From a virus (taxonomy: Duplodnaviria > Caudoviricetes), in the IMG/VR virus record IMGVR_UViG_3300021494_000060, positions 1 through 54,815 of that record: a DNA stretch of 54,815 bases. One strand, 5' to 3'. The notes under the pieces were generated by a model, which did no database searches, was not told the origin of the DNA, and saw nothing but the letters and a program-made list of their open reading frames with translations. The position numbers and the translations under genes are program-made. This document shows positions 1 through 54,815 of this stretch, piece by piece. How positions within the stretch are numbered: the first letter of the stretch is position 1; each line of letters opens with the position of its first letter.

Positions 1-766
1 GAAGGATTATGAAATACTTCAAAAATATCTTGTCCAAAGAGATATTGATGCAATTGGTTACAAGGTAAGCTTTGACAGCGAAAGTGAAAAATTCATTGTT
101 AAAAATACTCAGGATGAAATAATTGCTGCTGAATCAAACAGAGACAAAGCATGGTTAACAGCATTTCAGGCTGAAGCCGCTGAATTAACCGAATGGCCGG
201 ATATGGCAAAACATGCCTTGATTGATTTCAGGAAAATGACCCGAAATTTATTTAAACATTATATTAAAGGCATGGAAGATATAATAAAAATGGCAAAAAT
301 GGCTGGAAAACCAGTGCCAAAAGTAAAAACCATTAAAGACGGAAAGATTGTTAAAATAAGCCTGAAAACTGCTATGCAAAAGATGGGCGACCGGCAGGGA
401 TATTATTTCCCGCGCATAAGAGAGTCCGGTGAATGGAGAGTTGAAGGCAAAAAGTCTGGTGTTCCAAGTGAGCTTAAATTCTTTCCAACTAAATTACAAG
501 CAAAACAATACATGCAATCTCTTGAAAGGAAAGGATATACAACAAAATTTACACATAAGGGTTTATTTTCTGAAGATTTATTCCAGACACTTGCACCGCT
601 GTTAGCACAGGAACAGATGATAAACAGTGTAATGGAAAGTATGGCAAAAAACGAAGATTTTGATAGTGCTTTTGCTGAAGTTTTTATTACTCAATATGCA
701 AATGAATTAAAAGGGCATGGCTCTCGCGCAAGGATGATCGGCCGTTCTGATGCAACAGGCATTGAC
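1..766. repeat. Terminal direct repeat, left copy (circular overlap)
   Basis: 1-766 matches 54050-54815 base for base apart from about 14 substitutions and no indels. Confidence 0.97.
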
Positions 767-2554
767 GTAAAAAGAGGCTATGAGACAGATATAATAAAGG
801 CTATAGCAGCAGCTACCGAAGCGGCAGCAGGCGGTTTTGCAAAACAGCAGATAGCAATTAATGGTTTAAAGACAATAACAGGACGTGATCTTTCATGGCC
901 GGAATTTCAGGAAAATAATCCGGCCAAAGATTACTCAGATTATCTGAATGTTGTAAGAAAACGTGGAATGGATGCCGCAAGGCAGCAAAAAGCATATAAA
1001 GAAGCAACTTCTGCATTACAGGATATCCTGAAAAACAGGGAATTTGCCGATAATATTATAGCAACAGCCAAAGGTATGGCTGTTGTATGGTATCTTGGAT
1101 TTCGTGTTTCATCAGCGGCAGTAAATGTTACCAATATGGCAATGGCAGTTCCTGCGGTTATGAATGGAGAATTAAAAGTTCCATTTAAAATTGCTTTTAG
1201 GCATATAATAAATGCAGGAAAGGATTATGGGAAATACAGATTAAAAAAACAGATTTCAGCAGATAAGGCAGCGGTCTTTTCAGAAATAGAAAAAAAGGGT
1301 TATGACGCCCCGCAATTTAACAGGGAAGCACTTGAAGCAATCCAGAACAAATATGCAAAAGCGTGGAACTGGCTGATTGAAAAATCAATGTGGATGTTTG
1401 GAGTAACAGAAAGAATTAACAGGGCAACAACTATTTTCGCCAATTATACAGCTTTATGCGAAAAGACAGGCAAAAAACTTGTTGATAAAGACGGCAATGT
1501 CCATGATGATATTTTAACCAAAGCAAAGGATACTTCTGATCTGGCTCATGGTGTCTATGGGAAAGAAGCAAGGCCATATCACATGAGAGGGGAACATATA
1601 GGTGCAAGAATTTTACAAATGACTTATGTTTTCCAGACTTTTGTCCATAATTATTTGCAGGAAATGCTCAGGCTTGGTCTTGTAAAAAAACAGTATGGCG
1701 CTGCTGCATACATGGCTTTATCCGGTGGGCTATTTGGGGGGATAGGAGCAACTATCCCAATGTTTATATTGAAGATAATCTTCAGCATGTTTGGCGGTGA
1801 TGACCCTGAAGAAGATATAATACAGGCTTTTGGCGGGAGTGATCTTGTAAGATATGGGTTGCCCGGGCTTGCAGGAATATCACTAAAAGGCAGTTTGGCG
1901 ATAAACTTTGATATGCCGGAAACAACTTTTGATTTATTAGGAGCTCCTGGCAGTGTTGTTGCTGATGTTTACGAAGGTACAAAAAATCTAACACAAGGTT
2001 TCTATCAGGAAGGCTTTGAAAAAATTGCACCAACAGCTATCGGTAACCTTTCACGGGGCTTGCGGGAATCAACAGAAGGTGTTACAACAAGAAACGGCAA
2101 GCCTGTATTCTGGGGCAGTGAACGTCTGAAAGGTGATACAGCTGATATGATATTAAGATGGCTGTCTTTCAGTCCTTCCGGCATTACGGAAAAAAGAGAA
2201 ATCCAATGGCATGATTATAAGATAAAATCTAAATACAGAGAGCGAAAAGCTTTACTGTATAAACGATTAAGACAGTTTTACATGGATTCTCCCAATCAAA
2301 GAGACCCTGCTGTTCTGGCTGAAATTATTGCTGATATGAACGATTTTAACGAAGAAATCAAGGCAAAAAATGCTGAAAAACTTGTTCCGTTGATAACAGA
2401 CAGATCAAGAAAGCAAAGCTTGAGATTGATAGAAACTGAAAAGGGAAAGCATAAGTCAACAATAAAACATAAAAATTTCAGTTACAGAACTCATTATGAA
2501 AAGCCTTACTCGCCTAAGAATCCAAAAGAATGGAGATATAAATATGCCAGTTAG
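2..2554 (+). CDS. C-terminal part of the giant DarB-like polyvalent virion protein (continues from 46758)
   Basis: The track ORF 203-2554 is in the same frame as the 46758 ORF once the 54049 offset is applied. It has a helical C-terminal region with hydrophobic segments, as seen in large ejection proteins. Confidence 0.85.
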   Translation, partial: KDYEILQKYLVQRDIDAIGYKVSFDSESEKFIVKNTQDEIIAAESNRDKAWLTAFQAEAAELTEWPDMAKHALIDFRKMTRNLFKHYIKGMEDIIKMAKMAGKPVPKVKTIKDGKIVKISLKTAMQKMGDRQGYYFPRIRESGEWRVEGKKSGVPSELKFFPTKLQAKQYMQSLERKGYTTKFTHKGLFSEDLFQTLAPLLAQEQMINSVMESMAKNEDFDSAFAEVFITQYANELKGHGSRARMIGRSDATGIDVKRGYETDIIKAIAAATEAAAGGFAKQQIAINGLKTITGRDLSWPEFQENNPAKDYSDYLNVVRKRGMDAARQQKAYKEATSALQDILKNREFADNIIATAKGMAVVWYLGFRVSSAAVNVTNMAMAVPAVMNGELKVPFKIAFRHIINAGKDYGKYRLKKQISADKAAVFSEIEKKGYDAPQFNREALEAIQNKYAKAWNWLIEKSMWMFGVTERINRATTIFANYTALCEKTGKKLVDKDGNVHDDILTKAKDTSDLAHGVYGKEARPYHMRGEHIGARILQMTYVFQTFVHNYLQEMLRLGLVKKQYGAAAYMALSGGLFGGIGATIPMFILKIIFSMFGGDDPEEDIIQAFGGSDLVRYGLPGLAGISLKGSLAINFDMPETTFDLLGAPGSVVADVYEGTKNLTQGFYQEGFEKIAPTAIGNLSRGLRESTEGVTTRNGKPVFWGSERLKGDTADMILRWLSFSPSGITEKREIQWHDYKIKSKYRERKALLYKRLRQFYMDSPNQRDPAVLAEIIADMNDFNEEIKAKNAEKLVPLITDRSRKQSLRLIETEKGKHKSTIKHKNFSYRTHYEKPYSPKNPKEWRYKYAS

Positions 2555-2702
2555 AATAAAAAAAGTAAAAGGCGGTTACAGGGTAACACATGGAGGTAAA
2601 GTGTCTGCTAAAAGAACTACGAAGAAAAAAGCAGAAAAGCAAAAAAGATTATTAAATGCTGTAGCTCACGGTTGGAAACCTACTAACAAAAGAAAAAAAT
2701 AA
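2544..2702 (+). CDS. Small basic protein (MPVRIKKVKGGYRV...HGWKP)
   Basis: GGAG RBS before ATG 2544; K/R-rich 52 aa. Confidence 0.7.
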   Translation: MPVRIKKVKGGYRVTHGGKVSAKRTTKKKAEKQKRLLNAVAHGWKPTNKRKK

Positions 2703-2720
2703 CATGGAGAATTTTACAAA

Positions 2721-3224
2721 ATGACTAATGACAAAGCTTTTTCAAGGGGAAGTATCATAACTGTTATAAAACATGAAGATGGCAGGAAGGAAATAAGAAA
2801 AACACATAATTTAATAACAAATGACGGCGATCTTTATTGCACTGAAATGCTTGCAGGAGAAACGCCTACAAATGCTTTTGCAAACTGTGTTCTTGGAACT
2901 GGTTCAACAGCGGCAACCAAATCGGATACTTATGATAGTATGACTCCGATATCAGGATCGGAAAAAGCACCAAGTTCAGGTTATCCGAAAACAAACGATA
3001 CTGATTCTGATAATGATGGAAAGGGTGCGGATATCTGTACATGGAAGTATGAATGGGCAACAGGTGATTTTAACAATTCTGCTGTCCAAGAAGGTTGTAT
3101 AACTATAGCATCACCAACAACAGGCAGTAAAGTTTTTAACCGGTGGGTTGAAAGCTCAGCATATGAAAAATCTTCATCAGCAACATTAACACAATACGTT
3201 AATATTGAAATAACCGGCTCGTGA
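2721..3224 (+). CDS. Putative virion structural protein
   Basis: RBS GGAG; HNLITNDG and LGTGSTAAT motifs and S/T/G-rich composition typical of tail or baseplate-associated proteins. Confidence 0.6.
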   Translation: MTNDKAFSRGSIITVIKHEDGRKEIRKTHNLITNDGDLYCTEMLAGETPTNAFANCVLGTGSTAATKSDTYDSMTPISGSEKAPSSGYPKTNDTDSDNDGKGADICTWKYEWATGDFNNSAVQEGCITIASPTTGSKVFNRWVESSAYEKSSSATLTQYVNIEITGS

Positions 3225-3228
3225 TTAG

Positions 3229-3420
3229 ATGATTCCTGAAATAACAATTACAGCATTAATAGGTATTTTAACAGTAGGTTTTGCAGCCTTTAAGTTTTTA
3301 GACAATAAAATAGAAAAAGAGCAGAATGACCAGCAAAAGATAATGATTGCTCTGGCAAGAATTGAAGAAAAAATTATTGCTATAGAAAAGAAAATGGCTT
3401 CTCTGGAACGTCATATTTAG
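3229..3420 (+). CDS. Small membrane protein with coiled coil (holin-like)
   Basis: N-terminal hydrophobic helix followed by LARIEEKI coiled coil; last gene of the late arm. Confidence 0.5.
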   Translation: MIPEITITALIGILTVGFAAFKFLDNKIEKEQNDQQKIMIALARIEEKIIAIEKKMASLERHI

Positions 3421-3426
3421 ACGCTA

Positions 3427-3477
3427 TAGGGGTTTCACCCCTAAAACCCCAGTTAGGGGTTTCATCCCTAAAACTCC
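3427..3477. repeat. Dispersed GGGG/CCCC hairpin element, two tandem units, at the convergence of the two arms
   Basis: TAGGGGTTTCACCCCTAAAACCCC followed by TAGGGGTTTCATCCCTAAAACTCC. Confidence 0.9.
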
Positions 3478-3503
3478 TATGCCGAAGAAGCCATGCAACA
3501 TCT

Positions 3504-3839
3504 TCACTCAATTTCAGTTAATATTGGCGCAGCAGGCGGTGTGAAGTCATAATTAACTATAACTTCGTTGCTGAAAGCGCTTTCAAGACCATCTGCGGTA
3601 TAGGCTGTAATACCGAAGATATTATCACCGTCTTTTACCCATATCCTGCCTGTCCATTCACGCAGTGCCGGATCTTCAAAGGTCTGGACAAGCTTGTGAT
3701 TGGCGTACAGTTTAAAACCGGCAATTTCAATATCTTCAGGATAAGTCCATGACGCCGTGATTATTTTGCCGTTGCCGGCAGATACCGCAACGGCGCAAGT
3801 AATAATAAAGAATACAATTAAACTAAAAAGTCTTTTCAT
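3504..3839 (-). CDS. Secreted fibronectin type III-like protein
   Basis: Signal peptide, ASW...GFKLY...FGITAY...GLESAFSNEV pattern. Confidence 0.65.
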   Translation of the reverse strand: MKRLFSLIVFFIITCAVAVSAGNGKIITASWTYPEDIEIAGFKLYANHKLVQTFEDPALREWTGRIWVKDGDNIFGITAYTADGLESAFSNEVIVNYDFTPPAAPILTEIE

Positions 3840-3852
3840 TTTTTCTCTCCTT

Positions 3853-4263
3853 TCACGGTGCTATGAGTATTTTTCTTTTTTTAGGTTCAGCAGCGTAATC
3901 TGCAAAATTCGCAACAACCTTATACCATAGTTTAGCCCGCCATTTCCACATACCATCCTGAAGACAAATATTGTAAAAGTTCTTGTCCGCTATGGCTTTA
4001 TATGAAAACGGCAGCAATTTTAACCTGATAAGCTGATAAAGAGCATCATGGACAAGCGAAGCCCTCATGCTTGATTTGGTATCTATAGTGGGGCCGCTTG
4101 CACCGTCCCAAGCGTAACCTTTTTTAATTATAATTCGTCCTCCTGTCAGTTCAATGAAAGGAGTTTTGCAAAAACAATCCTTAATCCCATATCGTCTTAA
4201 TTGAAACTCAAAGGTTTCCTCAAGTCTATACTTATAATATCGTTTACATTTTGAATATATCAC
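3853..4263 (-). CDS. DUF1353-like protein
   Basis: GYAWDGASGP...ASLVHDALYQ...AD motif. Confidence 0.7.
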   Translation of the reverse strand: MIYSKCKRYYKYRLEETFEFQLRRYGIKDCFCKTPFIELTGGRIIIKKGYAWDGASGPTIDTKSSMRASLVHDALYQLIRLKLLPFSYKAIADKNFYNICLQDGMWKWRAKLWYKVVANFADYAAEPKKRKILIAP

Positions 4264-4290
4264 TTTTTCACCTCCATAGGGGTTTCATCC

Positions 4291-5769
4291 CTAAAACCCC
4301 TTTTTTAAATTTATTTCCGCCAATGCAAGCTGACGTCCTATATACATGGCATGGTTTAAATCAGACACAGCCATATCTCTATAAATCTTATGCTGGATTG
4401 ATTCAGCCTTTCTGCCGCGATATTCATGTATTAAAAGACCGTCTTCAGTGCAGTGCCGTGCAATAATCTCATTCTTTTGCTTATCTACAGTAAAATTAAA
4501 GATCCCGTTAGGATCAGTTTTAATCGATGTTTTTCTATTCTTTACCAATAAAGCTGCTCTTGCAATGGTGCTTTCATCTAAGTCTATGCTTATGGAATTG
4601 CTTATAACGGTTATTGCTCCTGATTCCATACCTGTTTTATCTGCCACAAAATCCAGGATAGCCTTTAATCCGTAAAAGTTATATATCCAGGCATCGATAG
4701 CATTATGAGTACGGTAATTAGCAGTTAATGTCAATTTCTTTTCATAATATCGAAAAAAGAGAGACACTAAACATGGTGTGCTTTTCTCACCCCCCATATC
4801 ATTTCCGGTATCCCAAAGCGCTATAAAACATTTGCGGTCTTCGTTATCTTTTAGGAGTCTTTCAATAGCTGTTGTCAAACCATCTATGCCAAAATATGAC
4901 CTGACCCGATGCCCGTATGTATAAGAAACATCCGCAGGTTTTCCACCAGACAGGATATCTTTTTGATACAATTTTATTTTATCTTCGTTGAACCAGTATT
5001 TTAAAAGCCTTTGATCCGGATCTTTAACAGGTTGCTCTACTATGACTCTAACATTCTGTAATTCCTTCCGTCTGCCTTTTGCAAGACGCACGGTTCTGCC
5101 GAAGCGGTAAAGTATAAAAACCAGTTCTTCCCATGCTTGAACTACGTCTTTTTTTGTGATGGTAAAGGACGCTGGACTGCATGGTAAAGTGCTGATGCTG
5201 ACTTCAGGTAAAGGAACTTCTTTACGGCAGCTTAAAGAACGATTAATACTGGATACTCCTGAAAAATATTTCTTGGCAGTTTCAAGATTTTGATTGTCTG
5301 ATAATTCACCAAGATATGTAATTTCAGGTTTAGGTTTAAAATCTTCAGGCTTGACCAGCGAATCAAGTATACGAGTTCTGCCTATAATACGAACTGCCGG
5401 TATTGTTTGATTATTAAAATGATATGGCGAACTTTCCTTAACCTGTTCAACACCCTTGGTAAAAAAAGACACTAAATCCTCTAATGAACCGTAACGATTT
5501 CGCCCACAACAGACTAAATGAGTAATTTGCGGATTATAAAGCAGGTTTCTAATAAGATAAGGAAATCCATTGCCGCGCAGATTGCCAATAACAGCTATTT
5601 TAGAAAGATCAACACCAACTTCTGATAACCGCTTAACAACCCACTCTACACCTGACCAAAGAGTAACAACACCGATAAAACCTTCAGGATTTATTATTTT
5701 TAGTTTGTCTTTAAAATATAAAGGTTTAAATATGTACATGGTATGTTTCATAATTATATCCTGATTCAT
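4291..5769 (-). CDS. Thymidylate synthase-like protein with N-terminal MtrA-like and C-terminal DUF4346-like domains
   Basis: SYTYGHR, PCL catalytic Cys, R-T-H-N; N-terminal VTLWS...GNL...NPQI; C-terminal DPNG...HAMYIGRQL. Confidence 0.75.
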   Translation of the reverse strand: MNQDIIMKHTMYIFKPLYFKDKLKIINPEGFIGVVTLWSGVEWVVKRLSEVGVDLSKIAVIGNLRGNGFPYLIRNLLYNPQITHLVCCGRNRYGSLEDLVSFFTKGVEQVKESSPYHFNNQTIPAVRIIGRTRILDSLVKPEDFKPKPEITYLGELSDNQNLETAKKYFSGVSSINRSLSCRKEVPLPEVSISTLPCSPASFTITKKDVVQAWEELVFILYRFGRTVRLAKGRRKELQNVRVIVEQPVKDPDQRLLKYWFNEDKIKLYQKDILSGGKPADVSYTYGHRVRSYFGIDGLTTAIERLLKDNEDRKCFIALWDTGNDMGGEKSTPCLVSLFFRYYEKKLTLTANYRTHNAIDAWIYNFYGLKAILDFVADKTGMESGAITVISNSISIDLDESTIARAALLVKNRKTSIKTDPNGIFNFTVDKQKNEIIARHCTEDGLLIHEYRGRKAESIQHKIYRDMAVSDLNHAMYIGRQLALAEINLKKGF

Positions 5770-6502
5770 CTACCCCTAATCTTTGGTTTCTCATTTCAAG
5801 ACATTTTTGACATAAACTCCAGTTGCCGTTATGAATATACCCATCACAGTTTTTTGATCTGTATCCTAATATTTCCATAGCCTTGCATTTTCTCAAGTTT
5901 TCCTTTGATTTATTACCTGCTATACGGCCGGATTTATATATCTTCCTTTTTTCCAGCGAACCTGTATAGTTATGATATACTTGCAGCATTCTTTTGCATA
6001 TGCTTCTATTGCAACAGACTCCTTTGGTTGTCCGGCCGCAAATTTTACATCGTCCTATTTTGCGGTAACCATAACGGTATGGTGCAGCATCAAAGTTAAT
6101 ATCAGGAAATACTTTATCAGGATGTTTAGCTTTGAATTCTTCATACCTCTGCCGGTTTCTCTTCTTTCTTCTGTTATCTGCATATATTTTATACCGGCTT
6201 TTGTTATATTTAACATACCTGTAAGATGATAAATAAATCTGTTTGCAAATTTTCCTATCACAAACCTGCCTTTTTGTTCCATTGTAAGAAAATGATATTT
6301 TTCCACAGACTATACATTTGTAAACCAGTTTATAACCTTTACGGTAAGACACAGCATCAAAGTTAATATCAGGAAATGTTTTATCAGGATGCTTGGCCTT
6401 AAATTCTTCGTACCTCTGCCGGTTTCTTTTTTTTCTCCTGTTATCATCAGCTTTTGAACTGGACGGTATTACCTTTTGTATATTTCTTTTTTTTCTGTTC
6501 AT
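5726..6502 (-). CDS. Basic Zn-finger protein with an internal duplication
   Basis: DNRRKKRNRQRYEEFKAKHPDKxFPDINFDA occurs twice, 267 bp apart, each followed by CxxCG...C...C. Confidence 0.65.
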   Translation of the reverse strand: MNRKKRNIQKVIPSSSKADDNRRKKRNRQRYEEFKAKHPDKTFPDINFDAVSYRKGYKLVYKCIVCGKISFSYNGTKRQVCDRKICKQIYLSSYRYVKYNKSRYKIYADNRRKKRNRQRYEEFKAKHPDKVFPDINFDAAPYRYGYRKIGRCKICGRTTKGVCCNRSICKRMLQVYHNYTGSLEKRKIYKSGRIAGNKSKENLRKCKAMEILGYRSKNCDGYIHNGNWSLCQKCLEMRNQRLGVDESGYNYETYHVHI

Positions 6503-6525
6503 TTTTCTTATCCCCGCACTTCTTT

Positions 6526-7578
6526 CTATATTTTTTCGATCTCATTACCCCAACTTGCCCAATCTTTTCTTAAGTTTCGTGCAAAAAGCTCAATTTTACG
6601 TTGTTCTGGATACATGCTTTCTATAATATCGTAAATTTTCGATGGTTTTTTACTGTGTTTGTCTTTATCGGCGAAGAAAACGCTTTCAGGCAGATCCATT
6701 GTCATTGGAAGAAAACTCCCTTTAATTCCAATAAGAATAATTTCATGTTTACTACGGACATAAAACCCTGTGCCGATATAGGACTTTACCCATACCATTG
6801 ATGTTTTAAATTTAAACCCCCAAGCTTCTATTACGGAAATAGCCTCTTTAAGCATCGACGTTGTTGCCCATAGAAAAAGAACAGCATTGTCAAGTGTTAT
6901 TTCTTTTACCGGTAATGCTTGAATTTCTTCTATAGTCATTGTCGGATAATGATCATCTGCTACACCCCTCATTGAAGTGGAGTTTTGAGCATACTGCCAT
7001 GGTGGATCTGCCAACAAAACATTGTATTTGCCCTCTAATTTGCCAGCCGGTATTTTTTTTAATTCCTGTTTTCTTTCAACCCTTTTAATTTCCTTATAAA
7101 TTGCATTTATAGAGCTTTTACCAGTGTTTATCCGCTCTATCTGTTTTTTGTCTGCTTTTTTTACAATAACTTTCGCTTTTTGATAAGTAGTATGCCCGCC
7201 AAATCCCGCTTGCTTTGCTGCAATATCTCTTGTTTTGATATTTTTTAGATTCTTACATTTTCGTTTTTTTAACATATCTTCAACAGCTTTTCCAATAGCA
7301 ACTCTTTCTTCAATATTAAACTGTTTCCGAACTTCATTTTCTGCCAATTCGCCTTCCAAAAGGCTGCTAACATCAACAATTCTTCCCTCAATGCTTTCAT
7401 AACCAAGCAGCTTGCAAGCCTCCATTCTCCGCTGTCCAAAAACCAGTACATTGTTTTGGTCAATTCCTATAGGCTGAAGCAAGCCTTGTTTCTTAATACT
7501 ATCGGCAAGTTTTTGCAAATCTCCCATATCCTTGCGATATCTCGTGCCAATCTTTATATCTTTAATTTTTATTTGCAT
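6526..7578 (-). CDS. ParB-like domain fused to MT-A70 family N6-adenine methyltransferase
   Basis: LADSIKKQGLLQPI...G.RR (ParB/Srx); ADPPW, LFLWAT, HSKKP, IELFAR, WGNE (MT-A70). RBS GGAG before ATG 7578. Confidence 0.9.
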   Translation of the reverse strand: MQIKIKDIKIGTRYRKDMGDLQKLADSIKKQGLLQPIGIDQNNVLVFGQRRMEACKLLGYESIEGRIVDVSSLLEGELAENEVRKQFNIEERVAIGKAVEDMLKKRKCKNLKNIKTRDIAAKQAGFGGHTTYQKAKVIVKKADKKQIERINTGKSSINAIYKEIKRVERKQELKKIPAGKLEGKYNVLLADPPWQYAQNSTSMRGVADDHYPTMTIEEIQALPVKEITLDNAVLFLWATTSMLKEAISVIEAWGFKFKTSMVWVKSYIGTGFYVRSKHEIILIGIKGSFLPMTMDLPESVFFADKDKHSKKPSKIYDIIESMYPEQRKIELFARNLRKDWASWGNEIEKI

Positions 7579-7697
7579 GTTATTTTTTTCTCCATAGGGA
7601 TACCACACTATAACCACCTTATAGCCAATATTAGAGACTTTTTTGATTTAGATATGCTAACCCCTATATATTTAAATTTTAGCGCCTAAAATTAACG

Positions 7698-7865
7698 CTA
7701 CGGCAATCTTTCGCAGTAAAATTTCAGGATTTGGTCAAGCAGTTCGTCTTTTTCGATATCAGGCATTAAAACGTCAAAATCTTCCTTATCCATTATATAG
7801 ACTTTGCCGCCATTTTCCGTGTTTTCCATTAAATAAACCTTGCCGGTTTTTTCGTAAAATTCCAT
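7698..7865 (-). CDS. Small hypothetical protein, 55 aa (MEFYEKTGKVYLMEN...)
   Basis: Open frame filling the gap between neighbours; below the track size cut-off. Confidence 0.55.
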   Translation of the reverse strand: MEFYEKTGKVYLMENTENGGKVYIMDKEDFDVLMPDIEKDELLDQILKFYCERLP

Positions 7866-7869
7866 GTTT

Positions 7870-8643
7870 TTATCTTTCTATTAACTGCTTAAATTGTTCA
7901 TTCCGAACTATTCTATCATCACGAACATCAAAGCCAAGTTTTTTTATTTTTTTCTCGAGTTCTTCGGAGTCCAACACTTCAACGTTATCATTTTCAAGAT
8001 AATATTGAAGATAGTAACCATACACAACGTCCAGATCCAAATCAGTCATTAAGCTTTGGCTCTGCCTGTCTGCTTTTTTTATAATATTGATAATCATTTG
8101 CACTCCAAACAGTTCCGATTTGGTGAATACCGATTCTACTTCATAGCCTCTATCGCGGATATTTTCTCTTCCGCCTTCCTCACGATCAACCAGGACAAGT
8201 ACTTTTACTATATATAAGCCGGATTCTTCAGCTTTATTAATAGCCTGTATGGTTGAACCGCCGGTTGTTATTACATCATCGATTATTACAACACTGTCGC
8301 CAGAATGAATATCCCCTTCAATCCATTTCATTAATCCATGTTTTTTTGGTTCTTTGCGGATTACAAAAGAAATAAGATCAGATTCCTTTTGCCCTGCTAT
8401 CATTGCTGTTGCCTGTGCGATAGGATCAGCGCCCAGTGTTAGTCCACCAATACCTTTAACACTCAAATCCGCAATCATATCATAGATAACATTGCCGGTA
8501 TAAACCATGCCTTTAGAATACAAGGTGGTCATTTTGCAATCTATATAAAACTGGCTCTTCCGCCCAGAGACTAAAGTAAATACCGGCTTATTTGAATATT
8601 TAAAGGACTTTTTGATTAAAAGAGCTCTTAACTTATCTTTCAT
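7870..8643 (-). CDS. pyrE: Orotate phosphoribosyltransferase with a 75-aa C-terminal extension
   Basis: FTLVSGRKSQFYIDCK, GGLTLGADPIA, RKEPKKHG, PRPP loop VVIIDDVITTGGS, VDREEGG. Confidence 0.9.
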   Translation of the reverse strand: MKDKLRALLIKKSFKYSNKPVFTLVSGRKSQFYIDCKMTTLYSKGMVYTGNVIYDMIADLSVKGIGGLTLGADPIAQATAMIAGQKESDLISFVIRKEPKKHGLMKWIEGDIHSGDSVVIIDDVITTGGSTIQAINKAEESGLYIVKVLVLVDREEGGRENIRDRGYEVESVFTKSELFGVQMIINIIKKADRQSQSLMTDLDLDVVYGYYLQYYLENDNVEVLDSEELEKKIKKLGFDVRDDRIVRNEQFKQLIER

Positions 8644-8860
8644 AATAAGCCCTGTTTGTTTCGTTACAAAACTGTATCTGTTTTGCAATTTCAAAAAGTT
8701 TTGTGCTTTTCTCCATAAATCCCATGCCTGAAAAGTTCTTCAAACGTTCATACTGCTTTTCATAAATAGTTTTCGCCCTGTCAATTTTAAGCATTTGTTC
8801 TATATCAGCGTTTTTACCGCAAACAAGAGCCTCTTCCGTGTTTTTAAAAATTTCGCGCAT
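8633..8860 (-). CDS. Hypothetical protein
   Basis: ORF in operon with GGAG RBS. Confidence 0.5.
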   Translation of the reverse strand: MREIFKNTEEALVCGKNADIEQMLKIDRAKTIYEKQYERLKNFSGMGFMEKSTKLFEIAKQIQFCNETNRAYYER

Positions 8861-8863
8861 TTT

Positions 8864-9064
8864 TTACTTCTCCTCTCTTTGTTTGGGGGGTGGAACTTCT
8901 ACAAGAAAATCCAAATCTGCTGCATATTTATCCTGTAATTTTATAGGGGCGTTGCCCATAGGGGTTTCACCCCTAAAACCCCTATAACCCCGTAATTTTA
9001 ATAATATTGCCAATTCAATTATCAAGTTTGCTATTACCAGAACCAATATTATGATCTCAATCAT
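8864..9064 (-). CDS. Small membrane protein carrying an in-frame hairpin-repeat insertion
   Basis: Hydrophobic N-terminus; RGYRGFRGETPMGNAP is encoded by the repeat at 8941-8992. Confidence 0.55.
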   Translation of the reverse strand: MIEIIILVLVIANLIIELAILLKLRGYRGFRGETPMGNAPIKLQDKYAADLDFLVEVPPPKQREEK

Positions 9065-9086
9065 TTTTTATATCCTTAATTTTGTT

Positions 9087-9437
9087 TTATCTTATTTTAA
9101 TTTTTAATCTATTTGCCATTTCCAATATAACTGCATTATCTTTTATTTTGCGTAAAGCATTTTCTGTTTTTTGTTTGATTTTTCCATAATCAAACTTTAC
9201 AGGATTTGCATCTTTGAATCTTTCAAGAAGTTTTCCTGTTTCACGTGGCGAGGCAAGCTTCCAATCACCCCACCAATTGTTATATCTATCTATGACAGGT
9301 ATCCATACTTTGCCTGTTTCAAAATCAATTACATAACAGGATTCAGTAGGTTCAGTCTGCCATGCTTCTTCCATTGATGCATGTTCAGAATGAATATTGT
9401 CCGCACAAATAACAATCTTATCTTTTATTTCGATCAT
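9087..9437 (-). CDS. Hypothetical protein
   Basis: Strong AAGGAGG RBS; 116 aa. Confidence 0.65.
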   Translation of the reverse strand: MIEIKDKIVICADNIHSEHASMEEAWQTEPTESCYVIDFETGKVWIPVIDRYNNWWGDWKLASPRETGKLLERFKDANPVKFDYGKIKQKTENALRKIKDNAVILEMANRLKIKIR

Positions 9438-9456
9438 TTTCCCCTCCTTTTTCTAC

Positions 9457-10248
9457 TTAGAAATTTTCACTCTGACTTTTCAGCCTATTTTTGCCAGCTC
9501 TTTTATTAAATTCTTTCAATAAGTCCAATCTCTTAAATTGAATATGCAGAGTACCCTTCTTATACCATTTAAAGTTAAAATATTTTGAACTGCATTGCCA
9601 TTTTTTATCCTGAATGGCCTGTTTAATAATTGTCAGTGCATTACCAGGATATTTAACCACTTCTTTTCCGTCTAATAAATGAAATACAGTATCCAATGTT
9701 TGTATTTTTTCTCCTGCATATGCGCTTATATATGTCGTATATGTATTTTCAGCAATTTTTACTGTAATAATACTGCCGTTTATTATTACTTTTTCTCCGG
9801 TCTCAAATTTTTTATTAGTTTTAAATTTGTCCCGGTATGGATGCAGCCAACGGTAAGCTTCATCCATAAGTTCATCAAAAATACCGTTTAATTCTGCATA
9901 GACATTGTTACAAAAATCTGTTACACTCTGCTCAGTAATTTCAGGAGTTTTGCCGTTATCTATCTCTTTCCATAACTTGTCAAACCTTCTGCTTGTCATA
10001 AATTTTGGGAGTTCAAACATTGTTATAATTTGTTTCCAGCAATTCTTTTTTATTTCTTTTTTTATTTTATCAAGATTCCATTGGTTAAACCCAAACGGGA
10101 AAAAAGACGTAGTATCACCATAAGCACTTTTAAGTGTTTTTTTAGATTCTTCAATTTTTTCAAAGGCTCGCTCCATATCGTCAATTGCCTTTTTATACGT
10201 ATTTGCTAAACGTGTCGCTGTAGGACGCTGTATTAGTTCATTAACCAT
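9457..10248 (-). CDS. DUF4942-like protein
   Basis: C-terminal YFNFKWYKKGTLHIQFKRLDLLKEFN motif. Confidence 0.7.
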   Translation of the reverse strand: MVNELIQRPTATRLANTYKKAIDDMERAFEKIEESKKTLKSAYGDTTSFFPFGFNQWNLDKIKKEIKKNCWKQIITMFELPKFMTSRRFDKLWKEIDNGKTPEITEQSVTDFCNNVYAELNGIFDELMDEAYRWLHPYRDKFKTNKKFETGEKVIINGSIITVKIAENTYTTYISAYAGEKIQTLDTVFHLLDGKEVVKYPGNALTIIKQAIQDKKWQCSSKYFNFKWYKKGTLHIQFKRLDLLKEFNKRAGKNRLKSQSENF

Positions 10249-10434
10249 TTTTCTTTCTCCTTTCCTTTTTTTTTAGTCTTGACTAACCGGTTATTTTGGT
10301 TAATAATAAATAAAAATTACAGATCAGCATTTCTTTTCTTTTCTTTTTTCAACCTTTTCCATCTTTATCCTCCTTTTTTTTTGAGGGCACATATAGTTTT
10401 ATACGTGCCCTTTTCTTTTTTTATTTTTTTTTAA

Positions 10435-10463
10435 TTGACATTAATTTAAATTTTGGATATAAA
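10435..10463 (+). promoter_or_regulatory. Sigma70-type promoter facing against the surrounding genes
   Basis: TTGACA-17 bp-TATAAA preceded by a T-rich tract. Confidence 0.7.
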
Positions 10464-10499
10464 GAAAAGAAAGGGAGGCTGAAAATCCCATCTTTTTTG

Positions 10500-10545
10500 A
10501 GCCTGCTATGAATCCGCCAAGACTGATAGCAGGCTTTTCTTTTTT
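10500..10545 (+). terminator. Intrinsic terminator
   Basis: AGCCTGCTAT...ATAGCAGGCT 10-bp stem followed by TTTCTTTTTT. Confidence 0.65.
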
Positions 10546-10571
10546 CACTTTTCTTTTAATTGAGCCTACTA

Positions 10572-10943
10572 TTATTTTTTATACTCACGAAAATATATTG
10601 ACATCGACGGCGCTACCTTATCTGGATCTATGTCGGTATGAATATGTTTTTCACCGATTTTCATCCTGTGAAATCCTGCCTGTATTAACGCTTTTACGAT
10701 AAGATACCTTTTTTTACTATTATCAGCCTTAATGTCAGCAGCCACGCCTTCTAAATGACTGCTTGCCGGCGATCCACCAACCTCTTTATTATGCTTAGGA
10801 CATCTGAACCCTGAATTGATAATAAAAGGAATACCGGCTATATCCCTTGCCGTATCAAGCATATAAAGTAAACCTTTGCTCATTTCTTCTACTCCCTGTC
10901 CACAGCAGGGGCACAGAAACTCTTCAATTATAAAATGCCTCAT
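10572..10943 (-). CDS. Peptidase M15 family protein (probable endolysin)
   Basis: EFLCPCCG, INSGFRCPKHNKEVGG, SSHLEGVAADI, HIHTD. Confidence 0.9.
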   Translation of the reverse strand: MRHFIIEEFLCPCCGQGVEEMSKGLLYMLDTARDIAGIPFIINSGFRCPKHNKEVGGSPASSHLEGVAADIKADNSKKRYLIVKALIQAGFHRMKIGEKHIHTDIDPDKVAPSMSIYFREYKK

Positions 10944-11190
10944 TTTTTTCCCTCCTTATAGCCCCTATGGCTCTTAAAAAATTACTATTGCGAACTACCA
11001 TGTAATCGCAAAGAACTTCCAGCCCCATTTTTTTACATAATTCTACAGCTTCTTTTAAATCATAATTTTTAGGAATCAGTTCTTTTAATGAATATAGTTT
11101 TCTTGACGGATAATTCACATATTCAATGTAAAAAATTGTCTTTAGTCCGGCTTCACTGATTGGATCAAACTTTCTCTTATTTTCTTTCAC
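10924..11190 (-). CDS. Hypothetical protein
   Basis: GTG start with G-rich RBS; resembles the C-terminal extension of PyrE. Confidence 0.6.
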   Translation of the reverse strand: MKENKRKFDPISEAGLKTIFYIEYVNYPSRKLYSLKELIPKNYDLKEAVELCKKMGLEVLCDYMVVRNSNFLRAIGAIRREKNEAFYN

Positions 11191-11315
11191 TGTAAATCCC
11201 CCCCTTTTTTTCTAATTGTTCAATTACAGTCTGTTGACATAATGTTAATTCTTCTACTGTTTGTATAGTTTGGCGAACAAACCAGCAAGATAAAACTATA
11301 GCTGCGAACACAGTA
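11177..11315 (-). pseudogene. 3' part of a 51-aa membrane protein gene disrupted by the IS (5' part at 12559-12575)
   Basis: Joining the flanks gives MKTLLITVFAAIVLSCWFVRQ...GIYSERK*, overlapping both neighbouring genes. Confidence 0.7.
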
Positions 11316-12558
11316 GTGACTACTCCGTCAGCTAAAGCAGACGGCTTCTATTCCAAAGAAAAGCTCTGTAGCCCCAGAGCTAAAATATTTAACGCCGCAT
11401 TATGATCTCTTTGAAGAGAAAAACCACAGCAAGGACAATGATACATACGATCAGACAATTTGAGCTTATGCCTGTTGCCACAATTGGAGCATATTTGACT
11501 TGTATAGGCAGGATTAACTTGAATGCAACGAGAACCGGCACACTCTGCCTTGTATCTCAAGCAATCAAGAAACATTCTCCATGCTGCGTCACCAATGCTT
11601 TTATTAATGCAACGAAAGTTATCTTTTTTCATGTCGTTGATAGACAAGTTTTCAACGACAATGGTGTTAAACCTGTTCACAAGTTTACGAGACTTTTGGT
11701 GAACAAAATTATGACGTTTCCAGTTAATTCTTTCGTATATACGAGCAACTATTTTACGGACTTTTGCTCTGGCTTTAGACGCTTTTTTCTGCACAGAAAG
11801 TTTACGTTGAGCTTTGGCAAGGGCTTTTTCTTCATGCTTGAAAAAGCGAGGGTTTTCAATCTGTTCCCCATTAGAAAGTGTGGCAAAAGATTCAAGCCCC
11901 ATATCAATACCGATAGATGGATTAATAGGCTGTTCAACAGGTTTATGTGCAATATCGCAGGCAAAGGTTACAAACCATTTTCCAGTAGGTGTTCGCCGGA
12001 CAGTGCAGGTTTTGATCTTACCTTCAATAGACCGGTGAAGTTTGATCTTGACACAACCAATCTTGGAAAGCCTGACAACATTTTTAAGAAGCCTGAAACC
12101 GGATTGAGGATAGGTAAAGGAATCATACCTTCCTTTACCTTTAAATCTTGGATATCCAGGCTTTTGACCAGCTTTTACACGTCTGAAAAAAGCTCTAAAT
12201 GCAAGGTCTATTCTGGTAGAAACATCCTGAAGTGTTTGACTGAAGATATTAGCCAAAAAGGGGTGTTCTATTTTGAGGGTTTTCAAAGTATTGCTTTGAT
12301 CATAGCGAGAAAGACTTTTCTTTTCCGTTTCCCACGCATTTTTGCGTTGCTCAAGAAAATGATTATACAACCAGCGACAGCCGTCAAGTGTTTGCTCAAG
12401 GACTGTGGCCTGCTTATGTGTTGGAAAAATTCTATAGCGAAAAGTTTTTCTCATGGTTTATACATATATCATAAAGTGTATAATAATGTCAAGAGAAATT
12501 TTGCAAAAAGGAACGGGCTTTCATCTGCCAACTAAAGTAGACAGTTTTCCCGCCTGTA
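11316..12558 (-). mobile_element. IS200/IS605-family tnpB-only (IS1341-like) element, about 1243 bp
   Basis: Subterminal hairpins at both ends; right end GAAGCCGTCTGCTTTAGCTGACGGAGTAGTCAC; TTAAT directly 5' of the left end; no tnpA. Boundaries are ambiguous by up to 3 nt. Confidence 0.85.
11348..12454 (-). CDS. tnpB: RNA-guided endonuclease TnpB
   Basis: HTH N-terminus, RuvC residues GIDMG / VVENL / RDHNAA all intact, Zn ribbon CSNCG...CPCCG. Confidence 0.95.
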   Translation of the reverse strand: MRKTFRYRIFPTHKQATVLEQTLDGCRWLYNHFLEQRKNAWETEKKSLSRYDQSNTLKTLKIEHPFLANIFSQTLQDVSTRIDLAFRAFFRRVKAGQKPGYPRFKGKGRYDSFTYPQSGFRLLKNVVRLSKIGCVKIKLHRSIEGKIKTCTVRRTPTGKWFVTFACDIAHKPVEQPINPSIGIDMGLESFATLSNGEQIENPRFFKHEEKALAKAQRKLSVQKKASKARAKVRKIVARIYERINWKRHNFVHQKSRKLVNRFNTIVVENLSINDMKKDNFRCINKSIGDAAWRMFLDCLRYKAECAGSRCIQVNPAYTSQICSNCGNRHKLKLSDRMYHCPCCGFSLQRDHNAALNILALGLQSFSLE

Positions 12559-12571
12559 ATTAATAAAGTTT

Positions 12572-13009
12572 TCACGATAATCCCTCCCATTTTACGGAAA
12601 TTCTGTCAGCAGCAGCATAAAAAGTATACTTTTCAAGATTCTTATCAAAATACTTATGCAGCGCAAAAACAGCTTTTGCCAAGTTTTCAATAGCTTTTCT
12701 TTTTTCACCTTTTAAATTTAAAGCAAGATTATCAAGAATTGCCAAGATAAATGACGTATGAATAGTAACATCCAAACCGTCTCCGAACTCTTTCTCTATG
12801 GCCGTTAATTTCTTCTTGGAAAACGAAATCAGATCCTTATCATTCTGTTTCCAGAAATTAAAAGCTGTATTAGAATGTTTATCTATTCTGTCCAGGATAT
12901 TCATAATAGTTTTGTTCCGTTTTTTATCTTGATATTTAGTCCGTATCATACCAGAGAACCCTTTTGCAACTGCTATTGTTGTTAACGTATTTTTTAATGC
13001 TTTTCCCAT
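12572..13009 (-). CDS. Hypothetical protein
   Basis: AAGGAG RBS before ATG 13009; helical 145 aa. Confidence 0.6.
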   Translation of the reverse strand: MGKALKNTLTTIAVAKGFSGMIRTKYQDKKRNKTIMNILDRIDKHSNTAFNFWKQNDKDLISFSKKKLTAIEKEFGDGLDVTIHTSFILAILDNLALNLKGEKRKAIENLAKAVFALHKYFDKNLEKYTFYAAADRISVKWEGLS

Positions 13010-13044
13010 AATAATTATCTCCTTTTTTTCCCATAAGCCCCTAT

Positions 13045-14814
13045 TTATTCTACTTCTACCGCTTCCAGTATATATTCCGGCCAATACCTTCTATCCTTTG
13101 CAATACTATCAATTAAAGCCAAGTCTATAATATATACCTTTCCCCAGTCTGTTCTGCTTCTTACAATCCTGCCCATCATTTGAACGGATTCAAGAATCAT
13201 GCTGATCTTGTACCATAATTTCCCAATATCCGATCTATACAGACGCTGTGAAACCTGCTTGTCTTTCAGATTCAGAAATGGTGCTTTGCAGATTATCGCA
13301 AACCGTGCAAGATCATCAGGCAGATCAAGACCTCGACCGGACGAAGGTGAAACAAAAACCAGTCCGTTTACCTGTTTTTCTATAAAATTTTTTGTAACTA
13401 TATCCCGTGTCTGCATCTTTTCCTTATCATCTTTTTCCGGCTTGTGTGAAATCAGAACATGACCAGTTCTTTTTTTAAACACCCCCCTGTTTTTCATCAC
13501 CCAGCCGTTAATTTTCCATGAATGGGTATGTATAATGCCGCGTTGTCCTTTGTGATAAGTTAAAATCCTATCAATAGTTTTTAATAACTTTTCTTTATTT
13601 TCCTGTATATTATTTTCAATCTGCTTGAACCGCATATCAACAGGATTATCGGCTATAATTACCGGCCGGTTCTTTACAGGAAAATCCGATTTGATTTCCA
13701 AATAATCTATATCCTCGATCTTAATTCCCATTGTTTTGGCCACAATTTGCCGCGGCGGAAATGTTGCCGACATAAGAACGAACTTTTCAGCATGCCGCCA
13801 GAGATATTGTTCAGCAAACACTTCCGGCATCCAGAGAGGCTTCCATGAATAGGCCTTGACGCGGCCATATGAGTTTTTCTGCTCTTCAAATATCCAGTCT
13901 TCCGACACATGATTGAGAAAAATATTGATACGTTCCAGCATTCTTTTAGTTCTTTTAATGCTATTATTTAATTCCGTAAATCTTTCCAAATGAGATTTTT
14001 GTTTTTTATCAATGTCAGGCAGCTGCTTCAGAAGCTCATAAAGCTCAACTTTAACGGCTTCTCTTACCTCCCCTGCCCATTGTTTCCATAATTTCAAACC
14101 CTGCCCGTTTTGGGCGTTAGGCGTCTTAAACTTAGGAATCCCTTTTCCTATAGATTTAATCATGTTAATTGAAAATCTTAGCTCAATCATGCTTTGAAGC
14201 GTCTGATCTAATATATCGGCTTCATCGCAAATCCAGAGAGGAGTATCTGCAGAAAATTGACCGATATAATTGACTTCATTCAAAATATAGGCATAGTTCA
14301 AGATCCTGACAGGATTTAAAAGAGCAGTGATTTTATGTTTTTTATATTCACAAGTTTCTTTCTTTTGCGGCGGACAGGTTTCATAAACGCAATCTTCTGC
14401 TGTTAATGACGGCATATAATTACATTTAAAGTTTGCCCTGCCTTTCATAACACTTGCTGTTGGAAAGTCTGACTGAAGTTGAGACTGAAGCTGAATACCG
14501 TTGCAGATATAGTTAAAATGAAGTTTATGCCCAGAAGCAGTGTTTTTATTATCTTTATCTTTGTTTTTATTATCTTTCATTGCCGCTCCATATAACGCCG
14601 CTCCATATAACATCCCTGCAAGACTCTTCCCGCTTCCGCACGGTGCGCAGATTATAGACACCTTGCATTTTGAATTATTCAAAAACCGCAATATCTTTAA
14701 CTGCTGCGGATATAACTTGCGATTCCTGAATTTCTGAAACAATAAGTCTGTTTGATATAATTTTAAGTATTCAGATTTTTGCATATCCATTCCTTCCATT
14801 TCTTTTCCTTCCAT
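13045..14814 (-). CDS. DinG/Rad3-like SF2 helicase
   Basis: APCGSGKS Walker A, KGRANFKC Fe-S Cys region, CDEAD, MSAT, GLDLP, QMMGRIVRSRTDWG. Confidence 0.9.
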   Translation of the reverse strand: MEGKEMEGMDMQKSEYLKLYQTDLLFQKFRNRKLYPQQLKILRFLNNSKCKVSIICAPCGSGKSLAGMLYGAALYGAAMKDNKNKDKDNKNTASGHKLHFNYICNGIQLQSQLQSDFPTASVMKGRANFKCNYMPSLTAEDCVYETCPPQKKETCEYKKHKITALLNPVRILNYAYILNEVNYIGQFSADTPLWICDEADILDQTLQSMIELRFSINMIKSIGKGIPKFKTPNAQNGQGLKLWKQWAGEVREAVKVELYELLKQLPDIDKKQKSHLERFTELNNSIKRTKRMLERINIFLNHVSEDWIFEEQKNSYGRVKAYSWKPLWMPEVFAEQYLWRHAEKFVLMSATFPPRQIVAKTMGIKIEDIDYLEIKSDFPVKNRPVIIADNPVDMRFKQIENNIQENKEKLLKTIDRILTYHKGQRGIIHTHSWKINGWVMKNRGVFKKRTGHVLISHKPEKDDKEKMQTRDIVTKNFIEKQVNGLVFVSPSSGRGLDLPDDLARFAIICKAPFLNLKDKQVSQRLYRSDIGKLWYKISMILESVQMMGRIVRSRTDWGKVYIIDLALIDSIAKDRRYWPEYILEAVEVE

Positions 14815-14948
14815 TCCTTTTATCTTGACTCCTTCTATAATTCCACTTTAGAGCCTCTAATACGTCCATTTAGAGGCGAAATAATTTTAAAAGGTATGTC
14901 AGTATATCTTATTCAATAAAACCTCTAATTTTTGCCATTAGATACCTC

Positions 14949-15043
14949 ATAGGGGTTATAGGGGTGAAACCCCTATGAGATTATAGGGGAAGCGCCCCTA
15001 ACTGGGGTTTTAGGGATGAAACCCCTACTGTTCTTGCCCCCTA
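14949..15043. repeat. Cluster of three or more dispersed hairpin elements
   Basis: GGGGTTATAGGGGTGAAACCCCTA; TAGGGGAAGCGCCCCTA; GGGGTTTTAGGGATGAAACCCCTA. Confidence 0.85.
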
Positions 15044-15949
15044 TTCTATATAAATCCCAAACATATTCTGAGATTCTGACATATTATGAGATTCTGAAAA
15101 TCTATTTATAAATTTCCCCATAATCCGCACAGCCTTTTCCACTTTTTTATATTTTCTATAATCCATTTTCCGCAAATAATTCAACCCTGCTTCTGTTACG
15201 TTTCCAGTCCCTTCATATATGCAGTTTTCGATAATTCTTACTTTTTCCTGCGGCGTAGCAACATCCCAGATTGCAGCAGTATTTTCTATTTCATCAGCAG
15301 AATAGAAAACAATAAACACAGGAGAATTGAAATCATTGAAATTTTCAGAACCGGCAATTTTTTTCAGATAAGCATAAGCGGTTTTAATTTCAGCTTTTGC
15401 TTTCAATTCTTCTGCTAAAATATCCTGTATATCTTTTAACCTCTCTTCTTTCAATATATCTTTCAAATGCTTGTTATGATATATAATCCTGATATTTAAT
15501 ATACCATCAACCTGTTTTTGCCTGATATAATCATCAATTTTTCTTTCTACCATTTTCAGTAACTGTGATTTCCTGATCTGCCTTGCGTTTCTGACCTTAC
15601 TGCGCAGAATAATAATATCATCAACCCGCATATAGGCAATTTTATTAGTTCTTCTATTAATCCTTTCATTACTTCTGCCATTTTTATTCTCTCTATTAAT
15701 TATTTTTAAATTATTTCTTAAAACCTGTTTTTTTCTCTTGACATTTTCCCCATTAATGGTTATGCAATAGGGCGAGGTATTAAAGCACACTTGAATGATG
15801 GCTGCCTCAACCCGTTTCTTAATGGGTGCGCAAAAGGCACAAGCCCATGACAAACAGCCGCAAGACCGTGTAAAATGGCTGTTTTCGGAAAAATATAACA
15901 GCGATATTTCTCCATTGCAGTTTGTCTGATATTGACTCTGAATAATCAC
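15041..15949 (-). CDS. Putative replication initiator
   Basis: N-terminal CGCLSWACAFC Zn motif like that of Rep-type initiators; basic; next to a helicase gene and a long inverted repeat. Confidence 0.45.
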   Translation of the reverse strand: MIIQSQYQTNCNGEISLLYFSENSHFTRSCGCLSWACAFCAPIKKRVEAAIIQVCFNTSPYCITINGENVKRKKQVLRNNLKIINRENKNGRSNERINRRTNKIAYMRVDDIIILRSKVRNARQIRKSQLLKMVERKIDDYIRQKQVDGILNIRIIYHNKHLKDILKEERLKDIQDILAEELKAKAEIKTAYAYLKKIAGSENFNDFNSPVFIVFYSADEIENTAAIWDVATPQEKVRIIENCIYEGTGNVTEAGLNYLRKMDYRKYKKVEKAVRIMGKFINRFSESHNMSESQNMFGIYIE

Positions 15950-15999
15950 TTAGCTGTTTTCTCTAATAATCACAATAGGTTAGATTACATGGACAATAA

Positions 16000-16171
16000 A
16001 TTATGTAAACGTAAAAAATCGCATTTTTTCAGACTATATCTGGGAAAACTCGTACTTGAGATGGGTCAATAAGTCTTATATATAAGATATATATAGCGTT
16101 ATTGACCCATTTTAAAATCGAGTTTTTCAATACAGTGCTGGGCGTAGGCCGGTTTTTAACGTTTACATAAT
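16000..16171. repeat. About 170-bp imperfect inverted repeat, candidate origin
   Basis: Arms ATTATGTAAACG / CGTTTACATAAT, AAAACTCG / CGAGTTTT and ATGGGTCAATAA / TTATTGACCCAT around an AT-alternating centre. Confidence 0.8.
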
Positions 16172-16222
16172 AGGGGCGCTGCCCCTATAACCCCATAGGG
16201 GTTTCACCCCTAAAACCCCCTA
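16171..16222. repeat. Dispersed hairpin element, two units
   Basis: TAGGGGCGCTGCCCCTATAACCCC and TAGGGGTTTCACCCCTAAAACCCC. Confidence 0.9.
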
Positions 16223-16293
16223 AAAAAAATCAAATGCTCTTTTCAACTGCTTTTTTCCGTTATTAAATTATCCATTTTATCCATTTTTTTCTC

Positions 16294-16995
16294 TTACTTT
16301 CCATGCCATACATTCCAGAATTTTATAGCATGATCCACCACAAAGCGCTTCAGATAATCTCTGCCAGGGTTAAAATAAATATGAATACCCCAGCGTACCC
16401 TCATGCTTATTAAGCTTTGTCTGATCATCTCAGGCGTTATTTTGCTGTATATACTGCCCTTCATTAACTCTTCTTCTGCAGCTTCAATTATTAATCCTAC
16501 CCAGCCGCCACGATTAATCATATGTTTAAACCGTCCTAACTTATGAACGGTTTTTGTGTTCCTCTCCTTTCCAATATACGCAAGAAAATCGCTGATCATT
16601 TTCCGTTCGATTGTAAAAAGATTCTCAAGCCCCAAGATGCTGTAATCACCGTTGTAAAGAGCCTGGTTAATGAACGGAACTTTATCCGCTGTTTTTAGAA
16701 TCATAGTAGCGGTATCGTTTTTATTTTCAGCTTTTTTATTATCATCAGCTTTATTTCCGGTTTTATTTCCGGTTTTATTTCCAGTTTTTTTATTATCAAC
16801 GTTTTTGTTTTCAGTCTTATTTTTACCTATTTTTTTAGACACCCCCCTGTCTTTTTTATCCACTGTCTTTACTTTTTTCTTTTTTTTCTCAACGAACAGT
16901 TTTATATGTTCGCTGACATCCTGCACAATAATCATACCATCCGGTATTTTATAAGGTTTAATATAATCAGAAATATCATTGATATCCTTGAACAT
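16294..16995 (-). CDS. ERCC4-domain nuclease (resolvase-like) with a low-complexity insert
   Basis: IVQDVSE...GDYS...TIERKMISDF...IIE motifs; K/N-rich insert. Confidence 0.8.
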   Translation of the reverse strand: MFKDINDISDYIKPYKIPDGMIIVQDVSEHIKLFVEKKKKKVKTVDKKDRGVSKKIGKNKTENKNVDNKKTGNKTGNKTGNKADDNKKAENKNDTATMILKTADKVPFINQALYNGDYSILGLENLFTIERKMISDFLAYIGKERNTKTVHKLGRFKHMINRGGWVGLIIEAAEEELMKGSIYSKITPEMIRQSLISMRVRWGIHIYFNPGRDYLKRFVVDHAIKFWNVWHGK

Positions 16996-17065
16996 GCTTT
17001 TCCTTTCTGAAAATGGGCAGACTGACAAACAAACCTGCCTGCCCATTTCTATTTATTTTTTTATT

Positions 17066-17644
17066 CTATTCCCAGCTATCTTCAGTATCAACATCATCAA
17101 TATCATCAACATCATCTTCAGCATCATTACCAACATCATCTTCAGCATCCATATTCACATTTTTTGCCGGCCGGATTGTTTTAACGTCTACAAACTCAGC
17201 ATCGGTCTTTTTACTCTTCGTCAGGATATGAACCACGATTAATTTCTTGCCAGGCAATGCTGTTTGTATTGCTCTGACAACTTTAGGATGGTTAAGTCCC
17301 ATGTCATCATCAGCGAACTTTTCCATGAATTTTTCAATCAGTCCAGTATGAGTGAGAACATAACTGAACGTTTTGATAGCAATCTTATTTATACTGCCGT
17401 CATTTTTCACTACATTGATCATCCATCTGAACTCCATACCCTCATTGTCTTTGCCCCCCAGAAGCGCTTTTACGATTCTTAACGGTATAATATATGTTTC
17501 ACCGCGCTTTTCTCCATCCCAGTTTTCAGCATCTTTAGCTCTTAGTAATCTTATATCATCACCGATTACACAAACTGATGTTCCGGGAGCCGGGTTTTCA
17601 AATCCTAAGTTTAGATCTTCGTCTTTTGCTTTAAAAAATTTCAT
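17066..17644 (-). CDS. Putative ssDNA-binding protein
   Basis: Acidic tail ending DSWE; directly downstream of the Sak4-like ATPase. Confidence 0.55.
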   Translation of the reverse strand: MKFFKAKDEDLNLGFENPAPGTSVCVIGDDIRLLRAKDAENWDGEKRGETYIIPLRIVKALLGGKDNEGMEFRWMINVVKNDGSINKIAIKTFSYVLTHTGLIEKFMEKFADDDMGLNHPKVVRAIQTALPGKKLIVVHILTKSKKTDAEFVDVKTIRPAKNVNMDAEDDVGNDAEDDVDDIDDVDTEDSWE

Positions 17645-17709
17645 AATTCTAATCCTTTGTTTAATGTTTAAGAATATTTAATTAAGATATTAAGATATTC
17701 AGTTATTTT

Positions 17710-18579
17710 TTACATACCTCCTTTCTTGTCTGTATAAGAGCGTAGCGCCCCTATGGGGGGGGTTATAGGGGGGGGATACCCCCCTATTTTTAATCCCGCC
17801 GCTATCTTTTCCAAATTTAACACACCGCTTCTTTTCCCTTCACTATCGCCAGTATATTTTACACTCCATGATTCGCCCATGTCCACTGCTTTTTTAGGAG
17901 TTTCAAAATATACCATAGGTGGATATACAACTTTTCCTCCTTTTCTGCGCGTAACCACCCTTCCTACCAGATCAAAGAAGCCGAACATAGCTTCAGGAAA
18001 CTCCCGTCCTTTTAATGACGGTGCATAATCCTTCATTTTATCCCATGACGGATTCTGTGCCTCCAAACAGGTTACAATTATATCCTTTCCGTTATTAGCG
18101 GCCAATCTCATAAAGCACTGTGAAATCCGGTTCATATTGCCGGAAATCCCTCCATATCCCTCCTGGCTCAGTTTTGTTTTAGATATTAACGGCTTATATC
18201 CCTTTTCCTTATCGCTAAGACTATCAAACCGTTCTGTCGTCAGTTCCAGGCTCAGATTAATATTCATCAGATGAGTATATCCATCACAGACAACAGTTTT
18301 ATATCTCTTAAAATTATCTGCATCACTGCAAAATTTTATTAAATCCTCAAAATCCTGATACTCCATGTAATCTATATCAAGATCTTTTCGTTTTGCGGCC
18401 TTAATGGATATCCCGATATTACGAGGCTCTGTTGCTATCCAGAATATCGGACAGGCGGCAGTTTGTATTATAGTGGTAGTTTTTCCTACTTCTGTAGCGC
18501 CATAGATCATTATAAAACTGCCGGACTGGTCATTATCCTTTTTCGCTATTAATTCCGTTAAATTTTTTATTCTTGCCAT
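17710..18579 (-). CDS. AAA_24 / Sak4-like ATPase (recombination)
   Basis: IYGATEVGKTT Walker A, TVVCDGYT Walker B, FDLVGR. Confidence 0.8.
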   Translation of the reverse strand: MARIKNLTELIAKKDNDQSGSFIMIYGATEVGKTTTIIQTAACPIFWIATEPRNIGISIKAAKRKDLDIDYMEYQDFEDLIKFCSDADNFKRYKTVVCDGYTHLMNINLSLELTTERFDSLSDKEKGYKPLISKTKLSQEGYGGISGNMNRISQCFMRLAANNGKDIIVTCLEAQNPSWDKMKDYAPSLKGREFPEAMFGFFDLVGRVVTRRKGGKVVYPPMVYFETPKKAVDMGESWSVKYTGDSEGKRSGVLNLEKIAAGLKIGGYPPPITPPIGALRSYTDKKGGM

Positions 18580-18610
18580 TTAACCTCACTTTCTTAATTT
18601 TATTTCATGC

Positions 18611-19690
18611 TTATTTCTTATCTTTATTCTTATTCTTATTTTTATCTTTATTCTTATCTTTCCGTTTCCTAATTTGATACAACTCCTCACTTACCGCACC
18701 ACTTTTAAATATCGGATAATATTCACAGCGGTACGGATGCTTACAAGCCCTAAAATTCTTCAGCCATGAATCATTATCAACTGTTACCCTCATGTCCTTG
18801 AACACATCACGGTATATCATACGAATCCTGTCCAGCGCAAACTCCGACTTGTAAAACTTTTTCCCAAATTCCCTCTCTTTCTTATTATACGCTGAAAAAT
18901 AATGTTTAGGTCTTTTCATTATATCTTTATACATTCTATTAGCATATCCTTCTATAGCCTCGTTCGGCTTAATCCTTAACATTGGAACACGGGTTACTTC
19001 CATGCTGACTCCTAACCAGTTTTTTCCCCGAGTTTCATCCAATAGATATGTTCCGGCCTGAAGCTCAATGTTTTCTTTCTCTAAAAAATCACCAGGTCGC
19101 GCCGACAGTTTCGTTTCCACGATATAATCAGGATATGCACGGTCTGCATAACCTATAACCAATTGCTCGCCTATATTAAAAAAAATCTGATACTGAAACT
19201 CTACAAATTCTTTTTTATACTCTTCGCAATATTTCCCGCGCATTCCGAGTTCCTGGAAAGCCATAATCAGTGCATGAACTTTAGCCAGATTTTCCTCATA
19301 CAGCAGTTCATGTTCCGGTATGTCAAAAACCCCTTCTATATCAGCCATATTCTGGAAATATCTATCCCATATGACTCCCATAAGCATAGCCTGAGATTTC
19401 TTCTCCGGCTTTACTTCCAGCCCGATTACATGCTTTAGCCAGAACTTATGCTTGCATTGGCAGTAATCCAGAATAGCTGAAACCGAAAGTGCCGGTAATC
19501 TGTACTGCATGTCTTTCACACACAGCCAGCGGTTTGGAAGCCCGCAGAGCCGGACAGCTTTAGAATCAGCTTTCTTGTTATATTTCAGCAGATGAATACA
19601 TCCCTTGCCGTTCTTTTTTTTTACCTGCTGAATGCAGTTTATGGTAGTACAGTTTATATCTGAATTTATATCTGAGTTTTCAATAGTCAT
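18611..19690 (-). CDS. PD-(D/E)xK Cas4-like / RecB-family exonuclease
   Basis: LSVSAILDYCQC, GYADR...IVETK, QAGTY, C-terminal C...C.Y. Confidence 0.8.
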   Translation of the reverse strand: MTIENSDINSDINCTTINCIQQVKKKNGKGCIHLLKYNKKADSKAVRLCGLPNRWLCVKDMQYRLPALSVSAILDYCQCKHKFWLKHVIGLEVKPEKKSQAMLMGVIWDRYFQNMADIEGVFDIPEHELLYEENLAKVHALIMAFQELGMRGKYCEEYKKEFVEFQYQIFFNIGEQLVIGYADRAYPDYIVETKLSARPGDFLEKENIELQAGTYLLDETRGKNWLGVSMEVTRVPMLRIKPNEAIEGYANRMYKDIMKRPKHYFSAYNKKEREFGKKFYKSEFALDRIRMIYRDVFKDMRVTVDNDSWLKNFRACKHPYRCEYYPIFKSGAVSEELYQIRKRKDKNKDKNKNKNKDKK

Positions 19691-19965
19691 TATGCAACCT
19701 GTCCATTAAATATCTGTCCATTAAACACCTGAAATTGTTTATAAAATTCTTCAATAAGCGATCTTTTGCTCTTTACATCCAGATCGATAACAAGATCAAG
19801 CACGCATTCTTCGCATAAGTTGATAACCAAACCGCCCACCCTTACAGCAACTACACTCTCCCGCCATTTGCAGGCATCGCATACCCTGAACTGCTCTGCC
19901 TCCTTAACTTCTATTACCGTCATTTTTGCCATCTTTGCCATCCCCATTTCCGTCAAAAGCCTCAA
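19690..19965 (-). CDS. Small Zn-finger protein
   Basis: CDAC...LCEEC; start codon uncertain. Confidence 0.55.
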   Translation of the reverse strand: MRLLTEMGMAKMAKMTVIEVKEAEQFRVCDACKWRESVVAVRVGGLVINLCEECVLDLVIDLDVKSKRSLIEEFYKQFQVFNGQIFNGQVA

Positions 19966-20164
19966 AGATTTTTTTCCAATCTGCCTTTGCCGGTTTTTTC
20001 AGGAAAATCTCAAACAATTTTCCTCTTAATTCAGCGTGCATATTCGTACGCCCGAGTATTTCCCCTTCGTCATAACCATCATCATAACCGGCGTCATAAC
20101 CTGCGTCATAACCTGCATCATAGCCATTATCATAGCCATCTGTTCCGTCTATTGCATATTTCAC
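19904..20164 (-). CDS. Hypothetical protein with GYDx repeats
   Basis: 12-bp tandem repeat encoding GYD(N/A/D/E) six times; start overlaps the stop of the Csx16-like gene. Confidence 0.6.
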   Translation of the reverse strand: MKYAIDGTDGYDNGYDAGYDAGYDAGYDDGYDEGEILGRTNMHAELRGKLFEIFLKKPAKADWKKIFEAFDGNGDGKDGKNDGNRS

Positions 20165-20451
20165 CTTTCACACCTCCTTACAATATAAGTTACTGGTTTT
20201 CCTGCGTATTTCCTAACATCTCCAGCCGTCAGTTCCTTGCCACGCAACTCAGCAGGCAATCGAAGCGGAACTTCAGTAAAACTCGCCGCCAGACAGGACA
20301 GGCTATGAGGCAAAACACCGATAACATGCCTGTTCGTAACGACTTCAGAGGTTGCGTGTGCGATCACCTCTACATTATCGCCTACAATTCCTTCTTCTTT
20401 CAGGTATTCCACTAACCCGTTATGCCGGGTTACTATTAATTTTTCCCCCAT
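20161..20451 (-). CDS. csx16: Csx16 (Cas_VVA1548)-like protein, putative cyclic oligoadenylate ring nuclease
   Basis: IVTRH.G.VEYL...VIAH...VIGVLP...L.LPAELRGKELT...Y.V follows the Csx16 motif order over its full 96 aa; AAGGAG RBS. Confidence 0.75.
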   Translation of the reverse strand: MGEKLIVTRHNGLVEYLKEEGIVGDNVEVIAHATSEVVTNRHVIGVLPHSLSCLAASFTEVPLRLPAELRGKELTAGDVRKYAGKPVTYIVRRCER

Positions 20452-20470
20452 TTTTTATCTCCTTTCTTTC

Positions 20471-20698
20471 CTATTCTATATTTTCGGCATGTAATAAAGT
20501 AAAGGAACGGTGTTTTATTTTTACGAATACTGCTCCTTTATCGTTATCGCTGATTTTTATTTTTTTTCTCTCACCTGGTTTTAATTGTATTGTTTCTGGG
20601 AAATTTGTTACCGTAACAGAAAACGTAGAAACGTTTTCTGTATTGTTTTGTATCCAAAACTCTGTTTTTTTGTCTGTTGTTATTGTTATTATTCTCAC
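20471..20698 (-). CDS. Small early hypothetical protein
   Basis: GTG start with AAGGA RBS directly after a repeat element. Confidence 0.6.
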   Translation of the reverse strand: MRIITITTDKKTEFWIQNNTENVSTFSVTVTNFPETIQLKPGERKKIKISDNDKGAVFVKIKHRSFTLLHAENIE

Positions 20699-20718
20699 TT
20701 TTTATTTCCTTTCTTTCC

Positions 20719-20806
20719 AATAAAAAAGGCGCACCTCACCTTTATAGTGAAATACGCCTTTGAGTTGACCGGTTTTATGACCAGTCGGTTCGGTGGCTAT
20801 TATTTT
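20719..20806 (-). ncRNA. Duplicated two-hairpin intergenic element, copy 2
   Basis: Near-identical to 21275-21358; stem changes are compensatory. Confidence 0.6.
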
Positions 20807-21018
20807 ACGTAAACAAAATGGCGGTGTTCCAATATTACACAGAACGCCGTCTTTTTCTGCATTTCTATTTTTCTAATCTCATACGGCTCTAACCGTATGA
20901 GATCGTTTTCTTTCTTTCGAGCCGCTATAGTTGCGACTCGAATAGTGGCGTAGCTTTCTGAGTCATTGCAGGCCCAAAAAAAAATTTTCTTTTCCCCAAA
21001 CATTATTGTTTTCTCCAT
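20800..21018 (-). CDS. Small early hypothetical protein
   Basis: AAGGAG RBS; 72 aa. Confidence 0.65.
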   Translation of the reverse strand: MEKTIMFGEKKIFFWACNDSESYATIRVATIAARKKENDLIRLEPYEIRKIEMQKKTAFCVILEHRHFVYVK

Positions 21019-21032
21019 ATTTCTCTCCTTTC

Positions 21033-21260
21033 TTAGACGCCTAAAAGACGCCCTATCTCTTCTAATGTATCAATGTCCGTGCACTTGTTGAACATATCAC
21101 GGATCTGCCTCTTTCTTTTCGCCACGCTGACGCCGTGGCGCACCTCTACTTTTGATATCCCGACGCCACGTCTAAAAAGGGCTAAGGCATCTGAGTCGAG
21201 GTGGTCGGAGCGACAGTGCGCCCCGTCGTCGAACTCAACGAATATGTAGCTGTTTTTCAT
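21033..21260 (-). CDS. Small early hypothetical protein
   Basis: AAGGA RBS; 75 aa. Confidence 0.65.
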   Translation of the reverse strand: MKNSYIFVEFDDGAHCRSDHLDSDALALFRRGVGISKVEVRHGVSVAKRKRQIRDMFNKCTDIDTLEEIGRLLGV

Positions 21261-21274
21261 TTTTTCTTCCTTCT

Positions 21275-21358
21275 AATAAAAAGGCGCACCTCACCTTAGT
21301 GAGATACGCCTTTGAGTTGACCGTCTTTAGTGACGGCCGGTTCAGTGGCTATTATTTT
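21275..21358 (-). ncRNA. Duplicated two-hairpin intergenic element, copy 1
   Basis: GGCCGTC-ACTAAA-GACGGTC then AAAGGCGTATCTCAC-TAAG-GTGAGGTGCGCCTTT plus a U-tract. Confidence 0.6.
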
Positions 21359-21600
21359 TTTTTATGACGGATACCATCAAACTCCGTGACGCACCCATCG
21401 CTGGTACAGTGCCCCCAACGCCCCTTGAGCTCCCATCTGCAAAAGGTGGAAGTTGAGCCCGGAGCCAGCTTAAAAAAGTCATCTTTTTTCAAGGTGATTT
21501 CGTCGCCCAAAACCCTGTCAAGGCTTCGGGCGGCTACCGCCGCCAGTTTCGGCTCGATATGAGAATCGACCCAAAAATCATTAATGCTAAAGTTTTTCAT
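21352..21600 (-). CDS. Small early hypothetical protein
   Basis: AAGGAGG RBS before ATG 21600 (MKNFSIND...), shorter than the track call. Confidence 0.65.
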   Translation of the reverse strand: MKNFSINDFWVDSHIEPKLAAVAARSLDRVLGDEITLKKDDFFKLAPGSTSTFCRWELKGRWGHCTSDGCVTEFDGIRHKKK

Positions 21601-21841
21601 TTTCTTACCTCCTTTTTTTATGCAGTGCAACATGACATGCCCTGCACAGAATTTGTAAGTTTTCCGGTGTCGTCTTTCCACCTTCTGACACCGGAATTAT
21701 ATGGTGTGGCTCAGCACTGATCATCGTCAGTGCGACGCCACACCGCGAGCAGGCATAACCCGCCCCGCATTTTTTTCTCCTTTTTTTGCTCCGGCTTAGG
21801 GCTGTTTTTACCCTCCGGTGACCGGAGGGGTGAATCGGCCA

Positions 21842-22069
21842 CTATTCAAATAGCGGTCTTAACTCTCTGTAACCTATATCGCCAGGGAAAAACCTGGCGA
21901 TATGACCATTCCTGACCCTGCGCTCTCCCAGGTCGGACAAAACCGATCTGGGTGCAGGTATGTCTGTTTTTTGGGTGCTTACCTCAATACAGCTCGAACC
22001 CCACCTTGTATCTGGATGGTCGGGTTCAAAAGTCGTCAGTCTGGCATAAATTTCTTTTTCTTTTTCCAT
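21842..22069 (-). CDS. First early hypothetical protein
   Basis: AAGGAG / GAGGG RBS; 75 aa. Confidence 0.6.
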   Translation of the reverse strand: MEKEKEIYARLTTFEPDHPDTRWGSSCIEVSTQKTDIPAPRSVLSDLGERRVRNGHIARFFPGDIGYRELRPLFE

Positions 22070-22160
22070 TTTTTCCCTCTCCTTTCTTTTGTCGAACTGC
22101 CGAGTTTTCCTCGACAGTTCTTTTTATTGTTATTTTTTTTCGCTTTTTAGTTATCTATAT

Positions 22161-22177
22161 TGCACACCCTGTGCCAA
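22161..22177 (-). promoter_or_regulatory. Sigma54-type (-24/-12) promoter for the leftward early arm
   Basis: Minus strand TTGGCAC-AGGGT-GTGCA fits TGGCAC-N5-TTGC(A/T) with correct GG-to-GC spacing, about 90 bp before the first early gene. Confidence 0.6.
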
Positions 22178-22453
22178 ACCCAACTTTCCCGCCAAACATT
22201 ATAACCATACCATATATTGATTTTTCCTGCTTTCCACCACAAGAAAAAAAACATTTAAAGCCAGTCATTTCGGCGTTTTTGAAGCCAAACATACTTAAAC
22301 TATTGTATTTATTATAAAAAACACCATTTAAAAAAATTAGACAAAAATACAAAACAAGACATTTCCGCTGGTTTTGTCCTTGCCTACCGGCCGGCAGGTA
22401 TCTAAACTTTTGTGTTCTTGAACTTTTTTTATTTTTTTTTCTTGACTTTTTCA

Positions 22454-22521
22454 GAATATTAACGAATATTAAAGAATAATGAAGAATATTAACGAATATT
22501 AACGAATAATAGCGAATAATA
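22454..22521. repeat. Seven degenerate 10-bp tandem repeats (GAATATTAAC) upstream of terS
   Basis: GAATATTAAC GAATATTAAA GAATAATGAA GAATATTAAC GAATATTAAC GAATAATAGC GAATAATA. Confidence 0.85.
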
Positions 22522-22541
22522 TCAGGTATATAAAAAAAATA

Positions 22542-23009
22542 ATGAAAGAGAATAAATTAGATAAATTGCGGAAAAAGCGGGAAAAAGACGAAAAATATAG
22601 AAAAATGATAGCTTTAAAACGTCAGAAGATATTAGATTATTTCACCAATCCTGATAATCCGCCGATAACACGCTGTGAGCTTTCTACGAAAATTCTTGGA
22701 TATACCCATGAGAATACCATATACCGCTTTTTTTCGCCTGAAGATATTGATGCTATCGAATGGGAAGCGCTCGATATAAAGCGCAGAAGATATGCGAAAG
22801 AATTGATGCAGGTTGATGCAGCCGTGCTGAAAAGAGCCGCCAAAGGCGACCCTAAAGCGGCGAAATTAGCGTACCAGAGATTTGAAAATTGGGGCGAAAA
22901 AAAGTATAACGAACATACAGGAAAGGACGGAAAACCGCTGTTTCCTGAGCTTACAGACGATCTAATGGAAAGAATTAGAACGCTTGCCGGCATTGATTCT
23001 GATAAATAA
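22542..23009 (+). CDS. terS: Terminase small subunit
   Basis: HTH-like region, KRAAKGDPKAAKLAYQ and EHTGKDGKPL motifs; directly upstream of terL. Confidence 0.75.
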   Translation: MKENKLDKLRKKREKDEKYRKMIALKRQKILDYFTNPDNPPITRCELSTKILGYTHENTIYRFFSPEDIDAIEWEALDIKRRRYAKELMQVDAAVLKRAAKGDPKAAKLAYQRFENWGEKKYNEHTGKDGKPLFPELTDDLMERIRTLAGIDSDK

Positions 23010-23040
23010 GATGTAAAGCCTGTAAAAATCAATAAAAGCC

Positions 23041-24561
23041 ATGAGAGGCCGTATGAGACACCGCATTAGAGCTCATAAGGAGTATTTTGAGCTGCTTTCT
23101 GAAGCCAAACGATATAATTGCTATAATACAGCGAAAAGGGAACTCTGTTTGCATGATCTCTTTTTTTTGATGGTGTATATGCTCCGGCGGCCGGATGTAG
23201 ACAGAGATTGGTTATACGATAGATGCAGGGAAGTTCAAGCCGCACCTGATTTTCATTTAGATCTCTGGGCTCGGGCGCATTGGAAGTCTTCAATTATTAC
23301 TTTCGGTCTAACTATTCAGGATATTCTGAAAAATCCTGAAATCACTATCGGTCTTTTTTCGTTCACCCGTCCTGCGGCAAAAACATTTCTCCGTCAGATT
23401 AAACTTGAATTTGAAACTAACGAAGATTTAAAAACATTATTTCCCGACATTTTATATCACAATCCGAAAAGAGAATCCCCCAAATGGTCTGAAGATGAAG
23501 GAATCATTGTCCGCCGGCAGGGAAACCCAAAAGAAGCCACGATAGAAGCATCAGGGCTCATAGATGGCATGCCGACAGGCCGGCATTATAATCTTCGTAT
23601 ATATGATGATATCATTACTGAGAAATCGGTAACTACGCCCGAAATGATACGAAAGGTGAATACAGCATGGGAACTGTCGCAGAATCTTGGCTCTGAAAAT
23701 GGAATTATGCGGGTGGTCGGCACTCGGTATCATTTCGCTGATACCTATCACCTTATAAAAAAGCGTAAAACTCTGACTCCACGTGAGCATCCTGCTACAG
23801 AAGACGGCACAGCGAAAGGAAAACCAGTCCTGCTCGATCCTGAATCCTTAGCGAAAAAACGCAGAGATCAGGGATTATACACCTTCTCCTGCCAGATGCT
23901 GCTTAATCCTGTGGCTGATGAAGCACAGGAACTAAAACCTGAATGGATACGATATTGGCCTGCTGAACATTGGGAAAACCTGAACCTTTATCTTTTTTGC
24001 GATCCTGCCGGCTCGAAAAAGAAGGGCAGTGATTACACGGTCTTCATCATTATCGGACTGGGTGAAGATCATAACTATTATATAGTTGACTGGGAACGGG
24101 ACAGACTGAATCTCGTAGAACGTGCTGATGTTCTTTTTTCATTGCACCGGAAATATTTGCCGATAGGTGTATATTACGAAAAATATGGAAAAGATTCTGA
24201 TATAGAGCATTACCAGGATAGAATGAACAGGGAAAATTACAGGTTTGATATCAGGGAAGTCGGCGGTACAATATCGAAAGAAGACCGGATACGAAAGCTT
24301 ATACCGCTTTTTGAGCAGGGAAGATTTTTTATTCCTGCTGTTAGTATGAAAAAAAACTCGGGAAGCAGGCTTGAGAATCTGACAGAAATATTTGTAGAAG
24401 AAGAATACAAACTGTTCCCCTTTTCAATACATGACGATATGTTGGATTGTGCCGCAAGAATTCTTGATACGAAAACATCTGCTGCGTTTCCGCAGTCCGT
24501 TGTAAATCCAAATGACATAATTCCAGGCTCGTCCAGCACTGCCGTATCAGGATGGAAGTAA
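23041..24561 (+). CDS. terL: Terminase large subunit
   Basis: ARAHWKSS Walker A variant, TGRHY...IYDD, GTRYH, CDPA...SDYT, HDDMLD nuclease motifs. Confidence 0.92.
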   Translation: MRGRMRHRIRAHKEYFELLSEAKRYNCYNTAKRELCLHDLFFLMVYMLRRPDVDRDWLYDRCREVQAAPDFHLDLWARAHWKSSIITFGLTIQDILKNPEITIGLFSFTRPAAKTFLRQIKLEFETNEDLKTLFPDILYHNPKRESPKWSEDEGIIVRRQGNPKEATIEASGLIDGMPTGRHYNLRIYDDIITEKSVTTPEMIRKVNTAWELSQNLGSENGIMRVVGTRYHFADTYHLIKKRKTLTPREHPATEDGTAKGKPVLLDPESLAKKRRDQGLYTFSCQMLLNPVADEAQELKPEWIRYWPAEHWENLNLYLFCDPAGSKKKGSDYTVFIIIGLGEDHNYYIVDWERDRLNLVERADVLFSLHRKYLPIGVYYEKYGKDSDIEHYQDRMNRENYRFDIREVGGTISKEDRIRKLIPLFEQGRFFIPAVSMKKNSGSRLENLTEIFVEEEYKLFPFSIHDDMLDCAARILDTKTSAAFPQSVVNPNDIIPGSSSTAVSGWK

Positions 24562-24570
24562 ATATTATAT

Positions 24571-26520
24571 ATGACTACGAATGATAAAGAAAAAAAAATA
24601 TTGGAATCAATGCGAAAGCGCCTCGATGCTTCAATTTCTGCTGAAGCTGACGAAAGAGAAAAAGGAACGAACGATCTCAAGTTTATCAACGGCGATCAAT
24701 GGGAACAGTCTGTTATTCAGCAGAGAGGAAAAGGCAGGCTATGCTTGACAATCAATAAACTTCCGACCTTTCTTGATCAAATTGACGGCGATATGCGTCT
24801 CAATACTCCTGGTATTTCAGTGAATGGCGTAGATGATCACGATGACCCAGATACCGCTGATGTCATAGAAGGTCTGGTTCGTTATATCCAGCGTAATTCC
24901 GGCGCTGACAGGATTCATTCATACGCCGGTATTCATGCTGCTGCCGGTGGACGTGGAGCATGGCGGATTCTGACCGATTATATTGACGACGCCGGATTTG
25001 AACAGGAAATCAGGATCAAAAGAATAATCAATCCATATTCTGTGTATTTCGACCCCGCTGCTGAAGACGATAACAAACAGGACGGACAGTATTTTTTCAT
25101 TGTTACTGATATGTCGCGGGATGAATATCGAAATCAGTACAATTTTGAGCCGGTCGATTATGAAACTGACGGCAAGGAACTTGCCAACTGGCAGACTGAA
25201 ACTACTGTAAGAGTTGCTGAATATTTCTGGAAAGAAAAAACAGGTACGAAAACACTATACCAGCTTGAAAACGGCGATGTAGTTGAAGAAAAACCGAAAA
25301 AATACCAGAAAAAAAGAGCAGTGCCCATATACGAAATCAGATGGGCAAAGGTCGATGGAAAACGGATATTAGACGAAGGCAAGATCCCGGGCACAATGTT
25401 CCCAATTGTTTTATGCTGGGGGAAGCAGCTTTGTGTTGACGGAAAAATTGAATCCAGAGGCATTGCACGGCATGCTAAAGACGCTGTGAAAATGTATAAC
25501 TATTTCCGGTCTAATGATGCCGAAAGTGCAGCGTTGCAGCCGAAACAGCCATATCTGATGCCCGATAGCTGTCTCGGAGCGTACAAAGAAGTCTGGGATA
25601 AGGCCAATGATGAAAACTATCCATATCTGCCTTATAAAGTTGATGCAAACTTTCCCAACCTGCGTCCTATACGTGAAAGACCGCCGGTTTCTTCAGCAGG
25701 CAATCAAGCACAAATAGCAATTGCCGATAGCGAAATGAAAGATACTATTGGTATCCAAGAGGCAGGTTTAGGGCAAAGAAGCAATGAAACATCAGGGGTT
25801 GCCATTCAAAAAAGAAAGCAGGAATCGGATACAGGCATGTTCGCTTTTATCGACAATCTTGCGGCTGCCATAGAAACCGAAGCCAAGATTATATTATCAA
25901 TGATTCCTGAAATTTACGATTACAAAAAAAAGCTCCGTATTCTCGGAAAAGATATGAAGGAAAAAATAGTATCTGTTAATGATGGAGCAGGCGTTGATCT
26001 GACTACGGGGAAATATGATGTATCAATTTCAATAGAAGGCTCATATTCTACACAGAGAGAAGAGTTTCAGAAAAAAATAGAAACGCTTCTTCCGCACCTG
26101 AATCCTGAACAGATTGGAGTAATAGCTCATAAATTATTTGAAATGCAGGACGTGCATGGATTCAATGATATCGCTGAAATCCTGAAAAAATTGCTACCGC
26201 CTGAATTTCAGGATAGCACAGATAATCTTGATGAAGAAAGTGAAATGGCTGTTGAATCTGCTGGGTTATCATCTGAACAATTATTACCTGAACAGCAGGC
26301 CGCACAGGCACAGGCACAGGCACAGGCACAACAGATGCAGATGCAGCAGCAACTAACATTGGAACTTGAACAAATCAAGCTTGAACAGGAAAAAGAAAAA
26401 CTAAAAGGCATTCAACTTGACAATGCCTTAAAAGAAAAAACCAAGAAAGAAGAAGTCAAGGCAATATTGGCAGAAATGGCAGAAGAAGAACGAAACGCTG
26501 TATTAGCGGCGGCAGAATAA
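24571..26520 (+). CDS. P22-like portal protein
   Basis: FINGDQW, LTINKL, NETSGVAIQKR, GKYDV motifs; Q-rich C-terminal barrel. Confidence 0.9.
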   Translation: MTTNDKEKKILESMRKRLDASISAEADEREKGTNDLKFINGDQWEQSVIQQRGKGRLCLTINKLPTFLDQIDGDMRLNTPGISVNGVDDHDDPDTADVIEGLVRYIQRNSGADRIHSYAGIHAAAGGRGAWRILTDYIDDAGFEQEIRIKRIINPYSVYFDPAAEDDNKQDGQYFFIVTDMSRDEYRNQYNFEPVDYETDGKELANWQTETTVRVAEYFWKEKTGTKTLYQLENGDVVEEKPKKYQKKRAVPIYEIRWAKVDGKRILDEGKIPGTMFPIVLCWGKQLCVDGKIESRGIARHAKDAVKMYNYFRSNDAESAALQPKQPYLMPDSCLGAYKEVWDKANDENYPYLPYKVDANFPNLRPIRERPPVSSAGNQAQIAIADSEMKDTIGIQEAGLGQRSNETSGVAIQKRKQESDTGMFAFIDNLAAAIETEAKIILSMIPEIYDYKKKLRILGKDMKEKIVSVNDGAGVDLTTGKYDVSISIEGSYSTQREEFQKKIETLLPHLNPEQIGVIAHKLFEMQDVHGFNDIAEILKKLLPPEFQDSTDNLDEESEMAVESAGLSSEQLLPEQQAAQAQAQAQAQQMQMQQQLTLELEQIKLEQEKEKLKGIQLDNALKEKTKKEEVKAILAEMAEEERNAVLAAAE

Positions 26521-26622
26521 ATAGGGTGTAAACACCCTATAACCCAATAGGGGCGCTGCCCCTATAACCCCAATACTGGTGGAAAGGCCAGGCAATAGGG
26601 GGTAGTCCCCCTAAAACCCCCA
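26521..26622. repeat. Dispersed hairpin element, three units between portal and scaffold
   Basis: TAGGGTGTAAACACCCTATAACCC; TAGGGGCGCTGCCCCTATAACCCC; TAGGGGGTAGTCCCCCTAAAACCCC. Confidence 0.9.
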
Positions 26623-26636
26623 TAGGAGACCAAAAA

Positions 26637-27551
26637 ATGTCCGAAAATCAGCCAAGCATAAGCACATCGCAAGAAAATGTTCAGGTTATGGATACTGGTG
26701 AAGAATCTTTTTTTGTTGATTCTACGCCTCCTGTTAGTACGGAAGAATCGGGAACGGAACAGAAAACGGAACAAAAAACGGAGCAAAAAACGGAATCGGG
26801 AACAGAAGAAGAACCAGAAGAACCAGAAGAAACAGAAAATGAAACAGAAGAAGAACCAGAAAACGAACCATATTCTGACAAAGAAAAACAAAAACTTCCC
26901 AAAGGCGTAGAAAAACGGCTTGCAAAAATGCGGAAAAAACAGGGCGACGCCGAAAGACGTGCAGAAGCCGCAGAAATGGAGCTTGAAGCCCTGAAACGAA
27001 AGCAGGAGCTGGCTAAAAGCACGGAAATCGGCGAAAAACCAAAGGTTGACGATTTTGAAACCGAAGAAGAATACCTCGAAGCTCTGGCTGATTACAAAAT
27101 TAACAAAAAATACGCTGAGCTTGAAGCGAAAAAAGCAGAACAGCTTGAAGCAAAGGTGGCAAAAGAACGAAAAATTATTGAAAGGCGAAAACAGGAAAAA
27201 CTCCAGGAAAGCTTTGGCAAAGCAGCAAAAAAATATAAAGATTTTAATGAAACCGTAAAGGATGTTTTTATTTCCAATGCAATGGCCGAAGTTTTGGCTA
27301 TAATCCCCAATGCCGGAGACGTAGCATATTATCTTGGGAAAAATCCTGATATTACAGAAGATATAGCCTCAATGCCAACGGTGGAAACCGTGCTGGCAAT
27401 ACAGGAAATATCAAGTAAAGTAAAACCAAAAAAAACATCAAAAGCACCTGCACCGATAAATCCTATTAAAACACAGGGAGGAAATATAAAAACACCTGAA
27501 CACATGACAATGAAAGAATATATAGAGTTCAGGCGCAAGCAGGGAGCTTGA
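26637..27551 (+). CDS. Scaffolding protein
   Basis: E-rich coiled coil, PKVDDFET, VAYYLGKNP, SKAPAPINP, MTMKEY; between portal and coat. Confidence 0.85.
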   Translation: MSENQPSISTSQENVQVMDTGEESFFVDSTPPVSTEESGTEQKTEQKTEQKTESGTEEEPEEPEETENETEEEPENEPYSDKEKQKLPKGVEKRLAKMRKKQGDAERRAEAAEMELEALKRKQELAKSTEIGEKPKVDDFETEEEYLEALADYKINKKYAELEAKKAEQLEAKVAKERKIIERRKQEKLQESFGKAAKKYKDFNETVKDVFISNAMAEVLAIIPNAGDVAYYLGKNPDITEDIASMPTVETVLAIQEISSKVKPKKTSKAPAPINPIKTQGGNIKTPEHMTMKEYIEFRRKQGA

Positions 27552-27566
27552 AAGGAATAATAAAAA

Positions 27567-28760
27567 ATGTCATTTGCAACAAATACTTTAGTATCATCTT
27601 CAATAGTTACAAAAGAATCGCTGCTCCAGCTTGAAAATCAACTGGGCATGGCGAAAACAATTTATAGAGACTGGGAGAACAAGTTTGGAAAGGATGGTGA
27701 AACTCTTGGTATCCGGAAACCTAACGTTTTCAGGGCAACCAAAGCGAGAGTGCGGACAAACAGCGCCTTAACTGAAAGTACTGTTGCATTTACTGTGGCA
27801 ACACAGGCACATGTATCTTTTGAATGGTCAACAAAACAGATGACCGATACAATTGAAAGAATCAGTGAAAGATATATCCAGCCAGCTATGTCGGCTATTG
27901 CTAATGCCATTGATGTTGATCTGTATGCACTGTATAAATCAGTATATAACCAGGTCGGAACACCAGGCTCAGCACCAGATGGTTATGATGTTTTTGCCGA
28001 CGCAAGGAGACGGTTAAATGAAGAGGCGATTCCTTTAAAAAACCGGTTTGTTAACCTTAATCCCGAAGCAGAAGCAGAAGTTCTGAAAGGTTTAAAGGGA
28101 CTTTTCAACGAAAAGCTGATTAACAATATTATTGCTGATGGAGCACTCGGTTCTCTTGCCGGCCTTGATTTTTACATGGCACAAAATGTTCAGAATCATA
28201 CCACCGGCCTTTTCTCAACTTCAGCTACACCATTGGTGAATGGTGCATCGCAGACAGGTGCAACACTTGTTACAGATGGTTTTAACGCCTCATCTTCTAC
28301 GGTAAAAGAAGGTGATGTTTTTACCATCGCAGGAGTATATGCTGTAAACCCAAAAACAGGAGCGTCAACAGGTTCTCTCAGGCAATTTGTTGTTACGGCT
28401 GATACAACTTCATCAGGCGGCGCTATGACAATCCCGATTTCTCCGAGCATAATTACATCCGGTGCATTGCAGACGGTTACAGCATCACCGGCCGATAATG
28501 CAGCTCTTACTTTTGCAGGAACTGAGGATACTTCCTATCCGATTAATATTGCTTATCATAAGGACTGTTTCACGCTTGCATGCCGGCCTCTTGAAATTCC
28601 CCAGAGCGTAACATGGGGAGCAAGAGAGAGCTATAACGGATTATCTGTCCGGGCAATTAAAGATTACGATATTGATGAAGATAAAGAAGTCCTGAGATTT
28701 GATGTTCTTTATGGCGTGCTATGCCAGAATCCGTCTTTTGGCTGCCGAATCATAGGATAA
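27567..28760 (+). CDS. Major capsid protein, P22 gp5-like
   Basis: LLQLENQL, GDVFTIAGVYAVNP, YHKDCFTLA, RFDVLYG. Confidence 0.92.
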   Translation: MSFATNTLVSSSIVTKESLLQLENQLGMAKTIYRDWENKFGKDGETLGIRKPNVFRATKARVRTNSALTESTVAFTVATQAHVSFEWSTKQMTDTIERISERYIQPAMSAIANAIDVDLYALYKSVYNQVGTPGSAPDGYDVFADARRRLNEEAIPLKNRFVNLNPEAEAEVLKGLKGLFNEKLINNIIADGALGSLAGLDFYMAQNVQNHTTGLFSTSATPLVNGASQTGATLVTDGFNASSSTVKEGDVFTIAGVYAVNPKTGASTGSLRQFVVTADTTSSGGAMTIPISPSIITSGALQTVTASPADNAALTFAGTEDTSYPINIAYHKDCFTLACRPLEIPQSVTWGARESYNGLSVRAIKDYDIDEDKEVLRFDVLYGVLCQNPSFGCRIIG

Positions 28761-28790
28761 TATAATAGGGGCAATACCGCCCCTATTATA
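28761..28790 (+). terminator. Hairpin after the capsid gene, related to the dispersed element
   Basis: TATAATAGGGGC-AATACC-GCCCCTATTATA 12-bp stem. Confidence 0.55.
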
Positions 28791-28826
28791 AATTTTGAAC
28801 ACCACTATAAGGAGTAAATATAACAA

Positions 28827-29249
28827 ATGGAAAATTTTCCAATATATATGTATCACAAAGCATACGATGAACCACGCAGGGCAGATAACAATTCTGAAAA
28901 GGTTGATCTTGAAAATCAGGGCTGGACGTCTGCTTATATTCACAAATCCTATCCAAAATGGGTAAACGGAGTAATTGTAAGAAATAAAAAAGAGCATGAT
29001 CTGCTTTTAGGGAAAGAAGAAGAAAAAGAAGAAAAAATTGTTAAAGTAGCTGCCGAAAAAGTAGCCGTGAAAGATGATGGTACAACCGAATCTTTATCAA
29101 ACTATCATTTTAAGGTTTTTAAAAAAGAATCAGGACAGCGGATAGAAAATATGCAATATAAAACTAAACAGGAAGCTTTAACTGCAATTAAAACTCTTAC
29201 CGATAGGACAGGCGAAAAAAAAGGCACGTATGGAATTGTTGAGGAGTAA
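28827..29249 (+). CDS. Hypothetical head-associated protein
   Basis: AAGGAG RBS; FPIYMYH and YPKW motifs. Confidence 0.6.
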   Translation: MENFPIYMYHKAYDEPRRADNNSEKVDLENQGWTSAYIHKSYPKWVNGVIVRNKKEHDLLLGKEEEKEEKIVKVAAEKVAVKDDGTTESLSNYHFKVFKKESGQRIENMQYKTKQEALTAIKTLTDRTGEKKGTYGIVEE

Positions 29250-29251
29250 TT

Positions 29252-29947
29252 ATGACTGCTCAGGAATACATAGAAGCTGCACTTGAAGAAATCGGCGCTG
29301 TTATGGTTGGTGAAGCACCTGATTCGGCTACATTGGCATGGGGTTTAAGAAAACTGAACACCATGCTGAAAACAATGTCTGCTGATGGAATCAATATATA
29401 CAGGCGAACCCATGAGAATTTCCCGGTAGTTGCCGGTACTGCAAGTTATACAATTGGATCTGGCGGTGATTTTGATACTGACAGGCCGATTCTGATTGAA
29501 ACAGCATTTACACAGGATTCTGATGAAAATACGGAAGTTTTCATCAGGCCAATACATGAATATTGGTTACTGAATAACCGTGCCACGCGTGGAAGCGTGA
29601 ATAATCTTTATTATGATACTGATTTCCCACTTGGCGTTATTTATCTTTATCATTCTCCAGACAAAACTTATGATCTTCATATTGTAAGTCAAAAACCGCT
29701 TGCCAATCCTGCACTTTTATCAACTCCGCTTACATTTCCTGATGCCTATGAAGAAGTTCTAATTACGAAACTTGCAATCAGACTTGCACCAAGATACGGC
29801 ATTACGGTTAGTTCTGAACTTATTGCAGCATCAAAAGAAGCTTACTCAAATTTAAAGGCACTGAATCTGTCCAGAACGTTAAAAAGCAAAAACCTGCAGA
29901 TTAATGGAATGAATTTATCTTATAACATAAACAGTGATACATTATAA
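29252..29947 (+). CDS. Head-tail adaptor (P22 gp4 / tail tubular protein A-like)
   Basis: TAQEYIEAALEEIG...GE...LN.ML; FPDAYEE...LAIRLAPRYG. Confidence 0.8.
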   Translation: MTAQEYIEAALEEIGAVMVGEAPDSATLAWGLRKLNTMLKTMSADGINIYRRTHENFPVVAGTASYTIGSGGDFDTDRPILIETAFTQDSDENTEVFIRPIHEYWLLNNRATRGSVNNLYYDTDFPLGVIYLYHSPDKTYDLHIVSQKPLANPALLSTPLTFPDAYEEVLITKLAIRLAPRYGITVSSELIAASKEAYSNLKALNLSRTLKSKNLQINGMNLSYNINSDTL

Positions 29948-29949
29948 AA

Positions 29950-30321
29950 GTGAGCAACATGATTACAGAAGAAGAAAAACAGGAAATTATTGATAAGGCT
30001 GTTGAAAAAGCATTGCTTGTTTTGCCGGAAACAGTTGGTACTATGATGATGGAGCAGGCTGCCTTAAATAAAATCAATGCAAAGTTTTATTCTGATTATC
30101 CTGAATTTGCAAAAAGAAAGGATATTGTCGCAAGTGTTATTGAGAAAATTGATAGCGAAAATCCGGGTGCTGATTATAAAGATATTTTAAAAAAAGCTGT
30201 GCCTGAAATAAGAAAACAGCTTGATATTGTTAACAATCTTGATACCAGTACCATGCCGCAGATAGCAGGCATTGACAGAGCTTTTAATAATAATCAGAAT
30301 TTTGGCAACGGAATAATCTAA
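29950..30321 (+). CDS. Hypothetical protein
   Basis: ORF in the late operon. Confidence 0.6.
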   Translation: MSNMITEEEKQEIIDKAVEKALLVLPETVGTMMMEQAALNKINAKFYSDYPEFAKRKDIVASVIEKIDSENPGADYKDILKKAVPEIRKQLDIVNNLDTSTMPQIAGIDRAFNNNQNFGNGII

Positions 30322-30323
30322 CC

Positions 30324-30794
30324 ATGATGCAAACCATAGCTGTTATAGATTCACCGAAACTTTCAAGAGGCTTGCGTCCATCAAAACGAATGCCGCGCAA
30401 CAGCGGGTTTCTTGTCAAAAGCCAGGGCGCAGTCGGCAAAGACGGAGTTTTGCAGGTTATTGATAATCTAACAGCCATTGATACATCCGTTATAACAGAT
30501 GGTTTTCCATATCCGCAAATGTTCATATTTTCAAACATGATTCTTGTTTGCGGTAAAAATAAAATATACGAATATGTATATGGCGTTCTTGAATTAAAAT
30601 TAACTGTTATACCTGGAACATCATGGTGTGCTGTTGATTTTTTTGATTATATCTACATGAGTAATGGAAAAGTCGCTGTAATTAGAGATGGAAAAACAAA
30701 AACATGGTCAATGACGTTTCACCTGCCGATTGCTTCTGCAATGTGTAATTATAACGGACAGGTTGTTATCGGTGCACCGGGAGTTGAAATATAG
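30324..30794 (+). CDS. Tail protein, resembles the N-terminal part of a gp10 / tubular protein B propeller
   Basis: Beta-rich blades; position after the adaptor gene. Confidence 0.45.
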   Translation: MMQTIAVIDSPKLSRGLRPSKRMPRNSGFLVKSQGAVGKDGVLQVIDNLTAIDTSVITDGFPYPQMFIFSNMILVCGKNKIYEYVYGVLELKLTVIPGTSWCAVDFFDYIYMSNGKVAVIRDGKTKTWSMTFHLPIASAMCNYNGQVVIGAPGVEI

Positions 30795-30796
30795 TC

Positions 30797-32140
30797 ATGG
30801 CAAATACAAATAACTGGCCTTTTGAGAAGCCTTCATCATCATATAACTGGGATACAGCAAAACAATATGCTGGCACATGGGCATTTGAAAAACAGGAAAT
30901 CAAATTGGGATACATTAACAACCCATACTGGCGGGAAAACCCTGAATTTTCAGATGTTCATAACCCTTGCGGATACTGGCATAAGGGAGATCCTGATGAT
31001 ACTCCTTATGTTCCACCGCCGCTTCCTCCTATTCCGAAAGCCAAAATTTATTCAGCAGGAATAGCAGACTATCAATGCCTTATAAGAAATCCTGATATTG
31101 ATCAATTGTTTTTCAGGCAAATAGACGATACGAATATTTTCTTTGCAGTGTCTGAAATCGCTCCAGTGCCACAGACAAGTGCTTCCGGAACAAGTCTCCA
31201 TATAAAGGAAGATCATACTTTATGGGCTATTGGCTTTGATTCAGAAGGCGCGCTTGGTTCGGGCGGTATCCATGATTTACCTACATTAACACGGATTGGT
31301 TCTGATAATGACTGGGCTGATGTTAAAACAACATATTCAAGTAATCATTCCATTGCTTTAAAAATGGACGGAACTATATGGACAACTGGAAGGAATAATT
31401 ATGGTCAATTAGGTTTAGGCGATACAGAAACAAGGTATAGTTTTACAAAAGTTGGGCATGCTTCCGACTGGGTTTATATCGAAGCAGGCACTTTTTGTTG
31501 TTTCGCTATTAACAGGGATGGTCTTTTATATTCATGGGGCTATGGATATCACGGTCAACTTGGGCATGGCGATTCTGAAAATTATTCAAAACCAAAATTA
31601 GTCGAAGGTTTAGATCAATGGGAACAGATTAGCTCTAACTATTATACTACTATTGGACTCAGAAATAACGGACAGCTTTATTCAACAGGCTCAAACGTTT
31701 ATGGACAATTATGCTTGGATATTCCAAATCCGCAGTACCATGATAACATAACAACGTTTACACCACGCACAGCAGGGGATACATGGAAAGCCGTTGCAAA
31801 CGGATATAAATATACAATATTAATCAAACAGGACGATTCTTTATGGGGGGTAGGTCATAATACTCGTGGTCAATTAGGTTTGGGCGATACAAATACACGT
31901 TATTATGTTACTGAAATTAATAGCGGTAATTGGTCAGAAATAGCAGCAGGAGATTTTCATACTTTATGTATAGATGAAAATGGTAATTTATATGCCACAG
32001 GACGTGGGCTTTATGGTGTTTTAGGTTTAGGTGATACAGATGACAGGCATGTTTTAACTAAGGTTGAAGGTACGGGCTGGAATTATGTTGATGCTGGCTT
32101 AACCTATAGCTTTGCAGGTAAAAAGGTTTTAGAGCCATGA
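30797..32140 (+). CDS. RCC1/BLIP-II repeat beta-propeller protein, paralogue 1
   Basis: Repeated G.N.YGQLGLGD motifs after a proline linker. Confidence 0.9.
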   Translation: MANTNNWPFEKPSSSYNWDTAKQYAGTWAFEKQEIKLGYINNPYWRENPEFSDVHNPCGYWHKGDPDDTPYVPPPLPPIPKAKIYSAGIADYQCLIRNPDIDQLFFRQIDDTNIFFAVSEIAPVPQTSASGTSLHIKEDHTLWAIGFDSEGALGSGGIHDLPTLTRIGSDNDWADVKTTYSSNHSIALKMDGTIWTTGRNNYGQLGLGDTETRYSFTKVGHASDWVYIEAGTFCCFAINRDGLLYSWGYGYHGQLGHGDSENYSKPKLVEGLDQWEQISSNYYTTIGLRNNGQLYSTGSNVYGQLCLDIPNPQYHDNITTFTPRTAGDTWKAVANGYKYTILIKQDDSLWGVGHNTRGQLGLGDTNTRYYVTEINSGNWSEIAAGDFHTLCIDENGNLYATGRGLYGVLGLGDTDDRHVLTKVEGTGWNYVDAGLTYSFAGKKVLEP

Positions 32141-33567
32141 ATAACTGGCCTTTTAAAAAAAAATCATCATCATATAGCTGGGATACGATTAAACAAAATA
32201 CTGATCCGTGGGCGTTTAAAAAACCTCCGTCATTACATAACTGGGATACGGCAAAACAATGTACTGATCCGTGGGCGTTTAAAAAAGTACCATCATCATA
32301 TAGCTGGGATACGATTAAACAAAATACTGACCCGTGGTTCTTTGAAAAACAGGGAATTAAGTTAGGATATATAAACAATCCATATTGGCAGGAATCGGCT
32401 GAATTTTCGGATGTTCATAATCCTTGCGGGTACTGGCATAAAGGCGATCCAGGCTATACTCCTTATGTGCCGCCTCCGCCACCAAAAAGCAATATTTACT
32501 CAGCAGGACATGAATACTATCAATCTCTTATAAGAGATCCTGAAATTTGTCATTATGCTTTCAGGCAAATCGACGATACGGGCGGTTTTCTTGTATCTGC
32601 AATCGGTGCTCCGGTTTCGTATGGGGGGAAAAGTCTCCATATAAAAGAAGATCATACTTTATGGGGCATCGGTTATAACGGGGATGGTTCTCTCGGAACA
32701 GGCGCGCCTGACACTTTGACTGCATTAACACAGATTGGTTTAGGTAATGACTGGGCTGATGTTAAAATGTCGTACTTGGGTGATCATTCCATTGCTTTAA
32801 AAATGGACGGAACTATATGGACAACTGGAACAAACGATGCAGGGCAATTAGGGCACGGCGATACAGAAAAGAGATATAGTTTTACAAAAGTCGGAACGGA
32901 TTCAAACTGGGTTTATATCGAGGCAGGGCAAAAATGCTGCTTTGCTATTAATGAAGATGGTCTCATGTATTCATGGGGCGATGGCATTAATGGTCAACTT
33001 GGGCATGGATATCTTACAACTTATTATGAGCCAAAATTGGTTGAGGGTTTAGGGCAATGGGAACAGATTAGCTCCAATAATTATTCCTCTGTTGGCCTTA
33101 GAAATAACGGACAGCTTTATTCAACAGGTTCAAATAATTGCGGTCAATTATGCTTGGATATCCCTGCCCCATGGGGGAGTAATATATTAACATTTACACA
33201 ACGTACAGCAGAAGATGCATGGAAATCTGTTAAAGTTGGATACCAATATACAATATTGATCAAAGAGGATAATTCTTTGTGGAGCGTAGGCTATAACAAT
33301 CACGGCCAGTTAGGTTTGGGCGATACAGATATGCACATATATGTTACCGAGGTAAATGATGGTAGCTGGTTAAAAATAACAGCAGGGCATTCTCATGTTT
33401 TATGTATAGATAAATATAACAATTTATATGCTACCGGTCGTAATGATTGCGGCCAGTTAGGTTTAGGTGATACAGATGACAGGCATGTTTTAACTAAGGT
33501 TGAAGGCACGAACTGGAATCTTGTTGCAGGCAGTATACATTTTAGTTTTGCAGGCAAAATAGCATAA
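32137..33567 (+). CDS. RCC1/BLIP-II repeat beta-propeller protein, paralogue 2
   Basis: Colinear with paralogue 1; N-terminal 21-aa unit present three times. Confidence 0.9.
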   Translation: MNNWPFKKKSSSYSWDTIKQNTDPWAFKKPPSLHNWDTAKQCTDPWAFKKVPSSYSWDTIKQNTDPWFFEKQGIKLGYINNPYWQESAEFSDVHNPCGYWHKGDPGYTPYVPPPPPKSNIYSAGHEYYQSLIRDPEICHYAFRQIDDTGGFLVSAIGAPVSYGGKSLHIKEDHTLWGIGYNGDGSLGTGAPDTLTALTQIGLGNDWADVKMSYLGDHSIALKMDGTIWTTGTNDAGQLGHGDTEKRYSFTKVGTDSNWVYIEAGQKCCFAINEDGLMYSWGDGINGQLGHGYLTTYYEPKLVEGLGQWEQISSNNYSSVGLRNNGQLYSTGSNNCGQLCLDIPAPWGSNILTFTQRTAEDAWKSVKVGYQYTILIKEDNSLWSVGYNNHGQLGLGDTDMHIYVTEVNDGSWLKITAGHSHVLCIDKYNNLYATGRNDCGQLGLGDTDDRHVLTKVEGTNWNLVAGSIHFSFAGKIA

Positions 33568-33594
33568 AAAATAGCATAAAAAGGTGTAAAAATC

Positions 33595-34050
33595 ATGGCA
33601 AATCAAGTACCAAACAGTTTTAAATCAATGCTTTACAAAGGACAGATATCTGCATTAACCGATACTTTCAAGATTATTTTAATGCAGACTGGCTTTGTAT
33701 TTGATAAAGATAATCATCATTGCTACGCTGATATTTCAGCAGATGAACTGGCAACAGGAAACGGTTATACTGCCGGTGGGATAATATTAAACAATGCCGC
33801 TGTAACAACAAATAATACGGATGATAGAAGTGAACTTACTTTTGACAATGCTCAATGGAATGCATCAGGAGGCAGTCTTGTTACATCGGGGGCTATCATT
33901 TATAATGATTCTACGGACACTTCCAGCGGTGATGATTATACGGATGCTATCGTATCATATAAAGATGCAGGCGGTGATATTACGGCCACAGATGGTACGC
34001 CGATTATTATCAGTTCAATTAAAGAAATAATTGGAGAATGCAGTAATTAA
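33595..34050 (+). CDS. Virion structural protein
   Basis: TDTFKIILM...GNGYTAGG...GAIIYN pattern common in phage tail modules. Confidence 0.65.
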   Translation: MANQVPNSFKSMLYKGQISALTDTFKIILMQTGFVFDKDNHHCYADISADELATGNGYTAGGIILNNAAVTTNNTDDRSELTFDNAQWNASGGSLVTSGAIIYNDSTDTSSGDDYTDAIVSYKDAGGDITATDGTPIIISSIKEIIGECSN

Positions 34051-34076
34051 GGAGAAAAAAATAAGGAGTTAAAAAT

Positions 34077-34511
34077 ATGATTGTTTCATTAGGTGTTCGT
34101 ACTACAGGCGCATCTTCAGGTACTCCTGCATGGGAAATTCGTACAGGTTCAACTCCAGGCAGGGCAAAATTGCTTGAAATAGGAGTTTTTCTTGCAGCGG
34201 CAACAGCTTCAACCATAGGCTTTGGAAGACCGGCTGCAATCGGTGTAACTCCAACATCACCTGTTGATTTCTTACAGGAAGATCCAAACGATGTTCTTGC
34301 ATCCGGTGTTATCCAGTCTGCCCTTGCATGGGGAACACCGCCTACTGCACCGGCCAATTTTCTTAGAAGAATAAGCCTGCCGGGAACAATAGGCACTGGA
34401 GTTATCTGGACATTTCCCAAAGGTCTTGTTATTCCTGTTTCAAACAGTGTTGTTTTATGGAATCTTGCAGCAAATGCAGTTGTTGATGCTTATGCAGTCA
34501 TGGAAATATAA
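34077..34511 (+). CDS. Putative virion structural protein
   Basis: AAGGAG RBS; A/G/T-rich beta protein. Confidence 0.6.
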   Translation: MIVSLGVRTTGASSGTPAWEIRTGSTPGRAKLLEIGVFLAAATASTIGFGRPAAIGVTPTSPVDFLQEDPNDVLASGVIQSALAWGTPPTAPANFLRRISLPGTIGTGVIWTFPKGLVIPVSNSVVLWNLAANAVVDAYAVMEI

Positions 34512-34513
34512 TA

Positions 34514-35785
34514 ATGGCTTATTGGCGGACAAATAATACAATTCATGGCAGACAGGGGAATATCCAGCTTGATCAGTATTCCAATGCTGTTTCATCCAAG
34601 CCTGCATTTACCATTCCCGAAAGTTCCCATGAGTTAAAGTACCCTGATTGTCTTTTTGTTACTGAACCTTCAAATCTTCGCATCCTGTCAAAAGGCGTTG
34701 TAAGTGCTTTTCCGGGATTTCCAGCCTATACAAATGATGCGATTTTTATTGAATGGTATGAAACAACAGTAACAGAACAAGGACTTGTTGTTCCAAAATA
34801 CAGCCTTGAAATATGTTCTAAAGGAGGTTTTTTAGGCAACATATCGGGGGATGCTTCCGATTCTGGTGCGCTTTATATATCATCAGAAGCAGATTTTGTA
34901 GAAGCAAAACTGATAGAAAGCGGTACTGCTGAACTGTCAATTACAAGCTCTGCATTTATTTTCAGTGAAGCGGCAAGGAATAATTGGCTATACTGGTCTG
35001 ATATAGGCAATCTTGATTTTACGATAGGCAAAGATAATATTGCGGGCGCGCGGCCTCTTGAATTGCGTGGCCTGACATACAGCCTCAAAAAACTTGGAGC
35101 AAAAATTGTTGCTTACGGAGAAAGCGGGATATCTTTTGTTCATCCTGTTGGGAAAGCATATGCACTGAATACTGTTTACAGAACAGGTATAAAAGGCCGG
35201 AACGCTGTTGCTGGTGATGAATCTATTCATTTTTTTCTTGATGTAAACGGATGCTTGTTCCAATTAACGGATGGGATTAAAAAACTTGATTTTTCAGAAT
35301 ATTTATCAGTTTTAAGCAGCAATACTGTTTTAAGCTATGATGCTGAAAACGGACTGCTTTATCTATGCGATGGCACTCACGGTTTTATATATTCCTTAAA
35401 CAGCGGAAGTCTCGGTGAATGTTCGCCTGAAATTACGGGAATAGGTTCTCAATCTGGTAATCTTTATGTTACTGCCAGCAGTTTTATTGAAACGCCCTCT
35501 TTTGAGATATGCACCGATATTTATGATTTTGGAACACTGAGCTATAAAACCATTTATGCATTAGAAATTGGTGCTAATGTACAGGGCGCTTTTGAAGCGT
35601 CTATTGATTTTCGTTCTGAGCCGACTGTTTCTTTTTCCCAGACCAACTGGTATCCAATAGCGCATAAAGGCAATGTTTTCATAACTGCAATCGGCAGAGA
35701 GTTCAGATTTAGGCTCAGATCAACTCCTTATGAGTATTTTGAAATTGATTATATTAAAGTAAATGGAACTATTCATAGACATTAA
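34514..35785 (+). CDS. Tail protein, C-terminal part resembles gp10 / tubular protein B
   Basis: LYWSDIG blades and terminal GREFRFRL...IDYI pattern. Confidence 0.5.
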   Translation: MAYWRTNNTIHGRQGNIQLDQYSNAVSSKPAFTIPESSHELKYPDCLFVTEPSNLRILSKGVVSAFPGFPAYTNDAIFIEWYETTVTEQGLVVPKYSLEICSKGGFLGNISGDASDSGALYISSEADFVEAKLIESGTAELSITSSAFIFSEAARNNWLYWSDIGNLDFTIGKDNIAGARPLELRGLTYSLKKLGAKIVAYGESGISFVHPVGKAYALNTVYRTGIKGRNAVAGDESIHFFLDVNGCLFQLTDGIKKLDFSEYLSVLSSNTVLSYDAENGLLYLCDGTHGFIYSLNSGSLGECSPEITGIGSQSGNLYVTASSFIETPSFEICTDIYDFGTLSYKTIYALEIGANVQGAFEASIDFRSEPTVSFSQTNWYPIAHKGNVFITAIGREFRFRLRSTPYEYFEIDYIKVNGTIHRH

Positions 35786-35806
35786 AAACATTAAAAAGAT
35801 ATTTTT

Positions 35807-36250
35807 ATGATACGGCTTTTACCAAACCAGATAGCGATTCCAAAAATATGGGATATCATTAAATTTGTTAGTACGGAAACAAATGAAATCCAGAAAAAAG
35901 ATATCCAAAGATATTATAATGATTTGTTAAAAAAATTTCTAAACAATAAAATGCAATGTTTTGTTCGTTTGTCTGAGCAAAGAAAAATAAAAACAATCAT
36001 TTTAACGGAAATGCAGGCAGATAATATAAGGCAAATAAAGCTTTTATCTGTCAAATGTATATATACATTTGAAGTAATGACGGATAATAACCGGCATGAT
36101 ATATTTAAATCAATACATGAATTTGCTAAGAAAACCGGTTGCAGTATAATTTCGTTGGCTGCGGGCAATAAACAAATGTGTGATTTTGCAAAAAAATGCA
36201 ATTTCCGGGAAACAAAAAGAATATTTGAAGTGAAAACAGGAATATCATAA
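35807..36250 (+). CDS. GNAT-fold-like protein of podoviral tail modules
   Basis: EFAKKTGCSII...KKCNF pattern; position before the ejection genes. Confidence 0.45.
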   Translation: MIRLLPNQIAIPKIWDIIKFVSTETNEIQKKDIQRYYNDLLKKFLNNKMQCFVRLSEQRKIKTIILTEMQADNIRQIKLLSVKCIYTFEVMTDNNRHDIFKSIHEFAKKTGCSIISLAAGNKQMCDFAKKCNFRETKRIFEVKTGIS

Positions 36251-37242
36251 TGGCAAAAAAAGTAATAAAATATTCGCCATATTTAGAGCTTTTTCATCTC
36301 AATTTTATTCTCAACATGATTGCACGGGTAAAGGCAACTGTTGATGATTCTCCTTTTACTGATTATGATACATTAATTGCTGAAGATGCCTTTTTTGGTT
36401 CGGGATTTACAATCCAGAATTTTCCGGCATTATATGATATTTATGGAAAATTTCTTGCCGGCCTTGACATAGATACACTCCATTCACAATTAATTGAAAG
36501 TTCTGTTAATGCCCCTTATGTGCGTTTTGCCGCTGCTGCTGAATCTTTTTTACTGTCAACAGATATTTCAACTAATGTTTCTCCAAGATTAAATACCGGC
36601 AGCGATAATATCCTGTCTGCTCTTTCCGGCTATTTCCAGGAAGCGGAAAATATTGTTAATAATGTAAAAATTCTCTGCATTAACAAGTTTAAAAAACAGA
36701 TGAAATACAGTATGCTTCCTGTAGCTAATTCAAGGTGGGCAATACATTTAAGCTGGAACAAAGGAGTTGTTGATTATTATTCTTCGCTTATGGAATTATT
36801 TTTTGCTGTAAAAATAGATGCTGAAGATCGTAATTTAAGCATGGCTGCAAAAAATGCTCTTTGGCCTTTTACTGTTCTTGATTATGAAAAAGCAGGACTC
36901 GGGGCACTACAAGGGGCAAGAACAACAATAGCGAAAGAAGGCGCTGCCGGTTCATCATCTGCCGCAAAAGTTATCAGCGGTGTTGCCGCTTTTGCCGGTG
37001 CTGCCGCAGAAATTAAAGGTTTTTTATCACCTCCTTCAAGTGCAACAAAAACGGTAGGGATTGAAATAGGCATGGCTGATTATTCAGCTGCAATTGGTAT
37101 GGATGTTGCATTAAACATGCCTGCCGGTGCTGGCGGAACAGGAACAACAGCAATGACTGCTTCACAGACAGGAGCATCAGGAGCAGGAATAGGTTCAATG
37201 CTTAGTTCATTAGCTGGCTTTGCATCAAACTTTTTTAAATAA
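36250..37242 (+). CDS. Putative ejection (internal virion) protein, paralogue A
   Basis: G/A/S-rich hydrophobic C-terminus; YSPY...DSPF...LWPFTVLD...ALQG shared with the next gene. Confidence 0.6.
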   Translation: MAKKVIKYSPYLELFHLNFILNMIARVKATVDDSPFTDYDTLIAEDAFFGSGFTIQNFPALYDIYGKFLAGLDIDTLHSQLIESSVNAPYVRFAAAAESFLLSTDISTNVSPRLNTGSDNILSALSGYFQEAENIVNNVKILCINKFKKQMKYSMLPVANSRWAIHLSWNKGVVDYYSSLMELFFAVKIDAEDRNLSMAAKNALWPFTVLDYEKAGLGALQGARTTIAKEGAAGSSSAAKVISGVAAFAGAAAEIKGFLSPPSSATKTVGIEIGMADYSAAIGMDVALNMPAGAGGTGTTAMTASQTGASGAGIGSMLSSLAGFASNFFK

Positions 37243-37254
37243 GAAAAATATATA

Positions 37255-38085
37255 ATGAGTTCAACAGTTACAGTAATTAGTTATGCTCCATACATAGAAA
37301 TTCCGCATGTTGCTTTTCTCCATCAAGTTGCCAAAGTACGGGATAACATTATAGATTCTTCGCCGTATGCGGATTTTGAAACAATCGATATAGATAATGC
37401 CTTTCTCGGAGCAGGTTATACATTAACCAGCTTTGCTTCTTTATTTGATATGTTCGGAAAATTCATGGCTGGTTTTGATATCGAAAAGATATGGAACGAA
37501 GCATATAAAATACTGATTTCCAGCCATATAGATGATTTATCGAAAGCAGAAGCTGCTTTATTTGATGATAGAATTGAAACACAGGATTTGCCGGCTTTAT
37601 CAATTCAAATGAGGGATATTAATGCAGTAACAACCAGCACTTTTATAATCGCAAAGGCAAATATTGAAAAAAACAGGTTAAAAGCATTATCGCAGTTTAA
37701 CAATAGCCTGAGATATAACCTGGTTTCCGAAGCTCAAACAATATGGCAGGAACATTTAAACTGGAACAGAGCTGTTATTGAAAATTATGCAAAAATAATA
37801 AAAGCTTATTTTTCACAAAAACTTGATATTGAAGAATTTAACAACCACATTCTTTTGCAAGATAAACTTTGGCCGTTTACCGTTTTAGATTGGCAAAGAA
37901 ATTTTCTTGCAGCATTGCAGGGCACAACAACAACAGCATCATCTTTTAAAAAGAAAGAACCATCACAACTTGTAAAATCTGTTTCCGGTGCTGTCAGTGG
38001 TGCATCAGCTGGTACAGCAATTTCACCAGGTTGGGGAACTGTAATAGGAGCTGTAATTGGATTCGCACTTTCCTTCCTTGATTAA
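37255..38085 (+). CDS. Putative ejection protein, paralogue B
   Basis: Glycine zipper GASAGTAISPGWGTVIGAVIG. Confidence 0.65.
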   Translation: MSSTVTVISYAPYIEIPHVAFLHQVAKVRDNIIDSSPYADFETIDIDNAFLGAGYTLTSFASLFDMFGKFMAGFDIEKIWNEAYKILISSHIDDLSKAEAALFDDRIETQDLPALSIQMRDINAVTTSTFIIAKANIEKNRLKALSQFNNSLRYNLVSEAQTIWQEHLNWNRAVIENYAKIIKAYFSQKLDIEEFNNHILLQDKLWPFTVLDWQRNFLAALQGTTTTASSFKKKEPSQLVKSVSGAVSGASAGTAISPGWGTVIGAVIGFALSFLD

Positions 38086-38407
38086 AGATTCCAGTGATTG
38101 GGATGGCAAAACGGAACGCCGGATAAGTGAACGTAGATCGGATTTCTGTTCCTGTCATTTTAAGTTTAACGATATATTAAAAAAACATGATGCACAAATA
38201 GATGCAATTTCAAAAAATACAGTTTCAAACAAGCTTTTTTACTGGGTAATTGGCGTTTTTATTTTATGTTTTGGATGGGTTTTTGGCGTTCATCTAATAA
38301 CTTTGGTGGAGTTTAACAAAACTCAAATAGCTATTTATGAAAAAATTAATGCTGTTGCCAAAGATGTTGCTGTATTGAAAGCAGAAATAAATAAGGAGGA
38401 AAAATAA
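38057..38407 (+). CDS. Single-pass membrane protein
   Basis: WDGKTERR motif and a hydrophobic helix; start uncertain. Confidence 0.5.
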   Translation: MDSHFPSLIKDSSDWDGKTERRISERRSDFCSCHFKFNDILKKHDAQIDAISKNTVSNKLFYWVIGVFILCFGWVFGVHLITLVEFNKTQIAIYEKINAVAKDVAVLKAEINKEEK

Positions 38408-38409
38408 CT

Positions 38410-39795
38410 ATGCCATTGTTACAAAAGCCTTGGGTGAGCAGAAAGAAAATAACTAAACCGCCTGCACCCCAGTTGCCTGTACCTCAGCCTCCGGTTATAC
38501 AGCCTTCCGTACCGCTTGCGCAACCAACCGCACAATCTTCTTCTGTACCTGCTAATTCTGTGCCTTTAACTTCTTTAATGACGACACCACCGGCACAACC
38601 GGAAAGTACTTTTACTTCTGCAACCGGTCAAGAAAAAAGAACAATGCTTGACTACTGGAAACAGCCGGTTATTGGGAAAATCCCTCTTGACAGATTTACA
38701 GGCTTAATGGGCGGCATTGCCTATGCACTTGCTCCTGAAACCCCACAGGGCAGACTTGGAAGATTTCTCGGAGAAACAGGGCAAAGAATGTATGAAACAA
38801 GATTGGACAGAGAACTTGGCGCTGCTGATCTTGCTGAAAAAAGACGATATGAAGAAGCTAAAACTGCAAAAGAAAGGCAGTACGAGGAAGCTAAAACTGC
38901 AAAAGAATGGGAACGGGGTGCACCTGCAAGAGCGTTAGAACAAAGATTAGGAGAAGCAAAAATATCTGCAATTGAGAAAGGTAATATTAGGGAACAGTTC
39001 ATATCAGCATATATGAAAGATAATCCAGGAGCGACATTCAAAGAAGCATTAAATGCCTATACTGATGCAACAACAAGATTCAGACCTGTATCGGCAACTG
39101 CTGGCAGAACAGACGTTCCGTATAAACTTACAGACAAAGAAGCGTTTAGAAATCTTTTTTCGTCAATGAGCGCAAAAAATTCGGCCTTTGATGAAGCTAC
39201 AAACTCCTTTATTGTTGAAACAGATAAAAAAGGTAATATCCCTGAAGATATTAAACGGGCTTTAGAGGCAAGCGGGTTTTATTATAATATATCAAAAGAT
39301 ATAAAAGTAACAGATAAGCCGGGATGGTTTACCGGTGATAAATATGCAAGACAGATTTATCTTGGCAGTTTCAGCCCTGAAAAAGCAATGGCTTATCAAT
39401 CTGCAAAACAGGCTGCAATAGAAGCACAGGCAAAACAGGCAGATGCTTTTAGAAAAAAAGGCTGGTCTGAAGTATATAATAAAAAAACGGGAGAAATGGG
39501 CTGGGAAGATAAGGAAGGCAATATTTACGATGCACAAGGGAATAAAATTGAATTTCAACCAGAACAACCAGAACCTGCTTTAACCGAGCCTGTTTCAACT
39601 AAACCCACGCCAATAAGTGGAATGGAGAAAAACATAAAAGGATTCAGAATTGTTAATGGCAAGACCGTTCCTATATCTGAAAAAGAAATGGCAAAAAGAA
39701 GGCGCAAAGCAGGTGTCGAAAACTTAAGAATACCGGCACGTTTACCTGCTCAAATGGCATTGGGAGAAATACCTTTTAACTGGAAGGGAAGATGA
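38410..39795 (+). CDS. Putative ejection protein
   Basis: AAGGAGG RBS; P-rich N-terminus, coiled coils. Confidence 0.55.
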   Translation: MPLLQKPWVSRKKITKPPAPQLPVPQPPVIQPSVPLAQPTAQSSSVPANSVPLTSLMTTPPAQPESTFTSATGQEKRTMLDYWKQPVIGKIPLDRFTGLMGGIAYALAPETPQGRLGRFLGETGQRMYETRLDRELGAADLAEKRRYEEAKTAKERQYEEAKTAKEWERGAPARALEQRLGEAKISAIEKGNIREQFISAYMKDNPGATFKEALNAYTDATTRFRPVSATAGRTDVPYKLTDKEAFRNLFSSMSAKNSAFDEATNSFIVETDKKGNIPEDIKRALEASGFYYNISKDIKVTDKPGWFTGDKYARQIYLGSFSPEKAMAYQSAKQAAIEAQAKQADAFRKKGWSEVYNKKTGEMGWEDKEGNIYDAQGNKIEFQPEQPEPALTEPVSTKPTPISGMEKNIKGFRIVNGKTVPISEKEMAKRRRKAGVENLRIPARLPAQMALGEIPFNWKGR

Positions 39796-42700
39796 TAAAA
39801 ATGCCTGACGAAAAATCAGACTGGATAAAACTTGGTGATCTTGCGCAGAGAAAACAACCTGGAACATTACCGGAAGCTGTTCATAATGATAGGACGGACT
39901 GGGTAAAAGGCACTAAACCTGTAGATTTTATTCCAGAAACTGAAAAGCCTGATGCCTCATGGAATATTGCCAGAGGCTTAAAGTCGGGATTACTGACTAC
40001 AGCCGCAACATTGCCTGCGTTACAATCAATGGCTTTCCAGGCAGGAGGCTTGAAAACAGCAGCGGAAGAATCGGCAAAAACCGCTCAGATCTTTTCAAAA
40101 GAAGCAGAAAAATATCAGCCTGACACTTCGTTTAAAGAGCTGGCAAAAGACCCGTCATGGCATGGATTGCTTGATTATGGTTTATATACTCTTGGTTCTT
40201 TGTTGCCAAGCGCGATGTTTGGTTTGGGAGGCGGCGCAATAGGTGAAAAAGCTGCAACAAAATTAATCTCACGGAAAACTCTTGAAAATCTTGCAAAAAA
40301 GAATCTCGCTAAAGGGTTAACAAAAGAAGCTGCTGTAGAAGCCGCTGTTAATACAATTGCAAAAAGAGGCGCAGCGGCTGGTATTATCGGCTCAACAGCC
40401 GCTTTTGAAGGAACGGGGATGTATCTTACCGATTATGAAAAACATGGTAGAGATGCCCGTGTCCTTCCACATGTACTTGGCGGGTTAGCTGCTGGTGCAG
40501 TAGAACTTGGTCTTGGCGGAGTAGAATTAGGTCTTGTAAAAAAAATGTTTGGCAGAACTGCTGCTAAAGTAGCTGCTAAAAATCCTGAAATCGGTAAAAG
40601 TCTTTTGCACAAAGCAGCAGGAATAGTAAAAGAATCGGCAGGTGAAGCAGCAGAAGAATTAACTCAGGAAGAAATTGCAATCCTGAATGAAATGTATGTT
40701 GCCAAGCCTGGTGAAAAAACAGTAACACCGTTATCAAAAGAAGGTTTATGGAGAGCAGCAGAAGCAAGTGCAGCAGGTTTTATAGGAGGTGTGCCGTTAA
40801 GTACGCTAAGTGCGGCAATGCCAACAAAAGAACAGGAAACTGAACAAGAAACTGATAATCTTATTAACAGGCAGCGTGCAGAAGATGATTTAAGAACGAA
40901 AATAACAAAGAGTGCAGTTGATGAATATGTTAATGAAGCCAGCGCAGGTGTTAAGTTCCGTCCTGCTCCAAGACCTTCCACAGCAGAAGAAGCTGCAAGA
41001 GTTTTTGAAAGAGAACTTCCGCCCGATGTACGCAGTGCAAGAGAAGCCGCAGAGACTTTTATAAAGGAAGGAACAACAATTGAAAGAGCGGCTAAAGAAC
41101 GGCAGCGTATAATTGATAAAACATATCTGCCTGCTGAAGAAGAAGCTGACAGAAGAAAACTTGCTGAAGAACAAAGACGTAAGGCTATTAAAGAACGTGA
41201 AGGAGGAATTTATGAAGTACCGGAAAAAGGGTTTGAATTTCCAGTCATTGAAGAAGAAAAAAAAGAAGAGCCTGAAACAGTCAAAAACGAAATAGCAGGT
41301 ATTGAAAAACAGATCAAGGAAAGAACAGAACGGCTTGCGGCTGAAACTAAAGGACGAAAAAGATCAGAATTGGCAAGAGAATTGTCGGTTCTGCATAAAA
41401 ACCTTGCAGATAAAATGGCTTCGTTAGCAGAAATCAAAAGAGGTAGTAGAGAAGCTCCTGAAAAAGGAGTAAAGTTTGCATCTTCTTTTAAAGAAATCGA
41501 GATACCTCCTGAACTTCCTGATCTTGAAGGCACAAACAAGCAGAAAAATTGGGCTTATGATATTCGTTCTGAATATGTTACAAGAATGAACGAATTAACC
41601 GGCAGAATGATGAAAACCTTTCTGGGAAGAACAGTAGGGGTTTCACCCCTAAAACCCCAGTTTAATTATGATAGATTCAAGCAGATTGCAGAAGAAAAAG
41701 CTAAAAATACTGATGCGTCATGGTGGATAGATAATCGGAATAAACTCAAAATAAAAGACTTGATAAAAGAAGCCAGAACACCTTCAAGAATATCTGATAA
41801 ACTTCAAAAAGCCAAAGAAGATATTGAATTCGCAGAAATTACAGAAGGAAGCCCGAAACAGATTAAATGGGCGGGAAAAATACGGTCGGATGCCATAGGT
41901 AATATATTAGGTACTTCAAAAGAAAAAACAGAAGAAGAAGCAGACGCGTTAGATATTGAAAATTTTGAATATGACAGTTTCATTGAATTTCTAAAAACAA
42001 AAGTATTTAATAATACTTCTGCAAAATGGTGGATAGACAACAGAAGCAGCCTTAACATATATGATTTGTTAGACAATATGGAGGATGAGTATAATAAATG
42101 GGTTGATGAAACTAAAACCAAAACTAAGACTGAAGAAAAACCTAAAGTTGAACCAGAGCCTAAAATTAAAACTGAACCAGAACCAGAACCTGAACCTGAA
42201 ATTGAAGATAGCACTGTCAGTGTTGAAATGTCTGCAAAAGAAGCAGAAACATTGACATTAAAAGAACAGAAAAAATATCTGCTTGCCGAAATTGAAAAAG
42301 CTAAAGAACAGGCATCAGATGAAAAGCCTGAGCCAATTCCTTTAAAGCTCCAAAAGGCTATAAAGAAATCAGGCCGAACAGATAAAAAAAACACTGCTAT
42401 AGATGCTATAGATAAGATATATGAAAGGAACAAGGCCAGATTTGGAACAATAACAATAGAAGTTCCGGGCGATGGTGATTTTACCATTATAAACACAAAA
42501 CAGTCGTTAGATGAATTTAAGAAAAAAGCAAAAAAATTTCCGGAAACAGAAGAAATGCCGGAAACTCTCGTTAAAGAGCTTCCAAAATTAAAACCTTCAG
42601 AAAAAAGAGTCTCCGGTGAAGGTATAAGTTATTACAATCCTTTCAGAGTAAGAAAAAGAACATTAAAGGCTTTACCTGTAGATACACAAAAGAATAAATG

Positions 42701-43352
42701 GGATAAAAAGAACAGGCTTTATTATTCAAGCGGACTTATTATTAAGCTTGACAAAGCGCCTAACGTAAAAATTTCTGATAAAGAATCTGTAATTCCAGTA
42801 GAAAATCTTGAAGAAAATGCACCAGATCCGGCAAGCATTAAAGGTGAGGCATCAATACAGCTTGAAATACCTGTTGCAGATGTTGTTTCTGCTGATGAAA
42901 AGACACATATTTATATATCGGCAGAATATGCTGATATAATGTTGACTCGTTATCCAGATGCAAAGATATTTATAGGAGATATAAATGAGCCTGTTGTATT
43001 TAAAGTAGATGATAAATTTGCAGGCGCTATAATGCCTATGGCAATTTATAGCCAGCCTGTTCTTGATGAATTGCTGGAAGGATACGAAAGATTAAAAAAA
43101 TCTGAAGCTGTTCCAAAAGAAAGAAAAGAATCTAAAAAAGAATCTAAAAAAGAATCTGAAAAATCTGCCGTTCCTGAAGTCAAGCCCAATATTGATATCC
43201 ACAGCCTGCCAATCGAAGATATAACAGTCAATCTTGAAGCAATAAGGGAAAAAACAGGAGAAAAAATAATAATCAAAGATACGGCTGCAAATGCTTTTAA
43301 AGATATTGAAGATCGTATTGAAAAATACTTACAAGTACTGGAGTGTTTATAA
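39792..43352 (+). CDS. Large polyvalent / ejection protein, 1186 aa
   Basis: G/A-rich N-terminal region (EAAEELTQE), two EG..KQ..WA..IR...WWIDNR domains, PE repeats. Confidence 0.75.
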   Translation: MIKMPDEKSDWIKLGDLAQRKQPGTLPEAVHNDRTDWVKGTKPVDFIPETEKPDASWNIARGLKSGLLTTAATLPALQSMAFQAGGLKTAAEESAKTAQIFSKEAEKYQPDTSFKELAKDPSWHGLLDYGLYTLGSLLPSAMFGLGGGAIGEKAATKLISRKTLENLAKKNLAKGLTKEAAVEAAVNTIAKRGAAAGIIGSTAAFEGTGMYLTDYEKHGRDARVLPHVLGGLAAGAVELGLGGVELGLVKKMFGRTAAKVAAKNPEIGKSLLHKAAGIVKESAGEAAEELTQEEIAILNEMYVAKPGEKTVTPLSKEGLWRAAEASAAGFIGGVPLSTLSAAMPTKEQETEQETDNLINRQRAEDDLRTKITKSAVDEYVNEASAGVKFRPAPRPSTAEEAARVFERELPPDVRSAREAAETFIKEGTTIERAAKERQRIIDKTYLPAEEEADRRKLAEEQRRKAIKEREGGIYEVPEKGFEFPVIEEEKKEEPETVKNEIAGIEKQIKERTERLAAETKGRKRSELARELSVLHKNLADKMASLAEIKRGSREAPEKGVKFASSFKEIEIPPELPDLEGTNKQKNWAYDIRSEYVTRMNELTGRMMKTFLGRTVGVSPLKPQFNYDRFKQIAEEKAKNTDASWWIDNRNKLKIKDLIKEARTPSRISDKLQKAKEDIEFAEITEGSPKQIKWAGKIRSDAIGNILGTSKEKTEEEADALDIENFEYDSFIEFLKTKVFNNTSAKWWIDNRSSLNIYDLLDNMEDEYNKWVDETKTKTKTEEKPKVEPEPKIKTEPEPEPEPEIEDSTVSVEMSAKEAETLTLKEQKKYLLAEIEKAKEQASDEKPEPIPLKLQKAIKKSGRTDKKNTAIDAIDKIYERNKARFGTITIEVPGDGDFTIINTKQSLDEFKKKAKKFPETEEMPETLVKELPKLKPSEKRVSGEGISYYNPFRVRKRTLKALPVDTQKNKWDKKNRLYYSSGLIIKLDKAPNVKISDKESVIPVENLEENAPDPASIKGEASIQLEIPVADVVSADEKTHIYISAEYADIMLTRYPDAKIFIGDINEPVVFKVDDKFAGAIMPMAIYSQPVLDELLEGYERLKKSEAVPKERKESKKESKKESEKSAVPEVKPNIDIHSLPIEDITVNLEAIREKTGEKIIIKDTAANAFKDIEDRIEKYLQVLECL
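41627..41662. repeat. Dispersed hairpin element in frame inside a CDS
   Basis: 35/36 identical to the reverse complement of 15000-15035; encodes RTVGVSPLKPQ. Confidence 0.9.
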
Positions 43353-43412
43353 TAGGGGGTAAACCATAGGGGTTTCACCCCTATAACCCCAACAACCCCC
43401 TATAACCCCCGA
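43352..43412. repeat. Dispersed hairpin element cluster
   Basis: TAGGGGTTTCACCCCTATAACCCC plus partial units. Confidence 0.85.
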
Positions 43413-43424
43413 TAGGAACAGGCC

Positions 43425-43772
43425 ATGAGAGTATTAACAGAACAGGATTTGCAAAAAAGAGGCAATGTTGTTACAGTAAGCGGAAAGGCTTTAAAAAAAC
43501 AGCTTGAACCGCTTAAGCTAAAAAAGTCAGGGGGAAAGAATAATTCTCCTATTATTAATAGTGATCCTGAAATAAAAAAACTTGTCAAAATGCTGACTGA
43601 TTCCATTGCAGAACATACCACTGATATAAAAGCATTGATACAGACTGTTCAAAAGATGCAGATTTGTGTTAATCCTGAGATAATAATGCCGCAGGCAGCA
43701 AAAGAATGGGAATTTGTAATTGATACTGATTTTCATGGCACAAAGAAAATAACAGCAAAAAGAAAGAAGTAA
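43425..43772 (+). CDS. Hypothetical protein
   Basis: ORF in the late operon. Confidence 0.6.
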   Translation: MRVLTEQDLQKRGNVVTVSGKALKKQLEPLKLKKSGGKNNSPIINSDPEIKKLVKMLTDSIAEHTTDIKALIQTVQKMQICVNPEIIMPQAAKEWEFVIDTDFHGTKKITAKRKK

Positions 43773-43775
43773 AAA

Positions 43776-44138
43776 ATGGATATCCATGTTTTACAATGTT
43801 CAAAAGATTTGAAAACCGTTAGGGTTGTATTTCATTATGCAGTGCCGGAAGGAAATAACCAGGCTGGCATTGCATGGCAGGATGCAATAGTTATGGAAAA
43901 AGGCGGAGCAGATAATATTAATTCTGTTCTCGTTGGCATAGATGCTGATGAACTCGCTAATATGAAAACAGGAGCTTTGGTTGAATCGGTAGAAACAGTA
44001 AGGTTTTCGTCTATAAATTTAACCAATACAGAACGCTTGCAGGAGATCAAAGATAAGTACAATGAATGTAAAAACAAGTTTTTTGAAGACAAACAAACTG
44101 AATTAGATTTCATGGGGTATTCGACAAATGGCAACTGA
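43776..44138 (+). CDS. Hypothetical virion-associated protein
   Basis: ORF coupled to the next gene. Confidence 0.6.
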   Translation: MDIHVLQCSKDLKTVRVVFHYAVPEGNNQAGIAWQDAIVMEKGGADNINSVLVGIDADELANMKTGALVESVETVRFSSINLTNTERLQEIKDKYNECKNKFFEDKQTELDFMGYSTNGN

Positions 44139-44574
44139 AAAAAGATGGACAGCGTATGATTCGTTACAAACGTATCTAACGACTGAATTAAACAGTTTGG
44201 CTAATAACGGTCTTGTTCTTGGTTCAGCCATTGATTTTACGGCATCCGGTACAGACCGGAAGTTATATATAGACATAGAATTATACTTGGCCTCGATAGA
44301 TTTATCGTCGCAAGATAATCCGGCTGCATATATTTGGCTACTTCGCAGAACAGATGGCACTAATTTCGAGGATGGCGGTGCGTCTATTACACCGGCACGA
44401 ATGCCTGATGATATTATTCCATTGCGGGAAGCTAATGCTGCACAGAGAGTATCTGGTAAAGTTATAACAGTGCCTGATCAAGGTAAAATATTAATAAAGA
44501 ACGAATCCGGTGTTACATGGGCGTCAAGCGGCAATACATTGAAATATAACATCTATTCAATACAGGATGCTTAA
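44128..44574 (+). CDS. Putative virion structural protein
   Basis: LNSLANN...DGTNFEDG...SGNTLKY beta protein. Confidence 0.6.
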   Translation: MATEKRWTAYDSLQTYLTTELNSLANNGLVLGSAIDFTASGTDRKLYIDIELYLASIDLSSQDNPAAYIWLLRRTDGTNFEDGGASITPARMPDDIIPLREANAAQRVSGKVITVPDQGKILIKNESGVTWASSGNTLKYNIYSIQDA

Positions 44575-46511
44575 TGTTCCGATATTGTAGATTACAAAAT
44601 CCAACCAAAAAGCCTCCTTATGGAAGCATAATTGACACACGGCATCCATTAGCGCAAGGGTTAATAGGCTGCTGGGCATTCAATGAACACGGCGGAAACA
44701 TGGCTTTTGACTGCGCCGGCCAGAATCATTTCACGCTGTATAATACAGACTGGAATGTTGACGGCGTATTGTTTAATTCGGCGTCTGACTATGGCAGGAA
44801 AACCAATCCTGCCAATATAGGCGGGTTTCCTAATGGGTTTAGTATAACAGTTATATTAACGCCTGCGGCATTGGATACACGCTGTAGTTTTGTCCAGCAT
44901 TATGACACAACGGATAACCAGCGGGCTTTCTTCGTAGAATATGATTTTGAAGATAATAGAATCCGTGTGTTTTTATCAGGGGATGGTGTTAATTATTATG
45001 TTTCACAGCATGAAAACCCTTTAGAAGTCAATAAAGAAACTATTTTTACTGTTACATGGACGCCTGGTAATTTTCCAATTCTTTATGCTGATGGTATCTT
45101 AAAAAATACGTTACATACAGACGGAACGCCAACATCCACCATATTTGATTCTACAGCTCCGTTAGATATAGGCAGGAGTACGTATAGTACAAGCAGAGCT
45201 TTTCCTGGCACAATCCATCTTGTTTTAATACATGATTTAACATTGCCGGAGATATTAACCAGAAGCCTGCATAACTATAAATATTCTTTATTTGAAGACC
45301 CTTTTATATCTTATTTTTGCGATTTTGGTGCTGCTGCTCCAAGCAATATTATTAAAGTTTTAAATGATACGTCCAGCAGTTCTGATGTTGTCAAGCATGT
45401 ACTTGATATAGCAAAAATTCTTAGCGATACATCAGGCAGTTCAGATGCAGTAAATCATGCGCTTAATATAATAAATATATTGAGCGATACGGCTGATAGT
45501 TCTGATGCTGTAAGTCATGTTCTTGATATAACAGGGGTTCTTAATGATTCGGCCGCCGGTTCAGATGTTGTCAATCATGTTCTTGATATAATAAAAGTCT
45601 TTTCCGATTCAACCGGAAGTACAGAAACCTTTAACCATGTTCTTGATATTGTTAAGATTCTTAATAACACTGCTGACAGTTCTGATGCTGTTAATCATGT
45701 ACTTGGAATAATAAGAACCTTTCTTGATACCACTGATAGTTCCGATACTGTCAACCATGCTCTTGGCCTGATAAAAATATTTATTGATACCGCTGACAGT
45801 TCTGATACGCTCAATCATGTTCTTGATATAATAAAAGCTTTCAGCGATGCTGCTATCAGTTCTGACACTTTCAATCACGTTTTTGATATTGTTAAGATTC
45901 TTGATGAAACTGCCGCTGGTTCTGATACTGTCAACCATGTTCTCGGGATAGTTAAAACAATTGTTGATACCGCTGATAGTTCCGATGTTGTTAATCATGT
46001 TCTCGGGCTAATAAAAGTCTTTTCCGGTTCAGCCGGCAGTTCCGATACCATCAATCATGTTATTGATATTATCAGAGTTTTAAATAACACTGCTATCAGT
46101 TCCGGTACTGTCAACCATGTTCTTGATATAATAAAAATTCTCAATGATGCTGCTGCTGGTTCTGACACTCTCAATCACGTGCTTGGCATTGTCAGGGTTC
46201 TTAATAATTCAGCCGCTGGTTCAGACGCTGTCAATCATGTTCTCGGGCTAACAAGAACCATTATCAACTCTGCTGTCAGTTCTGATACTGAAAATCATGT
46301 TATTTCAATAACAGGTGATATTCTAACTGCATTGGCTGAAATTAAATCAGTGGTTGATGCTAATAATGTTCTTTTAACAGAACTCTGGAGATTACAGGGG
46401 CTTGATATATCCAACCCAATGACGGTTACTCCGACTTCAAGAACAGTTGGCAGTATATCACAGACAATATCTGGGGATGGTAAAACTATCACTACTGTAA
46501 CAAGAAACTAA
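44574..46511 (+). CDS. LamG/concanavalin-like domain fibre protein with 16 x 20-aa repeats
   Basis: HPLAQGLIGCW.FNE.GG, LYADG, PLDIGR (LamG-like); 60-bp periodic repeat at 45348-46307. Confidence 0.8.
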   Translation: MFRYCRLQNPTKKPPYGSIIDTRHPLAQGLIGCWAFNEHGGNMAFDCAGQNHFTLYNTDWNVDGVLFNSASDYGRKTNPANIGGFPNGFSITVILTPAALDTRCSFVQHYDTTDNQRAFFVEYDFEDNRIRVFLSGDGVNYYVSQHENPLEVNKETIFTVTWTPGNFPILYADGILKNTLHTDGTPTSTIFDSTAPLDIGRSTYSTSRAFPGTIHLVLIHDLTLPEILTRSLHNYKYSLFEDPFISYFCDFGAAAPSNIIKVLNDTSSSSDVVKHVLDIAKILSDTSGSSDAVNHALNIINILSDTADSSDAVSHVLDITGVLNDSAAGSDVVNHVLDIIKVFSDSTGSTETFNHVLDIVKILNNTADSSDAVNHVLGIIRTFLDTTDSSDTVNHALGLIKIFIDTADSSDTLNHVLDIIKAFSDAAISSDTFNHVFDIVKILDETAAGSDTVNHVLGIVKTIVDTADSSDVVNHVLGLIKVFSGSAGSSDTINHVIDIIRVLNNTAISSGTVNHVLDIIKILNDAAAGSDTLNHVLGIVRVLNNSAAGSDAVNHVLGLTRTIINSAVSSDTENHVISITGDILTALAEIKSVVDANNVLLTELWRLQGLDISNPMTVTPTSRTVGSISQTISGDGKTITTVTRN

Positions 46512-46554
46512 AATGTCTTTATTGCCAACAAGAAACTAAAATGTCTTTATTGCC
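46499..46554. repeat. Exact 28-bp tandem duplication across a stop/start junction
   Basis: AACAAGAAACTAAAATGTCTTTATTGCC twice. Confidence 0.9.
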
Positions 46555-46741
46555 GGTTGCGATAGCAACTGATGGATTAATAAAAGGTTCATTAACTCTT
46601 GGAATTGCTGTAAGAGGATTATTAAGATTCCAGGAAATACCCACGCCTGATATTCTTGGGCATCTCAGTATTGTTGATATAGATGATGAAGATTTACTTG
46701 ATGTTATTTTAATAGCTGTTTGTTACAAACTCCTTGAATAA
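46541..46741 (+). CDS. Small hypothetical protein
   Basis: AIATDG...DDEDLL pattern. Confidence 0.55.
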   Translation: MSLLPVAIATDGLIKGSLTLGIAVRGLLRFQEIPTPDILGHLSIVDIDDEDLLDVILIAVCYKLLE

Positions 46742-46757
46742 ATAAGGAAACATTTCT

Positions 46758-49700
46758 ATGGCTTCTCTCGCAAAATGTTTAGATCTTGCTAAGATAAAAA
46801 CTCCCGAATCAAAATTAATCAAAGCCAAAGCAAAATCTTTGATGTCTGAAGGCTATACTGAAAAAGAAGCTAACGAAAAGGTTATTAAAGATACCATTGA
46901 AGATTTAAACAGGGAATGGCAGGATATTGTTAATCAGGTAGAAAAAATAACAGGCAAGAAGTTTAAAACAAAAGAGGTTATAGGGGCTTACCCCTATAAA
47001 GGAGAAAAATATGCTGCCGATCATGTTAGAGAACAAAAACGGGAAAAAGCAAAGGTTGAACCTCCTGAGAAACGCATTGGAGAAAAAGAATCCAAAACTG
47101 TTCCAACAGTTAAAGAAAAATTTGCAACTGAAGAAATTCCTGAACGAAAGAGAGAACCAGTTGATGTCAGTGTTCAGGAAAGAAGAAGAAAAACTCCTGT
47201 CAAACCTGTCAAAAAAGCCGATAAGCAATCCGCTCCGGTGGGAACAAAAGTACCGAGCGGAACTGCTGAGAATATGGGAGTTGACCCTGCAAACGTTTCT
47301 GGAGTTCTAAAAAGAGACCATGTCATAGCTCATGGAGACCTTGAAAGAAAAAGATCATGGCTTGGAGTTGCTGAAGATAATCTTGCTGCGATTGAAACTG
47401 CAAAGAAAATAATAAGTGAAAACAGACCTGCAACATTAAAAGAACAGTCGATTCTTGCAAAATACGTTGGCTGGGGAGCTTCAGAACTTGCAAACAATAT
47501 GTTCCCTGGTGTCTCATTTCGTGGCAAGCTATCTCCCCAATGGGCAGAACAAAAATGGAAGCCTCTTGTTGAACAACTGCAAAATATCCTGACTCCTGAA
47601 GAAATAATACAGGCTGCAAGAAGTACACAGTATGCTCACTATACAAGCGAACAGGTCATTCGTTCAATTTATAATGTTCTTGAAAAGTTTGGTGTAAAAC
47701 ATGCTAAATTTCTTGAACCAGGCATGGGTATTGGTAATTTTATAGGATTAATGCCTGCTTCTTTCAGAAAACGAAGTTCATTTACGGGCATTGAGAGAGA
47801 TTCTGTAACAGCTGATATTGCGAACCTTTTATATCCTAACCAGAACATTTTAAAGTCTGATTTTATCAAACAGGCACTTCCGAAAGATTTTTTTGATATT
47901 GCAATTGGAAATCCTCCTTTTTCTCAAACAAAAATTCTTGAAGACCCTGAATATAAAAAATACCGTTTATCTACACATAATTATTTTTTTGCAAAGGCTC
48001 TTGACCGTGTCAGACCAGGCGGTCTGCTTGTTTTTGTTACAAGCCGTTATACAATGGATTCAAAAAATGAAGCGGGCAGAAAATATATATCCGAACGGGC
48101 AAACCTGATAGGCGCAATCAGGCTTCCACAAACGGCTTTTAAAAAAAATGCCGGCACTGAAGTTGTTACAGATATTCTTTTTCTGCAAAGAAAGGATGAA
48201 GATATCCCAGCAGGTCAAGCATGGGCAAACATTAAAGAAGTAAAAGTTGATAAAGACCTTGCATATAATAGAATTAACACAGCAGAAATTAATGAATATT
48301 ATATCAAGCATCCTGAGATGGTTCTTGGCAGGCATTCATGCCGCGGCGGCATACACGCAAAAGACGGCTACACTGTAGAACAAGGCACTGAAAGTATAGA
48401 TAAGTTATTTGAAAGAGCAGTAAAAAAATTACCTGAAAACATTTATAAACCGCAAATTGCAAAAAACAAGAAAAAAACGGAAGTAACCGAAATTCTTGAA
48501 AGAGATTTTAACCCGAAAATTACACACGAGGGGGGAATATATCTTTCAGAAAAAAACCAGTTAATGATTACGGAAAAAGGTATTGGAAAACCGATAACCG
48601 GATTATCCGCAAAAAACACCGAGTTTCTCAAAGATTATATTCTGTTAAGAGATGCCCTGAAATTATCACATAAAGCACAGTTGGAAAATAAAGACTGGGA
48701 AAAAGCTTTAGAAGATTTAAATAAACAGTATGATTCATTTGTTAAAAAACATGGCAGAATTAAAAGTTATAAATTATTTACAAGGAAACAAAAACAACCG
48801 GACGGAACAGTAAGAAAATTTACCGAAAAACGGTATAAAAATTTATCGTTATTAAAAAAAGATGTTGAATATACAAGAATACTGACTCTTGAAAAAGAAA
48901 CAGTTGATGGCGAACTGATAAAATCAGAAGTTCTGACACGCAGAACAGTCAATAAACCTGTAACGCCCGAAATAAAAACAGTAGCAGATGCACTTGCTGT
49001 TTCTTTAAGCCAGACAGGAAAACTTGATATAGAACATATTGCTGATCTTGTAAAAGAAAAAGACACAGCTAAAATAATAAAAGATTTAGGAGATTTGATC
49101 TATAAAGTTCCGGGAACTAATAACTATATTCTTGCAGATGAATATCTGTCTGGTAATGTCGTAAGAAAATTAAACGAAGCCATAGAAGCTGCCAGGATAG
49201 ATTCTGAATTTAACAGGAATGTAAAAGCTTTGCAAAAAGTACAGCCTAAACCGTTAGCGCCGAAAGATATTACAGTTACATTAGGCGCAACATGGATTCC
49301 GCTTAAATATTACAACCAGTTTGCAGCAGAAGTTATTGAACTGCCCGGAGTTAAGATATCGTACCGGACAGCAAATAATTCATGGGGAATTGATGGTGAT
49401 TTTACTGCACAAAGTTTAAGAGGAAGACCTGGTTATACATGGAGCACGGAAGATCGTGGAGCAAATGAAATCCTTGATGCTGTTCTTAATAATAAAACTA
49501 TAAAGGTGAAAGGTAAAGACCCTGAAACAAATGCAGTCTTTGTTGATAAAGGAGCTACTGCCGCTGCTCTTGATAAGGCAAGGGAGATGAAAACGCGGTT
49601 CAGAACATGGATATGGGAAGATTCTGACAGGGCAAAAAATTTATTGGATATCTATAATACCAAGATCAATGTTTTAAAAGGCAGGGAGTTTGACGGTTCG

Positions 49701-52700
49701 CATTTGTTGTTGCCAGGTTTCAACGAAACAATAACGCCTTATGATTATCAGAAAAATGTTATCTGGAGAATATTGCAAGATGGCAACGTATATATAGCAC
49801 ATGCGGTTGGTGCTGGGAAAACCCTGAGCATGATTGCTGCTGGTATGGAATTGTTACGTTTAGGACTTTCAAAGAAATTATTATATACAGTTCCTAAACA
49901 TATGCTGACTCAATTTGCAGCAGAGTTTCAAACATTCTATCCCCTTGCAAATGTTCTTGTTGCTGATGAAACAACTTTTGCAAAAGAAAACAGGCGTAAA
50001 TTCTTAGCCAAAGCAGTGTATAATGATATTGATGCAATTGTTATGGGGCATTCAACATTTAAATTGCTAAATATCGGCGAAAAAGCCGTTGCTCCTGTCC
50101 GTGATGCTTTTATAAATGACATGCGTGAAACGCTTGAAATTATGAGAGAAGAAAAAGAAGCGAAATTTAAAATAAAACAGTTTGAAAAAAGCATTGAAGC
50201 AGCAGAACAAAGGTTTAATTCTTTAATTTCAACAAAAAAAGATATTGTTTCCTTTGAAGAACTCGGGGTTGATTTCATGTTTGTTGATGAAGCCCATGAG
50301 TTCAGAAAGCTTGATTTTGTTACAAACCGCAAAATGAAAGGAATAGATCCGCACGGTTCTAAAGGTGCGCTCGGCCTTTATATTAAAACACTTTATCTTG
50401 AAAAACAGAATCCAGGCCGAAGTCATGTTTTTGCTTCAGGAACACCGATTGTAAATACAATAGGAGAATTATATACTGTTCAGAAGTTCTTTGGCCTTGA
50501 ACAACTGGAAGAAGATGGAATATCTCATTTTGACGCATGGGCGAACATGTTTGGCGAAGCTGTTACTGATATAGAAATCACAGCATCAGGAGAATTTGAA
50601 CAGGTAGAAAGATTCGCAAATTTCGTAAATGTACCGGAAATGATGACAAGAGTAAAAATGTATATGGATACTCTTACTTCTGTTCAATTAGGAGAATATA
50701 TCAAGAGACCGAAAATAAAAGGCGGTAAACCAGAATTAACTCTTGCAAAACCTGATGAAGTTTTGCTGGATTATCAGAAAAATGTTTTACAGCCAAGAAT
50801 TAAAGCGAGCCGGAAATGGAAACCATCTCGCGATGAAAAAGGCAATCCTGATCCTTTAATTAATATAATTACTGATGGCAGGCTGGCTTCTATAGATATG
50901 AGATACATAGATAATACTTTGCCAAATAATCCTCAGAGTAAGTTGAATAAATATATTGATGGTATAATAAAGACATATTATGAAACCAAAGATATGGAGT
51001 TCGCTTCTGAATATGGCGGTGAAGATATATCACCGCGTAAAGGCGGCACGCAAATATGTTTTTATAACACTGGTTTTGGTAAAGCAGTAAAGGAGCGCAG
51101 GGGTTTTGATTCACGCAGTTTTTTAATGCAGAGATTAAAAGATGCCGGTATTCCCGAAAAAGAAGTCGCATGGATTTCCGATTATTCAGAAACACAAAAA
51201 GCAGTTCTGTTTAAAAATATTAGACAAGGGAAAATTCGTATTTTATTGGGTTCTGCAAAACAGATGGGAACAGGGTTAAATATTCAGAACAGGCTTACTG
51301 ACCTGCATTATTTGGATGCCCCCTGGTATCCGGCAGATGTTGAACAGCCTGAAGGAAGGATAATAAGGCAGGGTAACCAAAATGAAGAAATTAGAATCCA
51401 TAGATATGCCACTGAAAAAGGCTATGACGCAGCTATGTGGGGAATGGTTGCCCGGAAATCAAATGCAATAGATCAGGCATTGGCAGGTGATGAAAATGTA
51501 CGGACTATTGAAGATATATCAAAAACAAGTCAGTATGCTACTGCATCTGCGCTTGCATCCGGTGATCAAAGAGCCATTCAGCTTGCAAAATTAAACTCGG
51601 AGATTGAAAAGCTGCATTTGCTTAAAAAGGCGCATAGTGATGAACAAACTAAGCTTATGGTTTCCAACAGAAACAAAACTCTTGAATTAGAAGGATTAAA
51701 ATCAAGGCTGGAAGATTTTAAAAAAATAGAAAAAACTTTACCTGAACATATAGGTATTGAAATAGATGGTGTTATTGAAGAAAAACATTTTACTGTACGG
51801 AAAGATTTTGGGAACGCATTATTAAAGAAAACATTAAAGCTTGCAAAAGAAAAAAATACTGAAAATATTAAGATAGGTTCTGTATCCGGTATTGATATTA
51901 TTTTTAACGGCAAAAACCTGTATATGTATCTTGAAAAAGATAGTTTCAAGATTGGATATTTAAATCTTAAGTGGTCAGGGATAAAAAATGTTATGGAAGC
52001 TGACCCAGCCGGATTGCTCCGCAAGATTACAAATATAATAAACAATGCTTCTGAGACCGGACAGAATTTAAAAACGGAAATAGAAGAAAAAGAAGACGAT
52101 ATTGTAAGAATTAAAAAAAGACTCGGCATACCATTTCCGCATGAAAAAGAATATGTTGATAAAGTAGCGAAAGCAGCAACTTTAAGAGCTGAACTAATAG
52201 AAGAACAGCAGAAAGAACAACAACCGGCTGTTGAAGAAACGCCGGAAGCCTTTGAAATAAGCAAAAAAGAAAAATCAGGAGTTTCACTATCTGTTGAAGA
52301 TATAAGACAAGTTTTTGCTAAAATGAAAAATGTTGAATCCGGCATTAATGAAAACGGTAACGTCTGGTTTCAATTTAAAGGATTCAAAAAATTCACCATT
52401 CTTACAGTTGATTCCATCAATAACCTTGTTGGCCTCTATGACGGTAAAGTAAGAACCGGTGCATTTGTACCAAATAAACAGCAGATATGGTTAAAAACAG
52501 GTATAGAAGAAGGCAAACCAGCTGCTGATATTGGAACTGTTCACCATGAAAACTGGCATCTATATAAAAAAATGGGTGTTGTATCAAAAGCCGATGAATG
52601 GGCAATTGCAAGAGCTTTAAGAAAACAGGGCCATACTGGAGCAATAACGGAAGAACATCAGGCTGAATTTATAGCAGATGCAATAAAAAACAGGTTAGAA

Positions 52701-54815
52701 CAGACCGGACAAATAGCTAAACTTGTCCAGAAACTGATTGATTTCTTAGACGCTGTTATTAATTTGGTTCATACAACCGCAAGAGGAGTTATTCGTAAAG
52801 CTGAAACGGGAACGATTGTAAAACAGAACGTAATGGAAAAAGAGTCTGAAGCAATATCTGAAACAGTATCTATTTCTTCTGAACCTCTTTTTGAGATGGC
52901 GGGCAGGAAAGCTTTTGGCGCTCCGCTTGGAAAACTTTCAGAAGCACAAAAAATGCTCGATGAAGGAGTTGCCCCCGAAGAAGTCTGGGGAAAAACAGGC
53001 TGGCTTAAAACTCCTGCAAACAAAAATAATACGGAAACATGGAAATGGGAAATAGATGACAGTAAATCAAAAATAAAGCCTGCAAAACAATGGTATCGTG
53101 AAGCATTAAAACATGAAGCAAGGCTTGAAAATGTTATTGAGCATCCTGAACTGTTTGCAGCATATCCAATGCTGAAAGATATAAAACTTGCTGTAACCGG
53201 CATAAAAAATGCAAAAGCCTTTTATTCGCATAAAAACAACCTTATAGGTTTAGGCGCATGGGCAAAGAATGTAAAATCACCTAACTGGAAAACTTTGCGG
53301 GCTTCATTGCTGCATGAAATTCAGCATGCCATTCAAAGAATAGAAGGATTTGCGCCTGGTGGAAGTCCTAAAACAATACATGTAAATTCCATTCTTACAG
53401 GGGATGAAAATATAGGACAGTTCGGACGCATGATGGATGAACTCCTGCTCGAAGGAAAAACAATGGATTCCCCTGAAATATCTGCAATCATGGAAGAAAG
53501 AGAAAACTATGTTGATAAAGTACTTATAAAAAAATATGGAAAAGATTACGGCAAACAAATATATAAACGCTTGATGGGTGAAATAGAAGCAAGAGACGCT
53601 GCTGATCGTATTGGATTAACAATGCAGCAGCGAAGAGATATAATGCCGTATAAATTACAGGGTATTCCTGAAGATGAATGGATTGTAATTGACAGCCAGA
53701 ATGGTTCAAGCTTTGAAATAAAAGAACAAATACAATACGAAACCAAGCCGGATAATGAAGACATTATTCCGCAGGAAGATACTTTTTTTCAAAAAAGTAT
53801 GGACATGATTATAGGGGCATGGAAGAAAAGAGGGGTTAAAGCAGAAAAAGAAAAAAAACAGCTTAACTGGCTTGAGCATCATTTTGGAACAACAATGTTT
53901 AATGCAAAGCATATTGGCGGAGCTTATGAAAGATTCTATAACGAAATCAGAAAACTCGGCACATACAAGTTTCAAAAACAGAACGAATTAAGACAGGAAG
54001 GAGAAAACTCTTTATTCCAAACTCTGGTTGATCTGAAAAAACGGTCTAAGAAGGATTATGAAATACTTCAAAAATATCTTGTCCAAAGAGATATTGATGC
54101 AATTGGTTACAAGGTAAGCTTTGACAGCGAAAGTAAAAAATTCATTGTTAAAAATACTCAGGATGAAATAATTGCTGCTGAATCAAACAGGGATAAAGCA
54201 TGGTTAACAGCATTTCAGGCTGAAGCTGCTGAATTAACCGAATGGCCGGATATGGCAAAACATGCCTTGATTGATTTCAGGAAAATGACCCGAAATTTAT
54301 TTAAACATTATATTAAAGGCATGGAAGATATAATAAAAATGGCAAAAATGGCAGGGAAACCAGTGCCAAAAGTAAAAACCATTAAAGACGGAAAGATTGT
54401 TAAAATAAGCCTGAAAACTGCTATGCAAAAGATGGGCGGCCGGCAGGGATATTATTTCCCGCGCATAAGAGAGTCCGGTGAATGGAGAGTTGAAGGCAAA
54501 AAGTCTGGTGTTCCAAGTGAGCTTAAATTCTTTCCGGCTAAATTACAAGCAAAACAGTACATGCAATCTCTTGAAAGGAAAGGATATACAACAAAATTTA
54601 CTCATAAGGGTTCATTTTCAGAAGATTTATTCCAGACACTTGCACCGCTGTTAGCACAGGAACAGATGATAAACAGTGTAATGGAAAATATGGCAAAAAA
54701 CGAAGATTTTGATAGTGCTTTTGCTGAAGTTTTTATTACTCAATATGCAAATGAATTAAAAGGGCATGGCTCTCGCGCAAGGATGATCGGCCGTTCTGAT
54801 GCAACAGGCATTGAC
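46758..54815 (+). CDS. Giant DarB-like protein: N6-adenine methyltransferase, SNF2 helicase, zincin / LPD23-like domains (about 3281 aa including 2-2554)
   Basis: In-frame motifs YVGWG (47463), LEPGMGIG (47712), GNPPF (47907), HAVGAGKT (49800), VDEAH (50283), GRIIRQGN, HHENWH (52542), WKWEIDDS (53040), HEIQH (53313). The track lists no ORF in this frame, consistent with no stop before the window end. Confidence 0.9.
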   Translation, partial: MASLAKCLDLAKIKTPESKLIKAKAKSLMSEGYTEKEANEKVIKDTIEDLNREWQDIVNQVEKITGKKFKTKEVIGAYPYKGEKYAADHVREQKREKAKVEPPEKRIGEKESKTVPTVKEKFATEEIPERKREPVDVSVQERRRKTPVKPVKKADKQSAPVGTKVPSGTAENMGVDPANVSGVLKRDHVIAHGDLERKRSWLGVAEDNLAAIETAKKIISENRPATLKEQSILAKYVGWGASELANNMFPGVSFRGKLSPQWAEQKWKPLVEQLQNILTPEEIIQAARSTQYAHYTSEQVIRSIYNVLEKFGVKHAKFLEPGMGIGNFIGLMPASFRKRSSFTGIERDSVTADIANLLYPNQNILKSDFIKQALPKDFFDIAIGNPPFSQTKILEDPEYKKYRLSTHNYFFAKALDRVRPGGLLVFVTSRYTMDSKNEAGRKYISERANLIGAIRLPQTAFKKNAGTEVVTDILFLQRKDEDIPAGQAWANIKEVKVDKDLAYNRINTAEINEYYIKHPEMVLGRHSCRGGIHAKDGYTVEQGTESIDKLFERAVKKLPENIYKPQIAKNKKKTEVTEILERDFNPKITHEGGIYLSEKNQLMITEKGIGKPITGLSAKNTEFLKDYILLRDALKLSHKAQLENKDWEKALEDLNKQYDSFVKKHGRIKSYKLFTRKQKQPDGTVRKFTEKRYKNLSLLKKDVEYTRILTLEKETVDGELIKSEVLTRRTVNKPVTPEIKTVADALAVSLSQTGKLDIEHIADLVKEKDTAKIIKDLGDLIYKVPGTNNYILADEYLSGNVVRKLNEAIEAARIDSEFNRNVKALQKVQPKPLAPKDITVTLGATWIPLKYYNQFAAEVIELPGVKISYRTANNSWGIDGDFTAQSLRGRPGYTWSTEDRGANEILDAVLNNKTIKVKGKDPETNAVFVDKGATAAALDKAREMKTRFRTWIWEDSDRAKNLLDIYNTKINVLKGREFDGSHLLLPGFNETITPYDYQKNVIWRILQDGNVYIAHAVGAGKTLSMIAAGMELLRLGLSKKLLYTVPKHMLTQFAAEFQTFYPLANVLVADETTFAKENRRKFLAKAVYNDIDAIVMGHSTFKLLNIGEKAVAPVRDAFINDMRETLEIMREEKEAKFKIKQFEKSIEAAEQRFNSLISTKKDIVSFEELGVDFMFVDEAHEFRKLDFVTNRKMKGIDPHGSKGALGLYIKTLYLEKQNPGRSHVFASGTPIVNTIGELYTVQKFFGLEQLEEDGISHFDAWANMFGEAVTDIEITASGEFEQVERFANFVNVPEMMTRVKMYMDTLTSVQLGEYIKRPKIKGGKPELTLAKPDEVLLDYQKNVLQPRIKASRKWKPSRDEKGNPDPLINIITDGRLASIDMRYIDNTLPNNPQSKLNKYIDGIIKTYYETKDMEFASEYGGEDISPRKGGTQICFYNTGFGKAVKERRGFDSRSFLMQRLKDAGIPEKEVAWISDYSETQKAVLFKNIRQGKIRILLGSAKQMGTGLNIQNRLTDLHYLDAPWYPADVEQPEGRIIRQGNQNEEIRIHRYATEKGYDAAMWGMVARKSNAIDQALAGDENVRTIEDISKTSQYATASALASGDQRAIQLAKLNSEIEKLHLLKKAHSDEQTKLMVSNRNKTLELEGLKSRLEDFKKIEKTLPEHIGIEIDGVIEEKHFTVRKDFGNALLKKTLKLAKEKNTENIKIGSVSGIDIIFNGKNLYMYLEKDSFKIGYLNLKWSGIKNVMEADPAGLLRKITNIINNASETGQNLKTEIEEKEDDIVRIKKRLGIPFPHEKEYVDKVAKAATLRAELIEEQQKEQQPAVEETPEAFEISKKEKSGVSLSVEDIRQVFAKMKNVESGINENGNVWFQFKGFKKFTILTVDSINNLVGLYDGKVRTGAFVPNKQQIWLKTGIEEGKPAADIGTVHHENWHLYKKMGVVSKADEWAIARALRKQGHTGAITEEHQAEFIADAIKNRLEQTGQIAKLVQKLIDFLDAVINLVHTTARGVIRKAETGTIVKQNVMEKESEAISETVSISSEPLFEMAGRKAFGAPLGKLSEAQKMLDEGVAPEEVWGKTGWLKTPANKNNTETWKWEIDDSKSKIKPAKQWYREALKHEARLENVIEHPELFAAYPMLKDIKLAVTGIKNAKAFYSHKNNLIGLGAWAKNVKSPNWKTLRASLLHEIQHAIQRIEGFAPGGSPKTIHVNSILTGDENIGQFGRMMDELLLEGKTMDSPEISAIMEERENYVDKVLIKKYGKDYGKQIYKRLMGEIEARDAADRIGLTMQQRRDIMPYKLQGIPEDEWIVIDSQNGSSFEIKEQIQYETKPDNEDIIPQEDTFFQKSMDMIIGAWKKRGVKAEKEKKQLNWLEHHFGTTMFNAKHIGGAYERFYNEIRKLGTYKFQKQNELRQEGENSLFQTLVDLKKRSKKDYEILQKYLVQRDIDAIGYKVSFDSESKKFIVKNTQDEIIAAESNRDKAWLTAFQAEAAELTEWPDMAKHALIDFRKMTRNLFKHYIKGMEDIIKMAKMAGKPVPKVKTIKDGKIVKISLKTAMQKMGGRQGYYFPRIRESGEWRVEGKKSGVPSELKFFPAKLQAKQYMQSLERKGYTTKFTHKGSFSEDLFQTLAPLLAQEQMINSVMENMAKNEDFDSAFAEVFITQYANELKGHGSRARMIGRSDATGID
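47011..47310 (+). CDS. Candidate nested gene in the +1 frame of the giant ORF
   Basis: AAAGGAG-AAAAAT-ATG RBS; 99-aa amphipathic helical product. Confidence 0.45.
   Translation: MLPIMLENKNGKKQRLNLLRNALEKKNPKLFQQLKKNLQLKKFLNERENQLMSVFRKEEEKLLSNLSKKPISNPLRWEQKYRAELLRIWELTLQTFLEF
54050..54815. repeat. Terminal direct repeat, right copy
   Basis: Matches 1-766. Confidence 0.97.

Follow-up and report, generated by a model that had tools for sequence, protein, structure and literature searches.

The window analysed here is the whole of a 54,815-nucleotide virus record (IMGVR_UViG_3300021494_000060), the source being a hydrothermal-vent phage. Its opening 766 nt recur at its end with 98.2% identity, and the unique genome is therefore ~54,049 bp in size and circular or circularly permuted. 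Dispersed through it is a hairpin repeat with the consensus TAGGGG-loop-CCCCTA(A/T)AACCCC, comprising a stem of 7 bp (TAGGGG and a covarying seventh pair) and a 3-nt loop, with the 3′ arm followed by TA(A/T)AA and a second C-run which copies that arm. With one mismatch allowed per arm, 18 hairpin cores are present at the eleven loci named in a preliminary description of this sequence, against a mean of 0.39 and a maximum of 2 in 100 second-order Markov simulations. Exact TAGGGG-N3-12-CCCCTA palindromes number 13, every one at these loci, while none occurs in 100 dinucleotide shuffles. The tail CCCCTA[AT]AACCC is found ten times on the forward and twice on the reverse strand (simulated mean: 0.01), and the GGGTG/CACCC and GGGGG/CCCCC stem variants described earlier are both found in the window.

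Two tandem units with a 27-nt period, the second slightly decayed, are located at 3427..3477 (+), between the convergent genes 3229-3420(+) and 3504-3839(-) and 6 nt past a TAG stop. A single unit with a T mismatch in its 3′ arm (4277..4300, +) contains the CTA (4291-4293) that forms the TAG stop of a ThyA-like gene (4291-5769, -), and lies immediately upstream of the RBS and GTG start of gene 3853-4263(-). Two cores and an extra TATAACCCC 9-mer at 8941..8992 (+) make up 19 in-frame codons of a small membrane-protein ORF (8864-9064, -), translated as RGYRGFRGETPMGNAP. The cluster at 14949..15043 (-), composed of three cores and a half unit in reverse orientation, is located between a helicase start and the stop of gene 15041-15949(-), for which it provides the TAG; a 42-nt block within it (14994-15035) is nested within another hairpin. 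The intergenic locus 16171..16222 (+) harbors two units, of the CGCTG/TATAA and TTTCA/TAAAA variants, and a unit with G8/C6 stems plus a partial unit (17741..17796, -) is read in frame as IGGYPPPITPPIGA, the C-terminal part of a Sak4-like gene (17710-18579, -).

Three further units (GGGTG/CACCC, GGGGC/GCCCC and GGGGG/CCCCC with a CCCCC tail) at 26521..26622 (+) begin right after the portal stop and precede the scaffold gene at 26637. A perfect 30-nt palindrome on the TAGGGG...CCCCTA core, lacking the C-run tail and without strand (28761..28790), begins right after the major-capsid stop codon. The gene 39792-43352, encoding a 1186-aa protein, contains one unit with its flanks, translated in frame as TVGVSPLKPQ (41627..41662, +). 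Right after its stop begins a nested structure (43352..43412, +), in which an outer ATAGGGGG...CCCCCTAT pair encloses a second hairpin and is followed by a run of CCCC(C)TATAA-type 9-10-mers; it precedes gene 43425. The final locus, a symmetric unit with a CTTA loop and without strand (46973..47000), is read in frame as VIGAYPYK near the N-terminus of a giant DarB-like methylase/helicase gene, and is also carried by a 96% identical relative (P0004). The four peptides listed in the preliminary description thus occur in real frames, and 4/11 loci lie within genes and are translated. Six of the eleven touch a stop codon or lie at most 6 nt from one, and two genes, 4291-5769(-) and 15041-15949(-), have their TAG stop inside a unit. 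The stop-codon proximity of these six loci could also reflect selection for function. Units had also been reported before the RBSs of genes at 4263, 26637, 43425 and 47011, but no gene starts at the last of these positions; the start of the giant gene lies at 46758 and its homologues share the N-terminal sequence, and the RBS-like AAGGAG is therefore internal and out of frame.

When 153 copies of the unit are compared, the seventh pair is Watson-Crick in 145, with four pair types represented, while a fifth C in the tail accompanies 18 of 28 five-G stems and 3 of 125 others. The covarying seventh pair, together with a tail that tracks stem length, suggests that the hairpin is under selection. 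Six tested stretches folded as single-stranded DNA gave z-scores of -2.55 to -4.99. An Rfam search of the window returned no matches at E<=1, and that of related loci only sub-threshold chance matches, such as Clostridiales-2 (Bitscore: 26.4; threshold: 58.6). Of the 153 copies, 58 have C before TAGGGG, 53 have T, 33 have A and 9 have G, and in the window the base at this position is A in 15/18 and G in 1/18; a shared motif or fixed target motif before the units was sought in the flanks of the eleven loci and none was found.

The strict 24-25-mer is present in nine copies in the window, with three variants represented by 4, 2 and 2 letter-identical copies. Furthermore, the copy at 41627 shares 35/36 positions with the reverse complement of 15000-15035, confirming the earlier report of a near-identical intergenic copy on the other strand 26 kb away, and the copied 36-mer includes 8 and 4 nt of flanks. 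The identical copies of three variants and the 35/36 match point to recent spread within the genome. Empty sites, which the preliminary description had proposed to look for, were found as presence/absence differences among relatives 92-98% identical to the phage. The 57-nt block 8935-8991, flanked in the window by a perfect 9-bp direct repeat (GTAATTTTA), is skipped in contigs of 4/4 sequencing runs, the run evidence being drawn throughout from contigs, several of which are marked 'between: not known'. In five of five related small membrane proteins, taken from separate sources, precisely the 19 residues encoded by the element are missing. A related metagenome contig (L068) and two runs lack the 42-nt block 14994-15035, 99 nt are replaced by 52 at 16171..16222 in three runs, and a variant joint, 4275->4313, is found in two. 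A 97% identical relative (P0001) has two tandem 27-nt units at the 41627 site, compared to one in the window, while at 2680-2689 units are present in relatives and absent from the window. The junctions are heterogeneous (9-bp repeat, 5-8-bp imperfect repeat and 8-nt replacement), with a 9-bp target duplication at one of the three resolved. Contig L068 contains decayed stems and 4 substitutions in ~48 nt of units, compared to 96.5-98.4% identity in the flanking DNA, suggesting that the units change faster than their flanks in this contig. Copies are being gained, lost and tandemly duplicated between near-identical phage genomes, and these presence/absence and copy-number differences bear out the earlier view of the repeat as REP-like, recently active and tolerated in frame.

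A 24-mer pattern with 19 fixed bases matches at least 123 loci in bacterial and archaeal genomes, against ~2 expected, and 32 viral loci, while the reversed pattern gave no match in all 19 genomes checked. The hairpin family spans bacteria, archaea and viruses, and its occurrence in all three speaks against the phage-specific signal previously envisaged. Among the repeat-rich genomes, the Clostridia MAG G010 harbors 57 hairpin copies, G002 22, G012 10 and G004 8; hairpin density in the phage is ~8x that of the richest bacterial genome examined. In bacteria, the hairpin is found in orphan REP/MITE-like repeats, which in G010 take the form of a ~175-nt repeat with 16-17-nt terminal inverted repeats, and in Treponema the genes carA, carB and purF carry in-frame copies in stretches that separate Pfam domains. 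The 145 ORFs adjacent to the hairpin at 55 loci are ordinary housekeeping genes, with a single IS110-type transposase among them, and at three giant-virus MAG loci the TAG of the hairpin is the stop of a conserved gene. Orientations relative to the flanking genes are mixed (-- 17, ++ 11, +- 11, -+ 7), and units occur in both orientations relative to transcription in phage and bacteria alike. The lack of an orientation rule points to a DNA-level rather than an RNA-level element, and the presence of both orientations argues against the single-strand origin, priming site or strand-specific RNA signal that had been put forward.

In the Thermoplasmatota, the hairpin abuts a ~730-nt IS200-type element with an antisense tnpA, encoding a Y1 (HUH) transposase, as its only gene. 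It lies at the element boundary at two loci (L194 and L196), where tnpA matches PF01797 (e-values: 3e-14 and 2e-12), and is followed by identical downstream sequence in 10/10 Thermoplasmatota loci seen; in genome G008, each of the seven copies either adjoins an element copy or is found where a contig ends. Two units of the window, at 43367 and 14952(-), match the hairpin of this element letter for letter, and the preceding A is shared. Searches of the window for the other-end motifs of the archaeal element and for the bacterial composite modules found neither; the phage carries the bare hairpin module only. A Y1 gene was found near the hairpin at 0/~110 bacterial loci, and PF01797 had no match in G010, with its 57 copies, or in G012, these being MAGs which may be incomplete. 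Genome G002 contains 23 PF01797 matches, and those inspected are not flanked by the hairpin.

Copying by a Rep protein of the phage itself, as had been proposed, is not supported by the domain content of the window, in which no Y1/HUH domain was found at E<=10 and no GIY-YIG domain (PF01541) at E<=0.01. The 302-aa protein encoded at 15041-15949 has no match in Pfam, PHROGs or Atlas, and its structure model is unusable. The phage encodes a Sak4-like annealing protein, an ERCC4-type nuclease and a helicase adjoining the densest clusters. In G002, G004, G010 and G012, PF01541 exceeds the family cut-off only in frames of 618-661 aa, which from their size we take to be UvrC, with an additional sub-cut-off match in a 281-aa frame of G002. 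A role for the units at the replication origin is likewise unsupported: the likely origin or control region coincides with the GC-skew minimum, in the divergent gap spanning 22.07-22.54 kb, and contains its own 10-nt iterons and no hairpin unit.

We suggest that the repeats represent a very small, non-autonomous REP/MITE-like mobile DNA hairpin rather than a signal made by or for the phage, a reading to which we give about an even chance. New copies would arise while the phage DNA is single-stranded during replication. They may be produced by a host-encoded enzyme acting in trans, with a Y1/HUH transposase as a first guess held at clearly less than even confidence, or by hairpin-driven template switching and short-homology annealing, perhaps aided by the Sak4-type protein and nucleases of the phage. 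Local slippage would afterwards generate the 27-nt and 9-nt tandems, and copies would survive only where harmless, either directly at stop codons or inside tolerant linkers without disturbing the frame, the latter being possible because block lengths of 27, 42 and 57 nt are all divisible by three. Transposition of the IS200/IS605 type makes no target direct repeat, and the perfect 9-bp repeat at 8935-8991 therefore counts against movement of this kind. As the link to Y1 transposases and the 9-bp duplication are at odds, no enzyme is assigned.

The repeats could alternatively have spread with no dedicated enzyme, through replication errors and the relaxed recombination of the phage (fork stalling, template switching, 5-9-nt single-strand annealing and slippage). 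Consistent with this are the microhomology at the heterogeneous junctions (9 bp; 5-8 bp imperfect; 8-nt replacement), the 36-mer that moved with 8 and 4 nt of flanks (35/36 identical), the tandem 27-nt and 9-10-nt arrays, the Sak4-like protein, ERCC4-type nuclease and helicase beside the densest clusters, and the absence of a transposase from the phage in domain searches. It does not, however, explain the recurrence of the same 24-mer with a covarying tail across phyla and domains, or the hairpin as a Y1 transposon end in archaea. Furthermore, the perfect 9-bp target duplication resembles a staggered cut more than chance microhomology, and we regard such a spread as unlikely.

Bacterial REPs act as gene-end structures which tune transcripts and expression, and the phage hairpins may similarly be working punctuation, that is, mRNA or DNA structures kept by selection at gene ends for transcript stability, termination or pausing, or expression ratios. 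The location of six loci at or within 6 nt of stops, including those of the portal, major-capsid and 1186-aa genes, the two genes that end on the TAG of a unit, the strength of the hairpins and the conserved genes ended by the hairpin TAG at the three giant-virus MAG loci are consistent with this. Units in both orientations relative to transcription, four loci within genes, presence/absence between near-identical genomes, the decayed stems in L068 and the lack of an Rfam match nevertheless make it quite unlikely. Moreover, no U-tract was found on the transcribed strand after the units, with flagged units in 1-20 kb on the non-transcribed strand, and terminator-like sites are not enriched in the window (18 versus 13.6 +/- 3.8 expected).

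A further, rather improbable, proposal is that the 24-nt 'hairpin plus copied C-run' represents a class of ultra-small mobile DNA not described before, found across domains and served by dedicated machinery. This machinery would generate ~9-bp target duplications and recognise three parts, the G-arm, the C-arm and the tail C-run, which could form an alternative hairpin or an intramolecular triplex 'paperclip'. The module would be capable of invading the genomes of bacteria, archaea, phages and giant viruses, including in-frame positions within essential genes, with IS200-type elements and bacterial composite repeats being mere vehicles that picked it up.

Protein binding or cutting sites, for a phage factor (the ParB-methylase fusion encoded at 6526-7617 or the 302-aa protein) or a host Ssn-type single-strand nuclease, appear very unlikely. 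The inverted and direct CCCCTA half-sites are arranged like iterons, the largest cluster abuts the 302-aa gene, and Ssn nucleases with hairpin repeats are a widespread pairing according to the accessible part of PMC11893778. However, the window contains no GIY-YIG gene and the four repeat-rich genomes G002, G004, G010 and G012 no small one above the cut-off, the motif is unlike the Ssn consensus ATTCCC-N8-GGGAAT, and the 145 neighbouring ORFs (55 loci) are ordinary housekeeping genes. The occurrence of the element in hundreds of unrelated genomes also argues against a phage-specific factor, and searches with the 302-aa protein gave no lead. Recombination cassettes like the PeSLs reported from T4-type phages in the portions available of PMC2839356 and PMC4122927, in which short homologies shuffle gene modules, are most improbable, as the location of units at gene boundaries and a joint (16196->19586) that starts exactly at a unit in two runs without the recombination module (zero depth at 17343-18009) stand against just 25 letters on the shorter side of that joint, which is flagged unreliable, the lack of any promoter part found with the hairpin (66 promoter-like sites versus 68 expected, in a scan which does not cover the promoter type of the host), and in-frame copies and a distribution beyond phages that such cassettes leave unexplained.

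The accessible part of PMC3733652 describes REPs with RAYT (Y1) transposases as REPtrons, and neither its text nor its four supplement files, as far as available, contain the present hairpin family. The phage repeats share with REPs the form of short, dispersed, imperfect palindromes, occurring singly, in tandem or in clusters, for the most part near the ends of genes and occasionally within them; both resemble IS200/IS605 end hairpins and are presumed to move in trans as single-stranded DNA. They differ in lacking a GTAG tag (G precedes TAG in 9/153 copies), in that no flanking RAYT gene was found, in a tail C-run that covaries with the stem, in their high density in a phage genome, and in a hairpin sequence common to phyla and domains, where REP families are usually lineage-specific. 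The subterminal hairpins of IS200/IS605 elements and of their miniature derivatives (PATEs) are comparable in that an identical hairpin ends the ~730-nt Thermoplasmatota Y1 element. The phage units are, however, single hairpins without the other element end, one insertion has a 9-bp target duplication, and no conserved target tetranucleotide or pentanucleotide was seen at the phage units.

Like the PeSLs, the units are repeated stem-loops at phage gene boundaries tied to indels and replacements between close relatives, but PeSLs, in the available portions of PMC2839356 and PMC4122927, are promoter-plus-terminator composites of one phage group and not in-frame elements common with cellular genomes. 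The NTS/dRS3/SRM repeats of the Ssn system, as outlined in the accessible part of PMC11893778, are likewise widespread hairpins with non-palindromic flanks which act as single-stranded DNA, but differ in sequence, and searches of the phage and of four repeat-rich genomes gave no small GIY-YIG gene above the cut-off. RPEs, in the available part of PMC3733652, are 100-150 bp in size, confined to one lineage (Rickettsia) and CGTC-tagged, whereas the phage unit is 24-27 nt, lacks a CGTC tag and is found across domains. Both are selfish palindromes carried in frame in genes and tolerated in loops or linkers, the present examples being four genes of the phage and carA, carB and purF of Treponema. 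MITEs such as Correia are also non-autonomous and intergenic, with inverted-repeat ends and possible target duplication, but the only inverted repeats of the phage unit are the hairpin arms, and a duplication is present at one of three resolved junctions. To our knowledge, the unit is far below the size of any described MITE, and we know of no parent IS with ends matching it.

The usual view of REP-type repeats is that they belong to bacterial chromosomes and are specific to a lineage. The hairpin described here departs from this picture in that one sequence appears across phyla, archaea and viruses, reaches its peak density in a phage, is caught being gained and lost in natural vent populations and is read in frame within genuine proteins, including ones that cells require (carA, carB and purF). 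The covariation of stem and tail C-run represents a concrete, testable structural clue which current REP models do not explain. A genome of 54 kb, the co-occurrence of empty and filled alleles within the same samples and the candidate archaeal Y1 transposase make the phage a compact natural system for the movement of mini-elements, and open questions on the transfer of such elements between hosts by phages and on the tolerance of proteins to palindrome-encoded peptides.

Exact TAGGGG-N3-12-CCCCTA palindromes occur 13 times in the window, while none was found in 100 shuffles. With one mismatch per arm, 18 cores were obtained (simulated mean: 0.39), none of them outside the 11 loci at which the preliminary description had reported the hairpin unit TAGGGG-loop-CCCCTA(A/T)AACCCC, and the element is thereby confirmed. 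The tail TA(A/T)AACCC is present on 12 cores, and a strict 24-25-nt pattern retrieves nine copies, comprising three variants with two to four letter-identical copies each. The reported near-identity of the copy at 41627 to the opposite strand at 15000-15035 likewise stands (35/36 letters in common, flanks included). Six stretches folded as single-stranded DNA yielded z-scores of -2.55 to -4.99, and the TTTCA/TAAAA variant has an alternative 7-bp hairpin (GGGGTTT/AAACCCC) of a predicted stability equal to or greater than that of the palindrome.

Structural counts were made on 153 non-redundant copies. In 145 of these, the outermost two loop letters make up a Watson-Crick pair, with four pair types represented, while the next inner pair is Watson-Crick in only 6/153, and the unit therefore consists of a 7-bp stem and a 3-nt loop. 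Furthermore, a fifth C in the tail C-run accompanies 18 of the 28 copies with a five-G stem, as opposed to 3 of the 125 others (Fisher p ~1e-13), a three-way covariation which, to our knowledge, is predicted by no current REP model. As a DNA element, the unit has been under structural selection, and the covarying Watson-Crick pair makes a hairpin a more probable fold than a G-quadruplex or i-motif.

Seven of the 11 loci are intergenic. Three directly follow the stop codons of the genes for the portal, the major head protein and a 1186-aa protein, one starts 6 nt past a stop codon, and at two the unit supplies the TAG stop of a minus-strand gene. The ThyA-like gene at 4291-5769 (minus strand), whose 492-aa product is an unusual fusion of a thymidylate-synthase-like part with a C-terminal PterinBD-DUF4346 region, takes its last codons and stop from a hairpin unit. 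The four loci previously proposed to be translated are indeed in frame within real genes, namely those for a small membrane protein (conserved at 47 aa, 66 aa in the window), the C-terminus of the Sak4-like protein, the 1186-aa protein and a giant protein. The latter starts at 46758, as confirmed by homologues, and not at 47011, where a gene start had been placed. Both orientations relative to transcription are found.

The preliminary description had proposed a search for empty sites in orthologues, and such sites exist. The 19 residues encoded by a 57-nt block at 8941 are exactly missing from all five related small proteins (JGI, ENA, NCBI and Logan assemblies), the same 57 nt are skipped by the contigs of 4/4 sequencing runs, and a perfect 9-bp direct repeat borders the block on both sides in the window. 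A 42-nt block at 14994-15035, which comprises one unit and its flanks nested within another hairpin and has an imperfect 5-8-nt repeat at its borders, is missing from a JGI contig (identity to the window: 96.5-98.4%) and from the contigs of two runs. A 97% identical protein (P0001) harbors two tandem 9-residue (27-nt) units versus one in the window. At 2680-2689, eight letters of the window stand in place of units found in relatives; in run X5, the joints 2680->16182 and 16202->2689, for which a 13.5-kb deletion was considered, are read instead as such a unit. The units of the JGI contig differ from those of the window at four of ~48 positions, including stem-breaking differences, which exceeds the divergence of the flanks. 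The run evidence consists of contigs, with several joints marked 'between: not known'; the findings from the proteins and the JGI contig do not depend on it. The hairpin has multiplied within the phage lineage, in which units are now being gained, lost and tandemly duplicated, and the surviving copies lie at stop codons or in frame. Just after the helicase stop (13033/13034), the window has a half unit only (ATAGGGGCTTA, minus strand), and both relatives have 29 additional nt that make up another, GC-rich hairpin (2412-2440 in JGI contig L068; 1669-1697 in L069).

The gene-end positions fit a role of the units as punctuation or terminators. This is nevertheless improbable, as their orientation is mixed, U-tracts are missing, copies occur in frame inside genes, and presence and absence differ between near-identical genomes.

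The window spans an entire virus record, that of a tailed phage, and the genome is estimated to be complete (CheckV completeness: 100%). Nucleotides 1-766 and 54050-54815 form an inexact repeat (98.2% identity), indicating a circular or circularly permuted genome of ~54,049 unique bases, and the inexactness indicates assembly from two strain variants. IMG/VR labels the record as linear. As the ends repeat each other, the giant DarB-like methylase/helicase gene that spans them encodes ~3281 aa, the same length as a 96% identical relative (P0004). Terminase, P22-like portal, scaffold, major head protein and tail genes are present, along with those for an M15 peptidase endolysin, a helicase, a Sak4-like annealing protein, an ERCC4-type nuclease and a ParB-methylase fusion; genes are on the minus strand at 3.5-22.1 kb and on the plus strand elsewhere. 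A periodic 60-nt repeat (~13.5 copies at 45346-46174; alternatively 120, 180 or 240 nt) is located within the gene at 44574-46511, which probably encodes a repetitive fibre or tape-measure-like protein. The 302-aa protein encoded at 15041-15949 has no Pfam or PHROG match (Atlas top score: 0.78; AlphaFold mean pLDDT: 36.8).

Parts of the window are present in 21 public runs from 19 studies, all derived from hydrothermal-vent, marine-sediment or marine metagenomes except X11, which bears a coded organism name. No close relatives were found in IMG/VR by the helicase or 1186-aa protein. With DNA or the 1186-aa protein as query, the phage collection yielded none either, and only P22-like portals of ~33% identity were matched there. 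An IS605-type element at 11316-12556 (minus strand) contains tnpB only, with OrfB_IS605, Cas12f-like TNB and HTH domains. It is missing from both related JGI contigs, and 1241-1245 nt are skipped in the contigs of 4/4 runs, which shows it to be a recent insertion. As a source of the hairpin it was rejected, its ends being unrelated to the unit and its insertion separate. Searched for a clue to the host, the TnpB protein matches most closely, at 41-61% identity, proteins mostly of methanogens, and the M15 peptidase endolysin tentatively suggests a bacterial host.

A shuffling role, with the units serving as PeSL-like cassettes, is hinted at by one weak joint in runs X4 and X5, which departs from the genome precisely at the 16196 unit and rejoins it at 19586, 16 other letters intervening, its shorter side comprising only 25 letters. 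No promoter part was found with the unit, however, and we regard this role as very improbable. Depth is zero over 17343-18009 in the same two runs, and there are faint indications that the recombination module (ERCC4 nuclease and Sak4-like protein) may have been replaced in these populations. In the gap separating the divergent gene blocks, 6.5 copies of the 10-nt unit GAATATTAAC (alternatively ~2 copies of a 30-nt unit) are found at 22454-22518, at the cumulative GC-skew minimum, and this is probably an origin or control region with iterons. The origin-like role and copying by a phage Rep that had been envisaged for the hairpin find no support, since the genome encodes no Rep and the likely control region (22.07-22.54 kb) has its own iterons and no hairpin unit.

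Nor is the element specific to the phage. The pattern TAGGGG-N5-CCCCTAWAACCCC (19 fixed bases) occurs at no fewer than 123 cellular genome loci versus ~2 expected in 596 Gb, while the reversed-pattern control gave no match in 19/19 genomes checked, and the exact 24-mer was found at 14 loci in bacterial genomes of several phyla. Carriers among the matches listed include Fibrobacter, Treponema and other spirochaetes, many Clostridia, Enterococcus, Prevotella, Chloroflexota, Thermoplasmatota, and nano- and micrarchaeal MAGs, with cultured isolates among them, although the bacterial genomes examined are mostly MAGs. Up to 57 copies were counted in a Clostridia MAG (G010), with 22 in a spirochaete (G002) and then 10 and 8; strict copies are denser in the phage (0.167 per kb) than in G010 (0.020 per kb). 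A further 32 loci are located on IMG/VR contigs, including giant-virus MAGs, and some of these contigs contain tandem CCCCTATA(A/G) arrays. On three giant-virus MAG contigs (L435, L440 and L449) the hairpin TAG serves as stop codon for a conserved gene whose product ends in ...GMYM. Giant viruses have hairpins at transcript ends, of which this arrangement may be reminiscent.

In the Thermoplasmatota (loci L194 and L196; MAGs G006 and G008), the hairpin is located at the very end of an IS200-type element of ~730 nt, whose sole gene, on the opposite strand, encodes an IS200-type Y1 transposase (PF01797; E-values: 3e-14 and 2e-12). The element is multi-copy in G008, where contigs are broken at most copies and 7/7 hairpins adjoin an element copy or a contig end. 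Sequence downstream of the hairpin is shared by 10/10 of the Thermoplasmatota loci seen; upstream, a conserved TGAAA precedes it, beyond which the flanks vary among copies. The opposite end of the element bears a different long hairpin, CTGCGGGTC...GACCGCGCAG, within a covarying outer stem. The TTTCA/TATAA units of the window are letter-identical to the Thermoplasmatota hairpin, and 15 of 18 phage units share its preceding A.

In spirochaetes and Fibrobacter, the hairpin is a module of an orphan composite repeat of ~130 nt, while in G010 it lies within a ~175-nt repeat with inverted ends of 16-17 nt, around which nested short repeats and other hairpin modules occur in varying combinations (L210-L229). 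E. coli BIMEs are likewise mosaics of short repeat modules, which the G010 repeats would appear to resemble. No family is enriched near the hairpin among 145 ORFs at 55 loci, these being ordinary metabolic and housekeeping genes, and bacterial copies follow no orientation rule relative to adjacent genes. In Treponema and related spirochaetes (L364, L366, L315, L340 and L369; G015-G019), some composite copies are in frame in carA, carB, purF, where they lie between Pfam domains in Treponema, and other long ORFs, encoding the recurring peptides PRG(S/A)APKTP or, in the other orientation, GVLGAEPL. The Treponema carA inter-domain linker is hypervariable in nine orthologues and yielded no clean empty site. 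An in-house Y1 profile matched two of the at least 123 loci listed, 80 of which have long flanks; both are archaeal, and no Y1 gene was found near the bacterial copies listed. PF01797 has no match in the repeat-rich genomes G010 and G012. In four repeat-rich genomes, all GIY-YIG matches that pass the family cut-off are in frames of 618-661 aa, which from their size we take to be UvrC; a 281-aa frame of G002 gave one match below the cut-off. The phage genome encodes no Y1 or GIY-YIG domain and contains none of the archaeal or bacterial extra modules. A role as target of an Ssn-type nuclease is very improbable, as the motif differs from the repeats in the available text of PMC11893778 and no small GIY-YIG gene passing the cut-off was found in the phage or the four repeat-rich genomes.

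We suggest that the hairpin is non-autonomous and may be copied when the phage DNA is in single-stranded form. The archaeal element links it to Y1/HUH transposases, paralleling the link between REPs and RAYTs described in the available text of PMC3733652. The three resolved junctions are mutually different; one fits a staggered cut, and the others fit microhomology-driven template switching or annealing. IS200/IS605 transposition leaves no perfect 9-bp duplication, and the presence of one at the cleanest insertion argues against the Y1 route. Our confidence is split into rough thirds between a Y1/HUH enzyme acting in trans, a different enzyme that makes staggered cuts, and recombination without an enzyme.

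In kind, the unit resembles REPs, IS200/IS605 end hairpins, RPEs and MITEs. For the window and related loci alike, Rfam returned nothing above threshold, motif strings in the full-text literature matched only unrelated primers and human sequences, and the family is missing from the available text and four supplement files of the REP survey PMC3733652; no prior record of it was found in these sources. Its new features are its cross-domain reach, its covarying tail and the density at which it has colonised a phage, where it is currently active and some copies are in frame within genes.

Follow-up and report, generated by a model that had tools for sequence, protein, structure and literature searches.

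A divergent phage-type Csx16 in the genome of an uncultured phage: a candidate ring-nuclease anti-CRISPR against type III systems

To our knowledge, ring nucleases are the sole enzymatic route by which viruses are known to silence type III CRISPR signalling, and few viral families have been tested. Two recent reports describe that viruses and plasmids encode ring nucleases able to act as anti-CRISPRs (PMC12830947, PMC13148439). The closest described system is the cellular protein Csx16, which according to Hoikkala et al. (2025, PMC12409355) fully degrades cA4 and does not degrade cA6, keeping this specificity for cA4 even at 10-fold more enzyme; in the same source its fold is described as a small alpha/beta domain in which helices flank a sheet of five strands, its gene is counted in 68 type III loci on a survey of 38,742 genomes, and the ring nucleases, Csx16 included, are stated to co-occur only with cA4-dependent effectors. 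These authors also count AcrIII-1 in 36, Csx20 in 4 and Csx16 in 2 of the 28,114 phage genomes of the Millard database, and they read the two phage Csx16 alongside AcrIII-1. In parallel, an essential histidine is reported to work as the general acid of AcrIII-1 (H47) and of Crn4 (H15), the latter being a broad-spectrum ring nuclease present in 11 of 28,137 phages and 10 of 59,895 plasmids, with the added remark that viral cA3 nucleases could also hit CBASS (PMC12830947). Csx15, a related small CARF-like protein, is presented by its authors as sponging cA4 well and cleaving it very slowly; they did not see it in any phage genome, and they consider that sponging may be a poor viral strategy (PMC13148439). 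There is also a viral SAVED ring nuclease structure, going by the title of PDB entry 9r8s. Among the papers listed by full-text searches of the literature there was no experiment on a phage Csx16, including type III suppression in vivo.

The window analysed here corresponds to the whole of one IMG/VR virus record (54,815 bases), which is classed as linear and rated 100% complete by CheckV, and the csx16-family gene that it carries (Table 1) probably encodes an anti-CRISPR of the ring-nuclease class, which would cleave cA4 and so block the cA4-dependent effectors of type III systems. The initial annotation of this genome had pointed to a stand-alone 96-aa ORF with a strong ribosome-binding site, and direct reading of the sequence finds both, the ORF with its ATG start and AGGAGA 6 nt ahead of it, with the motifs following one another in the order described there, namely VTRHNG at residues 7-12, VIAH at 29-32, VIGVLP at 43-48 and LPAELRGKELT at 65-75. 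The HMM search against Cas_VVA1548 that had been proposed as a check gave a match to Pfam PF09652 at E 4.8e-18, scoring 65.6 bits where the gathering score is 25 and covering profile positions 2-90 of 91 (64.8 bits in a six-frame search), and four Csx16 models of PADLOC matched as well, the best of them at 62.7 bits. The score against the NCBIfam TIGR02620 equivalog was 28.8 bits, under the cut-off of 46.35, and for this reason the protein is filed as a phage-type sub-clade of the Pfam family and not as the NCBIfam equivalog. By homology it belongs to the Csx16 family, as a divergent member. PHROGs hold no family for the phage Csx16, and a search of the PDB by sequence gave nothing meaningful, the best match being a secretion chaperone at E 0.42. 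The characterised viral cA4 ring nuclease AcrIII-1/Crn2 (DUF1874) belongs to a different sequence family, as the initial annotation had stated: no DUF1874 match was found, the Pfam scan at E<=10 giving PF09652 only. Crn4b and Csx20 are likewise CRISPR-type ring nucleases on mobile elements that their describers read as anti-CRISPRs; they and the viral SAVED nuclease are of unrelated or distant folds and families, and Crn4 is broad whereas Csx16 is specific for cA4.

The Csx16 core is intact in the phage protein, with [ST]-R-H after strand 1, a histidine after strand 2, G-x-L-P after strand 3 and the R-G-x-E-L loop. When 31 close homologues (59-93% identical to the phage protein) were aligned, 23 columns were invariant. 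In an alignment that included the plasmid Csx16 proteins, H10, G45, L47, P48, L51, G71 and L74 were invariant and R9, G12, H32, R70 and E73 were conserved in at least 90%, and among 34 diverse stand-alone members, the phage protein included, R9, H10, H32, G45, L47, P48, L51, R70, G71 and L74 were invariant. Besides this common core, the phage protein has H49-S50-L-S52-C53 and F58-T59-E60, which are specific to its sub-clade, most other Csx16 members having L-x-L-A at the position of H49-S50-L-S52. Judged from these alignments, the phage csx16 belongs to a tightly conserved sub-clade, newly described here.

Compared with the cellular Csx16 proteins, the phage protein shares a PF09652 score above the gathering score, a length of about 95 aa and the [ST]-R-H, H32, G-x-L-P and R-G-x-E-L elements, as well as the five-stranded alpha/beta fold type and the dimer, both of these being predicted in the phage case. 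It differs in its location, in a genome where neither Cas10 nor an array was found, in its score under the TIGR02620 cut-off and in the two sub-clade-specific stretches, and the activity of the cellular protein was shown biochemically. It is 32-34% identical to the CRISPR-linked Csx16 of Allochromatium. This low identity, together with the score under the equivalog cut-off and the clade-specific H-S-L-S replacement, would fit an enzyme that degrades another signal (cA3, cA6 or a CBASS-type molecule) and counters a defence besides or instead of cA4-type III immunity, as might the breadth of Crn4 and the proposed reach of viral cA3 nucleases into CBASS (PMC12830947). We hold such a change of substrate to be unlikely, given that the tested Csx16 was strictly cA4-specific at high enzyme and that the source describes cellular Csx16 only with cA4 effectors (PMC12409355), while all of the residues conserved across the whole family are retained in the phage protein.

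The AF2 (AlphaFold2) model of the phage Csx16 has a pLDDT of 90.7 and a pTM of 0.76, with strands predicted at 4-7, 28-30, 42-45, 57-60 and 87-90 and helices between them, that is, a five-stranded alpha/beta protein of the expected length of about 95 aa. Foldseek of this model against the PDB gave 0 matches at E<=0.001, and its fold likeness to AcrIII-1/Crn2 lies within the range of unrelated Rossmann-like folds. Structure prediction of the dimer, another of the checks proposed initially, came out in favour of it at the level of the model, with a homodimer score of 0.69 against 0.00 for the best control; of the proteins solved as pairs 20 of 30 attain this mark, as does 1 of the 23 solved as single chains. 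The dimer runs have at least 86% of their contacts in agreement, with a partner pLDDT of at least 88, and the predicted interface comprises residues 49-50, 52-53, 57-58, 60 and 62 and the last strand at 87-94, with H49 facing the H49 of the partner. The loops after the strands are the usual nucleotide-binding edge of a Rossmann-like sheet. Going by the order of the elements, with the secondary-structure string and the interface list as the basis for placing residues, T8-R9-H10, H32 and L47-P48-H49 would lie in the loops after strands 1, 2 and 3, respectively.

The proposed mechanism is that a small homodimeric Csx16 enzyme would be made after infection of a host presumably having a cA4-signalling type III system, and that cA4, the second messenger produced by the host type III Cas10, would be bound in a pocket across the Csx16 dimer, formed by these three loops together with the R70-G71-x-E73-L74 loop. 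With its putative catalytic residues, the phage enzyme would cut the cA4 ring to linear products, cleavage of cA4 being reported for the tested Csx16 (PMC12409355), and the cA4-activated effectors (Csx1/Csm6-type RNases, Can1/2, Cam1 and the like) would never be switched on. Binding and cleavage are indistinguishable from sequence alone, and the residues changed in the sub-clade lie near the dimer axis; taking Csx15 as the precedent (PMC13148439), one may also conceive of the phage Csx16 as a sponge, binding cA4 or another cyclic oligoadenylate tightly with slow or no turnover. We regard this as quite improbable, because the family-invariant R-H and H32 are retained, an essential histidine is the reported general acid in both AcrIII-1 and Crn4 (PMC12830947), the tested Csx16 is described as a true enzyme (PMC12409355), and the authors of the Csx15 work report it in no phage genome and argue against sponging as a strategy for viruses (PMC13148439).

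As far as tested, the genome has neither a cas operon nor an array, in agreement with the initial annotation. The Cas10 models TIGR02578 and TIGR02577 gave 0 matches in the phage genome, the same models matching 6 and 5 of 14 control genomes, respectively. No CRISPR array was found, the sole repeat of CRISPR-like period in the genome being a 60-nt periodic repeat at 45305-46300, which was rejected as an array given that its copies are 63-83% alike and lie inside a long ORF, so that it is a protein repeat; this ORF encodes a 645-aa tail-region protein (Table 1) with about 15 copies of the 60-nt (20-aa) unit. PADLOC, run on 57 ORFs, matched besides Csx16 the models for Cas12f/'Csx1', a methyltransferase, a DinG-type helicase and DrmD among the best 25 of 35 matched families, and no CARF effector is found among these 25. 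The 'Csx1' match (E 1.9e-47) was considered as a phage CARF effector and discarded, since the gene that it hits is TnpB and the same model has matches in 8 of 14 control genomes; the models Cas12f, Cas12u and 'Csx1 (found elsewhere)' are all on this same gene. This csx16 is carried by a virus in which no CRISPR system of its own was found, as in the viral ring-nuclease class.

The relatives of the phage protein are numerous. A word-indexed protein search returned 284 proteins at E<=0.001, the best 120 of them being 60-94% identical, all with PF09652 and nearly all metagenomic, and an exhaustive profile search of 50%-identity cluster representatives returned 1,559 at E<=0.001, of which 908 reach E<=1e-10 and 41 reach E<=1e-30. 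Tandem duplication (two matched stretches within some 200 aa) or fusion to other domains (up to 560 aa) is frequent among the Csx16 representatives, and those of 115 aa or less are 18 of the top 150. Pattern scans of IMG/VR found the H-S-L-S sub-clade in 27 contigs and the wider family in 44, with one contig shared, hence 70 distinct viral contigs, a number that is a lower bound from three peptide patterns and in which near-duplicates are possible. By their gene content, the Csx16-bearing contigs are unrelated phages with little else in common with this genome: tblastn of the phage ORFs against these loci found only the terminase (4 loci), the portal (2), the small terminase (2) and two single genes, and the GC of the homologue contigs ranges from 0.30 to 0.57. 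A census of the 239 neighbouring ORFs of at least 80 aa within 4 kb of csx16 in 27 loci matched T4, gpA and Terminase_3 terminases, portals, capsid, prohead proteases, lysozymes, DnaB, primase-polymerase and methylases, with no cas family among the best 25 of 40 and the best 25 of 31 families. Cas10/Csm1 was found in none of the 50 viral records examined out of the 70, of which 11 are at least 90% complete and six have terminal repeats.

In 185,579 species genomes the sub-clade patterns occurred in only 6 MAG contigs, one of which shares its length (17,379) and its match pattern with an IMG/VR contig. In this analysis the sub-clade was seen only in uncultured viral contigs and MAG contigs. A tblastn search of 50,697 GenBank phage records gave nothing at E<=0.001, and because of this the two phage Csx16 of Hoikkala et al., which embody the same idea of a Csx16 in a phage genome (PMC12409355), are probably distant from this sub-clade. 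Two phyla were also sampled for cellular Csx16, at 400 other genomes each, with 0 matches.

On plasmids, tblastn found Csx16 in 7 records representing 6 distinct plasmids. In two Allochromatium plasmids the gene is beside csm6 and cas1, in type III-B loci, and the other four of the six copies stand alone, with no cas gene within 9-10 kb in the PLSDB gene tables, which are incomplete. The stand-alone copies come from Deinococcus proteolyticus (47% identical), Allomeiothermus silvanus (40%), an uncultured archaeal plasmid (35%) and Paenibacillus polymyxa (30%), and they are surrounded by small hypothetical genes with SSB, Rad52, ParB and similar; the A. silvanus copy is the N-terminal domain of a 671-aa protein (9998-12013), the stretch being cut at the record start. 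The closest annotated Csx16, at 47% identity, is that of pDEIPR02 (Deinococcus proteolyticus), a plasmid typed MPF_T, and it lies in a long run of small hypotheticals (stretch 9118-29387), where its neighbours include three SSB genes as well as a RES-domain protein, a DUF4326 protein and a lytic transglycosylase, in what looks like the leading or anti-defence region of a conjugative plasmid.

This distribution bears on whether the phage gene has a counter-defence role at all. The GC of csx16, 0.467 against 0.378 for the genome, suggests a horizontal origin, and most of the small genes around it are without assigned function, both of which would suit a passenger from a host CRISPR locus or a regulator of some cyclic-oligoadenylate-responsive protein of the phage. 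Decay would be expected of a passenger, yet 23 columns are invariant in the 31 homologues, from contigs whose GC spans the range given above, and csx16 is found again in at least 70 viral contigs, where the genes next to it are unrelated. No Cas10 was found, no CARF effector is listed in the genome, and the 'Csx1' match is TnpB. The absence of a counter-defence role is thus, in our judgement, very improbable. We favour the anti-CRISPR reading because of the family membership, the intact core, the constraint across unrelated phages and the lack of a partner CRISPR or CARF gene, and because AcrIII-1, Crn4b and Csx20, carried on mobile elements, offer a parallel.

Table 1. Coordinates of csx16 and of other features in the window
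Feature	Position	Strand	Basis or remark
csx16-family gene, 96 aa	20161..20451	-	ATG start; candidate cA4 ring nuclease / anti-type III CRISPR
RBS AGGAGA	20458..20463	-	6 nt upstream of csx16 ATG; direct sequence reading
86-aa ORF 3' of csx16	19904..20164	-	GYD-type repeats; weak PHROG matches, unknown-function families
Small ORF upstream of csx16, 75 aa	20471-20698	-	paralogue of 20800-21018
Small ORF upstream of csx16, 72 aa	20800-21018	-	paralogue of 20471-20698
Two-hairpin, terminator-like intergenic element, upstream copy	20699..20806	-	one gene (20471-20698) ahead of csx16
Second copy of two-hairpin element	21254-21358	-	about 105 nt per copy
HNH-type frame, 78 codons stop to stop	21604-21840	-	probable decayed remnant
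Tandem 10-nt units	22453-22518		about 6.5 copies
Thymidylate-synthase-like enzyme fused to pterin-binding DUF4346	4291-5769	-	domain matches
ParB_N/MT-A70 methyltransferase	6526-7617	-	domain matches
Phosphoribosyltransferase-like protein	7870-8694	-	Pfam just under cut-off; PHROG match
DUF4942 protein	9457-10248	-	domain match
TnpB/IS605 OrfB gene, in replication module	11348-12454	-	OrfB_IS605, Cas12f1-like TNB, HTH domains
Large terminase	23041-24561	+	family match
P22-type portal	24571-26520	+	E 1.6e-147
Tail-region protein, 645 aa	44574-46511	+	60-nt repeat at 45305-46300
Giant ORF, at least 2,686 aa	46758-54815, runs off end	+	DarB-like antirestriction phrog_10089, E 0
Open frame, 850 aa, without Pfam match	2-2554, runs in from start	+	possible continuation of 46758-54815 ORF

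The phage csx16 is about the seventh ORF of a leftward unit, some 1.7-2 kb from the divergent intergenic region 22100-22540 and near the head of the leftward operon. The initial annotation had placed it among small early genes; small ORFs do surround it, and early expression is plausible from the position of the gene. The ORF on its 3' side starts with a GTG that overlaps the csx16 stop by 4 nt and has its AGGAGG site inside the 3' end of csx16, and therefore it is probably translationally coupled to csx16. The two small ORFs upstream of csx16 are paralogues, 32% identical over 62 residues (pairwise E 4e-7), and no family match was found for either. Further upstream, the 78-codon HNH-type frame has a complete core (CxxC ... 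HHIIP ... NLQILCxxCH), but translation from its sole canonical start codon would yield 39 aa that lack the first CxxC; among the early cassettes this frame is therefore probably what remains of a decayed homing endonuclease.

Two copies of a two-hairpin intergenic element also lie upstream of csx16 (Table 1), with a 62-nt core that is 84% alike and fold z scores of -5.2 and -6.6. In the first stem the sequence differs between the copies and the pairing is kept, and the second hairpin is GC-rich with a T-run, terminator-like, and the RBS of the next small gene comes immediately after it. No further copies were found beyond these two in the genome, nor in 43 other loci compared, and Rfam has no family for the element, which may mark cassette boundaries; a contig join from 20743 to 21298 (short side of 23) falls between the two copies, a weak observation. 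This join comes from a set of four DNA runs labelled hydrothermal vent metagenome, in which related variants are represented by short contigs at 85% likeness or more; each of the four runs has pieces over csx16. The joints in these variant contigs delete, replace or re-order small cassettes, with X1 running from 20771 to 21033 and X3 being the join just mentioned, and X2, from 20179 to 20699 (short side 39, the letters between not given), spans csx16 and the preceding ORF. This gives a hint that the small-cassette region around csx16 is variable.

As to the rest of the genome, the rightward genes start at 22542 and include head, scaffold, tail and endolysin families, and among those running leftward are a Sak4-like annealing protein, an ERCC4 nuclease and a DinG-type helicase. 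The genome has a recombination/replication module. In the divergent intergenic region between the two gene blocks there are tandem copies of the 10-nt unit GAATATTAAC, which may be iterons or operator sites. No tRNA genes were found in the phage genome. The closest cultured relatives of the portal, phages of various Proteobacteria, are 32-34% identical, and the source names of near-identical proteins conflict (Paceibacterota, Neomarinimicrobiota, Desulfobacula). Further counter-defence gear is present in the same phage in the form of the DarB-like antirestriction ORF (phrog_10089), which contains LPD23, Eco57I-type methylase and SNF2/ResIII helicase domains and whose product is probably a polyvalent counter-defence protein, likely injected. 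The record is cut inside this giant ORF, which the open frame at the beginning of the record may continue; no terminal repeat of the record was found. The thymidylate-synthase-like enzyme, the ParB_N/MT-A70 methyltransferase, the phosphoribosyltransferase-like protein and the DUF4942 protein together give a hint of DNA modification as a further anti-restriction measure.

In summary, viral ring nucleases, the activity of cellular Csx16 and the occurrence of Csx16 in phages, counted in 2 genomes of cultured phages, were already described (PMC12409355), and what is new is a conserved phage-type sub-clade, the presence of Csx16 in at least 70 viral contigs, the finding of Cas10 in none of 50 examined and the stand-alone plasmid copies. 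A phage Csx16 opens no new kind of biology; nonetheless, this genome is a clean, complete-genome example of a phage-borne Csx16, and if the protein is active, it would be a small tool of 96 aa to switch off cA4 signalling and would represent a sixth or seventh anti-type III family. More speculatively, and as an idea that we consider doubtful, the H-x-L-S sub-clade might be a virus-adapted Csx16 in which the extra invariant His49/Ser50 pair at the dimer axis would allow a faster or broader cleavage of cyclic oligoadenylates than in the cellular enzyme, compare His47 of AcrIII-1, and Csx16 as a whole might belong to mobile elements no less than to CRISPR loci as an accessory, this last because of the viral contigs and of the stand-alone plasmid copies, four out of six. 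If that were true, uncultured phages would have in Csx16 an abundant AcrIII family that has so far gone uncounted and that, like Crn2, may have arisen in viruses.

Follow-up and report, generated by a model that had tools for sequence, protein, structure and literature searches.

What is the element that recurs between the small, leftward genes of this phage, and what might it do there? The window, that is, the whole stretch of DNA analysed here, is a complete IMG/VR virus record of 54,815 bp, in which minus-strand genes span approximately 22,350 down to 3,500 and structural genes occupy the plus strand from 22,542. Both copies of the element, A and B, are located in a leftward gene array of 19 kb, where the surrounding genes are small and mostly without a family. 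Early accessory regions are where phages keep anti-defence genes, and to our knowledge the timing and exchange of these genes are poorly understood outside T4 and lambda. Anti-defence genes of the window include csx16, the gene for a DarB-like giant protein and several methyltransferase genes; the window also holds a TnpB-like gene. The two copies and their neighbouring genes are as follows.

21352..21600, minus strand: 82-aa gene; copy A begins at its stop codon, and no family scored above cut-off
21274..21354, minus strand: copy A, 102.3 bits with covariance model R1
21354-21352 and 21351-21349, minus strand: TAA and TAG of the copy A double stop, belonging to the upstream gene
21349-21339, minus strand: copy A 5' block, GCCACUGAACC
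21338-21319, minus strand: copy A hairpin 1, GGCCGUC/GACGGUC with loop ACUAAA
21318-21314, minus strand: copy A linker, AACUC
21313-21280, minus strand: copy A hairpin 2 (putative terminator), 15 bp, with U-tract and tail to 21274
21033..21260, minus strand: 75-aa gene directly downstream of copy A, with ATG at 21260
20800..21018, minus strand: 72-aa gene whose stop opens copy B
20719..20802, minus strand: copy B, 109.1 bits with covariance model R1
20802-20800 and 20799-20797, minus strand: TAA and TAG of the copy B double stop, belonging to the upstream gene
20797-20787, minus strand: copy B 5' block, GCCACCGAACC
20786-20767, minus strand: copy B hairpin 1, GACUGGU/ACCGGUC with loop CAUAAA
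20766-20762, minus strand: copy B linker, AACUC
20761-20725, minus strand: copy B hairpin 2 (putative terminator), 16 bp, with U6 tract and tail to 20719
20471..20698, minus strand: 75-aa gene directly downstream of copy B, with GTG start at 20698; weak Ig-like matches, all below cut-off
20161..20451, minus strand: csx16 (Cas_VVA1548, PF09652; 65.6 bits with a cut-off of 25, E 4.8e-18), the second gene after copy B

Beyond csx16, a PD-(D/E)XK-like nuclease (below cut-off) and a Sak4-like protein are encoded further downstream. In both copies, the first base of the block GCCACYGAACC is the G of the TAG stop codon, and a U5-6 tract ends the module, with the ribosome-binding sequence (RBS) and the next start codon following 8-15 nt later. 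A repeat search detected A and B as a direct repeat of 62 nt with 84% identity and a spacing of 552. The 19-mer GGTCAACTCAAAGGCGTAT occurs exactly twice, with 0.02 occurrences expected and none of 100 shuffles reaching two, and TAATAGCCACYGAACC shows two exact occurrences plus one match with three mismatches elsewhere in the window. When copy A was compared with the whole record by BLAST, only copy A itself and copy B (86% identity, E 1.8e-23) were retrieved. The A/B repeat is far beyond chance.

On the minus strand, copies A and B fold with energies of -36.8 and -33.4 kcal/mol (z -6.81 and -5.46), and 0 of 200 shuffles were as good; the corresponding plus-strand folds have z values of -2.83 and -1.90, and 2 and 8 of 200 shuffles, respectively, were as good. 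Because the minus-strand folds beat their shuffles far more clearly than the plus-strand folds, the structure is strand-specific, as its G-U pairs predict. Between A and B, hairpin 1 differs at four pairs, two of them altered on both sides and two on only one; pairing is kept in every case. A terminator scan recovered 16 pairs in copy B and only a 6-pair inner hairpin in copy A, for which the full 15-bp stem was taken from the fold. Among the minus-strand terminator-like sites between positions 3000 and 23500, only A and B are strong, and all others listed have 5-7 pairs. The original prediction, made from this DNA alone, had described two minus-strand units that run from a TAATAG double stop to the next RBS, share the single strands GCCACYGAACC and AACUC, and contain a first hairpin of changing sequence and preserved pairing as well as a second, long G-U-containing stem followed by a U-tract. 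The coordinates and sequences of both copies agree with this description in every part.

Pattern scans made from the conserved parts, followed by covariance models R1 and R2, identified seven full copies in five records. The window is one of these; the others are two IMG/VR phages, a fragment from a metagenome and a phage-like contig of a metagenome-assembled genome (MAG). The cmsearch runs used default filters, and the members were found via strict patterns. The element is a family, not a local duplication. In addition to A and B, the following copies were found.

G001 6434-6520: copy C, 93.1 bits, in an IMG/VR phage of 57,593 bp
G001 14725-14813: copy D, 59.6 bits, in the same phage
G001 16557-16640: terminator-only copy, in the same phage
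G002:C3: copy E, 73.7 bits, on a 39-kb contig in a MAG labelled Candidatus Syntrophoarchaeum
G003: copy F, 64 bits, in an IMG/VR phage of 46,878 bp with terminal repeats; UUCG loop
L079: copy B', 101.3 bits, on a metagenome contig of 1,541 bp

The contig carrying copy E is phage-like in that it encodes a terminase large subunit, an SSB and an O/DnaD-like initiator. Only 1 of the 20 genome-contig loci and 1 of the 28 metagenome loci obtained in the scans were real, and among the viral contigs scanned, from which the record of the window itself may have been hidden, the element was found only in G001 and G003. Four further pattern scans yielded no new member, one with 0 loci and three with none beyond G001; in two of these three, the loci outside G001 were coding chance matches (three, in one scan) or ordinary terminators (two, in the other). 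A blastn search of positions 19500-22500 against deposited phages gave no match. Apart from the L079 fragment, the carriers have almost no proteins in common: the comparison of the window with G001 gave seven ORF matches, one of which is a spurious antisense pair, that with G002 gave one ORF match, and in that with G003 the structural matches were weak and few.

The element is not a lineage marker of the phage group of the window, as 0 of 80 loci from TerL relatives (49-97% identity, 823,457 bases) carry it. One of these TerL-relative loci (L121, in G004) contains a diverged look-alike at a similar position, which scores 22-26 bits and was left out of all counts. A host genomic repeat was likewise rejected: with one genome per species, 20 loci were found, approximately the number estimated for chance, and only the phage-like contig L045 proved to be a member. 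A locus in a deltaproteobacterial MAG (L031) is a chance match with a fold z of +0.62.

The search for a known family that had been suggested for the element returned no Rfam 15 match at or above gathering score for the whole window, and around the two copies only sub-threshold matches appeared (E 3.9-7.3). The other copies gave four sub-threshold matches, and the one that overlaps copy E reached 23.2 bits against a gathering score of 88. The element is an undescribed structured RNA family, set apart by this Rfam 15 search. A tRNA-like element was rejected because ARAGORN found none, and so was a CRISPR-repeat mimic, because the stems differ between copies and the only CRISPR-DR match lies elsewhere, with an E of 7.

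The seven full copies were aligned by MAFFT, unfitted to any model. In this alignment (n=7 copies), 98.0% of the 153 pair cells of the two-hairpin structure pair, and 9 of the 22 pairs show changes on both sides (22 cells). None of 500 shuffles reached the observed pairing or covariation score, and slid partners paired in only 34-54%. RNAalifold, unaided, returned the same two hairpins, and all seven copies fold with z values of -5.3 to -7.5. These folds, together with the seven-copy alignment, bear out the view that the repeat is a structured, strand-specific RNA with real covariation.

Conservation is unevenly distributed over the element. Five of the seven pairs of hairpin 1 change on both sides between copies, with an A-C mismatch in one copy, and its loops read ACUAAA, CAUAAA, GUUUA, AAUAAU, AUAAAA and UUCG; in the terminator hairpin, the distal five pairs covary or wobble. 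GAACCG, the outer G-C pair of hairpin 1 and the fixed letters CAA-UCA-AGGCGUA of CAA(C/A)UCA(A/C)AGGCGUA do not vary among the seven copies; the third C-G pair of this hairpin and the 3' sequence CGCCUUUU..AUU are invariant or nearly so, and the consensus flanks of hairpin 1 are GYCAYNGAACC upstream and AAMUC downstream. Recombinational homogenisation would have evened hairpin 1 too, so the flanks look constrained in sequence and hairpin 1 in shape. The pattern GGCGTA..CGCCTTTTTTATT was found at 43 further viral loci that do not have the hairpin-1 block (best, 25.9 bits). The terminator base and tail are generic, and the distinctive part of the element is the block, hairpin 1 and the linker.

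All seven copies have stems of 15-16 bp with six G-C pairs and U5-U7 tails, as intrinsic terminators do. Judged from its sequence, the second hairpin is a strong candidate for an intrinsic terminator, possessing every sequence feature of one. The proposal of a cis-acting RNA with a terminator is supported by these features and by the covariation; termination itself, like the gating factor and the recombination role considered below, is what we infer from them and from the genomic position of the element. The intercistronic copies all start 0-7 nt past the upstream stop codon and end at the RBS, and copies E and F each come behind the opening gene of an operon. In the window, in G001 (copy D and the partial copy) and in G002, this operon and the terminase genes are divergent; in G003, the terminase is 7.8 kb away. 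A position at the borders of small accessory genes, as had been noted for the window, recurs in these otherwise unrelated phages.

Copy C is placed differently from the intercistronic copies. A sigma-70-like promoter (TTGACA, 16 nt, TG-extended -10; 10/12 matches) precedes its start by approximately 15 nt, there is no ORF between this promoter and the element, and a leftward operon follows downstream; reading of the translated ORFs suggests that this operon encodes recombination functions. The promoter diverges from a Cro/YdaS-like HTH gene (below Pfam cut-offs). At copies other than C, upstream promoters are weak or absent (A by scan, the others by eye), the scan giving a 9/12 match that overlaps the stop codons of copy A and none for copy B.

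Among described elements, the nearest kind appears to be the promoter-early stem-loop (PeSL) cassettes of T4-type phages. In two reports on them (Arbiol et al. 2010, PMC2839356; Comeau et al. 2014, PMC4122927), PeSLs are repeated, conserved intergenic cassettes of at most approximately 100 nt located between small non-essential early genes; they extend from the stop codon to the Shine-Dalgarno sequence, contain a stem-loop terminator with G-U pairs, and are proposed to act as homologous-recombination linkers that shuffle ORFan cassettes. Their defining feature there is an early promoter that is strong, sigma-70-like and preceded by AT-rich sequence, and approximately 50 of them occur per genome within one phage group (PMC2839356; PMC4122927). 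The present element is also intergenic, extends from stop to RBS and places a putative stem-loop terminator at the flanks of ORFans, and a role in cassette shuffling is proposed for both. It differs from PeSLs, as described there, in that its conserved part contains no promoter, the only approximately 8-15 nt between terminator and RBS leaving no room for one, and in that it occurs 1-3 times per genome across phages with almost no genes in common.

Because the element recurs in several unrelated phages between early accessory genes, it is probably a regulated stop and a marker of cassette swapping. The specific reading that we prefer, tentatively and with rather less than even confidence, is a factor-gated terminator that also acts as a recombination linker. 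The element would be a cis-acting RNA module of approximately 85 nt, transcribed within the leftward early operon, whose 3' half would form a strong Rho-independent terminator at which polymerase stops by default, leaving short immediate-early transcripts with a double-hairpin 3' end. The 5' half would be a recognition site, in which a hairpin of free sequence stands between invariant single strands on an invariant basal G-C pair. A trans-acting factor may read the strands at the base of hairpin 1 and set how much transcription or stable RNA reaches the downstream accessory cassettes, the conserved 5' half thereby governing read-through, processing or stability. That the site is recognized by something is suggested by the constraint on the single strands around a free hairpin and by the position of copy C behind a promoter without a gene. 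The gating factor would most likely be host-encoded: the BLAST comparison, which a small, fast-evolving N-type phage protein would escape, found no candidate partner common to the carriers beyond an MT-A70 methyltransferase, the sole protein cluster present in four carriers, and a host factor is therefore the simplest candidate. Phages that are unrelated but trade small genes have these approximately 45 conserved nucleotides in common, which would therefore double as homology patches for cassette insertion, loss and permutation.

For the gating part of this reading, a nut/put-like site had been suggested, and lambda nutR-tR1 and nutL and HK022 putL and putR, which are promoter-proximal RNA sites of early operons, offer a comparison. 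Like them, the element presents a conserved single strand followed by a hairpin, with a terminator just downstream, and one copy lies right behind a leftward early promoter beside a Cro-like gene. It shows no evident sequence similarity to these sites and no Rfam match, and its second hairpin would be the terminator itself, whereas both put stem-loops act on polymerase. No lambda-type boxA was seen in the 5' block GYCAYNGAACC (by eye). The loops, moreover, are not conserved within a phage in the manner of boxB (GUUUA versus AAUAAU in G001 and ACUAAA versus CAUAAA in the window), and no N-like small protein common to the carriers was found.

The linker part of the preferred reading can be examined in relatives through the cassette comparison that had been proposed. 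The L079 fragment is 88% identical to the window over 815 nt, which comprise the 75-aa gene, the 72-aa gene, copy B' and the next 75-aa gene, and it has different genes on both sides: csx16 is replaced by a homologue of the gene preceding copy E in G002, and the first 75-aa gene is preceded by a different gene, with no copy A. The proposed link to csx16 applies only to copy B, which lies upstream of it, and is incidental, because L079 keeps the element without csx16. We also mapped contigs of four DNA runs (three labelled as hydrothermal vent metagenomes and one as marine sediment) on positions 19500-22500; a search for runs with this region gave no RNA run. In two runs, the 75-aa gene at 21033..21260 is directly followed by an element copy with the 5' block GCCAAAGAACC and new hairpin-1 arms that largely pair; the C-terminal 32 aa of the product of this gene also resemble part of the ORF preceding copy D in G001. 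The 72-aa gene (20800..21018) is missing from one variant contig, of run X1. Contig joints were located at 20715, 20699 and 20771, a further one (20743 to 21298), with a shorter side of only 23 letters, would fuse both copies, and the run contigs show these small genes rearranged on a larger scale in several further ways. Of the 24 joint ends listed, five fall in or within 20 nt of a copy, compared with approximately two estimated by chance; this enrichment lends weak support, because it is modest and short-read contigs tend to break at repeats. The cassettes permuted around the element in related contigs fit the earlier idea of a homology handle only weakly.

A leaky constitutive terminator would also fit most copies. 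In its full form, this explanation regards the element as plain punctuation: a constitutive, perhaps leaky terminator, in which hairpin 1 serves as a spacer from the ribosome and protects the 3' end, and which was spread by recombination as a promoter-less counterpart of PeSLs requiring no gating factor. The clear terminator features, the generic terminator base, the extent of the intercistronic copies from 0-7 nt past the stop to the RBS, their mosaic neighbours and the failure to find a partner protein all point in this direction. It does not explain why strands of 11 nt and 5 nt are invariant around a hairpin changed at 5/7 pairs, nor why copy C stands behind a strong promoter with no gene to terminate, and we regard it as possible, on the unlikely side. 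Should the element prove to be a gated terminator, phages would have in it a compact and portable means of control, recognized through a site of only approximately 45 nt; should it act mainly as a linker, the concept put forward with PeSLs, that regulatory cassettes serve as recombination joints, would extend beyond T4-type phages and across lineages. Either way, it would provide a searchable marker for accessory-gene cassettes in uncultured phages.

The arrangement at copy C in G001, where a promoter is followed by approximately 90 nt and a terminator with no ORF, has the layout of a small RNA gene. A small RNA could be made there from its own promoter and cut from the upstream 3' UTR at the other copies, with the single strands as seeds for pairing to a target in the host or the phage and the terminator as the 3' end; the conserved single strands between free stems and the U6-7 tail would suit such an RNA. 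We consider this unlikely, since promoter-like sequences are weak or absent at the copies other than C (only A has a 9/12 match) and the supposed seed contains three degenerate positions. Furthermore, the window contains seven matches to the block at no more than one mismatch versus 5.97 expected, and no complementary site stands out.

A related possibility to the factor-gated terminator, which we hold to be equally doubtful as the small RNA, is a conditional terminator whose invariant strands form a binding pocket, or an antiterminator helix capturing GGCG, and which senses a host protein or a small molecule of infection or defence. Anti-defence cassettes of the csx16 type would then be switched on only when needed, and unrelated phages sharing a habitat would have in the element a portable recombination joint for such cassettes. 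When the folded sequence was cut off ahead of the terminator 3' arm, the 5' block paired with UC and GGC(G) of the terminator 5' arm in 7/7 copies, and the pairs of this helix never vary among copies. When the 5' block was shuffled, the pair count of the real helix was reached in 118-253 of 500 trials, and its energy in 22-189. The antiterminator helix between the 5' block and the terminator base, although possible in all seven copies, is therefore not above chance, as shuffled blocks do as well. The RAT sites of the BglG/SacY type, the ANTAR motif and small riboswitches resemble the element in that a conserved part abuts an intrinsic terminator and an alternative helix with the terminator 5' arm is possible; they differ in that the alternative helix here is not above chance and no Rfam riboswitch or leader matches. 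The ANTAR motif consists of two hairpins with 6-nt loops, with A at position 1 and G at position 4, the second overlapping a terminator. This pattern does not occur in the hairpin-1 loops of the element, which are 4-6 nt long and do not have A1 and G4.

T7 RNase III sites, stems of approximately 20 bp with internal loops that lie between early genes and have no U-tract, offer another comparison. They too are structured RNAs, placed as punctuation along a polycistronic early transcript, and hairpins remain at the 3' ends. An RNA processing site like these or like lambda sib, at which a host endoribonuclease cuts at or near the hairpins, separates the cassette mRNAs and sets their stability, would agree with the intercistronic position between early genes, the two adjacent stable helices and the conserved flanks as cleavage determinants. 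The stems of the T7 sites are longer, whereas hairpin 2 of the element is only 15-16 bp and is followed by a U-tract, which is the signature of a terminator, and this explanation appears to us quite improbable.

An element acting at the DNA level, whether as a promoter whose spacer contains a stem-loop, as a palindrome bound by a protein or as one end of a small transposable element, might be suspected from the two conserved boxes with their variable gap of 17-20 nt (superficially like -35 and -10), from the TnpB-like gene and from an 18-nt duplication around the terminator-only copy; we find it very improbable, because the box spacing varies by 3 nt between copies, the boxes are unlike sigma-70 hexamers or ECF-type spacing (by eye), the G-U pairs leave the hairpins imperfect on the opposite strand, and the differing stem sequences would be intolerable for a sequence-specific binder or a transposase. 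An ECF- or sigma-70-type promoter with a hairpin spacer was rejected on account of the same 3-nt variation. An N4-type hairpin promoter was rejected as well, as the giant ORF of the window is DarB-like (phrog_10089, 1625.9 bits) and not a virion RNA polymerase. The duplication around the terminator-only copy in G001 is a direct repeat of CCGGTCATTGGRGAGGTA. The upstream gene ends with one repeat unit, and the other unit is where the next gene has its ribosome-binding region; judged from this arrangement, the terminator seems to have been inserted where two genes adjoin closely.

The window contains another repeat family besides the element. Its 22-nt unit, GGGGTTTCAYCCCTAAAACCCC, forms a hairpin, and nine copies were found at up to 3 mismatches versus 0 expected:

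3429-3450, 3456-3477, 4279-4300, 8961-8982 and 16198-16219: GGGGTTTCAYCCCTAAAACCCC copies
14952-14973 and 15004-15025, minus strand: GGGGTTTCAYCCCTAAAACCCC copies
41637-41658 and 43369-43390: GGGGTTTCAYCCCTAAAACCCC copies

Most of these copies fall into the wider gaps between genes of the leftward array, often adjoined by a related motif (GGGGCG..CCCCTATAACCCC), and their orientation is independent of gene direction. GGGGTTTCAYCCCTAAAACCCC could be a phage-specific promoter, an operator or another DNA site that splits the leftward array into units.

Two further features were identified at or beside the start of the early operon:

21842-22069, minus strand: opening gene of the early operon (75 aa), with TAG as its terminal codon
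22443-22522: tandem array of six to seven 10-bp units, AGAATATTAA / CGAATATTAA

The same reading frame as that of the TAG holds an open frame of 78 codons with a complete HNH motif (..HHIIPVSEGGKTTPENLQILCRACHVALHKKRR), and a stable hairpin (21800-21840) begins a few nucleotides past the TAG. The whole stretch (21605-22069, minus strand) represents either an HNH endonuclease gene split by a nonsense codon or a case of stop-codon read-through. The 10-bp units, which look like iterons or operators, sit where the early operon and a putative small-terminase gene diverge; no PHROG match was found for the latter, and its name is our own reading.

Several genes of the window are also noteworthy:

20161-20451, minus strand: phage-borne csx16 (Cas_VVA1548)
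20064-20135, minus strand: four tandem 12-nt units inside the gene at 19904-20164
11348-12454, minus strand: TnpB-like gene with HTH_OrfB_IS605, OrfB_IS605 and Cas12f1-like TNB domains
46758-54815, plus strand: DarB-like antirestriction ORF (phrog_10089, 1625.9 bits)

Because Csx16 is placed, in at least part of the literature, among the ring nucleases associated with type III CRISPR loci, the csx16 of the window may be an anti-CRISPR gene. A zinc-ribbon gene takes its place in a close relative, the 1,541-bp metagenome contig L079. The 12-nt units give the 86-aa product of their gene a (D/G)GYD repeat; this protein has weak matches to Yae1_N and phrog_4785. The TnpB-like gene lies within the leftward array, and no TnpA was seen. 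The DarB-like ORF, which contains methyltransferase and helicase regions, is still open where the record stops at its 3' end, and another open frame (2-2554, plus strand) comes in from the 5' end. Should the record be circularly permuted, both would join as one protein of approximately 3,536 aa.

Outside the window, a terminator-only relative of the element was found in the IMG/VR phage G001:

16557-16640, minus strand: terminator-only copy

It is flanked on both sides by an 18-nt direct repeat (CCGGTCATTGGRGAGGTA), which duplicates the junction where one gene ends and the ribosome-binding site of the following gene lies; the terminator looks as though it had been inserted there. Another copy of the element, copy E, is carried by a 39-kb phage-like contig (L052) that was assigned to a MAG with the label Candidatus Syntrophoarchaeum. 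This contig encodes a DnaD/O-like initiator and a bacterial-type SSB with the tail DDIPF, and may derive from a phage of bacteria that ended up in an archaeal bin.
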